Made by a program: the position numbers and the translations under genes
Origin: a virus
Direction: 5' to 3' (one strand)
DNA: 64,000 bases
IMG/VR virus record: IMGVR_UViG_3300033143_005193
Coordinates: 32,001 to 96,000 of that record
Part shown: positions 1 to 64,000 of the stretch, in pieces
Layout of the letters: each line of letters opens with the position of its first letter
Position numbering within the stretch: the stretch's first letter is position 1
The notes under the pieces: model-generated
Database searches by the model: none
Told to the model about the DNA's origin: nothing
What the model saw: only the letters and a program-made list of their open reading frames with translations

Positions 1-659
1 TCGTTTGTGACTAAGTTAAGATTTTTATCAGTGTATTTATTTTTCATAATAGCGTAAGTTATTCCGTCAAGAATTTTCTTTGTTAATTCTTTCTTTTTAC
101 GTTCTATTTTTGTATTTGAGACATTTTCATCATCTATCATATCATACAAGCTTTTAATTTCTTTAAAAAGCTTTTCATCATTTAAACGATTTAATTGTAA
201 GAATTTTTTAAACTTTTCAAATTTATACATTGATTCAACGTTTATATACTTCCAGGTGTCATGTACATATAAGATAACGTTTTCTAAATCATTAGTTAAT
301 TCAATAGAATCACTCATACCTGGAGCGTATATATACTTCCATGATGAACCTATTGGAAGGAAAATATATGGTAATCCATATGATTTTGCTTCTGAATATA
401 TTGGTGATGTAAATGTTCCTTGGGAACGACATGGCCAACCGAAGATCTTTTTAGAAGCTTTATCTAGAGATTTAGATCCTATTGGGTTTGAATTAAGTGG
501 TTCGCGGTCTTTTCTTGGCATAAATTTATTTATAGTAAATAGTTTCTTATATCCACGATATAAAGTAAGCCTAGGGTATTTGTTTAGGAAATAGGAACAA
601 TCGTTTTTTATTGCTTGAAGTTGTTTATCTTCATTTATAAAATTTTTTAGCCCTGTCAT
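1..659 (-). CDS. ART-fold-like paralog (copy 4, runs off left edge), putative capsid-packaged protein
   Basis: Not in the ORF track. Manual translation from ATG at 659: MTGLKNFINE..LTLYRGYKK..MPRKDREP..FGWPCRSQGTFTSP..YGLPYIFLPIGSSWKYIY..NLVTNE; clear paralog of the three ORFs at 662-2822. Confidence 0.8.
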   Translation of the reverse strand, partial: MTGLKNFINEDKQLQAIKNDCSYFLNKYPRLTLYRGYKKLFTINKFMPRKDREPLNSNPIGSKSLDKASKKIFGWPCRSQGTFTSPIYSEAKSYGLPYIFLPIGSSWKYIYAPGMSDSIELTNDLENVILYVHDTWKYINVESMYKFEKFKKFLQLNRLNDEKLFKEIKSLYDMIDDENVSNTKIERKKKELTKKILDGITYAIMKNKYTDKNLNLVTN

Positions 660-661
660 TG

Positions 662-1366
662 TTACTCCTTGATGAATTCTTGGAAGACTTCGATATTTAT
701 TAGATAATAGCCTTCTTTTTGGCAATTAAAGATTACTTCTTCGTTTGTGATTTTGTTGAAATTTTTATCTATATATAATTCTTTCATAATTATTAGAGCC
801 GATACATAAAGAATTTCTTTTATTTGATCTTTTCTTATATGTTCCGTTTTTTTATTTAAGATATTATTATTAATAATAATATCATCAAAAACAGTTTTAT
901 AATGGATAAAACGTCCTAAAAATTCTCTTAATTCTTTAATAATATCTGAATATCTTTTTTTATCATTTTCATATACAACTATATCATATAAATCTTCTGT
1001 AAATTTTATTGAATCTTGTGTAATGGGTGTGTATATATACTTCCATGAAGATCCTATAGGAAGGAAGATATATGGTAATCCATACATGCTTGCTTCTGAA
1101 TATACTGGTGATGTAAATGTACCTTGGGATCTACATGGCCAACCAAAAACTTCTTTTGAGGCCCTATCGAAAGCTTTTGATACTATCATACTTGTATGTA
1201 GTGGTTCACGGTCTTTTCTTGGCATGAATTTTTTTATATATATATCTTTTTTCTTACGATATCCACGATATAGAGTAATATTTGGATATTTAGTTAGGAA
1301 ATGATGACAATCATCTTTTACTTTTTGTATTTCATTTTCTTTTATAAAGTTTTCTAATCTTGTCAT
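662..1366 (-). CDS. ART-fold-like paralog (copy 3)
   Basis: LYRG / GTFTS / A..YG.PY.F / NEEVIF motifs; N-terminus MTRLENFIKE. Confidence 0.75.
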   Translation of the reverse strand: MTRLENFIKENEIQKVKDDCHHFLTKYPNITLYRGYRKKKDIYIKKFMPRKDREPLHTSMIVSKAFDRASKEVFGWPCRSQGTFTSPVYSEASMYGLPYIFLPIGSSWKYIYTPITQDSIKFTEDLYDIVVYENDKKRYSDIIKELREFLGRFIHYKTVFDDIIINNNILNKKTEHIRKDQIKEILYVSALIIMKELYIDKNFNKITNEEVIFNCQKEGYYLINIEVFQEFIKE

Positions 1367-1380
1367 TTTTTAAAACCTCT

Positions 1381-2103
1381 TTAAATTAGAAAATAAGGAT
1401 TTTCTATCCATTTTTGGTAAATATCTGGATTTATTAGATAATAACCTTCTTTTTGACAATTGAATATAACTTCTTCTATAGTGACTAAGTTAAGATTTTT
1501 ATCAGTGTATTTATTTTTCAATACTCTATAAGATAGAATATCTAAAATTTTTAAAGAAACTTTGTTTTTTAGATCTGTGAGATTTTTATCAGTGGAGAAT
1601 TTCATATTATATTTGAATGATGCCATCATGTTATTGATATCTTTATCATGGATATTATGATCTGATAAAATATTTTTATAAACAGCATAAATTTCACTAT
1701 ATCTTGCATTTGAATTAATATATTTAGCAATTATATTCATATCGTATGTTAAGTTTATGGAATCTCTTATATCTGGCGCGTATATATACTTCCAGGAAGA
1801 TCCTATAGGAAGGAAGACATATGGATCACCATATTCTTTGGCTTGTCGTATGATTTTGGTTACAAATGTTCCTTGGGATCTACAGGGCCAACCGAAGATC
1901 TTTTTGGAATCTCTATCTAGAATTTTTGATACTATTGGGTTCATATCAACAGGTTTTCTGTCTTTACGAGGCATTACTTTTAAAACACTAATATGTTTTT
2001 TAACACCTCTGTAGAAAATATTTCTTGGGAATTTTTCTAAATAAAAAGAACAGTCTCTTTTAACCGATATCATATCATTTACTAAGTATTCTTTTAATTT
2101 CAT
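1381..2103 (-). CDS. ART-fold-like paralog (copy 2)
   Basis: FYRG / GTFVT / A..YG.PY.F / IEEVIF; ATG at 2103 with an AGGTG SD-like sequence; MKLKEYLVND. Confidence 0.75.
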   Translation of the reverse strand: MKLKEYLVNDMISVKRDCSFYLEKFPRNIFYRGVKKHISVLKVMPRKDRKPVDMNPIVSKILDRDSKKIFGWPCRSQGTFVTKIIRQAKEYGDPYVFLPIGSSWKYIYAPDIRDSINLTYDMNIIAKYINSNARYSEIYAVYKNILSDHNIHDKDINNMMASFKYNMKFSTDKNLTDLKNKVSLKILDILSYRVLKNKYTDKNLNLVTIEEVIFNCQKEGYYLINPDIYQKWIENPYFLI

Positions 2104-2114
2104 AGTCACACCTT

Positions 2115-2822
2115 TTAAAGATAAATATCAGGATCTATTAGATAATAGCCTTCTTTTTGACAATTGAATATAACTTCTTCATTTTTAGTTTTATCTAAGT
2201 TTTTGTTTGTGTATTTATTTTTTATAAGTACAATAGCATATTCTTCTGCGATTCTTTTTGTTAATTGTTTTTTTATTGATTCTATTTTTGAAGGGTTTTC
2301 ATTTTTTAAAACCATATCATACCAATTGTCCAAATCTTTATTGAGATTTTTATCATATATTAATTTTTTTTCTGATAGAGATGATTTAAGAATATTAAAA
2401 ACATAATTATAATCTTTTGATTGAGTAGGAATAGCAAATAAATAACCTAAATTATTTATTGTTTCCACAGAATCATCTAATCCCGGAGAATAAATATACT
2501 TCCAGGAAGATCCTATAGGAAGAAAAAAGTATGGCTTACCATAGAATCTTGCATATTCTATATTTTTAGTTACGAATGTTCCTTGGGAACGACATGGCCA
2601 ACCGAAGATCTTTTTGGAGGCTTTGTCTAGAGCTTTAGATCCTATTGGGTCTGAATCAAGTGGTACACGGTCTTTTCTTGGCATGAATTTTTCTATAGTA
2701 AATAGTTTCTTATATCCACGATATAGAATAAGGTTAGGGTATTTATTTAGGAAATAGGAACAGTCTTTTTTCACTGTTCCGAAGCTGATATTGTTTTCTG
2801 TTAAATAATTTTTGAATTTCAT
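2115..2822 (-). CDS. ART-fold-like paralog (copy 1)
   Basis: LYRG / GTFVT / A..YG.PY.F / NEEVIF; MKFKNYLTE N-terminus. Confidence 0.75.
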   Translation of the reverse strand: MKFKNYLTENNISFGTVKKDCSYFLNKYPNLILYRGYKKLFTIEKFMPRKDRVPLDSDPIGSKALDKASKKIFGWPCRSQGTFVTKNIEYARFYGKPYFFLPIGSSWKYIYSPGLDDSVETINNLGYLFAIPTQSKDYNYVFNILKSSLSEKKLIYDKNLNKDLDNWYDMVLKNENPSKIESIKKQLTKRIAEEYAIVLIKNKYTNKNLDKTKNEEVIFNCQKEGYYLIDPDIYL

Positions 2823-2827
2823 ACTAA

Positions 2828-2835
2828 TATTTATT
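2828..2835 (-). promoter_or_regulatory. putative T4-like late promoter (AATAAATA), leaderless position
   Basis: Minus strand reads AATAAATA-TTAGT-ATG; no SD upstream of ATG 2822. Confidence 0.45.
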
Positions 2836-2858
2836 AAAAAATGAATGAAAAAATAATT

Positions 2859-3128
2859 TTATAATAATAGAGTAAAGTAATGTAGAAGAGAATAATCATC
2901 TTGGATTTCAGAAAGATTTGTCAATAAGGATTTGTAATAATTATCATTATCATTATTATATATTTTTCTGCAAAAATTTCTAATGTCATTTGTGTATTTT
3001 TTTAATATTCTTGGTGATTTATTAACGAAATTAACAATAAATTCTTTTAAAAAATCATATTCATCAATATTATATATATTTATATCATAATATAGGTTCC
3101 ATTTATTAATTAATATAGAAATTTTCAT
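2859..3128 (-). CDS. hypothetical protein
   Basis: 89-aa ORF with AAAGGAAA SD and an upstream sigma70-like promoter. Confidence 0.6.
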   Translation of the reverse strand: MKISILINKWNLYYDINIYNIDEYDFLKEFIVNFVNKSPRILKKYTNDIRNFCRKIYNNDNDNYYKSLLTNLSEIQDDYSLLHYFTLLL

Positions 3129-3160
3129 TAGAATTTTCCTTTCATTGGCTTTCTATGTGA

Positions 3161-3188
3161 ATTGTAACAGAAAAATAGAAAATGTAAA
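3161..3188 (-). promoter_or_regulatory. sigma70-like early promoter
   Basis: TTTACA-N16-TACAAT with extended -10 TG on the minus strand. Confidence 0.35.
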
Positions 3189-3211
3189 TGAAAAAAATAA
3201 AATTTTTTATA

Positions 3212-3219
3212 TATAAATA
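3212..3219 (+). promoter_or_regulatory. T4-type late promoter TATAAATA
   Basis: Exact T4 late consensus directly upstream of the baseplate/tail operon; a gp55 gene is present in the window. Confidence 0.55.
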
Positions 3220-3310
3220 CTATAAAATAGAATAAAAATAATTATAATTATTTATGTTTACTTTTTAGTAAAAAATTATGATAATTATCATTATAAGGAG
3301 AAATGGATAA

Positions 3311-3661
3311 ATGGATTTTTATGGTATTAATATGAAAGGTCCTTTTTATGGTGAAAGAGTTTCTACTTTACCTGTATGGACATCTATCGATGAGGGTAGA
3401 GAAGTTTATTGTCTTGATACAAATAAACGATATTATGGTAATAGCACTGGATGGGTTGAAATACCAGACATAATAAATGCTTCTGTAAAAACGACACCTG
3501 TTGATAATGATTATATACCTATCATAGATTCAGAAGATAATAATACATTAAAGAAAATACGAGTATCAACCATTACTGTTGATTATGATATATTTATATC
3601 TTCAAGTGTACCAACTGGTGGTGATGGAGAAAATAATGATATATGGATACAATACACGTAA
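3311..3661 (+). CDS. putative virion structural protein
   Basis: First gene of the late operon; TTPVDNDYIPIIDS and SSSVPTGGDGENNDIWIQY motifs of the kind seen in tail-fibre modules. Confidence 0.55.
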   Translation: MDFYGINMKGPFYGERVSTLPVWTSIDEGREVYCLDTNKRYYGNSTGWVEIPDIINASVKTTPVDNDYIPIIDSEDNNTLKKIRVSTITVDYDIFISSSVPTGGDGENNDIWIQYT

Positions 3662-3978
3662 TAAAACTTTGTTCTCAAAGAAAATCTGATCATTTTAAAA
3701 TAAATGATATTGTTTATTATTTAAAAGATAATGAAATAACAAAAGGATATATAGAAAAAGTGTTTGAAAATTTATATTTTTCTGCTAATATAAATAACAA
3801 ATCCTATGTTTTTTTTATTATTTCACCTTATTTTGTTCTAGAAAAAGAATTTAATCTTCTTTCTGAAAGTAAAGAAAATTGGTATAGTTGGTGTAATCAA
3901 TATAATATAAATATACCATATGAAAAAGCTTTAAGTAATAACTTATCCATAGACATCGAAAAAGATTTATTAATATAA
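3643..3978 (+). CDS. hypothetical protein
   Basis: 111-aa ORF, overlapping and co-oriented within the operon. Confidence 0.55.
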   Translation: MDTIHVIKLCSQRKSDHFKINDIVYYLKDNEITKGYIEKVFENLYFSANINNKSYVFFIISPYFVLEKEFNLLSESKENWYSWCNQYNINIPYEKALSNNLSIDIEKDLLI

Positions 3979-3989
3979 CGGGAGTAAAA

Positions 3990-4376
3990 ATGGCTATTGT
4001 AAATCCAAATAAAACATATTATCAAATTAAAAATAAAAAACTTAGTAATCTTAGTATGCTTAAACTTTATAATATTCTGAAAGACACTGATGATAGAAAT
4101 TACTTCATGAATATTTTTAGATCTTTTGATGTAAATGAAGAAGCATCCAGAAATGTTCTATATTATTCAACATATGAAGTAGGTGAAAATGATATTTTTT
4201 TGGATAACATTTCTTATAAAATATACAAAACACCTCATTTATGGTGGGTCATTGCATTGATAAATAACATACAAAATCCATTTGAAGATTTAAATGTTGG
4301 TGATAATATAAAAGTATTAAAAAACGAATATATATCTCAAGTACTAAAAGACGTTGAAACTATTGGTAGCTTATAA
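3990..4376 (+). CDS. baseplate wedge protein gp53-like (LysM-like)
   Basis: YEVGENDIFLDNISYKIYKTPHLWWVIALINNIQNPF..L..GD.IK; position before the hub and gp5. Confidence 0.8.
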   Translation: MAIVNPNKTYYQIKNKKLSNLSMLKLYNILKDTDDRNYFMNIFRSFDVNEEASRNVLYYSTYEVGENDIFLDNISYKIYKTPHLWWVIALINNIQNPFEDLNVGDNIKVLKNEYISQVLKDVETIGSL

Positions 4377-5638
4377 TGAATAATCTTGATGAAAAAAGAA
4401 GGGATGATTTTTCAGCACATTTAACAGTATTTTTATCATTAGAATCTGGTGTTTTTCAATTATCACCAGAAAAGATAATAGATTGTTATTTTATAGAAGA
4501 TATATTTTCCTATAATATGTTAGGGAAACTAAGATTTATTGATTCAGAAGGTATATTTGAAATAGGTCCGTTTACTGGAAATGAAGCTATTGTTTTATCA
4601 TATGGAACTGATCAAAAAGTTTCTATGATTTTTAATATTTGGAAAGTATCTGATATATCACAACAATCAAATGTTGATGCTTCAGCTGGTTCTGTTATAA
4701 GTGTTGATTTTGTTGATATATCTTTTAATATTTTCTTTTTAAGAAAATTTAGTAGAAGCTGGCCTATAAGAACATTATATAGTGATGTGGCTAAAGATAT
4801 TTTAAATAAAGTCGGTTCTTTAAAAAAACTTGATATAGATTTAAATGTAGAAGAAAGTTTAAATAGAATAGAAAAAGAACCTTTAAGTTTTCCATATTTA
4901 ACTGTTATAGAATCATTGAAATATCTCTCGAAAAGAATAGTAAGTAAAGAAATGAAAACAAGCGGTTATCTATGTTATACTAACATAATAGATGGGAAAC
5001 AAACGGTAAACTATCGTTCTATGAATTGGTTATTAAGTGATTTGAATTATCAAGAACCCGACGAATATTCATTTATTACAAATGATATAAATGATAAGAA
5101 TAGAATTTATGAATATTCGATAAATGGTATTGATAAGCTTTCTTATAAGGTATTAAAAGGTGGAAGATGGTTGGGTTTTGATTTTGATACTAAATCTTTT
5201 TTAACATATGAATCTACATATGAAAATGAATTAAAAAGAACTTCTGTATTGGGTAACTACTCTCTTTTTAGTGATGTTAGTAGTACTGAAATAACTAATA
5301 ATTTGATTGGTTGTAGAAGTTTATATGATTTAAAACAATATGCTAATGCTGAATGGCAACAAAGATATAATAAACAACAATTAATAACAATTATTGTTAT
5401 GGGAAAAGAATATAGATATGCTGGTATGCAAATAAAAATATCGAAATGGCCTAGTTATCATCATGAAAATAAAGTTAATGAACTTTTAAATGGAAAATTT
5501 TTAATTAAAAGTATTAAGCATAGATTAGCTGAAGGAAACAGAATATCATATTCTCAAGAAATTGTATTAATAAAGAATGGATATGAGAATTTACAAACAA
5601 ATTGGTTACAAAAGAGTACTACAAAGAATATTATATAA
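4376..5638 (+). CDS. baseplate hub / tail protein (gp27-like)
   Basis: IEDIFS..GKLRFIDS.G..E.GPFTGNE N-terminus, C-terminal GKFLIKSIKH; between gp53 and gp5. Confidence 0.6.
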   Translation: MNNLDEKRRDDFSAHLTVFLSLESGVFQLSPEKIIDCYFIEDIFSYNMLGKLRFIDSEGIFEIGPFTGNEAIVLSYGTDQKVSMIFNIWKVSDISQQSNVDASAGSVISVDFVDISFNIFFLRKFSRSWPIRTLYSDVAKDILNKVGSLKKLDIDLNVEESLNRIEKEPLSFPYLTVIESLKYLSKRIVSKEMKTSGYLCYTNIIDGKQTVNYRSMNWLLSDLNYQEPDEYSFITNDINDKNRIYEYSINGIDKLSYKVLKGGRWLGFDFDTKSFLTYESTYENELKRTSVLGNYSLFSDVSSTEITNNLIGCRSLYDLKQYANAEWQQRYNKQQLITIIVMGKEYRYAGMQIKISKWPSYHHENKVNELLNGKFLIKSIKHRLAEGNRISYSQEIVLIKNGYENLQTNWLQKSTTKNII

Positions 5639-5652
5639 AGGAATAAGAAATA

Positions 5653-7485
5653 ATGATTTTAAAAAATCATCCAGATGATGTAAAGGTTTTTGATGGAAGA
5701 TTTAATGGTATTTATAGGGGTGTTGTTGAAGACAACAATCCAGTTGATGAAAATGGAAATCCTTATAAAGATGGTAGAATAAGGGTAAGAATTTTTGGAT
5801 TACATACACCTAATAAAATTTCTTCCGAAACTGATGGAATACCAACAGAACATTTACCGTTAGCAGAACCTGTTTTTTCTCTTTTTGAGGGAAGTATAAG
5901 CGGACATGGGTGTTGGTCGGTGCCATTGAATGGATCTCATGTAATGTGTTTCTTTGAAAATGGTAATATAAATCAATTGAAATATTTTGGTACTGTTCCA
6001 GGAATTCCAACATCAACACCTGATAAAACTATTGGTTTTAATGATCCTGATGGTGTTTTTCCTGAATCTGATAGAATAAACGAACCCGATGTTAATAGGT
6101 TAGCAAGAGAAGAAGTTGTGGATACACAAATATCACACAGAACAGGATCATTGGTTAAAGGTGTATATCAATCAAATGCTGAAACATGGGATGAACCTTT
6201 TCCATCATATAATACTGAATATCCTCATAATATAGTTTTAAATACTCATGGTGGTATGTTAATAGAAATTGATTCAACACCAAATAATGAAAGGTATCAT
6301 ATCTTCCATCCATCCAATACTTTTATAGAAGTAGATCCAAGTGGTAATGTTATAATAAAAAATAAATCAAACAAATATGAAATTGTTTGTGGTGATAGAT
6401 ATTCACAGTTTTCTAAAAATAATAGTAAAACAATCAGTGGTAATGAAATGGTAAAAATTTTTGGTGAAAAAATAGATGAAATAGATACAGATTTAACAAT
6501 AACAATAGGTAATAGTAGAGATGAAAGTGTTGAATCGGATTATTTATTGAATATAGGTGGTTCATGTAATATAAATGTTGGAAGCAATTGTAAAATTTCT
6601 TCTGATTCAAGTGTAACTGTTGTTGCTCCTTCTGTTAATGTAAGTGGTCTTAATGGATGTACTATAGCTTCTGATACAAGTGTTACTATAAAAGCTCCTT
6701 CTGTTAATATAAATGAAGGTGGATCAGCTACAGTATCAACCGAAACAGTAATAACAAGAGAACCAGGTGGTTCCCCGGTTGAATGTATTAATAATGTTTA
6801 TACGGAAGTTGATTATGGAAATATTGATGATGAACCAGATGTTGATGATGGTTTAAATATCTATCCACCAACGAGTAATCCAACATCAGAAGATATTGCT
6901 AGATCTGAAAAATTAGATGTTTCACCAACAGAAACCAAGGGGGAAGATAGCGTAGAACCAACACAAGCGGAGACATTTCAAGCCGATTGTAGTGATATTG
7001 AGTCACCACCTAGTTCATCATTACAACTTTCGAGTAATTTTACTTTAGATCAATTGACTACAAACACATCTTTATCTAGTTATACATTAAAGAGTCAAGC
7101 TGGACTTGAGGATTATCAAATTGCTTGTAATTTAAGAGCTTTGTGTGAAAATGTATTAGAACCAATTGTTAGTGAATATGGAAAAAGTTCTTTTATTATA
7201 ACATCTGGATTTAGACATGGTTCTGGTAAATCACAACACGAAAAAGGACAAGCTGTTGATATTCAATTTCCATCAAAATCAAATGCTTTAGTTTATAATA
7301 TAGCTGTATGGATAAAGGATAATCTTAATTTTGATCAGTTAATACTTGAATATGGTGGTAATAAACCTTGGATTCATATATCATATAATCAAGATGGTAA
7401 TAGACCAGTATCACATGGAGCTAAATTCGGAACAAGAATTTCTGCTGGTAATTATGTATGGCGTGTATTGAAATATATGGAATAG
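5653..7485 (+). CDS. gp5-like baseplate spike with C-terminal peptidase M15 domain
   Basis: OB-fold GIYRGVVED..GRIRVRIFGLH; YPHNIV.T.GG..IEID.TP..ER..FHPS; beta-helix repeats; C-terminal ITSGFR..SQHEKGQAVD..WIHIS. Confidence 0.85.
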   Translation: MILKNHPDDVKVFDGRFNGIYRGVVEDNNPVDENGNPYKDGRIRVRIFGLHTPNKISSETDGIPTEHLPLAEPVFSLFEGSISGHGCWSVPLNGSHVMCFFENGNINQLKYFGTVPGIPTSTPDKTIGFNDPDGVFPESDRINEPDVNRLAREEVVDTQISHRTGSLVKGVYQSNAETWDEPFPSYNTEYPHNIVLNTHGGMLIEIDSTPNNERYHIFHPSNTFIEVDPSGNVIIKNKSNKYEIVCGDRYSQFSKNNSKTISGNEMVKIFGEKIDEIDTDLTITIGNSRDESVESDYLLNIGGSCNINVGSNCKISSDSSVTVVAPSVNVSGLNGCTIASDTSVTIKAPSVNINEGGSATVSTETVITREPGGSPVECINNVYTEVDYGNIDDEPDVDDGLNIYPPTSNPTSEDIARSEKLDVSPTETKGEDSVEPTQAETFQADCSDIESPPSSSLQLSSNFTLDQLTTNTSLSSYTLKSQAGLEDYQIACNLRALCENVLEPIVSEYGKSSFIITSGFRHGSGKSQHEKGQAVDIQFPSKSNALVYNIAVWIKDNLNFDQLILEYGGNKPWIHISYNQDGNRPVSHGAKFGTRISAGNYVWRVLKYME

Positions 7486-7494
7486 AGGGAAAAA

Positions 7495-7851
7495 ATGGAA
7501 ATAGTGAAACATAAAAAAGGTGTTATAGAAAGTAAATTTGATGAAAATACAAATACTTTATACATTGATTTTCTTAATAAAAATATAAATATAGTTGTTA
7601 ATGGTAATCTTTCATTTTGTTTTGATGGTGAGCTAAGTTGTGTGACAAATAATAACAATATATGTTTGGATTCAATAAATGGCGCGATTTATTTGAATTC
7701 ACGATGGGGTAAAAATATAAGAAATCTACCAGAAAGTATTGAATATAGAGAAGAACAAAGTAAAAATAATTTTTATTTAAGATTAAAAAAACTTGAAGAA
7801 GAAATAAGGATTTTAAAAGATGTCATACAAAGGAATAGTAAGGAAAACTGA
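7495..7851 (+). CDS. hypothetical baseplate-associated protein
   Basis: 118-aa ORF between gp5 and PAAR. Confidence 0.6.
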   Translation: MEIVKHKKGVIESKFDENTNTLYIDFLNKNINIVVNGNLSFCFDGELSCVTNNNNICLDSINGAIYLNSRWGKNIRNLPESIEYREEQSKNNFYLRLKKLEEEIRILKDVIQRNSKEN

Positions 7852-8116
7852 TAATTGTTCAGGACATGGTTGTTGGCCACCAAGACCATCTGCTGAAGCT
7901 TCTACTGATGTTCTTATTAATGGAATAGGTGTTGTTAGATATGGTGATACAATGGAAATTCATTGTTGCCCGCCTGATATAGATTGTCATGGTGGAACAC
8001 ATATTGGTGTTCGTGATGTATATGCTAATGGTCTTTCTATTCAAGTTACCGGTGATCCTATTGATTGTGGTTCAGTTTGTGATGAATGTTCACCAGATAC
8101 ATTCATTGGTTCGTGA
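7820..8116 (+). CDS. PAAR spike-tip protein (gp5.4-like)
   Basis: DNCSGHGCWPP..VLINGIGVVRYGD..HCC..H..VYANG..GDPIDCGS. Confidence 0.85.
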   Translation: MSYKGIVRKTDNCSGHGCWPPRPSAEASTDVLINGIGVVRYGDTMEIHCCPPDIDCHGGTHIGVRDVYANGLSIQVTGDPIDCGSVCDECSPDTFIGS

Positions 8117-8197
8117 AAAAAAAATGTTGTGTATGTGTGTGGAAAAACAGGGTTTTTTGGGGATATTTTTGGGTAAAAATATTAAGGAGATGTAATA

Positions 8198-8575
8198 ATG
8201 GCAACGAATATATATTCTGACATAGATATTGAATTAACTAGAGATTCTACTGGTGATATAAAAAAAGACACAGATAAAGATGCTATCCTTAATAGTATAT
8301 CAAATATCATGGAAACAATGAGAGGCAGTAGAAGAATGCTTCCTGAATTTGCTGATAACCCAACAACACTACTTTTTGAACCAATAGACGAGAGAACAGC
8401 AGCGAAAATAGGAGAAATTTTAATAGATTCAATAGAAATTTGGGATGATAGAATAAACATAAATGGATTGAAAATACAACCAGTTCCTGATAAAAATATG
8501 TATGTTTGTAGATTATCAATGACAGTTAAGTCAAGTAATAAAACAGAAACAATTGATTTCATTTTAAGGAGTTAA
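8198..8575 (+). CDS. baseplate wedge subunit gp25
   Basis: YSDID..GDI..D.DAI.NSI.NI..T.RG.R.M.PEF...LLFEP. Confidence 0.9.
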   Translation: MATNIYSDIDIELTRDSTGDIKKDTDKDAILNSISNIMETMRGSRRMLPEFADNPTTLLFEPIDERTAAKIGEILIDSIEIWDDRININGLKIQPVPDKNMYVCRLSMTVKSSNKTETIDFILRS

Positions 8576-8576
8576 A

Positions 8577-10256
8577 ATGGCAAATATATTAAAACCAGAA
8601 TATGTTTCTTTAGATTATAATACTATAATAAGTAACATAAAAACCGAACTTTCGAAAAGTGATATTTTTCGTGATTATGATTATGAAGGATCTAATATAG
8701 CCGTATTAATAGAGTTGATGGCTTATATAGGTGAATTAAATACTTATTTTCTTAATAAAATTGCTAAAAATGCATATATTGATACAGCTGATCAGTATGA
8801 AAACGTTCATAGATTAGCTACTTTTATAGGATATGATCCTAAAGGATATATTTCAGCACAAACAACACTTTCAATAACAGTATCAGCAGCTACTTGTGAT
8901 CCCGGTGATCATTTGATCATAAGTGGTTGGCATCAAATATCAACTGATGAAACTGATAGTGATGGTAATGTTATAAAATATGCAACAACCGCTCCTCATG
9001 TAGAACAAATACCATTAAGCGCAACTTTTCCATATACTTTTGGTGTTAATGTAAGACAAGGTATTATAAAAACATATAATTATACAGGTAGAGATATTAT
9101 AAATAATGAGATAATTTTACCTTTAAACGTAAATTACGCTTATGATAATGTTTTGGAAGATGAAAATGAATCGATTCTTTTAATAGTTGATGGTACTCCG
9201 TGGTCAAGAGTATCGGATTTTTATGATGAAATATCTGGTTTGTATAATGAATCAAATGTTTATAAATTTGAGTTTGATAAGTATCAGAGATATAAAATAG
9301 TTTTCAATACTTCCAGAAGTGTTCCAACAGAAAATCAAGAAATAGAAATAAAGTTACTGGAAACATTAGCTGAAGAAGGCAGTGTTGGTATAGGGAAGAT
9401 AATATCACCTGATAATAATTTTATTTATAACAATATGAAAGATAGATATCTTTTAAATAGTGAATTTAGTGTTACAAATTTATCAGAAACAACATCTTCA
9501 GCTGAAAAAGAAAATATATTGACAATTAAATCCAATGCTAAAAGTGCTTTACATACACAATTTAGAAATGTTACATCATCTGATTATATTTCTTATTTAG
9601 AGGCTCGTTCTGATGTTAATGTTGCAAATGTTTGGGGTGAAAAAGAAATAGCACCATCCGGTGATATAAGTGAATATAATAAAGTTCATATTTGTGTAAT
9701 TCCAAATGAATGGGGATCGGGAACTATTGAAACGACAACAACAAGTGCTGGTTATAATGTTCCAACAGCGTATTCTTCTACATATGTGAATAATTTAAAA
9801 GATTATTTAGAGCCAAGAAAAATGTTATCAACATACGAGCAATTTGAATTACCTGATTTGGTATATTTTGTTTTTGATATAGGTATCAGAATAAGTAGAT
9901 CATATTCATTTGCTGATGTTGTTAGTGATGTAAGAAACAAATTAGAGTTTTATTTTACAAACGGTGAAAGAGAATTTAATGAAACATTAAGTTTCATGAA
10001 TATTGAAGAATTTTTGTTAGATTCCACAAATGTTTCTGATGATGATAATTTTGAAAATATTGCTGGTATAAGAAATTTAGTTATTAGAGATATTGATATA
10101 TTAACTCATAATATTTATGATTATAATTCATCATTATTTCCTAGATATTTGGTTGATGTATATACTGGTGATAATAATTTAAGAGAAATAAAATTAGGAT
10201 ATAACCAATATCCAATAATTTTAATAGATGGTTGTACGTTTACACAGGAGACATAA
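8577..10256 (+). CDS. baseplate wedge subunit gp6
   Basis: LDY..I..L..F.DYDYEGSN..LIE..AY..YF.N..YIDTA; QFRNVT..DY; VWGE. Confidence 0.9.
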   Translation: MANILKPEYVSLDYNTIISNIKTELSKSDIFRDYDYEGSNIAVLIELMAYIGELNTYFLNKIAKNAYIDTADQYENVHRLATFIGYDPKGYISAQTTLSITVSAATCDPGDHLIISGWHQISTDETDSDGNVIKYATTAPHVEQIPLSATFPYTFGVNVRQGIIKTYNYTGRDIINNEIILPLNVNYAYDNVLEDENESILLIVDGTPWSRVSDFYDEISGLYNESNVYKFEFDKYQRYKIVFNTSRSVPTENQEIEIKLLETLAEEGSVGIGKIISPDNNFIYNNMKDRYLLNSEFSVTNLSETTSSAEKENILTIKSNAKSALHTQFRNVTSSDYISYLEARSDVNVANVWGEKEIAPSGDISEYNKVHICVIPNEWGSGTIETTTTSAGYNVPTAYSSTYVNNLKDYLEPRKMLSTYEQFELPDLVYFVFDIGIRISRSYSFADVVSDVRNKLEFYFTNGEREFNETLSFMNIEEFLLDSTNVSDDDNFENIAGIRNLVIRDIDILTHNIYDYNSSLFPRYLVDVYTGDNNLREIKLGYNQYPIILIDGCTFTQET

Positions 10257-10261
10257 TTATA

Positions 10262-13018
10262 ATGCCTAAATTTTCAGATTCTTCTTTTAATATACTAAAC
10301 ACATATTTCGGTGAAGCTAATTATAAAACAAATAGTTCCACAAAAAGCGGATCTTTGGTTGGTGGAAACACTGGTATAGTAGCGAGTGGTGGTTATTGGT
10401 TTGTTTTTTATATATTACATGATAACGAATTCAAAAAAATTCGTTTTAGAATGGATAATGATAATTATGTTTCTGGTAATGGATTTATCTTTACAAAACA
10501 CCCAGAAGATGAAGATTTTGAAAGTGGATCTGAAGTATATTTCAAGATAGGTGATTATTTTTATAATTGGTTAATAAAAAACGAAACATTATATAAAAAC
10601 TATATAAATACAAGATTTCCATTCCTGTATTTTGGTAATATTTATCCAAATGTTAGTGGTGGATATATTATAAATTTTTATGGAATGAAAGATTATGTAA
10701 TGGATGCTCTTCCAGAACATAATAGAACACCAAATTTGTCTGAATTTTTTAAATTGTATTTTGATATGATTTATCAAAAAATATATAATTCGGCTAAAAA
10801 TGTAAAAACTCTCTTAGATCCAAGTGAAGTTGATATAAACTATATAGGTTATATAGCAGATATGTATAATGTATCAATAAGAGATAGTTTAAATGAAATC
10901 GAAAAGAGAGAATTTGTTAAAAATGTTATATATTTATTAAAAAGAGTTGGAACATATTCATCTATCTATATTGTTTGGAAATTAATTTCCAGAGATCCAT
11001 ATAATAATATAAATGTGTATGAAAGATGGCATGAAGAAAAAAATCCAACAGCACCTGTTTTACCATATTTTAGAGACTATCTTTATACAACATTTTATGA
11101 TCCATTCTTATATAAAAGAGGATGTGCTGGTGATAGTTTTTATAATAATAGTAATGGTTTTGATTATACTAGTAATATAGCAGTTAGATCTGGTGTTTAT
11201 TTTCATAATGAGGAAACTATAAAATCTGATATATGGGATGTTGATAATATTTTTAGTAACAAACAAATTTTGGTTCAGTGTTTTAATATTATAGAAGCCA
11301 TAAATCCACAAAATATAGAATTAACTGATGATAAAGTTTATATAGAATATAATGGAAGCGAAGAATGTTATGTAATTTTAACTGAATCTGATTATACACA
11401 TACTCAATCAATTAATAGTTCTACATGGAATATAAATCATGGATTAAATAGCAAAGAAGTTATATTAAATGTTTATGATTCTAATAACAAATTTATTTTT
11501 TCATATGAAGCTGAATTAATCGATGAAAATAATTGTAATGTATATTTTGGAGATGATAATATATCTGGTTATGTTAATGTATTAAAACCAGATTATATAT
11601 ATGAGCAATTGTATGGTACCGAATGTTGGAATATAAATCATGGATTAGGATATGATATTTCATTTATACAATGTTATGACTTAAATTATAAAAAAATACA
11701 TCCATCGAGTATAATTTCAATAGATAGTAATAATATAGAAATTTCGTTTAATGAAATAACAAGTGGTTATGCTTTTATATATTCTGCTGCTGAAATTTCA
11801 TATTATCCAAAAATGCCTGATGATGGTTATTTATCACCACATTATAGAGTTGAAGTAGATTTAAATTGTTCACCACTTGGAAATGATTATATAATAGATA
11901 AAGAAACAATAAATGGATTATATGAATATTGGGAAATAACAAGACCTGTTAGTAAGGTTTCACATTACAATTTACTTTTAGCACCAAAAACCAATTTTAA
12001 AAAGAATTTTACATCAAATTATAATTATTATTCTATAGAAAATAGAGGAAAAATAGAAACAAAATGTTGTAAAGATGTGTTTAGTTTCTCTGAAGATATT
12101 GATGTTTATACACAAAGAACAAGATCAAATAGATGGGTTTTTCTTCATAGATTAAATACTAAAGATGTAATTGTTCAATGTTATGATTGGGATAAAAATC
12201 AAATTTTACCTGAAGATATATATCTGGTATCAAATAGTGTTATTATAGTAACATTTTCATCTTCTCAAAATGGTTATATGATTGTTAAAAAAGTTGATTA
12301 TGATCATGATCAAACTATTCTTGCATCAACATGGAATATAAATCATTCATTAAACCATAGAAAAAATATTTCTCAAGTTTATGATGAAAATGATTATAGA
12401 GAACTTCCTTTAGAAATTAATTTATTAGATGATAATAATGAAACAATAACATTTTCAGAAAACACAAGTGGTAGTGCTGAAATATTAAAAGCTGATTATG
12501 TATATACAGGTAATAATTCAAAAACATGGAATATATTTCATGAACTAGAATCAGAGCTTATTTTAGTTCAATGCTACGATTTAGATCATAATATGATATT
12601 ACCTGATAATATATACTTGAAAAGTGAAAATAATTGTATAATAACATTTAAAAATAATGTTTCTGGATATGCTTTAATAGATAGAGTTGGTGATGCTTCA
12701 ACACAAAGTGATTTAATGTCAACCATTGTAAGCGGTGGTTATATAAAGATAGGAACAGGAAAAACTGGAAGGTATTTTAATACAGAAAAACATAATGATT
12801 TAGAAAATCCAGTATATACTATAACAGATATAGAAGTGGATTATGATGAAAACAATTATTATATAGAAGGTGAAACTGTTGGATATAAAGCCGAAGCTGA
12901 TATAACTGAATTTGGTGTTTTTAACTATGAAAATGATTTAATATGGTACACATATTGTGATACAGTATATAAAATAGAAGATTTTGATATAAAATTATAC
13001 TATAGGATAGCGAGGTAA
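10262..13018 (+). CDS. large baseplate wedge protein (gp7-like) with six ~60-aa repeats
   Basis: Follows gp6; tail-P2-I-like LLDP..YIGYIA..KR.F.KN...L.KR.GT region; repeats of W(N)I.H.L....VQCYD. Confidence 0.6.
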   Translation: MPKFSDSSFNILNTYFGEANYKTNSSTKSGSLVGGNTGIVASGGYWFVFYILHDNEFKKIRFRMDNDNYVSGNGFIFTKHPEDEDFESGSEVYFKIGDYFYNWLIKNETLYKNYINTRFPFLYFGNIYPNVSGGYIINFYGMKDYVMDALPEHNRTPNLSEFFKLYFDMIYQKIYNSAKNVKTLLDPSEVDINYIGYIADMYNVSIRDSLNEIEKREFVKNVIYLLKRVGTYSSIYIVWKLISRDPYNNINVYERWHEEKNPTAPVLPYFRDYLYTTFYDPFLYKRGCAGDSFYNNSNGFDYTSNIAVRSGVYFHNEETIKSDIWDVDNIFSNKQILVQCFNIIEAINPQNIELTDDKVYIEYNGSEECYVILTESDYTHTQSINSSTWNINHGLNSKEVILNVYDSNNKFIFSYEAELIDENNCNVYFGDDNISGYVNVLKPDYIYEQLYGTECWNINHGLGYDISFIQCYDLNYKKIHPSSIISIDSNNIEISFNEITSGYAFIYSAAEISYYPKMPDDGYLSPHYRVEVDLNCSPLGNDYIIDKETINGLYEYWEITRPVSKVSHYNLLLAPKTNFKKNFTSNYNYYSIENRGKIETKCCKDVFSFSEDIDVYTQRTRSNRWVFLHRLNTKDVIVQCYDWDKNQILPEDIYLVSNSVIIVTFSSSQNGYMIVKKVDYDHDQTILASTWNINHSLNHRKNISQVYDENDYRELPLEINLLDDNNETITFSENTSGSAEILKADYVYTGNNSKTWNIFHELESELILVQCYDLDHNMILPDNIYLKSENNCIITFKNNVSGYALIDRVGDASTQSDLMSTIVSGGYIKIGTGKTGRYFNTEKHNDLENPVYTITDIEVDYDENNYYIEGETVGYKAEADITEFGVFNYENDLIWYTYCDTVYKIEDFDIKLYYRIAR

Positions 13019-13022
13019 TGAA

Positions 13023-13547
13023 ATGAGGGTTAAATATTGGAGTTATTTATTAAATGACGAAGGACAACCAATAGAAAATGCTAATGTTTATATATATGAA
13101 GCAGGAACATTAAATAGTGCTAGTGTTTTTACTACTGAAATTGGTGGAACAGCTGTATCGTCAGCACCACAAGTAATAACGGATTCTGATGGATATTTTG
13201 AATTTTGGATAGCTGATAATAATGAAACTGATGGATATAGTAGATCACAAAAATTTAGAATTAAATGGTTTAAAGCTAATGTTGCTGAAGGTGATATAGA
13301 TAATGTTTCTATTTTACCAATGGGTCCTGGATATTATTATGATACCACAGATAGTTGGACGCTTGGGGCATCTGGATATTATTATGATGTAAATCATGGT
13401 TTAGGTGTAAATTTTCCTGTTGTTCAATTTTATGATACTACAGAAAGAAAAAAAAGAGATTTAACAACATATTCAATATCTGAAAACGTTTTAAGAGTAT
13501 GGAATGATACTGATTCAGAAAATTTTGAAATAGTTGTAATAGGATAA
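13023..13547 (+). CDS. putative tail/baseplate structural protein
   Basis: GQPIENANVYIYEAGT..TDSDGYFEFW (tailspike head-binding-like) plus one NHGLG..VVQFYD repeat unit. Confidence 0.6.
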   Translation: MRVKYWSYLLNDEGQPIENANVYIYEAGTLNSASVFTTEIGGTAVSSAPQVITDSDGYFEFWIADNNETDGYSRSQKFRIKWFKANVAEGDIDNVSILPMGPGYYYDTTDSWTLGASGYYYDVNHGLGVNFPVVQFYDTTERKKRDLTTYSISENVLRVWNDTDSENFEIVVIG

Positions 13548-13562
13548 AAGGAGAAAAATATA

Positions 13563-15488
13563 ATGAAATCACATGGTTTAACAATGTATGGTGATTTTAA
13601 TACCAATAATATTAAAGCACAAGATGGTACAACTTTTGCTACTTTATCTGATACAACTGGTGAGATGGAAACATCTGCGAGTTTGAAGATAGGTTCTGAT
13701 TTTAAAACTGATAATATTAAATCAAAAGATGGTGTAGATGCTATAGAAATAGCTAATATTACTGGTAATACATCAATAAAAAATAATTTAATAATTAATG
13801 GTGATTTAAATACAAATGATATAAAATCATATATTGGTACTAGCGCAATAACAATAGATAATTCTGGTAACATACAAATAATAAAAGATTTATGGACGGA
13901 TGATATAAAATCATATACAGGTACTAGTGCAATAACAATAGGTAATACAAGTGGAAATGTTACTATAAACAATCAATTAAGGACTTCAATTATCGGTTCA
14001 AAAGATGGTGTTACATCTATAACAATATCAGATTCAACTGGAGATGCTACAATAAATAATGATTTAATAATTGATGGTGATTTAAAAACTAATAATATTA
14101 AATCAATTGCTGATAATAATGCTTTGTTAATTAATGACGATGGATGTGTAACAGTTTCAAATCAATTAAGAACATCTAATGTAAAATCTGAAGTTGGATC
14201 TTCAGCTATTTCTATTAACAGCTCTGGTAAAGTAACAGTATCACAGTTTCAGTTTATTGGATCATCGCCTGGTGATGGAAAAGTTATTGTGTCAGATAAC
14301 AGTGGTAATTTTTCATGGGGTTCTGGTTCTATTCCATCTGGTGAAATTATTCTTTTTGAAAAAAATACTGCTGTTTTTGGATATACATTAAAAACAGATT
14401 TGGATGATATGTTGGTATATATTACAAAAGGATCGGCTGCTGGTGGTGAAACCGGTGGTTCTTTAAAATCTGGTGGTACTTGGACACAACCAAGCCATGC
14501 TCATACTGGTCCAAGCCATAGACATACAGGACCAAGCCATAGACATACTGGGCCAAGCCATACACATACGGTTTCAGGTCATACACATACAGGACCAAGC
14601 CATACACATACGATTTCAGATCATAGACACACAGGCCCAAACCATACACATACAATTTCAAATCATAGGCATACCGGTCCAAGCCATACACATACGATAC
14701 CAAGCCATGCTCATACCGGTCCAAGTCATACACATACGATACCAAGCCATGCTCATACTGGTCCAAGTCATACACATACGATTTCAGATCATAGACACAC
14801 AGGCCCAAATCATACACATACGATACCAAGCCATGCCCACACAACAGGTGATTGTACTCTAACAATAGATCAAATGCCGAGGCATAGACATTTTATTGCT
14901 AGTTATGCTAGTTATGAGGGTATGGGACATAATTTAGCTAAAGATGCTGGTGGTTATGGTGGTGGTTTATATACTCAATATACAGGTGGTGATCCATCAA
15001 CATATGAAACACAACCACATAATCACGGTAGTACTGGACTTGGAGGGTCAGGTAATACCGGAACATCAGGAACAGGATATACTGGATATAGTGGTGTTGG
15101 TAATACTGGAGCGTCGGGAACTGGTAATACTGGGCTTGGTGGTGGTGGTAATACTGGAACATCAGGAACAGGTCTAACAGGAGAAAGTGGTGCTGGTAAT
15201 ACCGGAGCATCAGGAAACGGATATACTGGATATAGTGGAGCCGGTAATACCGGGACATCAGGAGACGGATATACCGGATATAGTGGAGCGGGTAATACCG
15301 GAGCATCAGGAACTGGTTTAACAGGAGAAAGTGGTGCTGGTAATACAGGAGCATCAGGAAACGGATATACTGGATATAGTGGAACAGATTTAACAGGATA
15401 TAGTGGAACTGGTTTGACTGGAACATCAGCCACGGTAAATACTTGGCGACCAAAAGGTAGAAATTTTACAAGACAACAAAAATTATAA
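13563..15488 (+). CDS. tail fibre with long HxH metal-binding needle
   Basis: Seven N-terminal ~30-aa repeats (T..IKS..G..AI.I), IPSG collar-like motif, 17 HxH heptads, TLTIDQMP.H.H tip, 17 xTGxxGxG octads, terminal WRP. Confidence 0.8.
   Translation: MKSHGLTMYGDFNTNNIKAQDGTTFATLSDTTGEMETSASLKIGSDFKTDNIKSKDGVDAIEIANITGNTSIKNNLIINGDLNTNDIKSYIGTSAITIDNSGNIQIIKDLWTDDIKSYTGTSAITIGNTSGNVTINNQLRTSIIGSKDGVTSITISDSTGDATINNDLIIDGDLKTNNIKSIADNNALLINDDGCVTVSNQLRTSNVKSEVGSSAISINSSGKVTVSQFQFIGSSPGDGKVIVSDNSGNFSWGSGSIPSGEIILFEKNTAVFGYTLKTDLDDMLVYITKGSAAGGETGGSLKSGGTWTQPSHAHTGPSHRHTGPSHRHTGPSHTHTVSGHTHTGPSHTHTISDHRHTGPNHTHTISNHRHTGPSHTHTIPSHAHTGPSHTHTIPSHAHTGPSHTHTISDHRHTGPNHTHTIPSHAHTTGDCTLTIDQMPRHRHFIASYASYEGMGHNLAKDAGGYGGGLYTQYTGGDPSTYETQPHNHGSTGLGGSGNTGTSGTGYTGYSGVGNTGASGTGNTGLGGGGNTGTSGTGLTGESGAGNTGASGNGYTGYSGAGNTGTSGDGYTGYSGAGNTGASGTGLTGESGAGNTGASGNGYTGYSGTDLTGYSGTGLTGTSATVNTWRPKGRNFTRQQKL
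14490..14846 (+). repeat. 17 x 21-nt coding tandem repeat (PSHxHTG/I)
   Basis: Counted directly from the translation. Confidence 0.9.
15030..15437 (+). repeat. 17 x 24-nt coding tandem repeat (xTGxSGxG)
   Basis: Counted directly from the translation. Confidence 0.9.
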
Positions 15489-15497
15489 AATAGGAGA

Positions 15498-15848
15498 ATG
15501 ATTAATATGTTAAATAAGAAAAAAGATGAAAACAAAGGATTATGTCCATTTAATAATCTTAAACCATGTAATGAAAAGTGTGCTTTTTTTAGATCTGGAG
15601 TGAGATATACTGAAATAAATGGTGAACCATTTCCATTTAAAGAATGTGCTATAAATATCATAGCTGATAATTTGGAATCAATGCATAATAGAACTTATAT
15701 GATGCAAAAAGAAGTTGGTGAAACTAAAAATACAATAGCAATGAAAATTCTTTCGGATCTTGGTGTTGGATCTATTGAAGAAACAACAAGATTGGCTGTA
15801 AGGGTTTTGGGTCTTGATAAAAAAGAAGAAACAAAAAAATTAGAATAG
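15498..15848 (+). CDS. Cys-rich hypothetical protein, possible fibre chaperone
   Basis: CPF-x5-C-x3-C..C then a helical region; AGGAG SD; directly after the fibre gene. Confidence 0.6.
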   Translation: MINMLNKKKDENKGLCPFNNLKPCNEKCAFFRSGVRYTEINGEPFPFKECAINIIADNLESMHNRTYMMQKEVGETKNTIAMKILSDLGVGSIEETTRLAVRVLGLDKKEETKKLE

Positions 15849-15850
15849 TG

Positions 15851-15879
15851 TTTACATCCACTTAAAAATGTTTTATACT
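15851..15879 (+). promoter_or_regulatory. sigma70-like promoter for the gp55 operon
   Basis: TTTACA-N17-TATACT. Confidence 0.6.
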
Positions 15880-15911
15880 TATAAAAAAATAAAAGGATGG
15901 TATGAAACATC

Positions 15912-16331
15912 ATGGGTGAAGATTATGTAAATAACGAAGAATTATTAGAAGAAATTAAAAAATTCAAGAAAACTAATAAGTATTCAGAAAGATTAGGTGA
16001 AATGATTCTTTTAATAGCTACCAATTATTCTAACCTCGGTAGTTTCAATGGCTATACCTGGAAAGATGATATGATAGGTGAAGCTGTTTTAACTTGTTTG
16101 AAATATCTTCATAATTTTAATCCTGATAAACAGATAAAACCAAATCCATTTGCTTATATAGGAACAATCGTTCATAGATCTTTTGTAAACTTTATAAAAA
16201 AACAAAAAAAACATAGATATATAAAGGATTATTGTTATAAAAATCTATCTTTATTGGATGGTAATGAATATTATTTTATGAAATCAATAAATTATGAATC
16301 AATGAAACCTGTTAGTGGGAGGAAAAAATGA
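15912..16331 (+). CDS. late-transcription sigma factor gp55
   Basis: YVNN.EL..LG.MILLIA..S...F.GYTWKDDMI.EA...C.KY..NF.P....NPFAY..I..SF...IKKQKK. Confidence 0.92.
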   Translation: MGEDYVNNEELLEEIKKFKKTNKYSERLGEMILLIATNYSNLGSFNGYTWKDDMIGEAVLTCLKYLHNFNPDKQIKPNPFAYIGTIVHRSFVNFIKKQKKHRYIKDYCYKNLSLLDGNEYYFMKSINYESMKPVSGRKK

Positions 16332-16672
16332 CATTTTTTGTTTTAGGTATGTACACAATGGCAACGATTATTATGGTTATATCAGTTGTGTATAATTTTT
16401 ATCTTGTCAATAAAATTAAAAAAAAGAGTAATGAAGAATTGGAAAAAATAAAATCTCTTAGAAATGAGGAACTTAAAGATATTAATAATAATAAAATAGA
16501 AATAGATGAAATTATTGAAGAAATGAAAAATAGAATAGATAAAATACAAACAGAAAATACTTCTTTTAAAGAAACTTTTAAAAAAGATATTGATAATAGT
16601 ATAGTTATTGTAAATGAAAATATTAAAAATATAGAAAAAGAAATAAGCGAAATAAAATCAATGATTCAATAA
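16328..16672 (+). CDS. membrane-anchored coiled-coil protein
   Basis: Hydrophobic N-terminal segment followed by a heptad-rich region. Confidence 0.6.
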   Translation: MTFFVLGMYTMATIIMVISVVYNFYLVNKIKKKSNEELEKIKSLRNEELKDINNNKIEIDEIIEEMKNRIDKIQTENTSFKETFKKDIDNSIVIVNENIKNIEKEISEIKSMIQ

Positions 16673-16689
16673 CATAGAAAGGATAATTT

Positions 16690-17685
16690 GTGAAATTTTT
16701 ACTTGTTTCAGATACACATTTAGGATTATATAATGATTCCGATATATGGTTAGATGTAACTACTAATCTTTTTAACGAAATAATAGATACTTGTGTAAAA
16801 GAAAATATAAATAAAATAATACATTTGGGTGATTTTTTTCATAATCACAAAGCCATAAACACAAAAACATTAGATGTTTCAAAGAAAATTGCTGAAAATT
16901 TAGAAGAAGAAAAAATAACAACGTACATGATAGTAGGTAATCATGATTGTTATTACAGAAATACAATAAAACCAAACACTCTAAGCGTATTTAAAAAACA
17001 CAAATATATCAAGATTATAGAAGAACCATATATTTTGGAAAATATTCTTCTCCTTCCTTGGGGTTTCTATCCAGAACAAGAATCAAAATACTGTATGGGA
17101 CATTTTGAAATATCTGGATTTCTTATGAATGATAATTTTACCTGTAAAACAGGTTTAAGTTATAAATCATTTGAGAAATTCGATAGGGTATTTTCTGGTC
17201 ATTTCCATAAATCATCAACAAATTATAATATAACATATCTTGGTAATCCATTTCAACAAGATTTTCATGATTCCGAACATATTAAAGGATATTATATATT
17301 TGACAACGAAAGCGGTGAATTAAGATTTATAGAATTTACAGATTATCCAAAATTTGTTACTATAAGAATAGAGAATTATAAAGATACTGATGTTACTGGA
17401 AATATTATAAAAATTCTTTTCGAAAAAGATTATGGTACAAATAAAAATAATAAACTTATTGATGAATTATATAAATTAAATCCTTTAAAGATAAAAAGCA
17501 CTAGAATATTGAATAGTGAAGATGAAGAATCTCTTGAAAGAGAAGAAAATGAAGAAGAAATTGTTCTTGATAATAAAAAATTGATGTTAGAATATATTGA
17601 AAAATATGAGAAAATACCGAAAAATATTAAAAAAGTTGTATTGAAAAATATGTTTAATACAATAGTTAATAATTTAGAGGAATAA
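16690..17685 (+). CDS. recombination endonuclease subunit gp47 (Mre11/SbcD-like)
   Basis: SDTHLG, LGDFF, GNHD, GHFE, SGHFH metallophosphoesterase motifs. Confidence 0.92.
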   Translation: MKFLLVSDTHLGLYNDSDIWLDVTTNLFNEIIDTCVKENINKIIHLGDFFHNHKAINTKTLDVSKKIAENLEEEKITTYMIVGNHDCYYRNTIKPNTLSVFKKHKYIKIIEEPYILENILLLPWGFYPEQESKYCMGHFEISGFLMNDNFTCKTGLSYKSFEKFDRVFSGHFHKSSTNYNITYLGNPFQQDFHDSEHIKGYYIFDNESGELRFIEFTDYPKFVTIRIENYKDTDVTGNIIKILFEKDYGTNKNNKLIDELYKLNPLKIKSTRILNSEDEESLEREENEEEIVLDNKKLMLEYIEKYEKIPKNIKKVVLKNMFNTIVNNLEE

Positions 17686-17784
17686 ATATGTCATCTTATA
17701 GTTTTATTAGTTATAGAGAACTGCCAAGAAAACCCCGTTCGCTTGCGGCGGGGATGAATTGGCATAATATTTTTAAAAAATAAC

Positions 17785-17813
17785 TTGATAAACACTGAAT
17801 ATAATAGTATATT
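17785..17813 (+). promoter_or_regulatory. IS-internal sigma70 promoter
   Basis: TTGATA-N17-TATATT. Confidence 0.5.
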
Positions 17814-17832
17814 ATACATGTAAATAGGTGGT

Positions 17833-17985
17833 GTGGATAATGAATATAGCTCAAAGGAACGGAAAAGAGAGTTAGAGAGACTTACCAGAGTCTTCTCTAT
17901 TGAGGAAGAGAATATATTAACTTATTTTGATTTAATTAGACTGGCAATTAAAGAAAAATATGGTTTGGAAGAAATAGGAAAATGA
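17833..17985 (+). CDS. small IS-encoded protein (possible ribbon-helix-helix regulator)
   Basis: GTG-initiated 50-aa ORF ..ELERLTRVFS..TYFDLIRLAIKEKY; ATGA overlap with the tnpA start. Confidence 0.4.
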   Translation: MDNEYSSKERKRELERLTRVFSIEEENILTYFDLIRLAIKEKYGLEEIGK

Positions 17986-18385
17986 GAGAATATAAGTCAA
18001 CATCACATTGTAAATATTTATGTCAGTACCACATCATTTTCTGCCCAAAATTTCGATATTCTGTTTAAAGGGAGATATTGAAATCAGTTTAAAAGAAATA
18101 TTGGTAGATGTGGCAAATAGATACGAATATGAAATAATCCAAATGGAAGTGATACCAGACCATATTCATATATTTGTTGGCGCTAAACCAACTGTTGCTC
18201 CGATAGATATAGTAAGGATTTTTAAAAGTATTACAGCTATTGAATTGTTTAAGAAATATCCAAAGTTGAAATCTTTTTATTGGAGATGTGGTTCTCTTTG
18301 GTCAGTGGGAAAATTCATATCAACTATTGGTAATGTTTCTGCAGAAACAATCAAAAAATATATTGCAGAGCAAAAAGGGAAGTAA
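17982..18385 (+). pseudogene. tnpA: IS200-family Y1 transposase, frameshifted
   Basis: MREYKSTSHCKYLCQYHIIFCPKFRYSV then TAA at 18066; continues in the -1 frame with DHIHIF (HUH) and IKKYIAEQ. Confidence 0.85.
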
Positions 18386-18388
18386 AAT

Positions 18389-19462
18389 ATGTTGGTGCGA
18401 AGAGGCTATAAATATAGAATAATACCAACTAAAGAACAAGAGAAATCCTTGCTTCAACATGGCGGTAATACCAGATTCTTATGGAATTATGCTCTTAAAA
18501 CAAACCAAGATTATTATAAAGAAACTGGTAAATTTAAGTTTTATTATGAATTAGCTGCTTCATTACCAAAGCTTAAGGAAGAGTATCCCTTCCTTAAGAA
18601 ATCATTCTCACAGTCTTTACAAATGGTTTTAAGACAATTTGATAAGGCATTGAAAGATTTTTTTAAAAAAGAGAAAGGATTCCCAACTTTTAAAAAGAAA
18701 ATGTTGTTAAATGATAGCTTTACTTGCCCTCAAAAATGGCGATTGGGAAAAGGCTTTATTTTTATACCTAAGATAGGAGAAGTAAAATGGATAAAGCATA
18801 GGGCTATGAAAGGCAATCCTAAATCAATAACCATCTCACAGGATGGCAATAAATGGTATTGTTCTGTTTTATGTGAATATGAAATAATTGAAAAAGAAAA
18901 AGGTTTTACTGATATTGTAGGTTGCGATGTTGGGTTAAAAGAATTTGCCACACTATCTAATGGAACTATTATAAGCAATCCCAAACATATAAAAAAATAT
19001 GAAAAGAAGTTGGTAAAAGAACAAAGAAAACTAAGCAAGAAGAAAAAAGGAAGTAAAAACAGATTTAAACAAAGGCTTAAAGTTAGGAAGATTCAAAACA
19101 AAATAAGAAATGTTCGTAGAGATTTTCTACATAAAACATCTAATTCGATAGCCAAGAATTACGATGGAATATGTTTAGAAGATTTGAATATTAAAGGAAT
19201 GATGAAAAACCACTATCTCGCTAAGTCAATCAGTGATGTTTCGTGGTCGGAATTTAATAGACAACTTGAATACAAATGTAAGTGGAATTTTAAACATTAT
19301 ATTAAAATTGGAAGATTTGAACCAACAAGTAAAAAATGTTCAAATTGCGGATGTATTCAAGAAATGCCTTTGAGTAAAAGAATATTTAATTGTCCTGATT
19401 GTGGAGTGTCAATTGACAGGGATTTAAATGCATCTATAAATATCAAAAATATAGGATTTTAG
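18389..19462 (+). CDS. tnpB: RNA-guided endonuclease TnpB
   Basis: YKYRI.P HTH; RuvC GCDVG / LEDL / DRDLNA; CSNC..CPDC zinc finger. Confidence 0.93.
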   Translation: MLVRRGYKYRIIPTKEQEKSLLQHGGNTRFLWNYALKTNQDYYKETGKFKFYYELAASLPKLKEEYPFLKKSFSQSLQMVLRQFDKALKDFFKKEKGFPTFKKKMLLNDSFTCPQKWRLGKGFIFIPKIGEVKWIKHRAMKGNPKSITISQDGNKWYCSVLCEYEIIEKEKGFTDIVGCDVGLKEFATLSNGTIISNPKHIKKYEKKLVKEQRKLSKKKKGSKNRFKQRLKVRKIQNKIRNVRRDFLHKTSNSIAKNYDGICLEDLNIKGMMKNHYLAKSISDVSWSEFNRQLEYKCKWNFKHYIKIGRFEPTSKKCSNCGCIQEMPLSKRIFNCPDCGVSIDRDLNASINIKNIGF

Positions 19463-19593
19463 TAAACTAAGCAGAAGCCACGGGGCTTGCCCTGTGGAGT
19501 GTCACGGAATGATTTTCTATGCAATAAATATTTTTCAACAAAACAAGAAGAAAAAAATAAATCATTGATTATTGAGGAAATTGATTTAACTAT

Positions 19594-19809
19594 ATGAAAA
19601 AAATAATAATTCTTATAATATCATTGTTTTTGTTTACTGGTTGTGCTTCTACTTATGATAGAACTGAATCAATAATGATTGGTACTGGTGTTGGTATGAT
19701 ATCAGGAGTATTATTATTGAGCGGACCCGGTTCTATTGTTTTAAGTGGTGCTGCTGGTGGTTTAACTGGTTACACATATTACAAAATAAACGATAAGGAA
19801 AGGAAATAA
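19594..19809 (+). CDS. small lipoprotein with glycine zipper
   Basis: MKK + hydrophobic stretch + LFTGC lipobox; GxxxG repeats. Confidence 0.7.
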   Translation: MKKIIILIISLFLFTGCASTYDRTESIMIGTGVGMISGVLLLSGPGSIVLSGAAGGLTGYTYYKINDKERK

Positions 19810-19812
19810 AAT

Positions 19813-20265
19813 ATGGGAAAATTTGAAGATGTTACTGATGATGTTTATGAAATGTTGAGATCTATTATTAAAGATCATTTTCCTGAATTGGTAAACGCGG
19901 GGTTCAAGATTCTTTTTAGTACAAAGAAAAAAACATCTGGTGGTAAAATTTGTTTTGCTTGGATTCAGAAAACAAACGAATTAATTAGACACTTAACAAC
20001 CGAAGAATCCGGTAGCGAAGATGGTTATGATTATATTATATATATTGATAAACTTATATGGGATAATATAGAAGAGGCGGATAAAATTAGACTTTTGAGA
20101 CATGAATTAAGACATACTCATGTTGATTTAGAATCAAATAATCCTTATAAGATAAGAGGACATAGCATAGAAGATTTTTATTCTGAAATAGAATTAAATA
20201 AAGATGATCCGAGATGGGCTCAACGTGTTTCTGTTATAGCAGAAAGTCTTTATACTAGGGAATAA
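19813..20265 (+). CDS. putative phage metallopeptidase
   Basis: LLRHELRH (HExxH) followed by GHSIEDF. Confidence 0.7.
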   Translation: MGKFEDVTDDVYEMLRSIIKDHFPELVNAGFKILFSTKKKTSGGKICFAWIQKTNELIRHLTTEESGSEDGYDYIIYIDKLIWDNIEEADKIRLLRHELRHTHVDLESNNPYKIRGHSIEDFYSEIELNKDDPRWAQRVSVIAESLYTRE

Positions 20266-20267
20266 TA

Positions 20268-22448
20268 ATGAAAATAGAATTAAATTCCATTAAATTTAGA
20301 AATTTTTTATCATATGGTTCTAGATGGAATGAAGTTGATATTCTACCTGGAATGAATATTGTTTTAGGTAAAGATAAAGATACTGATATGAGCAATGGGG
20401 TTGGTAAGAGTGTGTTTTTAGAAACAATTCCATTTGCTTTATATGGTAAAGTAATAAGAGATATTAATAAAGCTGATATAGTAAATTGGAAAAATAGAAG
20501 AAATTGTGAAGTTGTATTAAATTTCACTAAAGGTAATAACAAATATACAATATTAAGAGCTATTAAGCCTGATAAATTTGAAATATATAAGAATGATGTA
20601 TTATTACCGAAAATGAATGCTAATGATTATCAAGATTTTTTAACTAATGAAATCATTGGTTATAATCTTGAGACATTTAAATCACTTATGCATACAAATA
20701 TAAAGAATAATACATCCATTCTTAAAATGAAAAAGCCTGAAAAAAGAAAAATGCTTGAATATATATTTGGGCTTGATTTGTTTACATTAGTTAATAAAGA
20801 AATAAACGATAAGATTAACTATACAGAAAATAAGATATATGATTATAACAATAAAATAGCTTTTAATGATACAAATATTTCAAATAGTTCATCTTTGATA
20901 GAAGATTATAAAAGAAGAATTAGAAACGTTGGTAATTCAAAAGATGAATTAGATGATTTAAAAGAAAAAATCAATAAGCTTCAAAAAAATCTCCAAGAAA
21001 CAGAATATGATAAGAAAGATGTTCAATTTATTCTTGATAATTTAAATCTTGAATATAATAACAATGACATAAAAATTAAAAATATAAATAATAAAATAAA
21101 AATAGCAAAGACTAAGAAATCTTCATCTCTTTCTTTTATAGAAAAATCCAAGAAAATGATAGAGAATGAAAGAAAGAGAAAAAAAGAAATAGAAGAAATA
21201 CAAAGTAAATATGGTGATCGTGAAAACATTGAGTCTAAAATAAAAGATATCAAAAAAATAATAGAAGAGTTAGAAAAAAATAAAGAGTCACTAAAGGATA
21301 AGATAGATAAACAATCAAAAGAAGAAAATCTTCTTTCATATAAAATAAAAGAAATAGAAAAATTATTGAATAAATTGGGTGATAATAATAATTGTCCTCT
21401 TTGTGGTGCTGATCTAAAAAATAATAATCTATTAAACAAAAAGAAAGAAGAGTATAAAGTAATTATAAAGAATAAAGAAGAAATAAATGAAATATTAAAA
21501 AAACTTAAAGAAGACTTCAATACTAATAAAAAAGAAATAAAGAAAAATGAAGAAAATTTAAGAATTCATTCAAATATATTAACTAATTTATCATATCTCG
21601 AAAAGAATGAAATGAAAAATGATGAAAATATACCATCTATTGACAAAATTAAAAGATATGATAAAGCTATTAGAATTTTAGAGAATCTTATAAATGAAAT
21701 AGAAGAAAAGAATAAGAAAATATTGACAGACATAAATCTTAAAAATGAAATTCTTAATGATATCAATAAAATAGAAAAAGGTATTGAAATTTTAGAAAGA
21801 AAAATACAAGAAGTAAACATTAAAATAGAAAACGAAGAAAATCGTAAAAAAGAACTAAATGATATGATAAAAAATGAAGAAAAGAAGATTATATCATATC
21901 GTTCAGAAAATAAAGAATATCAGAAAAAATTAAAAAAATTAATTGAAATATTAGATCATTTTAAATTCTTAAAAGAATTATGTAAAGATGAAAATATCAA
22001 ACAATATGCTATATCATCTTTTATTCCGGGAATAAATAAAAGAACAAATGAATATCTTAATACAATAGGTCATAGTTTTTATACTACAATGAATAATTGG
22101 ATGGATATAACAATAAAAGGGCCTGGTAAACCAAATATTCCATATGATTCATTGTCAGGTGGTGAAAGTTGCTCGATTGATATGGCATTAAAACTTGCTA
22201 TGCTTGATTTTACCAGAATGGTATCAGAATCATATCCAGATCTTATTGTATTTGATGAATTGTTGGATACTTCTGTTGACAGTATAGGAATTACAAATAT
22301 GTTAAAAATTGTTGAACAGAAACAAAAAAGAGAAAATGGTAAGTTTTTTATTATAAGCCATAGAACAGAAATAGGTGAATTATTGGAACCTGATAATGTT
22401 TATTTTGTTGAGAAGTCCAATGGCTTTTCAACTATTACGATTCGATGA
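20268..22448 (+). CDS. recombination ATPase gp46 (Rad50/SbcC-like)
   Basis: FRNFLSYG, NGVGKS Walker A, CPLC zinc hook, LSGGE signature, VFDE Walker B, ISH. Confidence 0.95.
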   Translation: MKIELNSIKFRNFLSYGSRWNEVDILPGMNIVLGKDKDTDMSNGVGKSVFLETIPFALYGKVIRDINKADIVNWKNRRNCEVVLNFTKGNNKYTILRAIKPDKFEIYKNDVLLPKMNANDYQDFLTNEIIGYNLETFKSLMHTNIKNNTSILKMKKPEKRKMLEYIFGLDLFTLVNKEINDKINYTENKIYDYNNKIAFNDTNISNSSSLIEDYKRRIRNVGNSKDELDDLKEKINKLQKNLQETEYDKKDVQFILDNLNLEYNNNDIKIKNINNKIKIAKTKKSSSLSFIEKSKKMIENERKRKKEIEEIQSKYGDRENIESKIKDIKKIIEELEKNKESLKDKIDKQSKEENLLSYKIKEIEKLLNKLGDNNNCPLCGADLKNNNLLNKKKEEYKVIIKNKEEINEILKKLKEDFNTNKKEIKKNEENLRIHSNILTNLSYLEKNEMKNDENIPSIDKIKRYDKAIRILENLINEIEEKNKKILTDINLKNEILNDINKIEKGIEILERKIQEVNIKIENEENRKKELNDMIKNEEKKIISYRSENKEYQKKLKKLIEILDHFKFLKELCKDENIKQYAISSFIPGINKRTNEYLNTIGHSFYTTMNNWMDITIKGPGKPNIPYDSLSGGESCSIDMALKLAMLDFTRMVSESYPDLIVFDELLDTSVDSIGITNMLKIVEQKQKRENGKFFIISHRTEIGELLEPDNVYFVEKSNGFSTITIR

Positions 22449-22477
22449 ATTGTATGAATCCGTACAATGAGTTTTTT
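22449..22477 (+). terminator. possible weak intrinsic terminator
   Basis: ATTGTATG-AATC-CGTACAAT stem followed by GAGTTTTTT. Confidence 0.3.
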
Positions 22478-22519
22478 GATAATATATTATTACTAATATA
22501 AAAAGGGGAATAAAATTAA

Positions 22520-23671
22520 ATGACTGATAATGTTTTTAACGCTTTAAAAGATAAAATAAACAAGAATATAAAAGGAGCCCATGTATCAATCTTAGAGGAT
22601 TCTGATATTGCTTCGAGAAGAACATGGATAAAAACACCTGCTTATGATTTGAATAGAGTTTTGTCAGGTGATCTTTTTAAAGGAATTCAAAGTAGAAATC
22701 TTGTTGCTATTGTTGGTCCTGAACACACAATGAAATCTTCTTTCATGGTTTTATGTATGGCTGAAGCTCAAAAAAATGGTTTAAAACCAATAATTATAGA
22801 TACAGAAGGTGGAATAACAAGTGATTTTTGCAAAAGATGGGGATTGGATACAAAAAATATTCTATATATTTATACACCTTGGATACATGAAGTAAAATCT
22901 ATTTTAGCTCAAATAAGAGAATCGGGTGAAGAAAATTATATCATAGGACTTGATTCCGTTGGTGGTTTAGATAAAATTAAATCATATGAAGATGCTCTTT
23001 CTGGTGATCCAAAAGCAGATCAAGGCGCTCTTCAAAAAGAAATAAGAAGTACTTTAAAACTATTTCTCAATATATGTATCGCTCAAAATTCTATGGGGAT
23101 ATGTACTGGTCACTTATATGGATCACCCGGTGGTTTTTTTCCTATGCCTGATCAAATTGGTGGTGGAAAAGCTATGAAGCTCTTTCCTTCTGTAATAATA
23201 AGTCTAAAAAAGTCAAATATTGTTTCTGAAAAAAAGGTAATAGGTAGTGAAATCAAAGCAACTACATTAAAAAATAGATTATATCCACCATTTCAAGAAG
23301 CTACGGTAAAATTAAATTATATAGAGGGAATTGATCCTTTTGCTGGGTTGATTGATTTGGCCTTAAAAGCTGGTATTATAGAAAAAAGTGGTTCTTGGTA
23401 TTCTATGGGTAATGTAAAGCTTGGTCAGGGTGTTGATAATGCAATGAAAACATTAACTAATAGTGATGTTGGTGATAAATTTCTTATAAAATTGAATTCT
23501 TGGTTATCCAAAACAGGATATTCTTCAATTAATAAAGAACTAAAAGAAGCAGCTGAAGATTTAATGAAAGACATTTCTGAAGAATCTAAAGACGTTTCTG
23601 GTGAATCTAAAGATGTTTCTGAAGAAAAAAATATAAAAAAATCTAAAATAAAAATAAATAAAGATAAATAG
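22520..23671 (+). CDS. uvsX: RecA-like recombinase UvsX
   Basis: GPEHTMKS P-loop, IDTEG, LDSVG, GGG.A, K.GSWY. Confidence 0.9.
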   Translation: MTDNVFNALKDKINKNIKGAHVSILEDSDIASRRTWIKTPAYDLNRVLSGDLFKGIQSRNLVAIVGPEHTMKSSFMVLCMAEAQKNGLKPIIIDTEGGITSDFCKRWGLDTKNILYIYTPWIHEVKSILAQIRESGEENYIIGLDSVGGLDKIKSYEDALSGDPKADQGALQKEIRSTLKLFLNICIAQNSMGICTGHLYGSPGGFFPMPDQIGGGKAMKLFPSVIISLKKSNIVSEKKVIGSEIKATTLKNRLYPPFQEATVKLNYIEGIDPFAGLIDLALKAGIIEKSGSWYSMGNVKLGQGVDNAMKTLTNSDVGDKFLIKLNSWLSKTGYSSINKELKEAAEDLMKDISEESKDVSGESKDVSEEKNIKKSKIKINKDK

Positions 23672-23699
23672 AAACGAGTGTTAAAATGGAAGTAATATA

Positions 23700-23903
23700 A
23701 TGAAAAAAGAAACATATTTAAAATTAAAAAAAATAAGCTTAGACGAAATCAATAGTTTCGTTAATATTTTAAATATAGGTGATAAATTTTCATTAAAAAA
23801 GACGGATAATTTAAAAAAAGGTAATTATATAACTTATTTAGAAGTTATAAATATAAAAAAGAATTCTGTAGAATACATTATAAAAACAGAAAAATTAGAA
23901 TAA
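23700..23903 (+). CDS. hypothetical protein
   Basis: 67-aa ORF within the operon. Confidence 0.5.
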   Translation: MKKETYLKLKKISLDEINSFVNILNIGDKFSLKKTDNLKKGNYITYLEVINIKKNSVEYIIKTEKLE

Positions 23904-23908
23904 GGAGA

Positions 23909-24292
23909 ATGAAAAATATGGCTATTGAGGTATTTAAAATTAAGTACACAAGACCTTTGTTAGACAAGAATATTAATTGGACTGCTCATATTGCAGCGTA
24001 TTCTTTTCAAGAAGCACAAAATTATCTTTTGAAAACAGTTGGAACTAAAGTGTATATCAATGAATATACATCTGTTTGTAGATTAGATGCTATTTCTGAT
24101 GAGGTAAGGAGTAAAATTGTTGGGAAGTCTGTTCAAAACGAACCAAAAAGTCAGGATAAAAGTGTTAGTAAAACCGAAGAAACTAATAATGAAGAAAAAA
24201 GAGTTGGTAGGCCATCTGGTCCATCTAGTGTTAAAAAAGATACTAAAAGGATTTCAATAGGTAGTAATAAAACCGAAAAGAAAGAAGACTAA
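23909..24292 (+). CDS. hypothetical protein
   Basis: AAGGAG SD; low-complexity C-terminus with a GRP motif. Confidence 0.6.
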   Translation: MKNMAIEVFKIKYTRPLLDKNINWTAHIAAYSFQEAQNYLLKTVGTKVYINEYTSVCRLDAISDEVRSKIVGKSVQNEPKSQDKSVSKTEETNNEEKRVGRPSGPSSVKKDTKRISIGSNKTEKKED

Positions 24293-24322
24293 TAATATGT
24301 GAATATTAGAAAGGAATTTGTA

Positions 24323-24790
24323 ATGAGTGAAATAAGATTTTTTAAAGGTGATAATAATTGGTTATCTAATTTTTATCCATGTGAATTTGTCGATAAGTTT
24401 GGTAATAAATGGAAATCAGTAGAACATTATTATCAGGCAAATAAATGCGCAGATAAAAAAGATTTTGAAATGATTATGAATGCTAAAACAGCTAAAGAAG
24501 CAAAACGTTTAGGTAAAAAGGTTAAATTAAACGAAGATTGGAATTCAATAAAGTTGACAATTATGTTCGAATGTGTTAATATGAAATTTAATCAAAATCT
24601 TTTTTTGAAAAAAATGTTACTATCTACTAATTGTGTAAAATTAATCGAAGGTAATTATTGGCATGATAATTACTGGGGAAATTGTTATTGTTCCAAATGC
24701 TATGAAATTGATGGTAAAAATTATCTCGGAAAAATCTTAATGATGGTAAGAAAAAATATAGGAAAACAATATAATGATAGGTGCTTTTAA
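24323..24790 (+). CDS. NADAR (YbiA-like) family protein
   Basis: LSNFY..SVEHYYQA.K..AKRLG..W..IM..KF.QN..L.EGN.W.D.YWG..G.N.LG.ILM..R. Confidence 0.9.
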   Translation: MSEIRFFKGDNNWLSNFYPCEFVDKFGNKWKSVEHYYQANKCADKKDFEMIMNAKTAKEAKRLGKKVKLNEDWNSIKLTIMFECVNMKFNQNLFLKKMLLSTNCVKLIEGNYWHDNYWGNCYCSKCYEIDGKNYLGKILMMVRKNIGKQYNDRCF

Positions 24791-25610
24791 TATAGAAAAC
24801 AAAATGTTTTCAAAATTATCAGAACAAATATCATTGATTGATATAACTGATAATATTAACAAAAAGGTTGATGGTATAATATTAAAATGGATACCATTAT
24901 CTCAAAATGAATTATCTATAAAACAAATTCAGTTAATAGAAAAATATGTTAAAAAAATGCCAATTATAGTTATAGATAAATCAATGACAATTAATAGTAA
25001 AGAATATAATTGGCTCAAAAAATTTAAAGTTAAATTATATGAACCAGCTGTAAAAAATAGAGAATGTTTTAATTTTTTACCTGACTTTATTGATTTTTCT
25101 GAAATATCATTTAATAATGAAAGTAAAAAATATGATATAGCATATGAAAATGATGTTATATTGGATAATTTTGAGAAATACTATTGCTTGTTAAGTGATA
25201 AATATTCAATAAAAATTCCATGTAAAATATATAATATATCAAAGGAAAAAAAAGAAGTTTATAAAAAACTAAATATAGATTTTGAGATACCTTTTGATTG
25301 GAAAGATGTATCAACAACTGTAGTTATTGGTACAAAAAAAGATTATAAAATAGGTAACCTAAACGTTAATTTATTTAGTAAAATTAAATATGGTTGTTTA
25401 CCTTTAATACCAGAAGAACATAGATTTTTTGGTTCTTTGATGGAAACTTTAATAAAAAACCACCGTGATGTTTATTATTATTTAGGATATGATAAAAAAA
25501 TAAGATCAATATTATTGAATGATGTTTTAAAAAGATTAAAACATCATTATCCAGAATTTACAATAGAATATCAAATAGATGAATTAACAAATTTTTTTAA
25601 AAAATCTTAA
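24774..25610 (+). CDS. hypothetical protein, possible divergent GT-B glycosyltransferase
   Basis: C-terminal TVVIG.K.DY..G......IKYGCLPLIPEE weakly recalls the GT-B C-domain. Confidence 0.4.
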   Translation: MIGAFNIENKMFSKLSEQISLIDITDNINKKVDGIILKWIPLSQNELSIKQIQLIEKYVKKMPIIVIDKSMTINSKEYNWLKKFKVKLYEPAVKNRECFNFLPDFIDFSEISFNNESKKYDIAYENDVILDNFEKYYCLLSDKYSIKIPCKIYNISKEKKEVYKKLNIDFEIPFDWKDVSTTVVIGTKKDYKIGNLNVNLFSKIKYGCLPLIPEEHRFFGSLMETLIKNHRDVYYYLGYDKKIRSILLNDVLKRLKHHYPEFTIEYQIDELTNFFKKS

Positions 25611-25635
25611 AATATTGTGGAAAGGAATAAAAAAA

Positions 25636-25947
25636 ATGGGAAAATGTGATATAACAATTAATAAGGGACTTACAATTAACGATGGTAATTATGAATCATT
25701 AAGACCAGATGTAAGTGTAACATTTAAAGATGTTGATGTTGAAACATTGAATTCATTCTATGAAAAAGCAGATGATTTGGTTGGTGATTTGTTGGTATTG
25801 AATACCGCTTCCTTGAAAAATATTAAAAATGTTATAAAATATGAAAATCTTGAAAATGTTGTGAATGATATTTTAAAAAATGTTATAAAACATGAAAATC
25901 TTGAAAATGTTGTTGATGATGTTTTAAAAAATTTTGAAAAGTTATAA
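25636..25947 (+). CDS. hypothetical protein with an internal 17-aa duplication
   Basis: TINDGNYESLRPDV; KNVIK(Y/H)ENLENVV.D.L twice. Confidence 0.65.
   Translation: MGKCDITINKGLTINDGNYESLRPDVSVTFKDVDVETLNSFYEKADDLVGDLLVLNTASLKNIKNVIKYENLENVVNDILKNVIKHENLENVVDDVLKNFEKL
25825..25926 (+). repeat. 2 x 51-nt tandem duplication
   Basis: aaaaatgttataaaa(t/c)atgaaaatcttgaaaatgttgt.. occurs twice. Confidence 0.8.
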
Positions 25948-25971
25948 AATTAATATTGTAAAAAATATAGT

Positions 25972-26634
25972 ATGAATAAAATAAAAATCATTAAATGTGA
26001 TAAAAACCCAAAAGTTCTTATAGTCACTCCTTTATTACCAAAAGATAAAATAAGCAAAGAAACAAGAAAAAGTATAAAAAAGACAAAAACATCTATATTT
26101 TGGATATCATCCTCTGGTGATAATAATATACCAACAAATGCCAGAATTGGCATAGATTGGTATAAAGAAAAATATGGTAAGTTACCACCATATTATATAA
26201 TGATTGATAATGATATAATTGCCAATAAAGGAATGATTGATAAACTGGTTAGAACTTTAGATGAATGTAAAGATGAAAATGTAGCATATGCTTATGCTTC
26301 TTTTGAATTTAAAGGATATGTTAATATCAAATTTATTGCTAAAAAATTTGATGTAAAAAGACTATTGAATAATAATTATATATCATCCAATAGTCTTATA
26401 AAAACATCTATAATTGAAAAAATAGATTTTGTTTATGATAATAAATATAAAAGGTTACTTGATTGGGCTTATTGGTTAAAACTTCTTAAAAATGGATATA
26501 TAGGAATATCCTGTCCTGAAGCTCATTTTATAGCCAAATCAAGCGCTAATGATGTTTCAGCTGGATCTTCAAAAGATTTTAATTTAAAGAGAAATAGAGT
26601 AGTAAAAGATTTTATTTTACCTATGTCAAATTAG
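25972..26634 (+). CDS. GT-A (GT2-like) glycosyltransferase
   Basis: IMIDND (DxD), NNYISSNSLI, LLDWAYWL. Confidence 0.75.
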   Translation: MNKIKIIKCDKNPKVLIVTPLLPKDKISKETRKSIKKTKTSIFWISSSGDNNIPTNARIGIDWYKEKYGKLPPYYIMIDNDIIANKGMIDKLVRTLDECKDENVAYAYASFEFKGYVNIKFIAKKFDVKRLLNNNYISSNSLIKTSIIEKIDFVYDNKYKRLLDWAYWLKLLKNGYIGISCPEAHFIAKSSANDVSAGSSKDFNLKRNRVVKDFILPMSN

Positions 26635-26761
26635 ACCAGACAAAATCATTTGAATTATTAGTCCAAACGTTAGAATTTTCCCACTCATCTTCCATAAGAT
26701 CTTCCATCAAATCTTCTGTTTCTTGAATTTCTAAAATACTATCAAGGATATCATCAAACAT
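26621..26761 (-). CDS. small acidic protein (46 aa)
   Basis: Not in the track; AAAGGAAAGGA SD; MFDDILDSILEIQETEDLMEDLMEDEWENSNVWTNNSNDFVWSNLT. Confidence 0.55.
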   Translation of the reverse strand: MFDDILDSILEIQETEDLMEDLMEDEWENSNVWTNNSNDFVWSNLT

Positions 26762-26780
26762 TTTTCAATTCCTTTCCTTT

Positions 26781-27305
26781 TTATATTTTTATAGTTTTAT
26801 ATTGGTTATAATACAAATACAAAGTAATCATATCAACACATTCTTTAACATTAAAAATCTCTGTATCACATATTATATCAAATTCTTTTGGGTCATCAAA
26901 AGGATCTTGAATTCCGGTCATATTAGTGATTTCTCCATTCAAAGCCTTTTTATATAGACCCTTAACATCTCTTTTTATACAAGTTTCTAAGGAAGATTTT
27001 ACCCATACACCAACATAATTTTCTATACTTTTTTTATTTTCAACCCTCATTTCTTCATACGGTGTTATAACCGAAACTATTACATTTATACCATTTCTAT
27101 TTAATAAGTTACATACCCATCTTATTCTTTTGATATTATTAATTCTATCCTGTCTATTAAAACCTAAATTTGATAAATTTTCTCTTATTTCATCACCATC
27201 CAATAATTCTACTGGTTTTTTTACGCGATCAATTAATTCTTTTGATATTGTTGTTTTTCCAGAACATGGTAAACCAAATAACCATATTGTTTTACCTGTT
27301 TTCAT
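26781..27305 (-). CDS. cysC: adenylyl-sulfate (APS) kinase
   Basis: IWLFGLPCSGKTT, LDGDEIR..LGF...DR..N, RDVKGLYKKA..GEI..TGI.DP. Confidence 0.92.
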   Translation of the reverse strand: MKTGKTIWLFGLPCSGKTTISKELIDRVKKPVELLDGDEIRENLSNLGFNRQDRINNIKRIRWVCNLLNRNGINVIVSVITPYEEMRVENKKSIENYVGVWVKSSLETCIKRDVKGLYKKALNGEITNMTGIQDPFDDPKEFDIICDTEIFNVKECVDMITLYLYYNQYKTIKI

Positions 27306-28230
27306 TAAACCATTTTGCTGTTTCATTTAAACCTTTCTCCAAATCAGTGAATTCGAATCCTTTAAAAGTGTTCATGAATTTTTTGTTATTAATAAACACA
27401 TTTTTAACTTCACCTTTTCTCATTGGTTTGTAAACCAATTTTATTGTATTCTTATTATATTTATCCATTATACTTGATAAAATATTTAAAACATTATTTA
27501 TTTCATAATATTTACCAGAAGCTAATTGATATATTTCACCTTTTTTTGTTTCACTGTTAGAGAATAAATATAATGCTTTTACTAAATCTTTTACGTATAT
27601 AAAATCTCTTGTTTGTTTACCATCACCATACACACAAAATTCTTTATTTTGTAATAATCTATCCATAATATATTTTGGTATTAAATTAAGTTTTTTATGA
27701 AGAGAATAGGGACCATAAACATTTGAAAATCTTAATATTGTTGTGTTCAAACCAAAAGATTTAGCAAAAGCCAAACAATATGCTTCTCCGGCTAATTTAC
27801 TGGCTGCATAAGGTGATTCTGGTTTTGCAACCATTTCTTCATGTAATAATTCTGGTTTTTCACCTAAAACAGCACCTGATGAAGCAAAAATGAATTTTTT
27901 TACATTACTCATTAATGATGCGTTTAAATAATTAAATGTACCATCTATATTATATTTCTTATCAAGTTTTGGGTTTTTCAAAGAAGGAATAACACCTGAA
28001 TTTGCAGCAAGATGTATAACAACATCAACATTTTTACATAACTTCATTGCAAGAATATCATTAGATATATCATCATTTATAAAATTAATTTTTTCGCTTT
28101 TTATATAATCATCTGTTTTAAAAAGTAAATTATCGATTACAGTTATTTTACTGGCTTTATCTTTTTTTAATATATAATTAATTAAATTGGAACCAATAAA
28201 ACCAGCACCACCAGTTATTAAATAATGCAT
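27292..28230 (-). CDS. NAD-dependent nucleotide-sugar epimerase/dehydratase
   Basis: TGGAGFIG, YAASK, RFSNVYGP, GDG.QTRDF. Confidence 0.9.
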   Translation of the reverse strand: MHYLITGGAGFIGSNLINYILKKDKASKITVIDNLLFKTDDYIKSEKINFINDDISNDILAMKLCKNVDVVIHLAANSGVIPSLKNPKLDKKYNIDGTFNYLNASLMSNVKKFIFASSGAVLGEKPELLHEEMVAKPESPYAASKLAGEAYCLAFAKSFGLNTTILRFSNVYGPYSLHKKLNLIPKYIMDRLLQNKEFCVYGDGKQTRDFIYVKDLVKALYLFSNSETKKGEIYQLASGKYYEINNVLNILSSIMDKYNKNTIKLVYKPMRKGEVKNVFINNKKFMNTFKGFEFTDLEKGLNETAKWFNENR

Positions 28231-28231
28231 T

Positions 28232-29104
28232 TTAACGCTTCCTTTTCATATTGTAAATTAAATTTATAGCCGGTTTCACATCATCTATACCAAAACCATT
28301 ACCATTTAAAATGTCTTTATATACTGAAATATGAAGATCTTCAAAAACATCATCAAATCTTATTTTTTCATTATCTATTTTTAATTCTCTATATTTTTTA
28401 CCTTCAGGGGCATATTTTTTATTTGTTGATAAAAACCATTCTATCCAAGCGTTTTCCATTTTAATAAAACCTGAAGCTAAATCTTTTTCATATTTTTCTA
28501 GGGAAAACTTTTTAATATCTGTATCAAATAACCATAATAATAAATCAAAAAAATGAATACCAATATTTATCATTATACCACCAGATTTTTCTTCTATTCC
28601 TTTCCAAGAATAATCATACCATAAACCTCTTGGTGTTATATAAGTTAATTTTACATCATAATGTTTGTCTTTTTTTATTCTTTTCTTTAGATTTATTAAA
28701 GAAGGATGAAGTCTAAGTTGAAGAACATTATAAATTTTTTTACCTGTTTCCTTTTCTACTATTTTTAATTGATCAAGATTCCAAGGATTTACTGATAATG
28801 GTTTTTCACAAATAACATCAGCATTGGATCTTAAACCCAATCTACAATGAGAATCATGAAGATAATTTGGGGTACAAACTACTAAGTAATCTATTCCTTC
28901 ATCTTTTTTTCTTAAAAGTTCCAAATGTCTTTCGAATCTTTCAGTTTCGGTAAAAAAACTAGCTTCTGGAAAATAACTATCTATTACACCAACAGAATCA
29001 GATATATCCATAGCAGCGACAAGTTTATTACCAGTTTCTTTTATAGCTTTCATGTGTCGTGGTGCAACATATCCAGCTGCACCTATTAATGCAAATTTTT
29101 TCAT
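28232..29104 (-). CDS. WbpB/WlbA-like UDP-GlcNAcA 3-dehydrogenase (Gfo/Idh/MocA)
   Basis: FALIGAAGYVAPRHMKAIK, PNYLHDSH, ICEKP, LQLRLHP, NIGIHFFD. Confidence 0.85.
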   Translation of the reverse strand: MKKFALIGAAGYVAPRHMKAIKETGNKLVAAMDISDSVGVIDSYFPEASFFTETERFERHLELLRKKDEGIDYLVVCTPNYLHDSHCRLGLRSNADVICEKPLSVNPWNLDQLKIVEKETGKKIYNVLQLRLHPSLINLKKRIKKDKHYDVKLTYITPRGLWYDYSWKGIEEKSGGIMINIGIHFFDLLLWLFDTDIKKFSLEKYEKDLASGFIKMENAWIEWFLSTNKKYAPEGKKYRELKIDNEKIRFDDVFEDLHISVYKDILNGNGFGIDDVKPAINLIYNMKRKR

Positions 29105-29526
29105 TTCATTGGCCTCGCGGGATTTCCAATAACTTTTTCATTTTCTTTTATATCTTTTGTTACAACGGAACCAGCTGCAATAAAACAATTTTTTCCTAGT
29201 TTTATACCTGGCAAAATTGTTACACTACCACCAATAGTTACATTATCCTCAACAATAATTTTCATCCAATATTTTCCTTTAGATGGTGGATATTTATCAT
29301 TAAGAAATGTCGTGTTTGGTCCAATAAAAACATTGTTTCCTATTTCTACACCAGATGGTATAAAAACAAATGATTGGATTTTACAATTATCACCTATTAT
29401 AACATCTTTACATATTTCGACAAAATTACTTATTTTTACATTGTTTCCTATTTTACAATTATATAAGTTTATAAGGTTTTCATCATATATTATTAAATTT
29501 TCACCTATTATACAATCTTTTATCAT
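29101..29526 (-). CDS. hexapeptide-repeat sugar N-acetyltransferase (WbpD/FdtC-like)
   Basis: Left-handed beta-helix repeats, FIGP...F.NDKYP, GSVVTKD..GNPAR. Confidence 0.85.
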   Translation of the reverse strand: MIKDCIIGENLIIYDENLINLYNCKIGNNVKISNFVEICKDVIIGDNCKIQSFVFIPSGVEIGNNVFIGPNTTFLNDKYPPSKGKYWMKIIVEDNVTIGGSVTILPGIKLGKNCFIAAGSVVTKDIKENEKVIGNPARPMK

Positions 29527-30410
29527 AGAAAACTCTCTATATGTTTATATAATTGTTTTATTCTTATGTTATCAGTATGTTTTTCTTCTATTTCATTTCT
29601 CGCATTTTTTGACATTTCAATAGCTAATTCTCTATTAAATAATACTTTTCTTGTGTTTTTGACTATATCTGTCATATCTTCATTGTATGTTATATAACAA
29701 TCTGTTTTAAAAAGTGTTTTTTCGTTTTCATTGAGTGAATTTATTAAAGGAATTGAACCACTTGCCATGATTTCAAATGTTTTAGCATGAATAGAATTTT
29801 TTTCAGCAGATGATAACATACAAACATATTTTCTTAATATTTCTGGATATTCACTTAAAACTCTACCATGATCTTTTAATAAATTACTTTTATACAATAC
29901 TTCTATAGCTTTTTTTCTTATTTTATAAGTATTGGTGCAAGTACCAGCAAAACCAACTTTTTTTATTTTATTATCAAAATTTTCTATTGGATAAAATTCA
30001 CTAGTATCAGCTGACCATGGCAACCATATTGTAGGAATACCTAATTTTATTCTATATTTTTCAGGAATATATCCTCTATAAAAAATAACATCAAAATCAT
30101 TATTTTCATAAAAATCAAATCTATTTTTTTCTATTATTTTCCAAAAATCAACAGCAATAATTATTTTCAAACAAGGTAAATTCTTAAAAAAACCATTAAG
30201 AAGATCATGTTGAGAATGGCACATAATTACGTCTGGTTTGTATTTTTCATATAAATCTTTTGGTTGTACCAGAAGCTTATTATTTTTCTTATCAAAAGCT
30301 TCTATTATATTAAATTTATTACATAAAGGCCCTATTTTCCTAATAAAATCAATATTAATTCTACTGTTATAGAGATTTTTATTTTTTTTAGTTATTAAAA
30401 TAATTTTCAC
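29523..30410 (-). CDS. GT-B glycosyltransferase (CgeB-like)
   Basis: WLPWSAD...F.P, VGFAG....Y..R, KTFEIMASG. Confidence 0.7.
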   Translation of the reverse strand: MKIILITKKNKNLYNSRINIDFIRKIGPLCNKFNIIEAFDKKNNKLLVQPKDLYEKYKPDVIMCHSQHDLLNGFFKNLPCLKIIIAVDFWKIIEKNRFDFYENNDFDVIFYRGYIPEKYRIKLGIPTIWLPWSADTSEFYPIENFDNKIKKVGFAGTCTNTYKIRKKAIEVLYKSNLLKDHGRVLSEYPEILRKYVCMLSSAEKNSIHAKTFEIMASGSIPLINSLNENEKTLFKTDCYITYNEDMTDIVKNTRKVLFNRELAIEMSKNARNEIEEKHTDNIRIKQLYKHIESFL

Positions 30411-31023
30411 GTTTTATCACAGCTGGACACCCAGCAACCATTACATTATCAGGAACATCTTTTGTAACAACAGAACCAGCAGCAATGATACTGTTTTTTC
30501 CTATTTTTATATTTGGAATAATTACACTTCCTGTAAAAATATATGAATATCTACCAACAGTTACACCACCTGCCATTTTAACACCTGGTGCTATATTAAC
30601 AAAATCATCTATAATACAATCATGTTCTATACTAACACCAGAATGTATCATACAAAAACAACCAATATCAGAATAAGGGCCAATGTTAGCAAATGGATTT
30701 ATCAAAACACCTTGTCTAATAAAAGAAGATTTTGATATACTTGCTCTTATAGAAATAAATTTTGGATATATTATGCTTTTTTCTTTTTTAAAAAGATCTA
30801 TATATATATATTCCTTCTTTATATTATTACCATTTGATATAAAAACTTTACAATTTTCAGTTGGTTGAAATTCTTTCAAATCATTGATTTTTATAAATCC
30901 AATAGATTTTCCTATTTTTTTCTTATTATCACTGTAAATATTAATATTTTTATAACTATTAGAATTAGTCATATCTAAAACATATTTAGCTTGAGCACCA
31001 GCACCAATTATATTAAGACTCAT
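30388..31023 (-). CDS. NeuD/PglD-type sugar acetyltransferase
   Basis: IIGAGAQAK Rossmann domain + IEHDC hexapeptide domain. Confidence 0.85.
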   Translation of the reverse strand: MSLNIIGAGAQAKYVLDMTNSNSYKNINIYSDNKKKIGKSIGFIKINDLKEFQPTENCKVFISNGNNIKKEYIYIDLFKKEKSIIYPKFISIRASISKSSFIRQGVLINPFANIGPYSDIGCFCMIHSGVSIEHDCIIDDFVNIAPGVKMAGGVTVGRYSYIFTGSVIIPNIKIGKNSIIAAGSVVTKDVPDNVMVAGCPAVIKRENYFNN

Positions 31024-31033
31024 TCAATCCCTC

Positions 31034-32122
31034 CTAGAAAGAATTTACTACATCAATAATTCTATTAAGATCTTTTGTTGATAGATTTGGATGATTTGGT
31101 AGTCCAACAACTCTTTTACTGAAATGTTCAGCTCTCGGATGTAAAATACTATCATATTTTTTCTTAAATATAGGTTGTTTATATAATGGTTCATTATATC
31201 TATGCCTGAATCCAATACCATTTTCCTTCAAGTGTTTCAGAAAATCATCTCTTTCATCATATATTGTAATAACAGGACACCAAAAGAAAACACATTCCTT
31301 GTTAGTTTCTATTATGTCCTTATAAAGAGGCATTACCTTTGTAGATTTTATGTTATTGTAAATATATAAGGAATTTTCAAATCTTTTTTCATTAAAAGAA
31401 TCAAGTTTTTTCAACTGTTCTAATCCAATAACACCAGATACTTCATTCATTCTATAATTATATCCTAAATAAGTATGAGTGTGTCTATCAGTCATACCAT
31501 GAGATCTTATTTGTTTCAATCTTTCATACATTTCTTTACTGTTTGTAGTAATCATACCACCCTCTATAGTGGTCATATTTTTAGTAGCGAAAAATGAAAA
31601 ACAACCAGCATTACCAAAAGAACCTACTGTTTTTCCATCAATTTTGGCCCCATGAGCTTGAGCACAATCTTCTATAACAACAAGACCATATTTTTTAGCA
31701 ATATTCATTATTTTATCCATATCACATGGCATACCAAAATAATGAACAGGCATAATAATCTTTGTATTTTCAGTTATATGCTGTTCAATATCATCAGCGT
31801 TTATATTACATTCATCATTAACATCAACAAAAATTGGATCAGCATTTCTCATCAAAATAGGTGAAATTGTTGCAAAAAATGTCATGGACGGAACAATAAC
31901 TTCATTACCCCATTCAATATTGTAATAAATAAGAGCCAAATGAATAGCAGCTGTTCCAGAATTACATGCAACAGCATATTTTGTTCCAACATAATCGGCA
32001 AATTTCTTTTCAAATTGATCAACATATTTACCTGATGTATAATTTCCAGAAATTAATACTTCCCTAACTTTAGCGAGTTCTTCTTCATGAAGAATAGGCA
32101 TAGATACTTTAATATTTTCCAT
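31034..32122 (-). CDS. DegT/DnrJ/EryC1/StrS PLP sugar aminotransferase
   Basis: NSGTAA, EDCAQAHG, SFFATKN.TT.EGG, GYNYRM; GGAGG SD before ATG 32122. Confidence 0.93.
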   Translation of the reverse strand: MENIKVSMPILHEEELAKVREVLISGNYTSGKYVDQFEKKFADYVGTKYAVACNSGTAAIHLALIYYNIEWGNEVIVPSMTFFATISPILMRNADPIFVDVNDECNINADDIEQHITENTKIIMPVHYFGMPCDMDKIMNIAKKYGLVVIEDCAQAHGAKIDGKTVGSFGNAGCFSFFATKNMTTIEGGMITTNSKEMYERLKQIRSHGMTDRHTHTYLGYNYRMNEVSGVIGLEQLKKLDSFNEKRFENSLYIYNNIKSTKVMPLYKDIIETNKECVFFWCPVITIYDERDDFLKHLKENGIGFRHRYNEPLYKQPIFKKKYDSILHPRAEHFSKRVVGLPNHPNLSTKDLNRIIDVVNSF

Positions 32123-33071
32123 TTTCTTCCTCCAATATATAATCAAACAATTTTTCTAAACCATCTTTCATTTTCGTTCTTTTCTTATTTTTTAAAATAC
32201 CATCAATTTTTTCATTTGATATTTTTAAATCTCTAGCTTTTACTTCATTTGATTCTTGTTGAAATTCAACAGAAATATTTTTTCCAATTTTCTTTTTAGT
32301 TAAATTTTGAATTTTTCTAATAATTTCTCTAATAGTAAATTCATCAGGCCCTGATATATTGAATATTTCACCTGATAAACTTCTTTCATTTTTCATAATA
32401 TCATATATCTCAAGATATGTATCTATTAAATCTTCGATCCACAGAAAATTTCTTTTTTGGTTTCCATCACCAAATACGTTTATTGGCTCGTTTCTAATAG
32501 ATTTTCTAATAAAATTATGGATGGCTGAATCATATTTCATAGATGGTGAAGGACCATATATTGTAGATTGTCTTAAAATAACGGTTGGTACACCAAATGA
32601 TCTATAATATGATTGACAAAAAAGCTCAGAAGATCTTTTCATAACACCATAATCGTTTACAGGTTTTATGGGATGGTTTTCATCTAATGGAAGATAAATA
32701 GGATTACCATATAAAGCAACTATAGAGGAAGAAAATAAAAATCCAGAAATATCAATATCTTTTACACCTTCTAAAAGAAGTCGAGTTGATAAAGTATTGA
32801 TTTCTAGTCCTTTTTTTATATTTTTTGAACATTCTCTAACATTTGATAAAGCTGATAAATGATAAACAAAATCAACACCTTCCAAAAAGTTTGATATATC
32901 TTTTTCGTTTAAAACACTGCCTCTTATTACTGTAATATCTTTATTTATTTCTTGATCATTTTTTAATTTGTTATCTATTACTTTTACATTATATCCTTTT
33001 GATAAAGCTTTTTCAGCTAATGCCATGCCTATATATCCAAGACCGCCAGTTATTCCAATTGTATTAGTCAT
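32109..33071 (-). CDS. NAD-dependent nucleotide-sugar epimerase/dehydratase
   Basis: TGGLGYIG, YGVMK, GDG.QKRNF. Confidence 0.88.
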   Translation of the reverse strand: MTNTIGITGGLGYIGMALAEKALSKGYNVKVIDNKLKNDQEINKDITVIRGSVLNEKDISNFLEGVDFVYHLSALSNVRECSKNIKKGLEINTLSTRLLLEGVKDIDISGFLFSSSIVALYGNPIYLPLDENHPIKPVNDYGVMKRSSELFCQSYYRSFGVPTVILRQSTIYGPSPSMKYDSAIHNFIRKSIRNEPINVFGDGNQKRNFLWIEDLIDTYLEIYDIMKNERSLSGEIFNISGPDEFTIREIIRKIQNLTKKKIGKNISVEFQQESNEVKARDLKISNEKIDGILKNKKRTKMKDGLEKLFDYILEEENGKY

Positions 33072-33391
33072 TTATTATTACTCCTTTGTCGTCTTCTAGC
33101 TTTATCCCTTGCTTTATCTAAATTATGTTCGTAATTCATTTCTTTCAAAAAAGCTTCTTTGTCTCCGCCTTTATATTCGAACAATTTTCTTGCAATTTTT
33201 TTACCCATAATATAGGCTTCTTGAAGAAGATCTATTATCTTTTCTCTTTTTTCTTCATCCGGTAATTCTATAACTTCATCATATATTTCTCTATGAACTT
33301 CGCAAATTGATCTAAATTTAGATGAAACAGGATCGCTTATTTTATTTTTTTCAAAATCTACTTCCTTTTTAATATTATTCTTTTTTGTCAT
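33068..33391 (-). CDS. hypothetical protein
   Basis: Helical protein (RSICEVHREIYD); GAGG SD. Confidence 0.65.
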   Translation of the reverse strand: MTKKNNIKKEVDFEKNKISDPVSSKFRSICEVHREIYDEVIELPDEEKREKIIDLLQEAYIMGKKIARKLFEYKGGDKEAFLKEMNYEHNLDKARDKARRRQRSNNK

Positions 33392-34277
33392 AATTTTCCT
33401 CATAATATTCTATAGTATCTCTTAAACCATAATCAAAATCATTCATAAATTCAAATCCAATTTTTTTTAGTTCATCATTGGAAATATCATCAAAATTCAT
33501 AACTTCATCGGGTCTCTGTGGTTCATATTTTATAAGAGATTGTTTTTTCATAATATTATATATTTTATAAGCTAATTCTTTTATATTTATTTTAAAATCA
33601 GAAACACAATTAAATATTTTACCGTTTGTTGAATCATTTTCAGATATTAAAAGATTGGCTTTTACTATATCCGAAACATGAGTGAATCGTCTTTCTTGTA
33701 ATCCAGATCCTTGTATTATAATTGGAATATTATTTAAAATATTTGTTGTGAATTTTGGTATTACTCCAAGCTCTGATTGTCTTTTACCATATACATGAAA
33801 ATATCTTATTATACTATAATTAAAATCTGGATAATAACACTTGAAAGCATTTAAATAAGCTTCTGCTGAATATTTTGTAACACCATAAAATGACTTAGGA
33901 TTTCCATTACAGACAGACCCAGTGGAGGCATAAATAACTTTTCTGACACCCATTTTTCTTGAAGCTTCAAATACACACCACGATCCTCTTGAATTTGTCA
34001 TAAGATCTTCCAATGGATTATTTCTACATACTAAACACTTAGAAGCAGCATTATGAAATACAGTATCAACATCTTTAAAATAAGGTAATATTTTGTCATA
34101 ATTGTAGATACTTTCATTAACAAAAGTACAGGTTTTCGGATTCCACCAATCTTTTAAATTATCTTTATTACCATTTATAAAATTGTCTATACAGATAATT
34201 TCATGTCCCTGTTTACATAGAGTTTCGCATATATGACTTCCTATAAAACCAGCACCGCCTGTTATTAAATATTTCAT
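33375..34277 (-). CDS. NAD-dependent nucleotide-sugar epimerase/dehydratase
   Basis: TGGAGFIGSH, YGVTK, RYFHVYG.RQ. Confidence 0.88.
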   Translation of the reverse strand: MKYLITGGAGFIGSHICETLCKQGHEIICIDNFINGNKDNLKDWWNPKTCTFVNESIYNYDKILPYFKDVDTVFHNAASKCLVCRNNPLEDLMTNSRGSWCVFEASRKMGVRKVIYASTGSVCNGNPKSFYGVTKYSAEAYLNAFKCYYPDFNYSIIRYFHVYGKRQSELGVIPKFTTNILNNIPIIIQGSGLQERRFTHVSDIVKANLLISENDSTNGKIFNCVSDFKINIKELAYKIYNIMKKQSLIKYEPQRPDEVMNFDDISNDELKKIGFEFMNDFDYGLRDTIEYYEENYDKKE

Positions 34278-35269
34278 ATTAGATCCTTATATACTTTATT
34301 CCATAATCTTTCAGAAGTTGGAATAAATCCATGTTTTTTCTCAGCCCATCTTCTGGACTTCTTTTTTTCTTCTATTATCTTATCTCTATTATATTGAATT
34401 ATTTTAATAATTTGATCTTTTAATTGTTTTTTATTGTTTGCTATGTTTAAAGCATTATTACCATATTCTTTTTTATAAATATCATTATATAATGAATTAG
34501 TTATAACAATTTTTCCAAGTGCGGCTGCTTCAAGAGCAGTATTACCCCATTCGCCAAATTTTATTCCCTTAAAAGAAGGTTTCAATGTTTCTATTATAAC
34601 ATCACATTTTTTGAACTTTTTTAAATGTTCCAACCAAGGTTCTATTTTTTTATTTATATCTCTTGTTCCAATATATTGGAACAATTTATTATATTTTTTA
34701 TCATTTTCGATTTCTTTTATTATTTCTAAAATTTCCTTAGTTCCTTTAGTTTTTGGATTTGATGGAAAATGACCTATAATAACTTTCTCATTATTATTAT
34801 ATTCAGGCTGTAGAAATTCTGTATCTACTGGATAATATATAAGATGTTCATTTTTCGCACCATATCCCAAAAGAGCTGGATATTGCATAATAGTAGCATC
34901 TACTATTTTATTAAAAAAAGAATTACATTTTTTTCTCGTGTTTGTGTTTATATATGGACGACCGCCATATTGAATAACTAATTTCTTTTTTGATAAATCT
35001 ATTCCTGTATCAACATAAGTACCAGCTATAAAATGAATTATTTTTGATTCAGAAGCTAAATCCTTTAATTCTTCGCTTTTAAAGGAAAGTGGTGGGTATA
35101 ATGGGGATTTAATTCTATACATATTACAAAGAATTGCTTGTTCTGTATAATCAAAATGGGAAATTCCTTTAAATATTTTAACATTTAATCCAAGTAATTC
35201 CAGGCATTTGCTGAATCTCCAACCAGTATTGGCGAGATCTTTATAAGTTACCATTAAAACATCATTCAT
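34274..35269 (-). CDS. putative GT-B glycosyltransferase
   Basis: YPVDT, IGHFPSN...KGT, WGNTALEAAALGKIVIT. Confidence 0.7.
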   Translation of the reverse strand: MNDVLMVTYKDLANTGWRFSKCLELLGLNVKIFKGISHFDYTEQAILCNMYRIKSPLYPPLSFKSEELKDLASESKIIHFIAGTYVDTGIDLSKKKLVIQYGGRPYINTNTRKKCNSFFNKIVDATIMQYPALLGYGAKNEHLIYYPVDTEFLQPEYNNNEKVIIGHFPSNPKTKGTKEILEIIKEIENDKKYNKLFQYIGTRDINKKIEPWLEHLKKFKKCDVIIETLKPSFKGIKFGEWGNTALEAAALGKIVITNSLYNDIYKKEYGNNALNIANNKKQLKDQIIKIIQYNRDKIIEEKKKSRRWAEKKHGFIPTSERLWNKVYKDLI

Positions 35270-35292
35270 GATTATTTTTGCCCATATTAAAT

Positions 35293-36201
35293 TTATCCGT
35301 TGACTTCTTTTAATCTCCTTTTACTAATTTTTATTGTAAATTCATCTTTTTTAAATATTCTGCTTTGTTCTCTATTAAATCTACTACATATATATCCATC
35401 ATTCCAATAATTTATCATTTTACCAATATCAACACTTACTTTACCATGTTCTTTTATTATATCACTATATGATCTACCAAGCATTCCACCACCAACAAAG
35501 AAAATATCATAATCATTAATCTTCTTTTTTAATTCTTCTTTTATCTTTTCATGAAAATTTATATGCCATTTTTCTTTCGGTACATCATTTACATATCCCT
35601 TTTTACCAGAAATATTTCTAACTTTATTTGCTCTTGGAATTGAAAAAACACCATAATCTATACCATATTTTTTAAATTGATCAAAAGAATCATTTAAAGA
35701 TGTAACAAAACAAACCTTTTTATTATTTTTTTTAAGATATTTAAACAATTTCATATCATTGAAAAGAAAGAACCCAACATCAGTTTCACAATAATTAGTG
35801 TTCACTATACCAAGTTCATTATAATAATATTTCCATTTTTCTAGCAAACTTTTATTTTTACCGCCTTTTCTTTCCTTATATAAATCAAAAGATGATATGT
35901 AATTTGCCCTATTTGAAACATCTCTATACATATCCCAAACATAAGGAAATTTGTCAAAAGTTACACCTTGTTGGTATCCTTTCCAAACACAATCAAGTTT
36001 TCCATCATATTCTTCAAAAAAATCAACATTTTGTTTTTTAAGTTCTATAAAACATTTTATAAATTTTAGATCACCATCACCAAATCTTATCAGAGAAAAT
36101 GGCTTTGATTTTTCTACATGATTTATTATATCTTGTTTTATCCATTCTGAAGTATGAATATTAGTATTTGGTATATATTTTGTAATTTTAGATTTCTTCA
36201 T
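35293..36201 (-). CDS. GT-D fold (DUF1792-like) glycosyltransferase
   Basis: PFSLIRFGDGD and ..G.G.LG......GKVSVDIG motifs. Confidence 0.65.
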   Translation of the reverse strand: MKKSKITKYIPNTNIHTSEWIKQDIINHVEKSKPFSLIRFGDGDLKFIKCFIELKKQNVDFFEEYDGKLDCVWKGYQQGVTFDKFPYVWDMYRDVSNRANYISSFDLYKERKGGKNKSLLEKWKYYYNELGIVNTNYCETDVGFFLFNDMKLFKYLKKNNKKVCFVTSLNDSFDQFKKYGIDYGVFSIPRANKVRNISGKKGYVNDVPKEKWHINFHEKIKEELKKKINDYDIFFVGGGMLGRSYSDIIKEHGKVSVDIGKMINYWNDGYICSRFNREQSRIFKKDEFTIKISKRRLKEVNG

Positions 36202-36934
36202 CAAATCTATATCCTTTTAATATGTCATATTTGTTAATTATTTTTTTATATACTTTATTTTTTTGATCATCTGTCCATTTTAACCTAAATCTACTAAAAT
36301 GTGGTTTATTTTTTATTACATTTGAACATGATTCTATATAATCATCGAAAACATCAACACCCAAAAACTCACACATTTTTATTATATTTCTTTTTTTATT
36401 GTATATTAAATCTTCATGATATATTTCTAATATATTATTCTGTTCATTTTCTTCCTCATTTTTTATTTTTTGAACAACGTCCATTATTGAACAGTACACT
36501 TCTATAAGATTATCTATGCTTTTACCTTTTCTTATTGATTCTGTTGTTATTTGATCAAATGGATTTCGAACAGAATGAATATATTTTATTGGAAGATTTA
36601 TATTTTTTTGAAAGATTTTTAATTTGTTGAAATTTCTACTTAAATTTAAAGATGTATTATTTCCGTGTTTATCACCTATAACTAATAAATCACCATCTTT
36701 CCATGTTTTTTCAATTTTATATTTATATTTTCCTCTTACTAACTTGTTTTTTTCTTTTTCACATTTTTTTAAAATATTGTTTATAATCGTTTCTTTATTT
36801 TTATTATAACATCCATTTTTTTTAAAAATACCCAATTCATTTGAAATACGAATATTTGGATGGGCATTTAATATAACTGATATTAAACTATGTCCGCTTC
36901 TTCCAGGGCCTATAAACAAACAAAAATAATTCAT
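36188..36934 (-). CDS. sulfotransferase
   Basis: FIGPGRSGHSL..LNAHP 5'-PSB loop, GDK, VRNPFD 3'-PB motif, YHEDL..CEFLGV. Confidence 0.82.
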   Translation of the reverse strand: MNYFCLFIGPGRSGHSLISVILNAHPNIRISNELGIFKKNGCYNKNKETIINNILKKCEKEKNKLVRGKYKYKIEKTWKDGDLLVIGDKHGNNTSLNLSRNFNKLKIFQKNINLPIKYIHSVRNPFDQITTESIRKGKSIDNLIEVYCSIMDVVQKIKNEEENEQNNILEIYHEDLIYNKKRNIIKMCEFLGVDVFDDYIESCSNVIKNKPHFSRFRLKWTDDQKNKVYKKIINKYDILKGYRFDEEI

Positions 36935-37731
36935 ATTACACCATTCTTTTTTAAATAATCATAAGATTTTTTTAAATTTATTGATTTCAATCCTTTATTT
37001 GCATTTAACCATTCTCTGTTATTACTTCTCATCTGACCCCATTTAAAATTCGGATATTTTTTATTTATATCAACATATGCTTGATAACAAGCTTTTTGAC
37101 CATGAGCTTTGCCTCTTTTTTGTAGAGGAATTTTATCTATATAATATATCCATCTATCCATAAAATCTTTTACTTTATCATTTACAGTAAAACCCATTAC
37201 ACACATTAAAACAGCTCTGTTTTCCCTATATACAAATCCCTTTCTATTTATTTGTTTATCTATTCTAAATATGGTAGAAAAATCATTTTCTTTAGTTATT
37301 TTTAAAATTCGTTCAAAAGAACCAGTAACACAAGTATCTATATCTGCATGGAATAAATTATCACCTTCATCCATTTCTTTTATTAAACTATATATTGATT
37401 TTATTCTATCATCATCAGCTATATAATTCTTCCATATTTTTATTCCTGTGTTAGTCTTTTTGTTCTCTGTTATGTTTTTAAACATCATTAATTTTTCTTT
37501 ACTTATACCCATTTTTCTTGATAAATCATTATAATCTATTTTACTATTTCTAATTTCTATATTTTTTCTTAATGATGTTAATTCTTTTATTTGATCACTT
37601 TTCAGATCTTTTGTAAAGATTACCATTTCATCATCTTCACCATTAAAGTGTGTATATGATTTTATAAAAATTTTACCCCATTCAAAATAACCATCTGTTA
37701 AATAACTGTTTATAATCACACCATACCCCAC
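36931..37731 (-). CDS. putative GT-A glycosyltransferase
   Basis: HADIDT (DxD), F..RW..GQ; island context. Confidence 0.5.
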   Translation of the reverse strand: MGYGVIINSYLTDGYFEWGKIFIKSYTHFNGEDDEMVIFTKDLKSDQIKELTSLRKNIEIRNSKIDYNDLSRKMGISKEKLMMFKNITENKKTNTGIKIWKNYIADDDRIKSIYSLIKEMDEGDNLFHADIDTCVTGSFERILKITKENDFSTIFRIDKQINRKGFVYRENRAVLMCVMGFTVNDKVKDFMDRWIYYIDKIPLQKRGKAHGQKACYQAYVDINKKYPNFKWGQMRSNNREWLNANKGLKSINLKKSYDYLKKNGVI

Positions 37732-38486
37732 TCATCAAGATATTTTCCAAGGTCTACTTTTTTTAACAAAGATATCATTTTTCTTTTTTCTCTATCGTTA
37801 AAATATGATAATACATCTTCTTTATTTCTTTTTGTTATATTTGAATACATGTCAAAATATTCTACACCAATAAAATTACATAACTTTTCACACGTTTCTT
37901 TATTTAAATATGTTATTTGATTTGATTTTATATTGAAAGCACCGACTTTTTTAATCTCACCAATTTCTCCTTCTTTTCTTCCTATCATATCCTCATAATA
38001 TATTTTTATCTGGTTTTCATGTTTTTCCCATTTCTTTTTATATATTCTTGATTTTTCCATAGAATGTAGTATTTCGTTTACTAATTTTTTTACATCAATA
38101 TTTGTTATAGGATCTATTTGTCCTTTATTATTATTTCTTGATAATCTAGAAACAGCTTTTTTGAAATGATTTTTTCTGAATAGATGTATTATCTGTAGAT
38201 TATTTTTCCTAATATAAGGTTCTAATTTCCAATAATCACACTGATCATATATTAGTTTCAAATAAACATTTTCATCTTGTTCACCTAAATAATTAAGAAA
38301 TTTTTTTTTATTATATGATTTATTATCTTTCATCCATCTATACATATATTGACCATTTCTTTTTTTAATTTTTCCCCTTATCATAAAAAGTTCATCATAA
38401 CAAGTAATTTCTGGATGTGAATCTAAACAATTTTGTAATAAAGTAGATCCTGTTCTTTTATCACATAAAATAAAACCTTTAAACAT
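37716..38486 (-). CDS. Stf0-like sulfotransferase
   Basis: RTGSTLL...LDSHP..ELF, IIHLFRKN...AVS, YYED, CNFIGV. Confidence 0.8.
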   Translation of the reverse strand: MFKGFILCDKRTGSTLLQNCLDSHPEITCYDELFMIRGKIKKRNGQYMYRWMKDNKSYNKKKFLNYLGEQDENVYLKLIYDQCDYWKLEPYIRKNNLQIIHLFRKNHFKKAVSRLSRNNNKGQIDPITNIDVKKLVNEILHSMEKSRIYKKKWEKHENQIKIYYEDMIGRKEGEIGEIKKVGAFNIKSNQITYLNKETCEKLCNFIGVEYFDMYSNITKRNKEDVLSYFNDREKRKMISLLKKVDLGKYLDEWGMV

Positions 38487-38500
38487 ATAAAAAATCTCCT

Positions 38501-39454
38501 TTAAATTTCGTCAATTAAAGCTTTAACAGAATTTTGTTTTTCCATGATAACATTTAGTGTATTAAACATTCTTACTTTACTTGAATGATATTTCTGTATA
38601 AAATTAAAAGCTTTTTCTCTTATTTTAGATGTATCCTTATTCTCCCAAATTTTCCATAATTCTTTCACAATCTCTGGATTATCATAACTATGAAATAATA
38701 CATGAATATCATCAGGCAAAATTTTTTCTTGCCACTTAAATTTTCTACTTATCATAAAGGCACCACAACCTAAATATTGAAATGGTCTTACGTCAATAAA
38801 ACCACCAATATCGTAACCAGTACATAATCCTAATATACATTTAGAAGAAATAGAAACTTCTGGTGTATATTTTCTTAGATCATTTTTAGATTTAGTTTTT
38901 ACAATGATTATTTTCATTATTTTACGTAATTCTTTTATAAATTCAGATCTATCTTTATGTGATGATTGTGATCCTGTAAATAATGGATGTTGAAAACTAA
39001 ATTTAGGATTTTTTTGTGGTATTTTATTTAATGTTAATGAAGAATATGGCCAAAAAAAGACTGGAATATTCCAATATGATTTAAATTTATCCAGATTTTC
39101 TAGTTGTGAAACGAAAGCAAAATCAAAAACTTCTCTTAAATCACCATCATATCTAGGTTCATCTCTTGCATCAGAAAGAGTATGAATCATTTTAATTCCT
39201 TTGGATTTAAAATCTCTAAATAATTGAAAAACATCTGGTAATTTTTTATGATGATGGAATGTTAAATGTGTGAATATAATATTAGGCTTAAAATCGTAAA
39301 CAATTTCTTTTATAGTATCTAAACTATTTTTTTTCCAATCAACACCAATAACATTATGTCCGTTTAAAGTAAAACCCTCATATGTTGTTTTAACAAACCA
39401 ACTATAAGCATTATTTATATTATTACCAGTATTACCTAATATTATAATTTTCAT
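38501..39454 (-). CDS. GT-B glycosyltransferase (CgeB-like)
   Basis: LFTGS...HKDR, DVRPFQYLGCGAFMI, H....R C-terminal helix. Confidence 0.65.
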   Translation of the reverse strand: MKIIILGNTGNNINNAYSWFVKTTYEGFTLNGHNVIGVDWKKNSLDTIKEIVYDFKPNIIFTHLTFHHHKKLPDVFQLFRDFKSKGIKMIHTLSDARDEPRYDGDLREVFDFAFVSQLENLDKFKSYWNIPVFFWPYSSLTLNKIPQKNPKFSFQHPLFTGSQSSHKDRSEFIKELRKIMKIIIVKTKSKNDLRKYTPEVSISSKCILGLCTGYDIGGFIDVRPFQYLGCGAFMISRKFKWQEKILPDDIHVLFHSYDNPEIVKELWKIWENKDTSKIREKAFNFIQKYHSSKVRMFNTLNVIMEKQNSVKALIDEI

Positions 39455-40730
39455 TTTTTTCTAAAATACTCCTAAACATTTTTCTATAATTTTCAGATTG
39501 AATTTTCCACGTCCATCCATCTTCTACTGTTTTTCTAGCATTTATACCCATTTCTATTAGCTTATCTCTATTGTTTTTAAACCAGTTTATTTTTTCAACA
39601 TAAGCATTAATATTTCTATCTACCAAAAAACCATTATATCCATCTTTTATAAATTCAGGCATATTACCTATTTTATTTGATATTATTGGTCTTCCACAAG
39701 CAGCAGCTTCCAATGCTGGATTAGGTGTTCCATCTTCATCACTTGAAACAATAAAAACATCCATATCTTGATACAAATCAGGCATTTTATCATGTGGTAA
39801 TCTGTTAGTATAATCATTCAAATGTAAACGACTATCAGCATCTGCTCTTTCTATTGCTGGTATAATAAAATCTTTTTGACCTTTTCTTGGTGATAATTTA
39901 CCAACATGACCAACAACTATTTTATTTCTTTCTCTTGGAATATATTTTTTTATATTGAAAAGTTCCTCATCAACACCATTTGGAACATAATATAAATTAT
40001 CAGAAAACCCCATATTTACCAGTTCATTATACAGTAAAACAGAATTAGCATGTATATGACCAGCTAATCTCATTCTTTTTCTTATCATTTCTGGGTTTCT
40101 GTGAGCAGTAACACCTGTTACTCTTTTCTTTTTTTCAACATTGTTTATTTTTGTTATATATGAATATCCAAAAGTAAAATAAATATCATAAAATCTATTA
40201 TTTATACCAGCAGTTTTTCCATCTTCAAGATAATTATAAATATCAAAATCAAATTCATCAGAAAGATATCTTATTAAATATCGTGATTTTATCCACCAAG
40301 CCCATCCTTCAACATCAGTAATAAGAAGAATTTTTGGTTTACCTGATTTTTCTTTAATAGATTTTGTTGGTATTCTATTTTTATATCTTTTTGTACTAAT
40401 GTTTTTTGTTATATTTTTCTTTTTTCTTTCTTTTTCTCTGTTTATGTATTCTCTTATTAAAATCTTTTTTCTGGATGTTTTATTATCTCTTACAATTACA
40501 CCAGCTGACATATCTTCCTCACTTATATTGATTAAAGAATTTAAATAATCAGTTATTTTTCTTAAATCTTTTATTTTTTGTTTTGCGAAAGAAATTCTTC
40601 TAAGATCTTTTTTGTTTTTTGATTCTTTCTTTTCTAAAGTTGATAAATATTCTTCTATTTTTTTTATTTCATCTTCTTTTTCTTTAATAATTTCTCTAAA
40701 TTTTTTTTCTGTATATTCAAGATTTTCCAT
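39432..40730 (-). CDS. GT4-family glycosyltransferase with a basic coiled-coil N-terminal extension
   Basis: VPNGVD, RKG, DGTPNPALEAAACGRPII, DGYNGFLV. Confidence 0.85.
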   Translation of the reverse strand: MENLEYTEKKFREIIKEKEDEIKKIEEYLSTLEKKESKNKKDLRRISFAKQKIKDLRKITDYLNSLINISEEDMSAGVIVRDNKTSRKKILIREYINREKERKKKNITKNISTKRYKNRIPTKSIKEKSGKPKILLITDVEGWAWWIKSRYLIRYLSDEFDFDIYNYLEDGKTAGINNRFYDIYFTFGYSYITKINNVEKKKRVTGVTAHRNPEMIRKRMRLAGHIHANSVLLYNELVNMGFSDNLYYVPNGVDEELFNIKKYIPRERNKIVVGHVGKLSPRKGQKDFIIPAIERADADSRLHLNDYTNRLPHDKMPDLYQDMDVFIVSSDEDGTPNPALEAAACGRPIISNKIGNMPEFIKDGYNGFLVDRNINAYVEKINWFKNNRDKLIEMGINARKTVEDGWTWKIQSENYRKMFRSILEKNENYNIR

Positions 40731-40751
40731 AAAACAATAATTTCCATAGGA

Positions 40752-43394
40752 TTATTTTTTCCATGTTATTATAGGAATCACAACATTATTTAATTTCTTT
40801 AAATCAATATTCTTTAGATTTTTTAATTTATCAATAACATAGCACCCTTCATCTTCTATTGTTCTTGTTGGCTTAAATCCAAGATTTTTTAGTTTATCAA
40901 CAACTGGATTGTAATAAAAATTATCGGTAGATTCGCTTCTTGGTGATTCTATATGAATTTTTTCGGCTTTTATACCAAATTTATTAGCTATATAAATTAC
41001 TTTATCAGCTAATTCATTCATAGATAATGGTTCATCTAATTGATTCCATGTTCTATATTCACCATTATTTGGATAATTTTCTATGGCCAGCATTAGACAT
41101 TGAACAGAGTCATTTAATGATAAAAATCCTCTACTATGCTCACCTTTTCCAAAAATAGTTAAAGGATGACCTATAACAGCTTGAACAATAAATCTATTGA
41201 AAACAGTACCAAAACATTCATCAGAATCAAATCTTGTATTCAATCCAGTTTCTTCTATTTCTGGTGTCCATGCACCATAAACTACACCCTGCATTATATC
41301 AGTAGCTCTTATATCATAAAATCTACAAGCACAATCAATATAATAAGTAGAAGCAACTTTACTGTTACCACACCATACAGATTTACCATTTCTTCTAACA
41401 TAAATTATATTATTCGGAACTTCTACACAATAAATTTTTCCATTATATTTAATTTTATTCCAAGAATTATCTTCTTTATTATTAATTTGTGTTGTTTTAT
41501 TATCAGAAATATAAACACAATATTCATTTTCTTGTTCATCAATTTTATGAAGATAAGCGGAATATCCAAGTTTTAAACAAATTTCATGAAAATCATTAGC
41601 AAGTTGAATAGATTTTGTATAATAAGCTCCTCTTAATTTTTTTGATTTATCATCTATCCAACCATCACCTTTCATCATTGTATTAAATAAGATTTTTAAT
41701 AATGGTTTTGAAAGATTTTTTATCCATTTAGGAATATATTTTTCATCACTTAATTTGAATTTTTTTAAATATTCTGATAATTGTTTGTATCTTATAGAGA
41801 ATATATTTACTCCATTAAAATCTTTATTTATTTGAATTTTTCTATTAAAAATTGATAATGAATTTTTAATTTCTTCGAAATATTGTTCTTTTTTTTGTGA
41901 TATATTTATTGAATTTTTATATAAATTTCCTTCGGTTATATACCATCCAAAAAATAATAACCAATCTTCCATTGGAATATATTTTTCTTTTTCTAATTTA
42001 AATACATCTTTTGTTAAAGTTACCATACATTCTGGTAAAACAAAATATTCAAAATCATCCCCATTCCAATTATCAACATTTGTTTTAAGACAGATATCTT
42101 TTCCATATACATCCTTCGCTTCTGTAAGTCGCCAATTTTTTAAATCACTTCTATGAGAAGAATGTTCTAATAATTTATGATTATCTGTTACAAGTAAATC
42201 AATATTTTTATTTTTTAATGAAATAAGATCACCATCAAAATCATATTCAAAATGATTAATTGGTAATTGATACTCTAATTCATTTTTTTCTTTATTTAAA
42301 GTAGCTACCTTTTCTTTTTTGTTCAAATTTTTAAACAACTTCCATCCATTTTCCGTAAGAATCTCTGTATCATCTGAATAACATGCATGGTAATACGAAC
42401 CAGGTTTTCTTGGATAAATTGCGTTTTTTATTAATTTACCATCATATTCAAAATCAAAAACACCTTCTGGTATTCTTATTCCAACACTAGGATCATATTC
42501 ACCCATACTATTACCAGACCAATAATTTTTTCCATTTCTTCTAACCATTATTATACCAGTAGGAACAGTACAACAATACACATAATCATTATATTCTATT
42601 TTTGATATATGATCTTTTTTTACAAAAGCATCATTGTTTTTTGTCATATCATCAGTATTTTTTGGAATATAAAATGATTGTTTATGAATCATTTTATCAG
42701 CTCTTTCTATTTTTATATCACCGTCTTCATCTTTATATACAACTCTATGATTAGGTGTCAAAAGACAATCAACTTTTTTATTTTTTATTGATATCATTTC
42801 ACCATTATATTTGTATTTTTGTATTTCAGATGGATTATGATATTCTATTTTCATTTTATTTTTATCTAAACACATTACTTTATCATTTTTAGATAATTCT
42901 TCAAAACGTTTCCATCCATCTTCTGTTAAAATTTCTGTTTCTTTATCGTAACATCCAATTGTTACTAAACTAGTATCTGGTGAATATTCTTTTATGGCAT
43001 GAAGAATGTTAAGTGTACCTAGAATGTTATTATAAGTAGTTTCATATGCTAATTCTCTATTTTTATGTGAAAATGGAGCAGCTGGTTGTTGGGCTAGATT
43101 AACAACAACATCTGGTTTATATTCTTCAAAAATTCTTTGTAATTGATAATAATCATCAATACCATCAATTCCCATTTTATAGAATATGAAATCACCATAT
43201 TCTTTCATTATTTTTAATCGTTTGTTTGGTTCTTCTATTGGTAAAGCAGAAAAAGATTCCATGTAATGTTCTACATAGAATCTTCTTCTAAAATCATCTA
43301 TACAAATAACTTTATATCCTTTTTTTAATAATCTTAAAGTTAATGCATGTCCTATATAACCATCACTACCACAAACCAAAACAGTTTTACTCAT
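40752..43394 (-). CDS. sqdB: UDP-sulfoquinovose synthase (SqdB/Agl3-like) with two inteins
   Basis: CGSDGYIG, DDF.RR, AQQPAAPFS, NN..GTLN.L, G|SMGEY, YHA|SK, TD.MQGVVYG, RFD.D..FGTV.NRF.VQA..GHPLT.FG.G; spliced length 392 aa. Confidence 0.85.
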   Translation of the reverse strand: MSKTVLVCGSDGYIGHALTLRLLKKGYKVICIDDFRRRFYVEHYMESFSALPIEEPNKRLKIMKEYGDFIFYKMGIDGIDDYYQLQRIFEEYKPDVVVNLAQQPAAPFSHKNRELAYETTYNNILGTLNILHAIKEYSPDTSLVTIGCYDKETEILTEDGWKRFEELSKNDKVMCLDKNKMKIEYHNPSEIQKYKYNGEMISIKNKKVDCLLTPNHRVVYKDEDGDIKIERADKMIHKQSFYIPKNTDDMTKNNDAFVKKDHISKIEYNDYVYCCTVPTGIIMVRRNGKNYWSGNSMGEYDPSVGIRIPEGVFDFEYDGKLIKNAIYPRKPGSYYHACYSDDTEILTENGWKLFKNLNKKEKVATLNKEKNELEYQLPINHFEYDFDGDLISLKNKNIDLLVTDNHKLLEHSSHRSDLKNWRLTEAKDVYGKDICLKTNVDNWNGDDFEYFVLPECMVTLTKDVFKLEKEKYIPMEDWLLFFGWYITEGNLYKNSINISQKKEQYFEEIKNSLSIFNRKIQINKDFNGVNIFSIRYKQLSEYLKKFKLSDEKYIPKWIKNLSKPLLKILFNTMMKGDGWIDDKSKKLRGAYYTKSIQLANDFHEICLKLGYSAYLHKIDEQENEYCVYISDNKTTQINNKEDNSWNKIKYNGKIYCVEVPNNIIYVRRNGKSVWCGNSKVASTYYIDCACRFYDIRATDIMQGVVYGAWTPEIEETGLNTRFDSDECFGTVFNRFIVQAVIGHPLTIFGKGEHSRGFLSLNDSVQCLMLAIENYPNNGEYRTWNQLDEPLSMNELADKVIYIANKFGIKAEKIHIESPRSESTDNFYYNPVVDKLKNLGFKPTRTIEDEGCYVIDKLKNLKNIDLKKLNNVVIPIITWKK
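41364..42383 (-). mobile_element. intein with LAGLIDADG endonuclease (340 aa) in sqdB
   Basis: CYSDDTEILT..TDNH..GWYITEG..MMKGDG..RRNGKSVWCGN|S. Confidence 0.88.
42510..42953 (-). mobile_element. mini-intein (148 aa) in sqdB
   Basis: CYDKETEILT..TPNHRV..RRNGKNYWSGN|S; no endonuclease domain. Confidence 0.88.
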
Positions 43395-43398
43395 AATA

Positions 43399-44211
43399 TT
43401 ATTTCCCCTTTATCACAAGCATTTCCACGGCATCTGTTTGTTTTTTTCCTTTTGTTGCCATTGATGCTTTTTTATATTCTCTAAATTCTCTTTTATACTT
43501 AATTATTGGATAAAAATCATAAGATTCTTTAAAATCATAATAACTTAAAATCCAATTACTTTTACAGGTATTTAGTATATTAGCTAATTTTTTATGATGA
43601 TCTATGTTAAAATTATGAAAAGCATAAAGTTTTTCTGTTCCATAATAAGGAGGGTCCAAATACATCCAAGTATTTTCACCATCTATAATTGGAATAAATT
43701 CTTCATATGATAAATTAAATACTTTTATTTTTTCTAATTTTGATTGTATTCTTGGATTGTTTAACTTTCTTTTGAACGCATCATATTTTGTGGTTTTATA
43801 TTTGGCGGGATCTAAAAATATCATTTTAACTCTTTCTGACATAATACCAGAAAAAGTCTGTGTTACTAAATACATATATTTAGCGGCTATATTGAAATCA
43901 GGAAAATCTATTTTTTTGTTAAATTTAACTAATTCTATTATTTCTTTTTTATATTCATTAAAAATATAATCTTTTTGTGGTTCTACTCTATTAAGATATT
44001 TTAAAAATTCGTCATAATATCTACAACACGAAAAAACATTAGCCATGAATGGATTAAAATCATTATAATAAACTTCAATGGGGTCTATATTACTATTAAT
44101 ATAAACCCACATTGCACCACCAAAAACTTCTGCATATTTTTCTATTTTTTTAGGAAAAAAACTTGATATCCATTTTGATTGTCTATATTTACCACCAACA
44201 TATGGAAACAT
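43399..44211 (-). CDS. DNA adenine methyltransferase (Dam/D12 class)
   Basis: YVGGK, EVFGGA, YND, LDPPY. Confidence 0.9.
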   Translation of the reverse strand: MFPYVGGKYRQSKWISSFFPKKIEKYAEVFGGAMWVYINSNIDPIEVYYNDFNPFMANVFSCCRYYDEFLKYLNRVEPQKDYIFNEYKKEIIELVKFNKKIDFPDFNIAAKYMYLVTQTFSGIMSERVKMIFLDPAKYKTTKYDAFKRKLNNPRIQSKLEKIKVFNLSYEEFIPIIDGENTWMYLDPPYYGTEKLYAFHNFNIDHHKKLANILNTCKSNWILSYYDFKESYDFYPIIKYKREFREYKKASMATKGKKQTDAVEMLVIKGK

Positions 44212-44233
44212 ATTCCATTATCCTTTCTACATT

Positions 44234-45349
44234 TTAATATATTTTAATAAAATTTGATGAATAATCACTTATTGAGGATGCACCGTAAAACATATCACTC
44301 ACAATCTCGTTTGCTTTTCCTTTATTCTTTACTAAAAATTCACCGAATTGAAGAGCATGTATAGCTGATTGCCAGAAACCATTACGGCCTCTTTTTTCTA
44401 ATGGATTCTTTCCATTTATAAGTTCATTAAAATCTTTATCTATTTTTTCTTGTGAGAAATTATAACCAATATCAGACCATAATTTCACAACAATATCTCT
44501 AAGTTCATCATCTGTCATTTTCTTTATTTTTGAAAGTTGTAATTGTGGTATGTTATATTTTTTAATTATGTTTGTTACAGCAAATTTTCCATGTCTGGCT
44601 GTTTTACCTAATAATTCACCACGAATATCAGCATTTTTAATTATTTCAAAACTTCTTATATTAATAATCCATTTATTCGATAAATTTATTGCTATACCTG
44701 TTGAAAAAATAGTTTTTGTTGGTTTCCTAATACCACTAAAATTAACTTGTTTTATTTCCATTTTATCTTTGCCAACAACAACAACTTTAGCATTGTTACC
44801 AACTTTTTTTAATGATATACCAATTAAATTACATTTTTCTAATTGATCTGCTATATAAGCATTATATTCAATTAATGATCCAAATGAACCAAAATTAGGT
44901 TTAAAGCTAGAAGAAACGGCCCATATATCACCAGGATTCCATTTATCGTTTTGAAGTTTTATACCTTCCAAAATTTTCATTTTATTAAATTCTCTATAAA
45001 CAAGATTCATTAAACCAGTTCCTCTATAAAAATCATAGGGAGCTTTCTTGCTATAAGGTGATTTGAAAAAAGCATTAGTTGATGTTACAACGCTTTTTAC
45101 CCAATCCGGTCTCCTTTCAGCAAAATCGAAAATTTCATCACCTGAAGAATCAAGATTACAGTGTAAACTATAGCTTTGGAAAAATTTATTTCTATCTAAA
45201 ACATCAGATTCTGTGATATTACTTTTTTTATCTTGTCTTATACCAAAAGAAACACAATGAAGACATTCTTGTAATCGTGTTTCTTTTGAAGCTTTACCAG
45301 CAGCTTTATTTATTTTATTAACTTCAGTAATAAATTCTTTAAATTTCAT
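44234..45349 (-). CDS. putative PD-(D/E)XK endonuclease with a capsid-targeting N-terminus
   Basis: MKFKEFITE; LQE, DKWNPGDIW..LIGISLKK; immediately upstream of the MTase. Confidence 0.55.
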   Translation of the reverse strand: MKFKEFITEVNKINKAAGKASKETRLQECLHCVSFGIRQDKKSNITESDVLDRNKFFQSYSLHCNLDSSGDEIFDFAERRPDWVKSVVTSTNAFFKSPYSKKAPYDFYRGTGLMNLVYREFNKMKILEGIKLQNDKWNPGDIWAVSSSFKPNFGSFGSLIEYNAYIADQLEKCNLIGISLKKVGNNAKVVVVGKDKMEIKQVNFSGIRKPTKTIFSTGIAINLSNKWIINIRSFEIIKNADIRGELLGKTARHGKFAVTNIIKKYNIPQLQLSKIKKMTDDELRDIVVKLWSDIGYNFSQEKIDKDFNELINGKNPLEKRGRNGFWQSAIHALQFGEFLVKNKGKANEIVSDMFYGASSISDYSSNFIKIY

Positions 45350-45582
45350 TGTTTTCCCCCATCTTGTGATATTTTTCTTTGTATAGCTTTATCTATTTCA
45401 CCAGACAATTTATTTAAACAACTTTTACAAAGCAAAACGTTTTCATTTTCATTTATACATATGTTTATGTAACAAGAATTTTGTTTTTCACAAAACGAAC
45501 ATACATCATCGCTTCGATAAAAACCATTTTCATTTCGCCAATTTTCTTTTAATAGGAATAACATTTTATAATTTCCTTTCAT
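45346..45582 (-). CDS. small Cys-rich (zinc-finger-like) protein
   Basis: CSFC..CKSC. Confidence 0.55.
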   Translation of the reverse strand: MKGNYKMLFLLKENWRNENGFYRSDDVCSFCEKQNSCYINICINENENVLLCKSCLNKLSGEIDKAIQRKISQDGGKQ

Positions 45583-45879
45583 TTATAAAATTTTGGTTCT
45601 TTTTTCACCATCTAATTCTGGAATTCGAACATCTTTACCTTCAGCTTTTTGTTTTTTATATTCATCATAATAGTGATTTGTGTTACCATCCCAATCACAC
45701 ATATCACCACGTTTATTATTAAATACCAATTTAAACGTTGGTGATTTTTGAGGAAAAATTCTAATCATTTCAGTGTTACATTTCGAACAAATGAGTATTT
45801 CTTGTGGGTTAGTTTTATGAAATACTATTAGTTCTTGGTGATATCCACATTTAGGACACTCATAATCAAATACAGGCAT
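45583..45879 (-). CDS. FmdB-family zinc ribbon protein
   Basis: MPVFDYECPKCG..CSKC..M.R. Confidence 0.75.
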   Translation of the reverse strand: MPVFDYECPKCGYHQELIVFHKTNPQEILICSKCNTEMIRIFPQKSPTFKLVFNNKRGDMCDWDGNTNHYYDEYKKQKAEGKDVRIPELDGEKRTKIL

Positions 45880-46076
45880 TACTTCTTCTCCTTTGAATAT
45901 CCGCTTTGGCCCCATCCACCACCTTTTAATATAAAAGATGTTGATGATAATATTCTTTTCATTTTGATACAACAATTATCACACTTAACAACATTTTCAT
46001 TAGCTTCTTTTATATTTTTATAATATTTTTCAAATATTTTATTACATTTTGGACACTGAAATTCATAATAAGGCAT
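45879..46076 (-). CDS. FmdB-family zinc ribbon protein
   Basis: MPYYEFQCPKC..FE..CDNC..MKRILS..SF.LKG.GW. Confidence 0.8.
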   Translation of the reverse strand: MPYYEFQCPKCNKIFEKYYKNIKEANENVVKCDNCCIKMKRILSSTSFILKGGGWGQSGYSKEKK

Positions 46077-46089
46077 TTTACATCTTCTC

Positions 46090-46926
46090 CTATACAATTT
46101 TTAGATCCTTTATAAATTTATCTAAAGATCTTATAACAAGATCGGGATTTGTTTCATTATTTGTTGGTAATATAAAAGATTTTTTATTATTAAAATTATA
46201 AACACCATTGTCTTTGAAAGATGATACATTTTCTCCCCATGAAAATACCGGTTTTCCCTGTAAATTGCTTATAAAAGTCCAAACACCGGTTGGGCATATT
46301 ACCATTCTAGATGTATTTATGTGATCTATTATATATTGAAAACCAAAATCAAAATAATTTATCATTGGTGTGATAATATTATCTTCTGGATATTCAGTTT
46401 TCATATCACCAATAATTATAGAATCATAATTATTTAAAACATGATAATGAATTTTATTTAATAATCTTTCATCTGATTTTATATCAGGTATAAAAACAAT
46501 TTTGTCCATGTTGGTTAATGGACAAGAATGACTTACTTTTATTTTTTCAAATATCTTATTATATATTGGGACGTGTTTTACATTTTTAACATAATTTAAT
46601 TGATAGTTTGTGATATCTCTTTTCACACATTTTTTATCGTTTAATATAATTTGTTTCGCATATTTTACTATATTTCTGAAATTTTTTTGATTTATTCTTT
46701 TATTGTAATATCCAACCTGATCATATTCATAAACAGATAAATGTTTATATATTGGTATTTTATTACTTTCTGGTATAAAATCGTATAAAAAAAGTCTATT
46801 ATAATGAGAACTTACAAATACTTCATCATATTCTAGAGAATCACATAACCATCTTACATATGGTCTAAAATTAACAATTTCCTGTTCCCAATCACCAACA
46901 TATGGACCAATTAATAAATAATTCAT
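46090..46926 (-). CDS. hypothetical protein, possible GT9-like glycosyltransferase
   Basis: GPYVGD.EQE N-terminus; VICPTG...ISNL.GKPVFSWG resembles the GT9 C-terminal motif. Confidence 0.4.
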   Translation of the reverse strand: MNYLLIGPYVGDWEQEIVNFRPYVRWLCDSLEYDEVFVSSHYNRLFLYDFIPESNKIPIYKHLSVYEYDQVGYYNKRINQKNFRNIVKYAKQIILNDKKCVKRDITNYQLNYVKNVKHVPIYNKIFEKIKVSHSCPLTNMDKIVFIPDIKSDERLLNKIHYHVLNNYDSIIIGDMKTEYPEDNIITPMINYFDFGFQYIIDHINTSRMVICPTGVWTFISNLQGKPVFSWGENVSSFKDNGVYNFNNKKSFILPTNNETNPDLVIRSLDKFIKDLKIV

Positions 46927-47387
46927 TATATTATTACATTACCATTCCACTTTTTTAGTATTTCTAATTTAGATTGAAAAATTTCCTCATCCATTCTAAT
47001 AACTTCAACATTATTAAGTATATCATAAAATAAAATATTGTCAAGATATATTTTTTTCACAATATTTGATAAGTTATTGAAGTTAAATAGAATTTTGTTG
47101 TTTCTTCTGAAAAATGAAATGATATTATTACTATCATTTTTTGTATTTTCAACATAATATTTTTTTATAGTATTCTTCAAAACACTATTATATATTTTTA
47201 TGTTGTTATCAACAACAAATCTATTTGTATTTGGATATTTACTAATAACATTATTAATTTTAACAGCGGTTGGTTTTAGAAAATTCATTTTTATTATATG
47301 AATTTTTCTTATTTGTAAAAATTCTTCACTGTCCCAATTTTTTTCGTCTATTTCAATATAATCTTTTCCCACTACAGTTTTTATCAT
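46926..47387 (-). CDS. hypothetical protein
   Basis: 153-aa ORF coupled to primase. Confidence 0.6.
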   Translation of the reverse strand: MIKTVVGKDYIEIDEKNWDSEEFLQIRKIHIIKMNFLKPTAVKINNVISKYPNTNRFVVDNNIKIYNSVLKNTIKKYYVENTKNDSNNIISFFRRNNKILFNFNNLSNIVKKIYLDNILFYDILNNVEVIRMDEEIFQSKLEILKKWNGNVII

Positions 47388-48409
47388 TTTCTACTTTCTC
47401 CAATATTTTTTAATATTCTAACCTTCGTATCAGATATTGAATTATTCACTATATAATCATATATGTTTTCTATTTTATGTTTTATTTTTAATTCATTTAT
47501 ATCACTACAATCTTTATATTTTTCAGAAAATATAAAATATCTAACTCTTGTTCTTTTTTTATGTTTTGAATTTTTGAAAATTTTATATAATGTTTTGCTT
47601 CCAGCATCATCATTATCTACCGATATTATTACATTTCTATCAGTAAGGCTTAATAGCTTTTCGATAAATTCATCTTTTATACTTGATCCTAAATAAGCAG
47701 TTCCTTGATCACCTATCGTTAACGCATCTAATAATCCTTCAACAGCTATTATTGATTTTTTTCGATCAAATTTATATTCATTGAATATAATATTACCTTT
47801 TGATAATGTTGGGTTTTTATATTTAGGAATAATACTATTACTAATAGATCTTCCTTGAAAATAATACATTAAACCATCTTTATTATATAAAGGTAATATT
47901 ATTCTATTAGAATATTCACCTTTATATGCATAAAAAACTTTAAAACCTTCCGGTATGTACCTGGAATTTTTAAAGTTTTTTAGCATCTTTTTTACGTTTT
48001 TGATAAATACAGTATTACCTTTATCATCTTCTGATATACAATCTTTTAAAATATAGCTATGATCTTCATACTCCATCTTTTCAACAACTTTTTTCTCTCT
48101 TCTATTATTAGATAATCTTTGTATTATATAATTTGAATCATATTTTTCAAATTCTTTAATAGCATCACTTATTGATATACAATTTATAATACTATATAAT
48201 TTCAAAAAAGATCCAGAAGAATCACAATTAAAACAATGATATATTGGTTTACCACCGTTATAATCTAAATTGAATCTTCTTTTTCTTTTATTTTTTTTAC
48301 TATCACCACAAAGCGGACATCTAGCAAGGAAATGGGTTCCATCTTTAGAAGTAGAAACGTTTTCACAATTACTATATATAAAATTAGAAACAAATTCAAG
48401 AGATAACAT
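47384..48409 (-). CDS. DNA primase gp61-like
   Basis: RCPLCGDS..K.R..YHCFNC zinc finger; FQGR; VEG..D; DND.AG TOPRIM. Confidence 0.92.
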   Translation of the reverse strand: MLSLEFVSNFIYSNCENVSTSKDGTHFLARCPLCGDSKKNKRKRRFNLDYNGGKPIYHCFNCDSSGSFLKLYSIINCISISDAIKEFEKYDSNYIIQRLSNNRREKKVVEKMEYEDHSYILKDCISEDDKGNTVFIKNVKKMLKNFKNSRYIPEGFKVFYAYKGEYSNRIILPLYNKDGLMYYFQGRSISNSIIPKYKNPTLSKGNIIFNEYKFDRKKSIIAVEGLLDALTIGDQGTAYLGSSIKDEFIEKLLSLTDRNVIISVDNDDAGSKTLYKIFKNSKHKKRTRVRYFIFSEKYKDCSDINELKIKHKIENIYDYIVNNSISDTKVRILKNIGESRK

Positions 48410-48559
48410 TTTTATATTTCCTCAAAATCTATACATTCAAAATCAAATGGGGTTAATAAATCAAGTTCTTTATATGTTATGTTTTTGAAATATTTTAACT
48501 TACAACTAATTAAATTATTTTTTATTTTACAATTTACACAATTTTTACAAAAAAAGACG

Positions 48560-48880
48560 TTACTTTTTTCCATGTAATGTTTCATTAGCGGATGCTTCTA
48601 TTTTTTTTCTAATATCAGGTGGAAACAATTTAAAAAAGTTAGTAACGTCCATATCCTCAACACCCAATCCAACCATAAGATTTACAGCTACTTCAAAATC
48701 AGTTCCACCCATTTCTTTTTTCATTTCAATAAAAAGTTTTTTCATGGCTCTTTTTAATGTATTGGAAACGGCTTGTCTTGTAATACCCAATTCCTTTCCT
48801 ATTTCAGCACCAGTCATTCCTTCAAAAAGATTAGTTTTCTTTGTATCTTCTTCTTTTGTAATATAATCTCTTAAAGACAT
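48560..48880 (-). CDS. sigma70 region-4-like HTH protein with a capsid-targeting-like N-terminus
   Basis: MT.AEIG.ELGITRQAVS.TLKRAM.KL; MSLRDYITKEE; GGAGG SD. Confidence 0.7.
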   Translation of the reverse strand: MSLRDYITKEEDTKKTNLFEGMTGAEIGKELGITRQAVSNTLKRAMKKLFIEMKKEMGGTDFEVAVNLMVGLGVEDMDVTNFFKLFPPDIRKKIEASANETLHGKK

Positions 48881-48917
48881 TATTTATTCCTCCGTTTGTT
48901 TTTATAAAATCTGATAT

Positions 48918-48925
48918 TATTTATA
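48918..48925 (-). promoter_or_regulatory. T4-type late promoter TATAAATA
   Basis: Exact consensus ~38 nt upstream of ATG 48880 in a short intergenic gap. Confidence 0.5.
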
Positions 48926-48938
48926 AAAAAATGAAAAT

Positions 48939-51900
48939 TTAGCTACATTTACTATAACCACAAGTACAGTTAAAACACCCTTCTATTGCGAGCATTTTTT
49001 GGCCACATTGGGGACAAACTTCATCACTCAATTCACCCTCAAATTTTTTACCAATATAGTATCTATTCAATAATTGAGCAATAGCATCTGGAATGCTTAA
49101 TATTTGTACTGGTCTTTTATCAGTTGGTTCAAACCTAAACCAACACATTTTATCACTATTTATACCAATAAGAGTTTTTGTTATATCCTCAACAGGAACA
49201 CCTCTTTGTAAAGCAATAGAAATAATTCTTCCAAGAGCTTCTGTAAAAGTATTTTGAACTTGTCCACTTTTACCTAAATGGATAAAAACTTCTAAAGGCT
49301 TGTCTTTATAATCAGAAACAGTAACATACATTTTACCATTACCAGTTTCAACGGAATATGTTTTTGAAGATAAAATACTCGGTCTTTTAAATCCATACAT
49401 TATATTATCTTTTTTATCTTCTGTAAAGGTAACTGGTTGATTTTTCTTAGAACCATCACGATAAATAGTAATACCCTTTAATCCCTTTTGATAGGCGTAT
49501 TTATATATTTCAGAAATTTCTTCTGTTGTTGTTTCTTTTGGTAAATTAACAGTAGAAGAAATAGCAGTAGAACAATGTTCCTGTAAAGCGGCTTGTATAT
49601 CTATTCTATCTTTATATTTTATTTCATGAGCAGTTATAAAAACTTCTTTTACTTCTTTTGGAATGTTATGAAGACCTTTTAACGATCCCATATTATTAGA
49701 TATTTTTTCTAATAAAGCATCATTGAACCATTCTTCATTTTGAAATTTTTCTTCAAATACTGGATTTGTTATTAAGGCTTTAGATCCATCAATATAGTTT
49801 TTAGTGAAAGTCAAACCAAATGACGGTTCTATACCATATGAACAATCACAAGAAAGAGCAACAGTATTATGTGTAACAAAACCATTAGCAACATATGTAT
49901 GTGTGTTTTCAATAACTTCCAAATCATTTACATGTTTTGATTCAAAATATTCTTTATTTTTTATTAAATCCATATATAAATCATTTTTAACAAACCAATT
50001 ATAAGGATCACTATTCATAACTTCTTTATATTTTCTTAATGTTACACAACAATTTTTACTATTTGATATTTCTATTCTTTCTGGAAAATATTTTTCTTCA
50101 TTTGGTGTAATTGGTACATATTCTCTACAATAAATATTATCATCATTTGATGATACATTACATTTAAATTGTTTTAATAAATTATATGAACTAGTTTTAT
50201 CTAATGTTATAGAATATGATTCATGATTTTTAATAATTTTTCTATCATCACTTTCAACAACAGAACCAATTTCTACATTGTTTTTGCTTAATCTTGAAAT
50301 ATATCCCAATCCAAGTAATATTGTATGCAGTTGATTAGCCATAATTTCAGAAATAGTTTTAAAACTAACTAGATTATCTCTGTTTATTATACAACCATCA
50401 CCCTTCCAATATCCTTTTATAAAAGAATTTATTACATCTATTGATCCATCTAAAATTATTTGTGGTATAAAAGCATTAACATCACCTTCTTTTATGCAAT
50501 TATATTTTTTAAACCAATCAAACATTTTTTTAGATGATATATCAAATTTACATTTATAATCATCTTTTCTAACAAAAACATTAAAATTAAAAGTTTTACC
50601 AAATGAATCATTTATTAAATTTCTTATGTAATCTTCATCATTTTCATTAAATGAAATATATAATTTATCATTATTCCACCATCCATTGGCCATATATAAT
50701 CCTATAAATTCAGCCTTTTTAACATCCAACCAATATTCTTTATCAATTATAAAATTTTTCTTTAAGATAACATTATCATTTAATGATAAATCATTTATTT
50801 TTTTCCATATATATCCATTACCTTCAGATAAAACACGAACTTTATGATCATATGTTCCTTCTAATGAATATCCGTTTTCTGTTGTTATTTTTACTGTATT
50901 AGATATTCCTTGATCAAAATATGATTTTAAATGACATTTACCAAAATCTGATTCTGTTGATATTTCATTACTTCCGTCTTGTAAAATATCTTTATAATCA
51001 ATTATTTTCTTTATACCTTTATTAGAAGAAATTAAAGTATTATCAACCAAACAACCAGTAGGTTGAGCAGTTGTGAATTGACTATTTCTAAGTCCAAATT
51101 CCTTTACTCTTTCCATTATTTTTTGCATATGTGAATCTTTATCAGATCCAATATGTTTATCAATAATATTTTCTACATTATCTTTATGTTGATCATATTC
51201 GAAAAATGATCCATGTTTTTCAGCCAAAATAGTACTTTGATAAACACAAGCGGCTGTTAAGGTTCTCATAACATTTGATGCAAAGTTTTTACCTTCTATC
51301 TTATCATATCTATATCCTAATTTAAACATAGCATCAGCAAGACCCATAGGCCCTATCCCAACTGGTCTATATTTTTTAACATTTGATTCAAATCTTTTAT
51401 CTGGAAAATCCATTTTATCAATAACATTATCCATATATTTCATTATTCTACAAGTTGTTTCAAAAAGACCATCATAATTAAAATCATCTTCACCACCAAC
51501 AAATTTTGATATATTTATAGCACTAAGATTACAAGCAAAAAATGGTGGCATTACTTGTTCACCACAATTTCCAGTAAAAGAATATGGTAATCTAAAAGTA
51601 TGAGAATTATCATATACAGAAACATCCCATACATCTTCATATAAATCAGTTTCTTCTACGGATACTATTTGTATATGAGTTAATTTATTCAATGTTCTTT
51701 TACATTCAGGTATATTCTCCAATAAAGCCTGTTTTCTTTTATTACTTAATTTAAAAATTCTTCTAAAATTCAAAGCATCATATTTTAATATCTCTAATGT
51801 GTAATTATTATATTCAATATCATTATTTTCTGATGATTCGTTTATATATGTTTTTATACCATAAAAACCCAATAATTCTGAAATATCAAATATAAGTTTT

Positions 51901-54314
51901 TTGTGTGATAATTTAAGCGATATCTTGTTTTTATGAACACGTCCATTAGATGAAAAAATACCATCTATAACGCCTTTTCTGAAATCTTCAGAAGATTTTT
52001 TCCATATAAAATTTGAAAGTCCTGTTTCTTTTTTATCAACTTCAAAACTATTAAAATATTCATGTAATCTTAAACAAGATGAATATATTTCTATATTATC
52101 GTCCTTTTCTGTTAAGTTATATTCTTCACCTGTTATTAGCTTTAATTTTTCTACTATAATATCCTTTATATCATTCTCAATATCATCTTTTGATATTATA
52201 AAACCATATTGTCTTTTATTATCTTCTATATCTGATATCCAACCATTACCTATATTACATCCAATTATAAAACCATCTTTATATGTACCTATTTCACCGT
52301 AATATAAATTATTTTGAATTTGTTTTGGAAATAAATCACCTGGCTTCAACTCTAATGTTGTTTTCTTTTTATAATTATTATTAATTAAAACTGGCCATTT
52401 ATGTTCAGCTGTAGCATAATAAGAATGACCACTGATTAAATTTATTTTATATAATCTTTTATTTCTACCAGACAAAAAGCATTTTGCTGGTGCTAAAACA
52501 TTATCAAGTGTTGGAACAAAAAATTCTTTATTTTCCAATTCTTGTATTTCAAATATACCATTTGATGTAAGAAGTTTTGTGCCTTTTCTCAATGAAGGAT
52601 TAGGACATTCAATCAACATTTTATTTTTCAAAACATTATATCTATTAATCGTATCTATAAACAATACACCTGGATCTGCTGATTTATGAGCAAACTTAAC
52701 AATTTCATCCCATATTAATTTTGGATCAATTTCTTTAACAACACTACCATCATATGGTGTTCTGAGTTTAAATGGTGTTCCATCTTCTAAACACTTCATA
52801 AATTCATCAGTAATAGATACTGATATATTCATATTACTCAATCTACCATCTTTTTCTTTACACCTAATAAACTCTAATATATCTGGATGCCATACTGGTA
52901 TTGAACATAAAATAGCGGCTCTTCTTACTCTACCACCGGATTTTGTTGTTTCACCAACAGCATCATAAAGTTTCATGAATGTTATTGGTCCGCTGTTATG
53001 AGAAACAAATCCATTAGCTATAAAATTATGATAAGGAGCTTCCATTTTAACATCATATACCTTTTCAATTCCTTTATATTCAATGCTAATTATTTCATCA
53101 AAATACACTTCTCTTGTAAGTCTATAATTTCCTTTAGCTCTACGTTTTTTATGCTCATCATTATGACATTGAATACATAATACTTCTAAATTACTTATTT
53201 CATTATTATATGGATTACCATCTTTATGATGAACCTCTATTCTTTTTTTTGTTTCTCCACATCTTTCACATACATGATTTTCTCTATTCCATAAATATAT
53301 GTTTTTATTTCTTGATCTTGCCGTTACTTCATTTGCATAATCCCCTCTCCACATAGGATTATTTTCACCAGAATTTATATTTGAATAATATTCTTTTATT
53401 TCTTTTCTATTTCTATAATTTTTTCTTGCTTTACTTCTTTTTTCAAATTCTTCATTCGATCCTTTTAAAGAACATCCATTAAAAACAGAAACAACACAAT
53501 TCTCACATAATCCTTTATACTTGCTTCTATTTCCTCTTAATAATCTTACTTTTCCACATCTTTTACATTCTGATATAGGTCTTGTTTTACCATTTACACC
53601 AATTTTATCTTTTACAGAAAAATCTTCAACTTTTTTCCATTCTCCGCTTTCTGATAAAAATCTATGATTACTAGTTGCTTTTATTTTATAACCACTTTTT
53701 GTTTTTATTTCATATACAGGTCTTTTTCCATTATAAATAACGTCTTTAATTGTATTCATTCCTATACCAAAATCATCTAGCATTGATCTTACTCTATATT
53801 TTGGATTTTTAACATTTTTATAAAAATTATACAACCATTCAAGTGTTACTTTTTGATTTTCTACAGCAAAATTTGTTTTATCATTTAATAATATTGTATC
53901 ACCAGTTAAACAACTTTTGCCTTCCGCGGGTTTATCGGGCTGACCCTCAAAAATATAAGAATCTTTTTCTCTCAAATTACCAATAGGAATACCAATCCCA
54001 CTACCATATTGAAATATTTTTCTGGCAACGTTTGCGATATCATAAATACTATTCATGCTATCTTCTAAACCAACAACAAAACATGCGGAGTATATTTTAT
54101 GAGAAGTACCAGCATTCAAAAAAACTGGTGTATTTGGTCTCCATATATTACTAGATAAAAGATTAAAAATATCTTGTTTTTCTTCATCAGTATTTCCAAA
54201 CTCATTAGCAACTCTTAAAAATGTATCTTTTATAGTTTCACCTTGAAATGAATACAGGTCTTTAAAAATCTTTACTGCATTGTTACTTAAACCAAATTCA
54301 TTTTTTTCAGTCAT
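48939..54314 (-). CDS. nrdJ: class II (B12-dependent) ribonucleotide reductase with three inteins
   Basis: PNTP..NAG..SACFV, RRAA, NP|CGE, ACNL, PTG|T, S.GIEP, ISSTVN, KGITIYRDGS; C-terminal TSCPD-like domain and zinc finger; extein 746 aa. Confidence 0.92.
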   Translation of the reverse strand: MTEKNEFGLSNNAVKIFKDLYSFQGETIKDTFLRVANEFGNTDEEKQDIFNLLSSNIWRPNTPVFLNAGTSHKIYSACFVVGLEDSMNSIYDIANVARKIFQYGSGIGIPIGNLREKDSYIFEGQPDKPAEGKSCLTGDTILLNDKTNFAVENQKVTLEWLYNFYKNVKNPKYRVRSMLDDFGIGMNTIKDVIYNGKRPVYEIKTKSGYKIKATSNHRFLSESGEWKKVEDFSVKDKIGVNGKTRPISECKRCGKVRLLRGNRSKYKGLCENCVVSVFNGCSLKGSNEEFEKRSKARKNYRNRKEIKEYYSNINSGENNPMWRGDYANEVTARSRNKNIYLWNRENHVCERCGETKKRIEVHHKDGNPYNNEISNLEVLCIQCHNDEHKKRRAKGNYRLTREVYFDEIISIEYKGIEKVYDVKMEAPYHNFIANGFVSHNSGPITFMKLYDAVGETTKSGGRVRRAAILCSIPVWHPDILEFIRCKEKDGRLSNMNISVSITDEFMKCLEDGTPFKLRTPYDGSVVKEIDPKLIWDEIVKFAHKSADPGVLFIDTINRYNVLKNKMLIECPNPSLRKGTKLLTSNGIFEIQELENKEFFVPTLDNVLAPAKCFLSGRNKRLYKINLISGHSYYATAEHKWPVLINNNYKKKTTLELKPGDLFPKQIQNNLYYGEIGTYKDGFIIGCNIGNGWISDIEDNKRQYGFIISKDDIENDIKDIIVEKLKLITGEEYNLTEKDDNIEIYSSCLRLHEYFNSFEVDKKETGLSNFIWKKSSEDFRKGVIDGIFSSNGRVHKNKISLKLSHKKLIFDISELLGFYGIKTYINESSENNDIEYNNYTLEILKYDALNFRRIFKLSNKRKQALLENIPECKRTLNKLTHIQIVSVEETDLYEDVWDVSVYDNSHTFRLPYSFTGNCGEQVMPPFFACNLSAINISKFVGGEDDFNYDGLFETTCRIMKYMDNVIDKMDFPDKRFESNVKKYRPVGIGPMGLADAMFKLGYRYDKIEGKNFASNVMRTLTAACVYQSTILAEKHGSFFEYDQHKDNVENIIDKHIGSDKDSHMQKIMERVKEFGLRNSQFTTAQPTGCLVDNTLISSNKGIKKIIDYKDILQDGSNEISTESDFGKCHLKSYFDQGISNTVKITTENGYSLEGTYDHKVRVLSEGNGYIWKKINDLSLNDNVILKKNFIIDKEYWLDVKKAEFIGLYMANGWWNNDKLYISFNENDEDYIRNLINDSFGKTFNFNVFVRKDDYKCKFDISSKKMFDWFKKYNCIKEGDVNAFIPQIILDGSIDVINSFIKGYWKGDGCIINRDNLVSFKTISEIMANQLHTILLGLGYISRLSKNNVEIGSVVESDDRKIIKNHESYSITLDKTSSYNLLKQFKCNVSSNDDNIYCREYVPITPNEEKYFPERIEISNSKNCCVTLRKYKEVMNSDPYNWFVKNDLYMDLIKNKEYFESKHVNDLEVIENTHTYVANGFVTHNTVALSCDCSYGIEPSFGLTFTKNYIDGSKALITNPVFEEKFQNEEWFNDALLEKISNNMGSLKGLHNIPKEVKEVFITAHEIKYKDRIDIQAALQEHCSTAISSTVNLPKETTTEEISEIYKYAYQKGLKGITIYRDGSKKNQPVTFTEDKKDNIMYGFKRPSILSSKTYSVETGNGKMYVTVSDYKDKPLEVFIHLGKSGQVQNTFTEALGRIISIALQRGVPVEDITKTLIGINSDKMCWFRFEPTDKRPVQILSIPDAIAQLLNRYYIGKKFEGELSDEVCPQCGQKMLAIEGCFNCTCGYSKCS
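49866..51053 (-). mobile_element. intein (396 aa) with LAGLIDADG
   Basis: PTG|CLVDNT..GTYDHKV..FVTHN|T. Confidence 0.9.
51567..52595 (-). mobile_element. intein (343 aa, Ser1) with degenerate LAGLIDADG
   Basis: NP|SLRKGT..ATAEHKW..FTGN|CGE, inserted before the thiyl-radical Cys. Confidence 0.88.
52995..53912 (-). mobile_element. intein with HNH endonuclease (306 aa)
   Basis: S|CLTGDT..ATSNHRF..HHKDGN..N...NL..LC..CH...H..FVSHN|S. Confidence 0.9.
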
Positions 54315-54344
54315 TATACAAATATTCTCCTATTATAAAAAATT

Positions 54345-55025
54345 TTAATTATTATAAGATATTATATCTTTCCAATTTTTTACATCATTAAACTCCCCAA
54401 CAGGATACTTTATACCGATTTTACTTGCAATCATTCTCCCACTATTAGAAGATGGTATTTCAACACCTTCAAAAACAAAAGGAACATTACTCTTTTTAAC
54501 AAAACTTGAATATGCTTGTGAAATTTTATTTAACTTTAAATTTTCTCCTATTTTTATTTTTTTACCATTTTTATCAATTATATAAAATGAACTACCATCC
54601 TTCAATACAGCACCATCTTGTTTAAACTCTTTTAAAAGCTCTATAATAAAAAGCTCAAAATCTTTTTGACTCATTTCATCTGGTTTTTTTGATAAATAAC
54701 TTCTTTCTATAACATCTACTAACATATTTTCAGGACAATCTTTATATTCAATTTTATCATCTTTACATTCACGCCAATGACCTACTAATTGATATACACC
54801 CATTTTCTTCTTATTAAATTTTGTTCGTAAATTTCTATTTCTTATAATATTTTCTTTCTTACTATATTCACTTCTGTAAGCCGACATAATAACAAAACTT
54901 TCACTTTCCTTAATACTTGATAATACTCTTGAAAGACCGGCTTCTGTAATTAAGTTTCCATTAATACCATCAAGACCATAATCATCAAATGGTGTCGTTT
55001 CGTTTATATATTCTTCAAATTTCAT
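54345..55025 (-). CDS. hypothetical protein with a capsid-targeting-like N-terminus
   Basis: MKFEEYINE..LITE|AGLSRV..MSAYR..EN..RN..L..G.W.E..ERS. Confidence 0.65.
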   Translation of the reverse strand: MKFEEYINETTPFDDYGLDGINGNLITEAGLSRVLSSIKESESFVIMSAYRSEYSKKENIIRNRNLRTKFNKKKMGVYQLVGHWRECKDDKIEYKDCPENMLVDVIERSYLSKKPDEMSQKDFELFIIELLKEFKQDGAVLKDGSSFYIIDKNGKKIKIGENLKLNKISQAYSSFVKKSNVPFVFEGVEIPSSNSGRMIASKIGIKYPVGEFNDVKNWKDIISYNN

Positions 55026-55558
55026 TTTAAATATTTCTCCATTCTTTCATATTTTTTAAAACAATCATATACTTTCAGATCTTTTATTTCAAATATATCT
55101 TTTAACCATGTAATGTTTATATTATCATCACTTTCCATTACAAAACTATCACTTGATGCGATAGAATTAATATCAGAACTCATAATTTTTTTATTTGGTG
55201 TATCAATTTTTACTGGTATATATGGATCATCTTCTTTTATTCCATTTTTTCCCTTTAATATTTCCTTGGCCCATTTACTTAAAATTATTTTTGTTTTTCT
55301 ATCTACTTTTTTTACATTTATTGACAAAAAATTTTTATATCTTCTTATTCTTATCCATCCATTATTAAGTAAAGAAATCAATATTTGTTCTCTAGCTTTA
55401 CCTTCTGTACCAATTTTTTCATTATACATATCATGAATATATTCTATTATTTCTTTTGTCATTCCAAAAGCTTTTGGATTTTTTATTATTTCTGATATAT
55501 GATTACTACCACAATATATTACTTCCCCTTTTGGACTTATAAAGAACGCATAATTCAC
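55022..55558 (-). CDS. hypothetical protein
   Basis: FFISPKGE...H..L..GWIRIR. Confidence 0.65.
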   Translation of the reverse strand: MNYAFFISPKGEVIYCGSNHISEIIKNPKAFGMTKEIIEYIHDMYNEKIGTEGKAREQILISLLNNGWIRIRRYKNFLSINVKKVDRKTKIILSKWAKEILKGKNGIKEDDPYIPVKIDTPNKKIMSSDINSIASSDSFVMESDDNINITWLKDIFEIKDLKVYDCFKKYERMEKYLK

Positions 55559-55570
55559 TTGAAATCACTC

Positions 55571-56374
55571 CTATGTATTTTTATTTAATTTTGCTCTCAA
55601 TGGTTTTATTTCAAAATCATAACAATGCCCTTTCAAACTAGAAAAAGATAATGGACCAACTTTCACACCAAGATTTTCAGCAATATATTCCATTAAAAGA
55701 GTGATACCACCAAGATTCTCCGGCCAAGCGGCATATAAATCCCATGATCTAAAATAAGCATGAGCACATAAATACCAATCATTTTCATGTTTTTTAATAT
55801 GTGTATCTACCCCACGCAAACATGAATTTGTTTGTCTTTCAGATTCATCTTTATATGGTATATCATATGCAAATAAACTTTCTGGATAACCAACTGTAAT
55901 ATAACAATGATTGTTACCAAAACCCTTTTCTTTATAATGTTTTATAATCCATTCAAGTTGACTTGGAACCAATAATCTATTACCATCATATTTTATAATA
56001 AAATTAGCCAATGGTTCATCTACCATTCTTAATCTTGGCATTCTATATAAACCACCATTTATCCATGTAGCATAACGGTAATGTTCATTATCTTCTAAAT
56101 TAACACCATCCATTAAATAATTTACAAAGTATTCTTCTATTTTTTCATCGGTTGTAACGGGCGGAACACCAGCGGGAAATGTTGGAGCCAACGGTCTAAT
56201 TGTAGGCATATGAATTGTACCGGAAATAAAATCAAATTCCAGTCTTGAAGAACCTTCATAACTACCAGTATGAATCGGATTCATTCTACCATGTTGCTCT
56301 AATTCATAAAGCATTGAAAAATATACATTATCTAGTGTATTTCCTTCAACAAAAATAGATTTAAATTTTTTCAT
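55571..56374 (-). CDS. thyA: thymidylate synthase family protein
   Basis: SCLR (catalytic Cys), YFRSWDL....PEN (Asn, dUMP-type), GHCY. Confidence 0.8.
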   Translation of the reverse strand: MKKFKSIFVEGNTLDNVYFSMLYELEQHGRMNPIHTGSYEGSSRLEFDFISGTIHMPTIRPLAPTFPAGVPPVTTDEKIEEYFVNYLMDGVNLEDNEHYRYATWINGGLYRMPRLRMVDEPLANFIIKYDGNRLLVPSQLEWIIKHYKEKGFGNNHCYITVGYPESLFAYDIPYKDESERQTNSCLRGVDTHIKKHENDWYLCAHAYFRSWDLYAAWPENLGGITLLMEYIAENLGVKVGPLSFSSLKGHCYDFEIKPLRAKLNKNT

Positions 56375-56580
56375 ATATCGAATCTCCCATAATAAACAAT
56401 TTCTTTTCCTTCACTATCAACTTTTACAACGGAAAATTTTGGATTTATTTCATCAACATATTTTACAGCACCATCAAAATCTTCAAAAATAACAGAAGAA
56501 CCATAACCATAAGGAATTTGATATTCCTTTTCAAATTCATCTCTATCTTTAATACTTAATGCACAATACAAAGGTTTCAT
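56371..56580 (-). CDS. hypothetical protein
   Basis: 69-aa ORF with AGGAG SD. Confidence 0.6.
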   Translation of the reverse strand: MKPLYCALSIKDRDEFEKEYQIPYGYGSSVIFEDFDGAVKYVDEINPKFSVVKVDSEGKEIVYYGRFDI

Positions 56581-56591
56581 TTTAATTCTCC

Positions 56592-57482
56592 TTAATAGAG
56601 TCTTAAAAGTTTATATTCTAGTTTATTAAAATCATCCATAAAACCGCGCATACCATACTTTTCAAAAAAATAATACATATTTTTTGGGTCTGGAAGAATA
56701 TATTCATCATATTTGTCTTTTATTGATTTTTGGATTGTTTTTGGTATGCAATTGAAATCAATCAGAATTTTATTTCTTTTGAAGTTTTCATTTAAATTAT
56801 TATCAGATAACCATTTCTCATATCCTTCTTTAATTATTTTTTCAGCGGTTTTTGGACCAAGACCGGGTTTTCTTTTTCCTTCTGTTTGTTTTGTAAGTCC
56901 CCAATCTGAAGAAGTTTTGACATTAAAAATATTATCTTTGGATTGACCCATAAGACATTGTTCTAATAAAAACCTTTTAGGATCATCACATTTTTCAAAT
57001 GATCTCTTATTAGGATTCCATAATTTTACCTTATCTGAACATAATTGTAAATAGTCACGATCATTAGAATTTATAATGATATAATCATTATCTATATATC
57101 GTGATAAAACGGCTATAATATCATCAGCTTCAGCTTTCTTTACTTTAAGAACTTTTAAAGGCAGGTATTCTGAAATTTCAGTTCTTAAAACATCCATTTC
57201 ATAAAAAAAAGTATCCCAATCAATTTCTACTTGTTTTGATCTATTAGTTAATCTATTTTCTTTATATCTTTTATAAAAAATTTTACGCCAAGAATCTTTA
57301 CTATCAACAGCAACAATTATTTCATTTACTGTATTATCTTTATTTAAAGGTTCCAATAAAGAAGTGGTCACCAAATATCGCCACATAGCATATTCTGGTA
57401 AACCACTTGCAGCATTTACATCACCTGTAAAAAAACAACGAAAGCATAAATTATTATAATCGAACAAAACAGTTTTAGACAT
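56592..57482 (-). CDS. rnh: T4-type RNase H / 5'-3' exonuclease
   Basis: LFDYNN, WRK..Y..YK.NR, EADDIIA, S.D.D.LQL, G.S.DNI, GLGPKTA, N..LIDF. Confidence 0.88.
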   Translation of the reverse strand: MSKTVLFDYNNLCFRCFFTGDVNAASGLPEYAMWRYLVTTSLLEPLNKDNTVNEIIVAVDSKDSWRKIFYKRYKENRLTNRSKQVEIDWDTFFYEMDVLRTEISEYLPLKVLKVKKAEADDIIAVLSRYIDNDYIIINSNDRDYLQLCSDKVKLWNPNKRSFEKCDDPKRFLLEQCLMGQSKDNIFNVKTSSDWGLTKQTEGKRKPGLGPKTAEKIIKEGYEKWLSDNNLNENFKRNKILIDFNCIPKTIQKSIKDKYDEYILPDPKNMYYFFEKYGMRGFMDDFNKLEYKLLRLY

Positions 57483-57498
57483 TATAAAAAATCCTTTC

Positions 57499-57831
57499 TT
57501 ATTTTACTTTTCTTAATTCACCAGATTTTACATGTTGAATCCAAAATGGCTTATTATATCTTGTTTTTGCCATATATTGTTGAACTTTACTACCTGATGT
57601 AAAACGAAGTCTTCTTCTTCCAAAATTAAAATTTTGATAAAAATCCTTATCATCTACATTGAAAACAGGTAACCCCATTTTTACACCATCTGCTTTAACA
57701 TCAGGAACGTCCGTATCAAACTCAACTTGTTTAACTTCATGATCCTTTTCTATACTTGTTTTACTTTCAATATCACCTACAAAATCACCCATAAAATCAC
57801 TCCTTTTCTTCACTATCTTTTTTAATTTCAA
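57499..57831 (-). CDS. hypothetical protein
   Basis: ORF within the operon; start uncertain. Confidence 0.55.
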   Translation of the reverse strand: MKLKKIVKKRSDFMGDFVGDIESKTSIEKDHEVKQVEFDTDVPDVKADGVKMGLPVFNVDDKDFYQNFNFGRRRLRFTSGSKVQQYMAKTRYNKPFWIQHVKSGELRKVK

Positions 57832-58072
57832 TCACACCTTTAAAAGCCAAATCTGTTAAACTTTTTCTAATTTTCTTATAATTTAATCTTTCATTGGCGT
57901 TCATAGAAAAATATTTCATCATAAGAAAAGATTTAACACCTTTTAAATCAAAAATTTCAATAATTTCTTTAAAATCATCACTTAAATTTAATTCATCTTT
58001 ATGTAAGAGACAATCTAATAAATAAGATATTATTAAATTCGAAAACTCTTCTGGTGTTAAATTAACTTTCAT
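57797..58072 (-). CDS. hypothetical protein
   Basis: 91-aa ORF within the operon. Confidence 0.55.
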   Translation of the reverse strand: MKVNLTPEEFSNLIISYLLDCLLHKDELNLSDDFKEIIEIFDLKGVKSFLMMKYFSMNANERLNYKKIRKSLTDLAFKGVIEIKKDSEEKE

Positions 58073-58627
58073 TTATTTTACCTTTATTTTATTTAACTTC
58101 TTAATAGTGTTTATATTTATAACTTCGAAAAATTTTTTCATATTAAAAAAAACTATTGTATCCAAATTATCTTGTTTATCAAACTTTATAAACATTGTTG
58201 GTATATCAGAAATTTCTGGTGATATTTTTTTAATATAAGAGTAACATTTTTCATTTATTCCAACTATTTCAGTTTTATTCTTTTTACGATATATAAGCAT
58301 TGGAAATTTATTAGACTTTAATGCATCATTACAACATTGTGACCAAAAATCCTTTATATTAAAATTTTTAACATTAGTAAAATGTTGCCAAAATGAAGTT
58401 TTAGGATATCCTATTTTACATTCTACACTAAAAACATCTGTAAAAACAGTAGCTTCTTTTGTTATAGCTCTTATATCACCAGATAAATCCATACATTCTT
58501 CATGAATTGTACTTAAAGATCCACTTCCTGGCATTCTCCAAAAACAGAACGGTTTTTCTTTTCCAGTTAACCACTTTGTTAAAAATTTTGATACATATCT
58601 TTCAAAAGGGCCACCTTTACTACTCAT
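58073..58627 (-). CDS. Holliday-junction-resolvase-like PD-(D/E)XK nuclease
   Basis: KG..FER.V...L, R.PGSG, GDI, SVECK. Confidence 0.7.
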   Translation of the reverse strand: MSSKGGPFERYVSKFLTKWLTGKEKPFCFWRMPGSGSLSTIHEECMDLSGDIRAITKEATVFTDVFSVECKIGYPKTSFWQHFTNVKNFNIKDFWSQCCNDALKSNKFPMLIYRKKNKTEIVGINEKCYSYIKKISPEISDIPTMFIKFDKQDNLDTIVFFNMKKFFEVININTIKKLNKIKVK

Positions 58628-58631
58628 ATGA

Positions 58632-58982
58632 TTATAGATCCTTCATATTATTTATTTCATTATTAACATAATTCCAGTCACCATCAAATTTTATCGCTCT
58701 ATCATCTATATATGCTTCAGCAATAGGTTTTTTACCAGTTATTTTATCAAAATAAATATCATGTTTTTTCAACCAATTATACATTTGATTTACAACTTCA
58801 TGTGGTTCTAAATATCCATCATTTATTCTGGCTGATGATATAATTATATAATAATCTTTCTTTAAATTATTTATAAAATCTCTAACACCTTCAACTGGTT
58901 CATCATATATTTCACCATTACACCAACCTTTAGAATATTTATGTATGACACCATCAAAATCAAAACAAATAGCTTTCTTCAT
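58632..58982 (-). CDS. minimal HAD-superfamily phosphatase
   Basis: CFDFDGVI, SSAR, K..A.AYIDDRA. Confidence 0.8.
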   Translation of the reverse strand: MKKAICFDFDGVIHKYSKGWCNGEIYDEPVEGVRDFINNLKKDYYIIISSARINDGYLEPHEVVNQMYNWLKKHDIYFDKITGKKPIAEAYIDDRAIKFDGDWNYVNNEINNMKDL

Positions 58983-59014
58983 ATTTATATAATCCTCGCC
59001 AATATTTTTATTTA

Positions 59015-59043
59015 ATTATAACACTTTTTTAGTATTATGTAAA
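59015..59043 (-). promoter_or_regulatory. sigma70-like promoter
   Basis: TTTACA-N17-TATAAT with extended -10 TG. Confidence 0.65.
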
Positions 59044-59044
59044 T

Positions 59045-59080
59045 AAAAAAAATCCCCAGCGAAAAAAATTCACTGGGGAT
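59045..59080 (-). terminator. intrinsic terminator after hsp20
   Basis: ATCCCCAG..CTGGGGAT stem followed by a T-run on the minus strand. Confidence 0.8.
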
Positions 59081-59102
59081 CTCAATTACTTATAATATTT
59101 TA

Positions 59103-59471
59103 TTATTCAATTTCTATTTTTGTACCTCTTTTTTCATTTTTATCAAGAACAATAGACAATACACCATTCTTCAAAGAAGCACTAGTACAAACATGTTCAT
59201 TTATATTTAGTCTTTCTTTAATTTTTACTGTTTTTCCGTTATTCCTTTTAATTTCACCACTAATCATCAAAGATGGGCCAATAGTTTCAATATTAATATC
59301 TTCTTTAGTAAACCCAGGCACATCTAATTCATAAACATATTGCCCATCATCATTTTCATATACATTATAAGATGGATATTTTTTCAAAAATTTATCAGCG
59401 ATACTATTAAAACCAGTATCCAAATCATTGAAAAAATCATTAAACAAATCGACAACAGGATAATACGACAT
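59103..59471 (-). CDS. small heat-shock protein (Hsp20/alpha-crystallin)
   Basis: P.YNVYE..YELDVPGF.KEDI.I..A.LKNGVL.I. Confidence 0.85.
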   Translation of the reverse strand: MSYYPVVDLFNDFFNDLDTGFNSIADKFLKKYPSYNVYENDDGQYVYELDVPGFTKEDINIETIGPSLMISGEIKRNNGKTVKIKERLNINEHVCTSASLKNGVLSIVLDKNEKRGTKIEIE

Positions 59472-59542
59472 TAATAATACCTCCTTTGTTTAAAATTTGT
59501 TTTTTGATAAAAAGATAACCTCTGATGTTTAAAAGTCAAGTC

Positions 59543-60517
59543 TTAAAGATCCTCAAGTTCTTTCAACAGATCCTCTTCACTGTAATCATCTTCATCTGTT
59601 TCGTGGTTTTCATCATTTTCCTTTACATTCACTTTTTCTGTAGTTTCGTGATTTTCATCATCATTATCTTCCATAAAAACGTCTTCTTCAATATCATCGT
59701 CATTTTTCGATGTTAAACCAGATCCTTTATGTACTCTCCATTCATCTTCAACCAATTCCCAAACCATAGCATCTTTCAACGTCTTTTTAATAATAGCATC
59801 ATCTTTATCAAAAGATTTCAAATAATCATTAAGATTAATAGTTTGTTCCATAATCTTTTCGATTTCTTTTTCTGTTCCAAGTGGTTCGGGTTTTCTTGAA
59901 AATTTTGAAGAAGAATAATCCGGCCAAACTTTATTATTTTCATCCTTTTTAGTAGCATAAACCTTCAAAATAAAATTATACCCATCCTTACCTGGATCAA
60001 AAATAGCATATCCAATACCATCATTTCTATCAATTATTTCTTCTTTAATAAGTTTCTCAACTTTTTCAGGAAATTCATAAATTCTTACAGTTTTAGAAAC
60101 TTTATTTTCATCATCTTTATCAACATCTCTTGGATCATCTATGATATAAAAATTTGCAGCAAATTTCGTTTTTCTCTTAAAATCATAAGCCATTCTCTTT
60201 TCAGCTTGAGTTCCTTGATAAAGTTTAGAAGCAACGGAACAAAAAGGACAGAAATTTTTAAAATCATCCGTTTTAGAACATTTAAAAAACGCCCAAGATT
60301 CACCGATTTTAAACATATGATAGAAATACTTCACATAAAAATTACTTTCGTTATCAGGCAAAAATCTACCAACATAAGTTTTTGGATTTTCTACTGTTCC
60401 CTTTTCAGGTCGCCAAATAGGTAAACGAGTAAAATCATTTGATTTTTGTGTATCCTTTTCCTCAATTTTTTGTTCTTGAAACATCTTAAATTTATCAACA
60501 TTTATCCATTTAGACAT
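59543..60517 (-). CDS. single-stranded DNA-binding protein gp32-like
   Basis: RFLPD, H..C..CPFC zinc site, NFYIIDDP, FDP..GYNF.LK, PDYSSSKF, acidic tail; ATG 60517. Confidence 0.85.
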   Translation of the reverse strand: MSKWINVDKFKMFQEQKIEEKDTQKSNDFTRLPIWRPEKGTVENPKTYVGRFLPDNESNFYVKYFYHMFKIGESWAFFKCSKTDDFKNFCPFCSVASKLYQGTQAEKRMAYDFKRKTKFAANFYIIDDPRDVDKDDENKVSKTVRIYEFPEKVEKLIKEEIIDRNDGIGYAIFDPGKDGYNFILKVYATKKDENNKVWPDYSSSKFSRKPEPLGTEKEIEKIMEQTINLNDYLKSFDKDDAIIKKTLKDAMVWELVEDEWRVHKGSGLTSKNDDDIEEDVFMEDNDDENHETTEKVNVKENDENHETDEDDYSEEDLLKELEDL

Positions 60518-60518
60518 A

Positions 60519-60662
60519 TTATTCATTCTCCTTTCTTTCAATATACTCCTTAAGCAATTTAACAATAGCATATTGTATCAACATATTTTTTTCTTCTTCT
60601 GTCATTTCCAATGTTAATGTAGAAGTACCATCATCATTTTCAATAACATCTAAAACTTCCAT
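60519..60662 (-). CDS. small hypothetical protein (47 aa)
   Basis: Not in the track; AAAGGAAA SD; MEVLDVIENDDGTSTLTLEMTEEEKNMLIQYAIVKLLKEYIERKENE. Confidence 0.6.
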   Translation of the reverse strand: MEVLDVIENDDGTSTLTLEMTEEEKNMLIQYAIVKLLKEYIERKENE

Positions 60663-60688
60663 AATATTTTCCTTTCTTTTTAGATTTT

Positions 60689-60717
60689 ATCATAACATTA
60701 TCTTAAAATAATGTAAA
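60689..60717 (-). promoter_or_regulatory. sigma70-like promoter
   Basis: TTTACA-N17-TATGAT with extended -10 TG. Confidence 0.6.
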
Positions 60718-60888
60718 TTCATTCAATCTTTTATCTCCCTTTTCTTTTTCATTTAATGTATCATTTATCCAAAGCTTTTTACCTTCCGGCACATCATTTT
60801 TCAAAATTTCACCATCTTTTTTACTATCAAGAAGATCACCACTTTTTTCTTTATCTTTTATTATTTTACCTTTATGTTCTATTGACAT
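60703..60888 (-). CDS. hypothetical protein
   Basis: 61-aa ORF with GGAGG SD. Confidence 0.55.
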   Translation of the reverse strand: MSIEHKGKIIKDKEKSGDLLDSKKDGEILKNDVPEGKKLWINDTLNEKEKGDKRLNEFTLF

Positions 60889-61591
60889 TTATATAATCTC
60901 CTCCAAATGTATGGTTTTCATTTATATAATAATCGTTCATATTTCTATACCCCAAATCTCTAGCTGTAAAATATTCATTTATAATTGTTTTATAATTACT
61001 AACATTGGTTGTATTATTAACTCTGCTATATTGAATATTAGCGAATGAATCAAAAACATTACCAACCTCTTTTATATCAATATCATCCGTACCAAAGAAA
61101 ACAACAGAAAAATTCTTATTTTTCTTTCTTTCTTTTATCATTTCATTTATTTTTTTAGCACCATCATCACCTATAAATTCAACAGAAGCATTTTCATAAC
61201 CATCTGTCATTATTATCAAAAGCGCTGAATGATTACTGTTTTCATCTTTCAACTCTTTAATGTTATCAAGAATATTTATACCAACACCAACTGCATCATA
61301 AAGAGCTGTAGTACCAGAACATATATACTCATTCAATTCTTCAACATTATTAACATTAATCTCTTTAAAAACAACCTCAACACGAGAACTAAAATTAATT
61401 AAAGTAACATATGTATCTTGTGTTTTTGATTTGTTTTTAAGCTCCTGAATGTTTTCATTAAAATTATTTAATGATTCTTCAGCAATAGAAGACATAGAAC
61501 CACTATGATCCAAAATAAAAACAACATGATTAACAATTTTATTTTCATTTTTATCAATTGTATTATCAATTAAATCACTAAAAATATCCAT
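60872..61591 (-). CDS. von Willebrand factor A domain protein
   Basis: ILDHSGSM MIDAS, GTTALYDA, MTDGYENAS. Confidence 0.85.
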   Translation of the reverse strand: MDIFSDLIDNTIDKNENKIVNHVVFILDHSGSMSSIAEESLNNFNENIQELKNKSKTQDTYVTLINFSSRVEVVFKEINVNNVEELNEYICSGTTALYDAVGVGINILDNIKELKDENSNHSALLIIMTDGYENASVEFIGDDGAKKINEMIKERKKNKNFSVVFFGTDDIDIKEVGNVFDSFANIQYSRVNNTTNVSNYKTIINEYFTARDLGYRNMNDYYINENHTFGGDYINVNRT

Positions 61592-62217
61592 TATTTTCCC
61601 CCTATTAATCCTTTTTTAGTAAATAAATTTTCAACAAAATCATTTATTTCCTGTAAAATATATACAATATTTCTATATTGTTCTGATATATATGGTATTA
61701 CAGCCATATCATTATCATTTAATTTTAGATAACCTTTCATTATCAACCAACAAACAGTAAATTTATCTATTTTATCTTTTATGTATAAATTAATAATTGT
61801 ATGATTTCCTTTACCATCAATCTTATTACAGAATCCTATTAAAGTTTTTACTTCAATTTTTTTCATATAAAGAGATATAAAAGATACTGATTTTTCTATA
61901 CGTTTTTTATTTACCTCCATTTCTCTTTTAGCTATATTAGATCTTCTTATATAAAGATTAAGAACCTTTTCATCGAAAAATTTATTATAACTAAAACTTT
62001 TATATATTTCAAAACCACATAAAAAATAATTATATGGATCTATGTTATTCCATTTTGTATTAAAATATCTTGTTATTTTTCTCAATGATTCTCTTGTTAA
62101 AGAAGTCATTCTTTTATTAAAATGGTTTTCGAAATTTTTCGGCATACGAAAACCAGCTCCTTTATAAGAAGACTGGGCTTTTCTAAAATAATAGTAGATT
62201 TTTTTTACATCATACAT
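61591..62217 (-). CDS. hypothetical protein, possibly gp59 helicase-loader-like
   Basis: Size, basic helical character and position upstream of gp32. Confidence 0.35.
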   Translation of the reverse strand: MYDVKKIYYYFRKAQSSYKGAGFRMPKNFENHFNKRMTSLTRESLRKITRYFNTKWNNIDPYNYFLCGFEIYKSFSYNKFFDEKVLNLYIRRSNIAKREMEVNKKRIEKSVSFISLYMKKIEVKTLIGFCNKIDGKGNHTIINLYIKDKIDKFTVCWLIMKGYLKLNDNDMAVIPYISEQYRNIVYILQEINDFVENLFTKKGLIGGK

Positions 62218-62272
62218 ATTTCACTCCAAATTTTTTACTCTATATTATTACTTTTTGATTAGAAAGTAAACT

Positions 62273-64000
62273 TTAAGGTAATTTTTTCCCAAAAAGACTT
62301 AAATAACTATTTATATACTTTTTCAAATTATCGTTTTCTTCCCACCATAATTGGTCTTTCACTTTCTGATAATCCTTTTTCCAAACCCTTGATCTAAGGT
62401 CCACATCAGAAGCTAATTCTTCTATTTTAGATATCATATATTCTTCTGTTTCACATTTTATTGTAACATTAGAATATGGAACAGCATTTGAATACACACC
62501 AGGAATACCACATGCAACATACTCCAATTGTTTTATATTACTATTATGTGAAATTATACCATTTGCCATATAATATTGTCCATCAGGTACTTGTATATCA
62601 TATACATCTTTTACATTATAAGATATTTCAATTATTTCATCATTTAAACACCATTTTTTAAAAGCATTTGAATGCTTTTTATTACATATGTTTTCTAATT
62701 TTTTTATTTTCTCTGCAGATAAAAAATTTATTTCTTTGTAGAAAACATCACAAGCTTCTCTATTAAGAATTAATGTATAGTAAAATTTATCATATAATTT
62801 ATTCTTAACAGTTATAACTTTCGATAATATATTAAACCCTAATAAAATAAATTGAATTTGTTTGGCTAAATTTTCATGTTTTGTTGTAAACGAACAATTA
62901 CTCCTTGATATTATACCATTAGATTCAAATAATCCTCTAATAAATTCTTTAATAACAGATTTTGGTGATTTTAATATAACATCTGGTACATTTAAATTTT
63001 TACAATTCGCTCCACTAAATCCTATTTTTTTTGATAAAAACCATCTTAAATTTCTGCTATTGAAAACAACATCTATTTTTTTTCCATTTTTATAACCATC
63101 AGATTCATTTTTTTTAACTTTTTCAACAACAAAAGTTGGTTCATATAAACCAATTTCTCTGGAGAATTTTTTTAAATCATCAATAACATCTTTATATTTT
63201 GAATTACATGAAATACCAATATCACCACTTCCATTTCCGATATAACCATTACCTAAAATATATCCTATAAATCTACCCCATCTTTCATTTATTTTAATTT
63301 TAGGTAAAAGATCTTCATTTAACAATTTAGAATCAAAATTATCTAATTTTTTTGTCAAAAATAAAGGAGCAGATAAATATTGATAATTATTCTTAAATTC
63401 AAAAAATGATATATCAACTTTATCATTAATATTTAAATCAGATAAACATTTAAATTCATTATTACTTCTTATACGATGGTTAAACGTTCCTTCTAACTTA
63501 AAACCTAATTTTGTTTTTATTTTAATAGTTTTTTTATTGTTATATTTTACTATTTGACTAACCTTTTTATAATCATTTTCTTGCCATATATAATCACCTA
63601 TTTGTATATCTTTTATTTCTTTTATACCATTTATTGTAACAATATTTGTATCGCCAGCCAAGCATTTACAATCATTAAAATCACATTTAAGCAAAGGAGC
63701 AATACCAATATCAGCATCAATATCTTTTAATGTTTTTGGATATTGAAATATTTTAACCCAAGGATAAACCTTTATTTTATCCTTATAATCTAATAATTCA
63801 TAAGGAAACGCGCCTAATAAACACCAATCATATTTATCTGTTGTTTTGATAATAAATTCAATAAGTTTCTTTCCAAAATCACCACCACTTTTATTATTTT
63901 GAGAAAAATGATTTTGTGATCCAGCCCATAAAATTCTTGGCTTTTTTTCTCTAGGTTCATTAAGATGTTTTGGATAAATTTCACCCCAAACAAATTTAGA
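62273..64000 (-). CDS. GT-B glycosyltransferase with intein (5' end outside the window)
   Basis: Frame open to the window edge: RILWAGS..H..GGDF..ADIGIAPL...FN.CK|SNIKQLEY.ACGIPGVYS. Confidence 0.85.
   Translation of the reverse strand, partial: SKFVWGEIYPKHLNEPREKKPRILWAGSQNHFSQNNKSGGDFGKKLIEFIIKTTDKYDWCLLGAFPYELLDYKDKIKVYPWVKIFQYPKTLKDIDADIGIAPLLKCDFNDCKCLAGDTNIVTINGIKEIKDIQIGDYIWQENDYKKVSQIVKYNNKKTIKIKTKLGFKLEGTFNHRIRSNNEFKCLSDLNINDKVDISFFEFKNNYQYLSAPLFLTKKLDNFDSKLLNEDLLPKIKINERWGRFIGYILGNGYIGNGSGDIGISCNSKYKDVIDDLKKFSREIGLYEPTFVVEKVKKNESDGYKNGKKIDVVFNSRNLRWFLSKKIGFSGANCKNLNVPDVILKSPKSVIKEFIRGLFESNGIISRSNCSFTTKHENLAKQIQFILLGFNILSKVITVKNKLYDKFYYTLILNREACDVFYKEINFLSAEKIKKLENICNKKHSNAFKKWCLNDEIIEISYNVKDVYDIQVPDGQYYMANGIISHNSNIKQLEYVACGIPGVYSNAVPYSNVTIKCETEEYMISKIEELASDVDLRSRVWKKDYQKVKDQLWWEENDNLKKYINSYLSLFGKKLP
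62543..63664 (-). mobile_element. intein (374 aa) with degenerate LAGLIDADG
   Basis: K|CLAGDT..GTFNHRI..IISHN|S. Confidence 0.9.

What the first reader, a model, noticed from the sequence alone, without database searches (positions are those of the whole stretch)
14490..15437. Tail-fibre needle with an exact 17:17 mirror code between outgoing HxH heptads and returning Gly/Thr octads
Seen: 17 heptads, then a tip (TLTIDQMPRHRH...QPHNH), then 17 octads. Pairing heptad n with octad 18-n gives strong covariation. All five HRH heptads (2,3,7,9,15) face all five TGYSG octads (16,15,11,9,3). All seven HTHT(I/V) heptads face the seven NTG(A/T)SG octads. Both TGLGG octads face HAH heptads (17,13). Established: in the T4 gp37 tip each chain runs out and back and HxH motifs from three chains bind metal ions. 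Inference: a very long trimeric hairpin needle with ~17-19 metal sites and Arg-Tyr register keys, whose two arrays of different period (21 and 24 nt) must expand in concert. It would be a length-tunable molecular ruler and possibly a substantial metal carrier.
Basis: partly seen in the sequence, partly recalled or inferred. Interest (0 to 1): 0.8.

Follow-up and report, generated by a model that had tools for sequence, protein, structure and literature searches.

The report
Matched-repeat histidine needle on phage fibre
The tail-fibre gene of an uncultured T4-like phage ends in a very long, probably metal-stapled needle whose outgoing arm (17 seven-residue His-x-His units) and returning arm (17 eight-residue glycine-rich units) are matched one-to-one, and about 50 relatives with 1 to 17 units obey the same matching rule.

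Summary
ORF 13563-15488 (+, 641 aa) holds 17 His-x-His heptads (14490-14846), a 61-aa tip, 17 xTGxSGxG octads (15030-15437) and a 16-aa closing segment.

Relatives support the core of the interpretation. In 51 homologues with the same tip motifs, outgoing and returning arm lengths correlate (r = 0.96, slope 1.08 residues per residue; 8/7 = 1.14). Most unit counts agree within half a unit, from 1:1 up to 17:17. A full-length orthologue has about 4:5 units.

Counting both arms from the base, HRH heptads in 15 other proteins face a Tyr-bearing octad (usually YT[G/D]Y) 11 of 17 times, against 9% for other heptads (OR 19). Parallel registers are much weaker and shifted ones near background.

A family profile matches two solved phage tail-fibre structures, one of them described by its authors as T4 gp37-like at the tip. 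The closest known structure is the T4 gp37 collar-needle-head tip.

Not shown here: the trimer, the metal and the actual contacts. Within this protein alone, a parallel register fits about as well as the mirror one. The "ruler" and "metal carrier" ideas remain speculation.

Verdict: a new, strictly periodic variant of a known fibre-tip kind. An earlier scan note on other DNA concerns a one-way His-x-His array, not this two-arm form.

The parts
13563..15488 (+). Tail-fibre gene (641 aa, P0001). It is the last gene of the baseplate block, in the place of the P2 gpH fibre, after gp25-like, gp6-like and a gpI-like 928-aa protein.
   Evidence: ORF list; neighbours by PHROGs and Pfam; a syntenic orthologue in L002 carries a Pfam Collar domain.
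13563..14324 (+). N-terminal attachment motif (MKSHGLTMYG) and a shaft of about seven 28-35-aa repeats (NIKS..G.SAI.I.N.SGN..).
   Evidence: Direct reading. It is 58% identical to orthologue P0003 and 73% to the L002 orthologue. The MK.HG..M.G start recurs in many family members.
14325..14489 (+). Base of the needle (aa 255-309): a reduced collar-like domain ending in GGTWTQ.
   Evidence: AlphaFold2 pLDDT 87-95. hhalign against canonical collar domains gives probability 84% over 27 columns. It is conserved in 110 relatives. Pfam Collar itself is not hit.
14490..14846 (+). Outgoing arm: 17 heptads (P/S)xHxHT(G/I/V). x = R at units 2, 3, 7, 9, 15; x = A at units 1, 11, 13, 17; x = T elsewhere.
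14847..15029 (+). Tip or head (61 aa). It holds the collar-type motif TLT..QMP.H.H, then Tyr/Gly-rich variable loops, then QPHNHG. It carries two further HxH motifs and is the likely receptor-binding end.
   Evidence: The motifs are conserved and the loops hypervariable in alignment A2. The profile aligns this part to solved fibre tips 9qgo and 9nxk.
15030..15437 (+). Returning arm: 17 His-free octads xTGxSGxG. (Y/L)TGYSG at units 3, 9, 11, 15, 16.
   Evidence: Period 8 scores far better than periods 6, 7 or 9 here and in relatives.
15438..15485 (+). Closing segment NTWRPKGRNFTRQQKL, which packs back on the base.
   Evidence: AlphaFold2 predicts a strand with pLDDT about 95 at the last residues in two models. 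The WRP anchor is near-invariant.

Best explanation
The C-terminal 387 residues form the receptor-binding end of a tail fibre of an uncultured, very AT-rich T4-like phage. They are built on the plan of the T4 gp37 tip.

Proposed path of the chain: it leaves a small collar-like base and runs out as 17 His-x-His heptads. It forms a 61-residue head. It comes back as 17 glycine/threonine-rich octads. It closes on the base with its last 16 residues.

Inferred by analogy with gp37:
- Three chains would assemble. The six histidines at each level would point to the axis and hold a metal ion (17 sites, plus 2 in the tip).
- The middle residue x of HxH would point outwards and touch the returning arm. 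This would explain why HRH faces YTGY and why the small x = Thr faces small A/T octads.

My own inference: the return arm needs 8 residues per level against 7 because it lies outside the core, on a longer path.

Because both arms must span the same distance, needle length can change only by matched gain or loss of heptads and octads. That is the pattern seen across the family, from 1:1 to 17:17.

Shown here: the repeat anatomy, the 1:1 rule, the antiparallel register, and sequence homology of the tip to solved fibre tips. Inferred: return of the chain to the base (from AlphaFold2 confidence only), the trimer, the metal, the side-chain contacts and the role as receptor binder.
For: - Anatomy.
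- 1:1 rule: 52 relatives give octads against heptads with slope 0.995 +/- 0.055, intercept -0.05, r = 0.93. The refined parse of 51 gives r = 0.957 and a Theil-Sen slope of 1.08 (1.00-1.13) residues per residue. In 143 family members, tip plus return length against heptad-array length has slope 1.10 +/- 0.075.
- Orthologue P0003 has the same N-terminus, base, tip and C-terminus, but 4 heptads and a 39-aa return arm.
- Register: with P0001 left out, HRH faces a Tyr octad 11/17 times against 48/549 for other heptads (OR 19, p = 5e-8). Shifts -3 to -1 and +2, +3 are at background, and parallel registers are much weaker (best OR 5, p = 0.005, at offset 0). A within-protein shuffle expects 4.4 against 11 observed (p = 1.8e-4) across 15 mostly unrelated proteins.
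- Closure: AlphaFold2 monomer models of P0001 and P0142 have pLDDT above 87 only for the base and the last 5-8 residues.
- Kinship: the A2 profile hits solved tail fibres 9qgo_A (E = 2e-5) and 9nxk_A (E = 4e-5) through the tip motifs. The authors of 9nxk say its tip resembles the gp37 tip (bioRxiv 10.1101/2025.06.11.659172). In a fold search, 12 of the 13 chains with Z >= 2 are gp37, gp12, gp10, gp11 or other fibre proteins. Relatives carry Pfam Collar or Gp10_C.
- In T4 gp37 each iron is held by HxH histidines of the three chains, and a Gly of the neighbouring strand must be small to fit against them (PMC6957217).
- Fibre role: the gene's place after the baseplate genes, C-terminal module swapping in a syntenic relative, and hypervariable tip loops.
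Against: - No structure of the needle was obtained. Both monomer models have pLDDT 40-60 along the repeats.
- The fold matches are weak (Z <= 4.6).
- Pfam and PHROGs do not recognise P0001 itself. Only the first 27 columns of the base align to canonical collars.
- Unlike gp37, which has HxH on both arms, here all array histidines sit on the outgoing arm.
- Within P0001 a parallel register offset by 2 gives the same mutual information.
- HxH heptad arrays of 16-41 units exist with no return arm, so a partner arm is not a general requirement.
- The homologues are not phylogenetically independent, and a few have counts that differ by about one unit.
Confidence: 0.78

Rival explanations
1. The hairpin topology is right, but Arg and Tyr co-occur at the same level for function, not for register. 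Together they would form repeated surface patches along the needle that bind the host's polysaccharide (LPS, capsule). The 'code' would then be a set of lateral binding sites rather than a folding key.
For: Arg and Tyr are typical carbohydrate-binding residues (general knowledge). The R-Y levels are irregularly placed (2, 3, 7, 9, 15). Most relatives have plain HTH facing GTGATG with no R-Y at all, so R-Y is not needed for folding. In T4 gp37, residues lining the tip surface are critical for function (PMC6957217).
Against: No binding data exist. Co-occurrence is equally expected from a packing contact. It cannot be separated from the best explanation with sequence alone.
Confidence: 0.3
2. The two arrays fold independently and in series. 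A one-way HxH triple stalk is followed by a distal head and then a separate glycine-rich fibre segment. Equal counts here would be coincidence or shared recombination history.
For: The needle was not modelled. The parallel -2 register scores as well within P0001.
Against: The 1:1 rule holds over 51 relatives. The mirror-specific R-Y signal is anchored at the base. The C-terminal strand is modelled with confidence only together with the base. The conserved WRP closing motif corresponds to the closing strand of collar domains.
Confidence: 0.06
3. The histidine ladder is structural without metal (stacked, hydrogen-bonded His), or it binds a metal only loosely. The needle would then be a hairpin but not a metal-stapled one.
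For: No metal evidence was obtained here. The heptad spacing is tighter than the 9-32-residue spacing of HxH motifs in gp37.
Against: Iron held by HxH histidines is reported for gp37 (PMC6957217) and for the P2 spike apex (abstract of bioRxiv 10.1101/2023.02.25.529910). The first five His of the array are invariant across 58 aligned proteins.
Confidence: 0.15

Closest known systems
T4 gp37 long-tail-fibre receptor-binding tip (collar-needle-head, PDB 2XGF)
   Same: - A collar-type base closed by the C-terminal strand.
- The chain runs out and back. This is established knowledge of the 2XGF structure, recalled rather than read here; the paper was not held.
- HxH motifs hold metal on the trimer axis, and the partner strand is rich in small residues (Gly must fit against His; PMC6957217).
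- A Tyr/Gly-rich head at the distal end.
- In the fold search, 2xgf aligns over residues 811-1025, though weakly (Z = 3.6).
   Different: - gp37 has 7 HxH at irregular spacing on both arms (883, 915, 929 out; 966, 980, 989, 998 back).
- The window protein has 17 strictly periodic HxH on the outgoing arm only, and a His-free period-8 return arm.
- Its base is a reduced collar that Pfam does not recognise.
Solved short fibres with gp37-like tips: Pseudomonas phage Pa223 gp60 (9nxk) and tail fibre 9qgo
   Same: The profile-level sequence match covers the tip motifs LT..Q.P.H.H and GG..HNH, and for 9qgo also the base (E = 2e-5 to 4e-5). 9nxk is the best fold hit (Z = 4.6).
   Different: In the aligned stretches shown, neither has a heptad array before the LT..Q.P.H.H motif or an octad array after HNH. 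In the terms used here they are the n = 0 form.
Pfam Collar (PF07484) and Gp10_C (PF21939) proteins, T4 gp12 and gp10
   Same: Several family members carry these domains. The syntenic orthologue in L002 has a canonical Collar (E = 6e-21). The tip motifs TLT..QMP.H.H and QPHN, and the closing N.(W/Q)(R/Q)P strand, are collar-family motifs.
   Different: In P0001 the collar motifs are split. The heptads lie between the base and the LT..QMP.H.H motif, and the octads lie between HNHG and the closing strand. P0001 itself scores below every Pfam threshold.
One-way HxH heptad stalks in Prophage_tail-type fibre proteins (16-41 units)
   Same: The same 7-residue HxH period, and the proteins were found as sequence hits. 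Earlier scan note e1-3497296 describes one with 32 units.
   Different: The heptad is xxHTHxL, with a hydrophobic residue where P0001 has Gly/Pro. There is no glycine-rich return arm, and a globular C-terminal domain of about 100 aa follows.

Membership tests
T4 gp37-type collar-needle-head fibre tip | The chain runs out to a distal head and back, and the C-terminal strand closes the base domain. | tested here: met
   Indirect but consistent. Arm lengths are matched 1:1 in 51 relatives. The base-anchored antiparallel R-Y register is seen in other proteins. AlphaFold2 is confident only for the base plus the last strand.
T4 gp37-type collar-needle-head fibre tip | HxH motifs on the trimer axis hold metal ions. 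| not testable with these tools
   19 HxH motifs are present and the first array histidines are invariant in 58 sequences.
T4 gp37-type collar-needle-head fibre tip | HxH motifs are distributed on both the outgoing and the returning strand. | tested here: not met
   gp37 has 3 out and 4 back. In P0001 the return arm has no His. A subgroup of relatives does carry one HxH on the return arm.
T4 gp37-type collar-needle-head fibre tip | Fold similarity to 2XGF. | tested here: inconclusive
   The VIA-align wide search on the model of homologue P0142 gives 2xgf_A at Z = 3.6 and 9nxk at Z = 4.6. Twelve of the 13 chains with Z >= 2 are fibre or collar proteins, but the model has mean pLDDT 57.
Pfam Collar (PF07484) | A match to the family profile above the gathering score. 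| tested here: not met
   No Collar hit for P0001 even at E <= 1. hhalign of the family base against canonical collars gives probability 84% over the first 27 columns only. Relatives and the L002 orthologue do match.
Pfam Gp10_C (PF21939) | A match to the family profile. | tested here: not met
   No hit for P0001. Some relatives match, for example P0047 at E = 3e-24. The ESM Atlas neighbours of P0142 are Gp10_C and Collar clusters, which is a lead only.
Phage tail fibre / receptor-binding protein | Encoded in the baseplate or fibre block, with a variable distal module. | tested here: met
   The gene follows gp5-, gp25-, gp6- and gpI-like genes. The syntenic relative L002 keeps the N-terminal 250 aa (73% identity) but has a different C-terminal module. 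The tip loops are hypervariable.

The most novel reading that the evidence does not exclude
The family embodies a simple, evolvable building rule for trimeric beta-needles. One level of the needle equals one HxH heptad (core, metal site) plus one Gly-rich octad (outer strand). Length is set by adding or removing matched pairs, from 1 to at least 17 levels. Level-specific pairs such as HRH/YTGY lock the register or make lateral binding patches. This 7:8 rule has not been described in the papers searched. It would make needle length a directly testable and designable variable of phage host recognition.
Probability: 0.5. Interest if true: 0.75.

Novelty: new variant of a known kind. Interest (0 to 1): 0.64.

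Why it matters
Phage fibre tips decide host range, and the gp37-type needle is one of the few that are understood structurally.

Here the same plan appears in a strictly modular form. Length varies 17-fold among relatives, while the two arms stay matched unit for unit. A recurrent Arg/Tyr pairing marks the register.

- For evolution, it is a natural series for asking how repeat proteins with two interdependent arrays change length.
- For phage biology, it allows a test of what needle length does for adsorption, for example reach through capsule or O-antigen.
- For design, it is a candidate scaffold for stiff rods of set length.
- For marine iron, if each level binds iron as in T4, one fibre would hold about 19 ions against 7 in T4. 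This bears on the discussion of phage-bound iron in the sea (Ferrojan horse hypothesis, as cited in PMC11705849). Neither the metal nor the habitat was established here.

Tried and rejected
No trimer or contact test was possible.
So there was no context for P0003 and no look at repeat-number variants in reads.
- AlphaFold2 monomer runs on P0001 aa 255-641 and on the 4:4 homologue P0142 left the needle at pLDDT 40-60.
- Sequence search of the PDB with the single protein gave only RNA polymerase II CTD heptads, which are spurious low-complexity matches.
- tblastn against 50,697 cultured phage genomes gave the following. The whole protein found only an 8% match in Synechococcus phage S-TIP37. The base alone and homologue P0142 found nothing. 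BLAST's low-complexity filter is on, so absence is weak evidence.
- Pfam and PHROGs gave nothing for P0001.
- A Mantel test of nucleotide similarity between the arrays is not specific. Mirror gives r = 0.40, but parallel -2 gives 0.58, driven by the period-2 alternation. I rejected it as evidence.
- Other heptad/octad residue associations (for example Pro1 or Gly7 with Ala in the octad) persist at shifted registers. They reflect protein-wide composition rather than position, so I rejected them as a 'code'.
- The search for related loci with alignment A1 failed because no stretch was conserved enough.
- The Bartual 2010 paper on 2XGF is not held. Statements about its six-stranded out-and-back needle rest on my own knowledge plus PMC6957217.
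- A full-text search for the heptad motif found no paper.
Full report
**What is there.** The window is bases 32001-96000 of a 110,776-bp IMG/VR virus record, estimated 46% complete.
- The region is very AT-rich: 21-32% GC in the flanks, rising to 43-44% inside the repeat region.
- ORF 13563-15488 (+) encodes 641 aa.
- It follows a baseplate block: gp5-like 5653-7485, gp25-like 8198-8575, gp6-like 8577-10256, and a 928-aa protein with a weak P2 gpI match.
- It precedes gp55-like (15912-16331) and gp47-like (16690-17685) genes. The gp47-like protein is about 30% identical to those of cyanomyophages.
- The gene therefore sits where a P2-type tail fibre gene would.

**Check of the observation.**
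- The layout is 17 heptads (aa 310-428), a 61-aa tip, 17 octads (aa 490-625) and a 16-aa tail.
- With heptad n paired to octad 18-n, all five HRH heptads face all five TGYSG octads.
- The seven HTHT(I/V) heptads face the seven NTG(A/T)SG octads.
- Both TGLGG octads face HAH heptads, but the other two HAH heptads face other octads.
- Even with the alternating octads held fixed, the five R-Y coincidences have p = 0.004. No other of 26 registers gives more than three.
- Two cautions apply. A parallel register offset by two gives the same mutual information. A similarity-matrix (Mantel) test does not single out the mirror register. This protein alone does not settle the register.

**Evidence from relatives.** A word-indexed search gave 215 hits and an exhaustive HMMER search gave 859.
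- The family shares a base ending in GTWTQP, HxH heptads, a variable tip, a period-8 Gly-rich stretch and a closing N-x-W-R-P segment.
- In 143 members, the length of tip plus return arm rises by 1.10 +/- 0.075 residues per residue of heptad array (r = 0.78).
- In the 51-52 members that share the tip motifs of the window protein, the arms can be delimited exactly.
  - Octad count against heptad count has slope 0.995 +/- 0.055, intercept -0.05, r = 0.93.
  - After correcting the parse for members with an extra HxH on the return arm, r = 0.957 and the Theil-Sen slope is 1.08 (1.00-1.13) residues per residue, against 8/7 = 1.14 expected.
  - Counts run 1:1, 2:2, 3:3, 4:4, 5:5, 7:7, 9:9, 16:16 and 17:17.
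  - A few are off by about one unit. In one of the larger misfits examined (P0007) the base was mis-delimited, and a hand count gives about 9:9.
- P0003 is a full-length orthologue: 58% identical over the first 354 aa, with the same N-terminus, base, tip type and C-terminus. It has 4 heptads and a 39-aa return arm. The 191-aa difference in length splits into 91 aa of heptads and 97 aa of octads.

**Register.** I counted heptads from the base and octads back from the closing W-R-P anchor, leaving the window protein out.
- HRH heptads face a Tyr-containing octad in 11 of 17 cases, against 48 of 549 for other heptads (OR 19, p = 5e-8).
- Shifts -3 to -1 and +2, +3 are at background. Shift +1 is intermediate, as expected from small indels.
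- Parallel registers are much weaker, with the best at OR 5.
- Shuffling octads within each of the 15 proteins expects 4.4 matches against 11 observed (p = 1.8e-4). Only one pair of these proteins is more than 60% identical.
- The motif opposite HRH is usually YT(G/D)Y.
- Other residue associations persist at shifted registers and reflect composition only.

**Topology and kinship.**
- AlphaFold2 monomer models of the window module and of the 4:4 homologue P0142 are confident (pLDDT 87-95) only for the base and for the last 5-8 residues, which form a strand. The repeats stay at 40-60. This fits a C-terminus that returns to the base and a needle that needs the trimer.
- A profile of alignment A2 hits two solved tail fibres. 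9qgo_A matches at E = 2e-5, from the base through the tip. 9nxk_A (Pa223 gp60) matches at E = 4e-5 in the tip motifs.
- The authors of the Pa223 structure say that its tip closely resembles the gp37 tip (bioRxiv 10.1101/2025.06.11.659172).
- A Foldseek-independent fold search found only 13 chains with Z >= 2. Twelve of them are phage fibre or collar proteins: 9nxk, 8on5, 8kec, 2xgf, gp12, gp11, gp10 and the collar-domain protein 6ov6. All are at Z <= 4.6, so this is weak.
- The first 27 columns of the base align to canonical collar domains (hhalign probability 84%).
- Some relatives carry Pfam Collar or Gp10_C. The window protein itself matches neither Pfam nor PHROGs.
- T4 gp37, read from the T4 genome, has HxH at 883, 915 and 929 on the way out and at 966, 980, 989 and 998 on the way back.
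- In gp37 each iron is held by histidines of the three chains, and a glycine of the neighbouring strand must stay small to fit against them (PMC6957217).

**Reading.** The module is a gp37-type collar-needle-head tip in a strictly modular form.
- The collar-family motifs are all present but pulled apart. The heptads lie between the base and LT..QMP.H.H. The octads lie between HNHG and the closing strand.
- Solved short fibres look like the n = 0 state, and family members fill in n = 1 to 17.
- I infer that the HxH strands form the metal-binding core of a trimer. The x residue would point outward onto the return arm, which explains the R/Y and T/small pairings.
- I also infer that the outer arm needs one more residue per level because its path is longer.
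- Matched length is then a folding requirement, and needle length can evolve only by paired changes.
- The synonymous differences among identical heptads and octads suggest arrays that are maintained rather than newly expanded.

**Limits.**
Coupling is therefore a property of this family, not of HxH heptads in general.
- The Arg/Tyr levels could be lateral binding patches rather than register keys.
- 'Ruler' and 'metal carrier' remain speculation.

**Novelty.** The architecture class is known (gp37 tip; the RBPseg class with a gp10_C-like domain plus a T4-like needle, PMC12143355). HxH motifs in marine phage fibres have been discussed (PMC11705849). I found no paper with the heptad motif or the 7:8 rule. 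No cultured phage in the collection carries the module. I rate it a new variant of a known kind, with interest 0.64.

Noticed in passing
L002:1356-2684 (IMGVR_UViG_3300028601_000257), with L002:2711-3484: In a syntenic relative, the orthologous fibre (442 aa) keeps the N-terminal 250 aa (73% identity). It ends in a canonical Pfam Collar domain with irregular HxH on both arms, like gp37. An extra 257-aa ORF of no known family sits between the fibre and gp55 and may be a chaperone. This is a clear case of C-terminal module swapping.
   Followed up: partly
Proteins P0067, P0036, P0031, P0108, P0121: These fibre proteins of about 900-1060 aa carry 16-41 HxH heptads of the form xxHTHxL, and two of them carry a Prophage_tail N-terminal domain. 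They have no glycine-rich return arm and end in a globular domain of about 100 aa. They are one-way histidine stalks. Earlier scan note e1-3497296 describes one with 32 units.
   Followed up: partly
Proteins P0016, P0032, P0039, P0042 and others: A subgroup of about 650-aa relatives has two HxH on the outgoing arm, 10 residues apart, and one HxH (G-G-H-D-H-G) on the return arm. This is intermediate between the gp37 layout and the all-outgoing layout of the window protein.
   Followed up: partly
window 13563-13600 and the family alignment A2: Many family members start with the same short motif, M-(K/D)-x-H-G-x-x-M-x-G, whatever follows. It may be the peptide that plugs the fibre into the baseplate.
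   Followed up: no
window 10232-13018 and 13023-13547: The 928-aa upstream protein holds about five repeats of a roughly 90-aa domain marked by W-N-I-x-H-x-L (five stretches on phrog_21918) and has a weak P2 gpI match. The 174-aa protein after it seems to end in one more copy of that domain.
   Followed up: no
window 15498-15848: A 116-aa ORF lies just downstream of the fibre. It has four Cys in its first 30 residues and matches no Pfam or PHROG family. It is absent from the syntenic relative L002 and may be a fibre-specific assembly factor.
   Followed up: no
window 14422-15661, minus strand and other frames: Several long ORFs overlap the repeats in other frames (147-212 aa). They are by-products of the periodic sequence, not genes.
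   Followed up: partly
Protein P0053: One family member lies on a 255-kb contig that NCBI labels as a Candidatus Thorarchaeota MAG. It may be a binned phage contig or a virus of that host.
   Followed up: no

Follow-up and report, generated by a model that had tools for sequence, protein, structure and literature searches.

What does a phage build with a cluster of sugar and sulfur enzymes, and onto which acceptor? We analyzed a window of 64,000 nucleotides (the whole stretch of DNA under study) from a 110-kb record with 144 open reading frames (ORFs), which represents 46% of the genome (about 240 kb) of a large, uncultured T4-like phage. The island consists of ~20 genes, with an enzyme block of 16.6 kb (26781-43394) lying entirely on the minus strand. 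The original prediction placed it at 24774-43394. The enzyme genes agree with this from 26781 onward, but 24774-25610 and 25972-26634 are plus-strand genes without a family match. Phage genes flank the island on both sides, GC content is even, and synteny is kept in other viral contigs, so the island is phage-resident phage DNA and not part of a chimeric host contig. Its position is fixed between a primase/Dam block and a UvsX block, and this position, together with collinearity and a core shared across relatives, indicates that the island is under selection. The features are as follows.

24774-25610, plus strand: p278 family protein, adjoining the island (synteny only)
25972-26634, plus strand: p220 family protein, island border marker (synteny only)
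26781-27326, minus strand: adenylyl-sulfate (APS) kinase, synthesis of the sulfate donor PAPS (PF01583, E 2.4e-43)
27292-28230, minus strand: SDR 4,6-dehydratase or epimerase, RmlB/GalE/TviC-like (PF01370, E 1.7e-52)
28232-29104, minus strand: WbpB-type UDP-2-acetamido sugar 3-dehydrogenase, WbpB orthologue (PDB 3o9z, E 6.7e-86, and 3oa2, E 1.2e-84, full-length)
29101-29526, minus strand: short hexapeptide (LbH) N-acetyltransferase, 3-amino-sugar type, WlbB/QdtC/WxcM-like (PF00132, E 5e-27)
29523-30410, minus strand: CgeB-like GT-B glycosyltransferase, Glyco_trans_1_2 (PF13524, E 1.4e-8, above cut-off)
30388-31023, minus strand: PglD/NeuD/VioB-type amino-sugar N-acetyltransferase, hexapeptide (LbH) (TIGR03570, E 4.9e-47)
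31034-32146, minus strand: DegT/PseC/WbpE-type sugar aminotransferase (PF01041, E 3e-115)
32109-33071, minus strand: SDR nucleotide-sugar enzyme, LegB/RmlB/GalE-like (PF01370, E 2.9e-43)
33068-33403, minus strand: 111-aa protein (no match in any library)
33375-34277, minus strand: SDR nucleotide-sugar enzyme, LegB/CapD-like (PF01370, E 6.7e-42; PF02719, E 1.1e-23)
34274-35269, minus strand: probable GT-B glycosyltransferase, weak (PF13692, E 0.009; GlgA in PDB, E 8e-4)
35293-36204, minus strand: GT-D-fold-like glycosyltransferase (PF22882, E 1.6e-7, above cut-off)
36188-36934, minus strand: PAPS-dependent sulfotransferase 1 (PF13469, E 2e-8, above cut-off)
36931-37731, minus strand: GT-A (GT8-like) retaining glycosyltransferase (AlphaFold model and Foldseek; no Pfam match)
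37716-38486, minus strand: sulfotransferase 2 (PF13469, E 1.7e-10, above cut-off)
38501-39454, minus strand: glycosyltransferase, Glyco_trans_1_2, core partner of GT4 (PF13524, E 4.4e-7)
39432-40730, minus strand: GT4 glycosyltransferase, most conserved core gene (PF00534, E 5e-21)
40752-43394, minus strand: UDP-sulfoquinovose synthase, SqdB/SQD1/Agl3 type, with two inteins (NF041015, E 4.4e-108)
46090-46926, minus strand: GT9-like (GT-B) protein of the primase block, not part of the island proper (ESM Atlas only)

Matches in Pfam, NCBIfam and PDB bear out the gene content first named from the sequence alone: the three SDRs, the dehydrogenase, the aminotransferase, both acetyltransferases, APS kinase, both sulfotransferases and SqdB each have a profile or PDB match. 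The top NCBIfam match of the first SDR (27292) is a dTDP-glucose 4,6-dehydratase model, at 196.7 bits and under the model's cut-off. The closest PDB entries to the short acetyltransferase are 4mzu, 7s3u, 3fs8 (QdtC) and 3mqg (WlbB), and the PglD-type enzyme has a PglD_N domain and scores slightly below the TIGR03570 cut-off (160.1 versus 160.8 bits). The DegT enzyme is the sole aminotransferase of the island. In the related locus L004, a methyltransferase stands where the 111-aa protein stands here.

On the sulfur side, APS kinase exceeds the TIGR00455 cut-off (158.6 versus 138.7 bits). The PAPS-binding motifs of sulfotransferase 1 (GPGRSGHS and RNPFD) are identical in the L004 orthologue, and sulfotransferase 2, which has homologues in eight related loci, matches PF13469 on its N-terminal PAPS loop (KRTGST). 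SqdB matches NF041015 as two stretches that span the whole extein length and retains the Rossmann motif, the catalytic Ser and YxxxK. It carries two inteins and not one. Its intein and LAGLIDADG domains were detected by profile, and the intein boundaries were set from an intein-less orthologue (L010:8824-9993; BLAST pieces 58 to 81% identical). Intein 1 covers nt 42510-42953, and intein 2, which contains the LAGLIDADG endonuclease, covers nt 41364-42383; the insertion sites are the catalytic Ser and a point within YxxxK. As both inteins terminate in GN and not HN, efficient splicing is an assumption.

About seven to eight glycosyltransferase-like genes of three folds had been predicted. The three folds stand, but the count in the island falls to six candidates, one of them weak: four GT-B, one GT-D-like and one GT8-like GT-A. 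The family profile of the weak one (34274-35269) matches the C-terminal domain of GlgA in PDB (E 8e-4) and shows the E..E motif conserved. Only five relatives of the GT-D-like protein, all metagenomic, came out of a word-indexed search of 5.8 billion proteins. For 36931-37731, the AlphaFold model (pLDDT 94.9) has Foldseek matches to XXYLT1, WbbM, LARGE1, glycogenin and LgtC at probability 1.00, its DxD motif (D130, D132) is invariant across 50 sequences, and it falls in phage GT8/Nucleotid_trans clusters of the ESM Atlas; modeling thus identifies it as a GT8-like GT-A enzyme. The GT4 enzyme has a variable coiled-coil of ~130 aa at its N terminus and 708 metagenomic homologues, many of them 55 to 65% identical across the C-terminal 300 aa. 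Two outlying genes had also been proposed as glycosyltransferases. The one at 46090-46926 has zero Pfam matches but resembles phage clusters labeled GT9/heptosyltransferase in the ESM Atlas (TM 0.77 to 0.82); its order with primase and p153 is conserved, the gene and p153 each occurring in 10 related loci and primase in 9. The other, at 62273, was rejected: it is an intein-bearing gene with an unassigned extein and no glycosyltransferase evidence.

The two plus-strand border genes are tied to the island only through synteny in relatives. The p278 protein has no Pfam or PHROG match, its AlphaFold model is too poor for use (pLDDT 52), and an hhalign comparison with the GT4 family was negative; homologues 31 to 35% identical to it lie directly upstream of GT4 on the same strand in L011, L013 and L018. 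The p220 protein, with no Pfam, PHROG or PDB match, has homologues (37 to 50% identical) at the island end in L004, L017, L023, L027 and L045, and its homologue in G004 adjoins a 1,529-aa poly-Ser protein. No link to the island was found for 25615-25947.

The absence of a flippase (Wzx), a polymerase (Wzy) and an initiating transferase, originally noted for the island, extends to the whole 110-kb record. A hydropathy scan found no ORF among the 144 with at least four predicted transmembrane (TM) segments, which supports the view that the island encodes soluble enzymes only. The related set comprised seven incomplete records including the present one (15 to 77% complete; about 690 kb in total), and the priming transferase (PF02397) and Wzx (PF01943) were absent from all seven. 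The profiles PF00953, PF04932 and PF01061 gave no match in G000 and G001, the two records tested, so that neither a polymerase/ligase nor an ABC-2 permease was seen there. Across 40 loci, only 2 of the 810 proteins encoded within 10 kb of GT4 had at least four TM segments, one of only 139 aa and the other within a giant-virus bin. Apart from the priming enzymes, the glycosyltransferases of O-antigen and capsule synthesis are as a rule soluble or peripheral and act on host lipid-linked acceptors. The argument from soluble enzymes to a particular acceptor is therefore weak alone.

Comparison with related loci gives pointers to the acceptor. GT4 served as the query that retrieved these loci, which makes its presence in them a matter of construction. 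The L004 island is collinear with the present one (32 to 67% identity), and L006 and L010 have the same core and a different tail. The conserved core consists of SqdB, GT4, the Glyco_trans_1_2 enzyme (38501; with GT4 in 18 of 40 loci) and a sulfotransferase; some relatives add a GT8-like enzyme. SqdB occurs in 14 of the 40 loci, and here and in several relatives GT4 directly follows it. GT4 was recovered from 39 viral loci at 23 to 69% GC with 40 to 60% identity kept, which implies very different hosts. In HK97-type phages the gene order is portal, F11, capsid, GT4; a 616- to 631-aa GT4 protein is encoded directly downstream of the capsid gene in L028, L031 (a GT2-GT4 fusion by Pfam) and L032, and GT4 lies at most 4.5 kb from the capsid gene in L025 and L043. 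Furthermore, long poly-Ser tracts are a feature of three T4-like relatives that have the island (G001, G003 and G004). They reach 185 residues, and >560 in G001, and in G003 and G004 they are confined to the baseplate and fiber region. Two proteins of the G004 poly-Ser set have homologues in the window, encoded at 10232-13018 and 13023-13547.

The recurrence of GT4 at 23 to 69% GC, its place behind the capsid gene and the relatives' poly-Ser fiber-like proteins lead us to favor the phage's own virion proteins as the acceptor, with a probability of about 0.5. These comparative pointers agree with the original proposal, but the present contig offers no acceptor candidate: Ser/Thr-rich tracts are absent from every ORF and frame of the 110-kb record, including the fiber genes homologous to the relatives' poly-Ser proteins, and, the record being incomplete, it lacks the capsid, portal and sheath genes. 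The relatives' poly-Ser tracts could be linkers without glycosylation, and in the T4-like lineage the island lies within the replication/recombination block, away from the late genes, which counts against this reading.

The WbpB, DegT, LbH, PglD-type and GT4 enzymes are classic parts of O-antigen pathways, and it is possible, though we consider it rather unlikely, that the phage remodels the host envelope instead. A foreign sulfated unit would be built on a lipid-linked primer of the host, for example Und-PP-GlcNAc, and exported by host Wzx, ligase or an ABC exporter to LPS, capsule or S-layer, which would alter receptors, block superinfection or keep progeny from sticking to debris. The lack of TM segments in nonpriming O-antigen transferases fits this, a constant core with a variable tail looks like a serotype locus, and widespread Und-PP-GlcNAc could account for GT4 conservation across hosts. 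In pelagimyophages and cyanomyophages, LPS-like genes have been interpreted in the same way (PMC7029224, PMC12801897). Many different foreign units would, however, have to be tolerated by the Wzy and Wzx of the host, and a lytic phage would be investing heavily in such an island. The absence of a priming transferase and flippase from the seven related records and of a polymerase/ligase and ABC-2 permease from the two tested, the GT4 module directly after the capsid gene in the head operons of other phages and the relatives' virion-type poly-Ser proteins also speak against it.

The position of GT4 directly after SqdB recalls the sqdB-sqdX layout of cyanobacteria, and every enzyme is soluble. 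The product might thus be a sulfolipid, sparing phosphorus for phage DNA, for example, or a soluble sulfated glycoconjugate. We consider this improbable, as the core's second glycosyltransferase, its sulfotransferase and the occasional GT8-like enzyme have no role in SQDG synthesis, GT4 occurs without SqdB beside capsid genes, and what the GT4 profile shares with GT4 enzymes is limited to their generic donor domain. DNA is likewise an improbable acceptor: some or all of the glycosyltransferases would add sugars, possibly sulfated, to a hydroxymethyl-pyrimidine against restriction, as with the glucosyl-hmC of T4. The island has its place in the replication block, with UvsX on one side and primase and Dam on the other, and in T4 the beta-glucosyltransferase gene adjoins uvsX; the GT9-like gene is fixed next to primase, and a divergent thymidylate-synthase-like gene lies 12 kb away (55571-56374). 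The cluster would then also resemble the phage glycosyltransferase clusters, paired with ThyS homologues and epimerases, that put mono- to trisaccharides on 5hmC (Pyle and colleagues, bioRxiv 10.1101/2023.12.21.572611). However, the thymidylate-synthase-like protein keeps the Cys, RS.D and the Asn of the PEN motif and is therefore of the dUMP and not the dCMP-hydroxymethylase type; no other gene of this kind turned up in the record, so it probably serves the phage as its ordinary thymidylate synthase. Pfam scans gave no match to the T4 alpha- or beta-glucosyltransferase families, the polyanion made by six glycosyltransferases and two sulfotransferases would be bulky and difficult to package, and GT4 adjoins capsid genes in other lineages.

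Known systems offer parallels to glycosylation of virion proteins. Mycobacteriophages of the Che8, Corndog and Myrna type likewise encode soluble glycosyltransferases without membrane export parts and are reported to use a few of them to modify capsid and tail proteins in the cytoplasm, with the acceptor experimentally shown (Freeman et al. 2023, cited in PMC12619734 and PMC12801897). Here the acceptor is a candidate only, ~20 genes include donor synthesis, PAPS supply, sulfotransferases and SqdB, and the host range and (T4-like) phage lineage differ. In serine-rich repeat protein (SRRP) systems, soluble GT4, GT-D and GT-A enzymes (GtfA/B, GtfC and dGT1, which has a GT-D domain) perform cytoplasmic O-glycosylation: Ser-rich tracts receive a variable glycan and are then exported, and the number of extending glycosyltransferases differs between strains (PMC6973325). 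The long poly-Ser proteins of the phage's relatives, absent from the present contig, extend this parallel, whereas the DUF1975/GtfB partner and the accessory Sec system are lacking here. To our knowledge, neither sulfation nor sulfoquinovose is known from SRRP glycans. Chloroviruses and Mimivirus/Megavirus decorate their virions with their own nucleotide-sugar dehydratase, aminotransferase, acetyltransferase and soluble glycosyltransferases, a likeness in described gene content, although their hosts are eukaryotic; we know of no report of sulfation in giant-virus glycans. SqdB is of the type of plant SQD1, bacterial SqdB and archaeal Agl3 (Sulfolobus N-glycan), its extein matching NF041015 over its full length with motifs kept. 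In contrast to these enzymes, which are linked to lipid synthesis or a dolichol pathway, it is phage encoded, interrupted by two inteins and linked to glycosyltransferases and sulfotransferases.

Whether the system is undescribed, as originally proposed, depends on the part considered. Large sets of soluble glycosyltransferases and sugar epimerases in variable regions of T4-like marine phages are published, as LPS/O-chain-like sets of untested function in pelagimyophages (PMC7029224) and in cyanophages P-SSM2, S-SCSM1 and S-SCSM2R (PMC12801897), for which the authors favor a change of the host O-chain. Neither SqdB nor any sulfotransferase is reported in these two papers, in whose texts the word "sulfotransferase" does not occur. 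In tblastn searches of 50,697 GenBank phage records, SqdB, sulfotransferase 1, the GT8-like protein and GT4 had zero matches, and an APS kinase homologue was found in only six records. By these searches, it seems fair to call the sulfo-chemistry undescribed.

The phage thus encodes a self-contained cytoplasmic toolkit of donor supply, six glycosyltransferase candidates and two PAPS-dependent sulfotransferases, and the enzyme content points, as originally proposed, to an anionic, sulfated or sulfonated glycan. From host-supplied APS, sulfite, UDP-Glc and UDP-GlcNAc(A), SqdB would make UDP-sulfoquinovose once both inteins are spliced out; WbpB, DegT and the short LbH acetyltransferase would make a 2,3-diacetamido-type sugar; the three SDRs and the PglD-like acetyltransferase would make a further acetamido or deoxy sugar; and APS kinase would provide PAPS for the two sulfotransferases. 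A branched or linear, strongly anionic oligosaccharide would then be built in the cytoplasm directly on the acceptor, without a lipid carrier or flippase, most probably on virion proteins before lysis, in a mode likened to the glycosylation of Gram-positive serine-rich adhesins and mycobacteriophage capsids by soluble enzymes. The conserved core (SqdB, GT4, Glyco_trans_1_2 and sulfotransferase) would prime and start the chain, and the variable remainder of the island would diversify it between phage strains.

Eighteen minus-strand genes, tightly packed or overlapping, run from window position 43394 down to 26781 and form what we call the island.

Genes of the island, in order from the 43394 end
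1: 40752–43394, minus strand, SqdB (NF041015, E 4e-108)
2: 39432–40730, minus strand, GT4 glycosyltransferase
3: minus strand, Glyco_trans_1_2 glycosyltransferase
4: 37716–38486, minus strand, sulfotransferase
5: 36931–37731, minus strand, 266-aa protein without a Pfam match
6: 36188–36934, minus strand, second sulfotransferase
7: minus strand, GT-D-like protein
8: minus strand, weak GT-B
9: minus strand, SDR
10: minus strand, 111-aa protein with no assigned function
11: minus strand, second SDR
12: minus strand, DegT aminotransferase
13: minus strand, PglD/NeuD-type acetyltransferase
14: minus strand, second Glyco_trans_1_2 protein
15: minus strand, short hexapeptide acetyltransferase
16: minus strand, GFO/IDH/MocA oxidoreductase
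17: minus strand, third SDR
18: minus strand, APS kinase

Domain and family searches bore out the genes named in the original prediction (SqdB, APS kinase, sulfotransferases, SDRs, acetyltransferases and others). At its left edge, the two plus-strand ORFs (24774–25610 and 25972–26634) match no family; the AlphaFold model of the first had a pLDDT of 52, too poor for searching, hhalign of its sequence against the GT4 was negative, and so was a PDB search with the second. The three glycosyltransferase folds that had been proposed (GT-B, GT-D-like and GT-A) were recovered, while the count of seven to eight such genes came down to six supported candidates, all soluble phage-encoded proteins without transmembrane (TM) segments. 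One is the 266-aa protein, whose family numbers 126 representatives among 1.84 billion proteins; its model (pLDDT 94.9) predicts a GT8-like GT-A fold with an invariant DxD motif. The sulfotransferase at 36188–36934 keeps both PAPS-binding motifs.

Two outlying genes had also been read as glycosyltransferase-like. The one at 46090–46926 (minus strand) is GT9-like by the ESM Atlas only; it is present in ten related loci, where the order primase, p153, GT9-like is fixed, and it could encode a separate glycosyltransferase, possibly DNA- or replication-linked. The other, at 62273, was rejected, as nothing supported a glycosyltransferase identity. The ORF there (739 aa, minus strand, window 62273–64000 and beyond; L008:274–2493) carries a LAGLIDADG intein in an extein of no assigned function, and its orthologue in the related record G004 (126053–127153) is intein-less and 366 aa long.

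The SqdB family model NF041015 matched the first gene in two stretches (E 4.4e-108), with a score of 361.7 bits that falls below the 575-bit cut-off because inteins split the match. The N-terminus carries GSDGYIG. By alignment with the intein-less SqdB of the closest relative, L010, we located two inteins, not one, in this gene: a 148-aa mini-intein (nt 42510–42953) immediately before the catalytic Ser of GSMGEY and a 340-aa LAGLIDADG intein (nt 41364–42383) within the SDR YxxxK motif. The two are related, each starting with Cys, ending in GN and followed by Ser, and both are assumed to splice. After conceptual removal, the protein reads GSMGEY and YYHA-SK, as do the orthologues in L010 and L004, which have no inteins.

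The GFO/IDH/MocA oxidoreductase can be assigned with confidence as an orthologue of WbpB (PDB 3o9z/3oa2, E about 1e-85; 7e-86 for 3o9z). Its gene is overlapped by that of the LbH acetyltransferase, whose nearest relatives are 3-amino-sugar N-acetyltransferases, and the DegT gene lies 2 kb off. No UDPG_MGDP_dh domain, and hence no WbpA-type UDP-GlcNAc 6-dehydrogenase, was found among the window ORFs scanned; L010 has such a gene just before SqdB, and here the uronic acid substrate may be host-supplied. Neither ATP sulfurylase nor PAPS reductase was found, all records being fragments, and the host must therefore supply APS and sulfite. In the pathway that we propose, UDP-sulfoquinovose would be made from host UDP-Glc and sulfite, a 2,3-diacetamido sugar from host UDP-GlcNAc(A) via WbpB, DegT and the LbH acetyltransferase, and a further deoxy or acetamido sugar by the three SDRs and the PglD-like enzyme. 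The APS kinase would raise the PAPS level, the glycosyltransferases would assemble the chain in the cytoplasm, directly on its acceptor, and the two sulfotransferases would add sulfate esters.

The source is a single 110,776-bp IMG/VR virus record (26.8% GC, without a terminal repeat), of which the window is bases 32001–96000; as CheckV puts completeness at 46%, a full length of about 240 kb is probable. The phage is a T4-related myovirus, with T4-type structural markers (a gp5-type hub with lysozyme and a gp6-type wedge) and T4-type replication and recombination markers (gp47/gp46, UvsX, a gp32-like SSB, primase and a T4-type RNase H). Capsid, portal, terminase and sheath genes were not found on the fragment. 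Its split family-B polymerase is only ∼32% identical to those of cyanophages and other T4-like phages, a UvsX query returned no close viral relatives, and megablast of the island against GenBank phages gave no match; a Logan contig is 94 to 96% identical (P0001, P0133). The ribonucleotide reductase large subunit (48939–54314, minus strand; 1,791 aa) carries three inteins, with HNH and LAGLIDADG endonuclease domains, and a TnpB/IS605-type transposase-like gene (18389–19462, plus strand; phrog_506, E 2e-127) is situated between the gp47 and gp46 genes. A SAM lyase-like gene (54345–55025, minus strand) and a Dam-type N6-adenine methyltransferase gene (43399–44211, minus strand) flank the region and likely serve anti-restriction functions.

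Phage genes flank the island to the left and right, the GC content varies little along the window (0.22 to 0.36) and the arrangement recurs in other viral contigs; the island is therefore not a piece of a chimeric host contig, the artifact against which the original prediction had cautioned. The SqdB/Agl3 and WbpB sugars raised the idea of an archaeal host, which we rejected because the phage encodes an NAD-dependent ligase, a sigma-70 region-4 protein and a gp5-type hub with lysozyme. The strand switch at ∼26.7 kb coincides with a flip in GC skew; coding-strand skew values (+0.2 to +0.4) are unusually high and switch precisely where gene orientation does. Promoter and terminator scans gave matches no more frequent than chance, including sigma-70-like promoter sites (148 found versus 171 expected in this AT-rich DNA) and TATAAATA sites (35 versus 31).

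Within the T4-like lineage, the place of the island is constant, between a block of primase, p153, GT9-like, Zn-ribbon, p371 and Dam genes and the UvsX block. The same island is collinear in IMGVR_UViG_3300035698_009562 (L004; 32 to 67% protein identity), with an intein-less SqdB and an extra methyltransferase and GSCFA gene. The metagenome contig L006 keeps a core of SqdB, GT4, Glyco_trans_1_2, sulfotransferase and GT8-like genes and has a different tail: three more sulfotransferases, a second SqdB-like gene, methyltransferases and a WbmS-like deacetylase (L006:11733–12428), along with a FemAB-like transferase (L006:13447–14517). The tail differs again in L010, the closest relative by replication genes (RNR 87%, SqdB 80%), which has an AsnB-type amidotransferase (L010:14837–16681) and a UDP-sugar 6-dehydrogenase (L010:7953–8801). 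The amidotransferase, dehydrogenase, deacetylase and FemAB-like genes suggest that some variants contain uronic acids that are amidated or carry peptides. In combining a conserved core with a variable tail, the island is reminiscent of serotype loci.

The GT4 has 708 homologues at an E value of ≤1e-5 among 5.8 billion proteins, all of them metagenomic, on contigs of up to 240 kb, and many are 55 to 65% identical over the C-terminal 300 residues. In 50,697 GenBank phage records, we found no homologue of the GT4, SqdB, the sulfotransferase at 36188–36934 or the GT8-like protein, and the APS kinase had matches in only six. The GT4 profile recovered 39 viral loci with GC contents from 23% to 69%, so this gene is retained by phages that must infect very different hosts. 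In an HK97-type lineage, the gene order is portal, a 360- to 570-aa protein, major capsid protein (PF05065, E 8e-45) and GT4. The GT4 directly follows the capsid gene in L028, L031 and L032, as a 616- to 631-aa protein that in L031 is a GT2-GT4 fusion by Pfam, and lies within 4.5 kb of it in L025 and L043; the longer loci (L025, L032 and L043) have Glyco_trans_1_2, GT2 and methyltransferase genes downstream. Its placement in the head operon speaks for late expression of this glycan module and for a substrate in the virion.

Candidate acceptors were found in relatives. At 53.4–83.4 kb, G004 (the L013 record, 66% complete) encodes seven proteins whose poly-Ser tracts reach 185 residues, all in the baseplate/fibre region, and two of them are homologues of window genes 10232–13018 and 13023–13547. 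Six poly-Ser proteins lie at 62.8–86.5 kb of G003 (the L011 record), and in G001 (the L004 record, with the collinear island) a [Ser6-X]n frame of >560 codons at 33.5–35.4 kb runs off the contig end. Across the fibre-like proteins of these relatives, the tracts span 20 to 185 residues and consist of Ser, not Thr. Three other related records (G002, G005 and G006) have no poly-Ser tracts, and no ORF or frame of our own record contains a Ser/Thr-rich tract, including Thr-rich tails on virion proteins, that could be a candidate glycan site. In Gram-positive bacteria, the soluble GT4, GT-D and GT-A enzymes that O-glycosylate serine-rich repeat adhesins in the cytoplasm classically act on long poly-Ser tracts (PMC6973325). 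By this analogy, the poly-Ser proteins and the same glycosyltransferase fold types here are suggestive, and only suggestive, of a virion acceptor in the relatives. The serine-rich repeat system (GtfA/B, dGT1) is a working analogy only, because no DUF1975 match marks a GtfA-GtfB pair, the GT4 matches GtfA weakly (E 6e-5) and our record has no Ser-rich tracts.

We consider virion proteins the leading candidate acceptor, with a probability of about one-half. As in mycobacteriophage-type virion glycosylation, the glycosyltransferases are soluble and phage-encoded; indirect pointers to a glycan on capsid or tail proteins are a GT4 directly after the capsid gene in three loci and poly-Ser fibre-like proteins in three related records. 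A serious rival, to which we give about half that weight, is that the glycan is built on a lipid-linked envelope glycan of the host. O-antigen synthesis routinely uses soluble glycosyltransferases, the conservation of the GT4 could reflect a universal primer such as Und-PP-GlcNAc, and for the LPS-like genes of pelagimyophages and cyanophages an envelope role is what has been guessed in print (PMC7029224, PMC12801897). The machinery of such a route was sought in our record and six relatives, all fragments (15 to 77% complete, about 690 kb in total for the seven). The absence of obvious TM segments and of Wzx, Wzy or an initiating transferase, noted at the outset from the sequence, was upheld: none of the 144 ORFs of the record had ≥4 TM segments in a hydropathy scan, and neither did any protein of >140 aa in the seven records. 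Six-frame HMM searches, which matched control genomes in every case, found no Bac_transf (PF02397, the priming phosphoglycosyltransferase) or Wzx (PF01943) in the seven partial records and no Glycos_transf_4 (PF00953), Wzy_C (PF04932) or ABC2_membrane (PF01061) in our record and G001. The priming, flippase, polymerase/ligase and ABC-2 permease components of Wzx/Wzy- or ABC-dependent O-antigen or capsule export were thus not found in these incomplete records. Nor did the record resemble a seroconverting phage, as it encodes no polytopic membrane protein and Pfam scans returned no GtrA, GtrB, type-specific Gtr or acyltransferase-3 Oac family. Of the 810 proteins encoded no more than 10 kb from the GT4 in 40 related loci, only 2 had ≥4 predicted TM segments, one being of 139 aa and the other in a giant-virus bin.

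DNA is an improbable acceptor, a reading weakened because the only TS-like gene (55571–56374, minus strand), 12 kb from the island, keeps a dUMP-type Asn. This gene is very divergent and archaeal TIGR03283-like, and TS models match only its C-terminal third; the protein keeps the catalytic Cys, RS.D, the Asn at the base-specificity position and H.Y and is probably an ordinary thymidylate synthase, with a dUMP hydroxymethylase as the alternative. No second TS or ThyX was found, window scans showed no TET/JBP or C5-MT domain, the Dam near the island is an N6-adenine methylase, and there was no match to the T4-type DNA glucosyltransferase family. A sulfolipid or other small product seems scarcely more probable than DNA, and other acceptors take up the remainder. 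Returning to virion proteins, we propose, more tentatively than for the acceptor itself, that a widespread group of uncultured phages uses only phage-encoded cytoplasmic enzymes to make a mucin-like glycan carrying sulfate and sulfoquinovose, and that this glycan covers the phage particles, either on the capsid or on the fibres. In some members, it would sit on poly-serine tracts that extend over hundreds of residues.

Glycosylation by soluble enzymes in phages and giant viruses and large glycosyltransferase sets in T4-like marine phages are known kinds of system. What is new here is the chemistry, as a single phage island combines PAPS supply, sulfotransferases, a UDP-sulfoquinovose synthase and genes for diacetamido sugars; full-text literature searches turned up no publication about a phage sulfotransferase or phage sqdB. 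Our analysis adds the GT4 core adjoining capsid genes, the spread of the GT4 over GC classes and the poly-Ser proteins of relatives. If phages do coat their particles in this way, the GT4 core, with its hundreds of metagenomic homologues, would be a handle for finding such phages, and the compact, soluble, carrier-free enzyme set could find use in glyco-engineering. Were the target the host envelope or DNA, neither role would previously have had a sulfation pathway assigned to it in a phage. If instead the glycan coats the virion, no bacterial virus would have been known before to have a sulfated glycoprotein system, and sulfoquinovose would gain a third biological role, after sulfolipids and archaeal N-glycans. 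The coat would also be a viral sink for host sulfur (APS and sulfite). The surface charge and adsorption of the virion, its tendency to stick to particles or mucus and the way in which grazers or immune systems recognise it would then be governed by a chemistry that has not been looked for.
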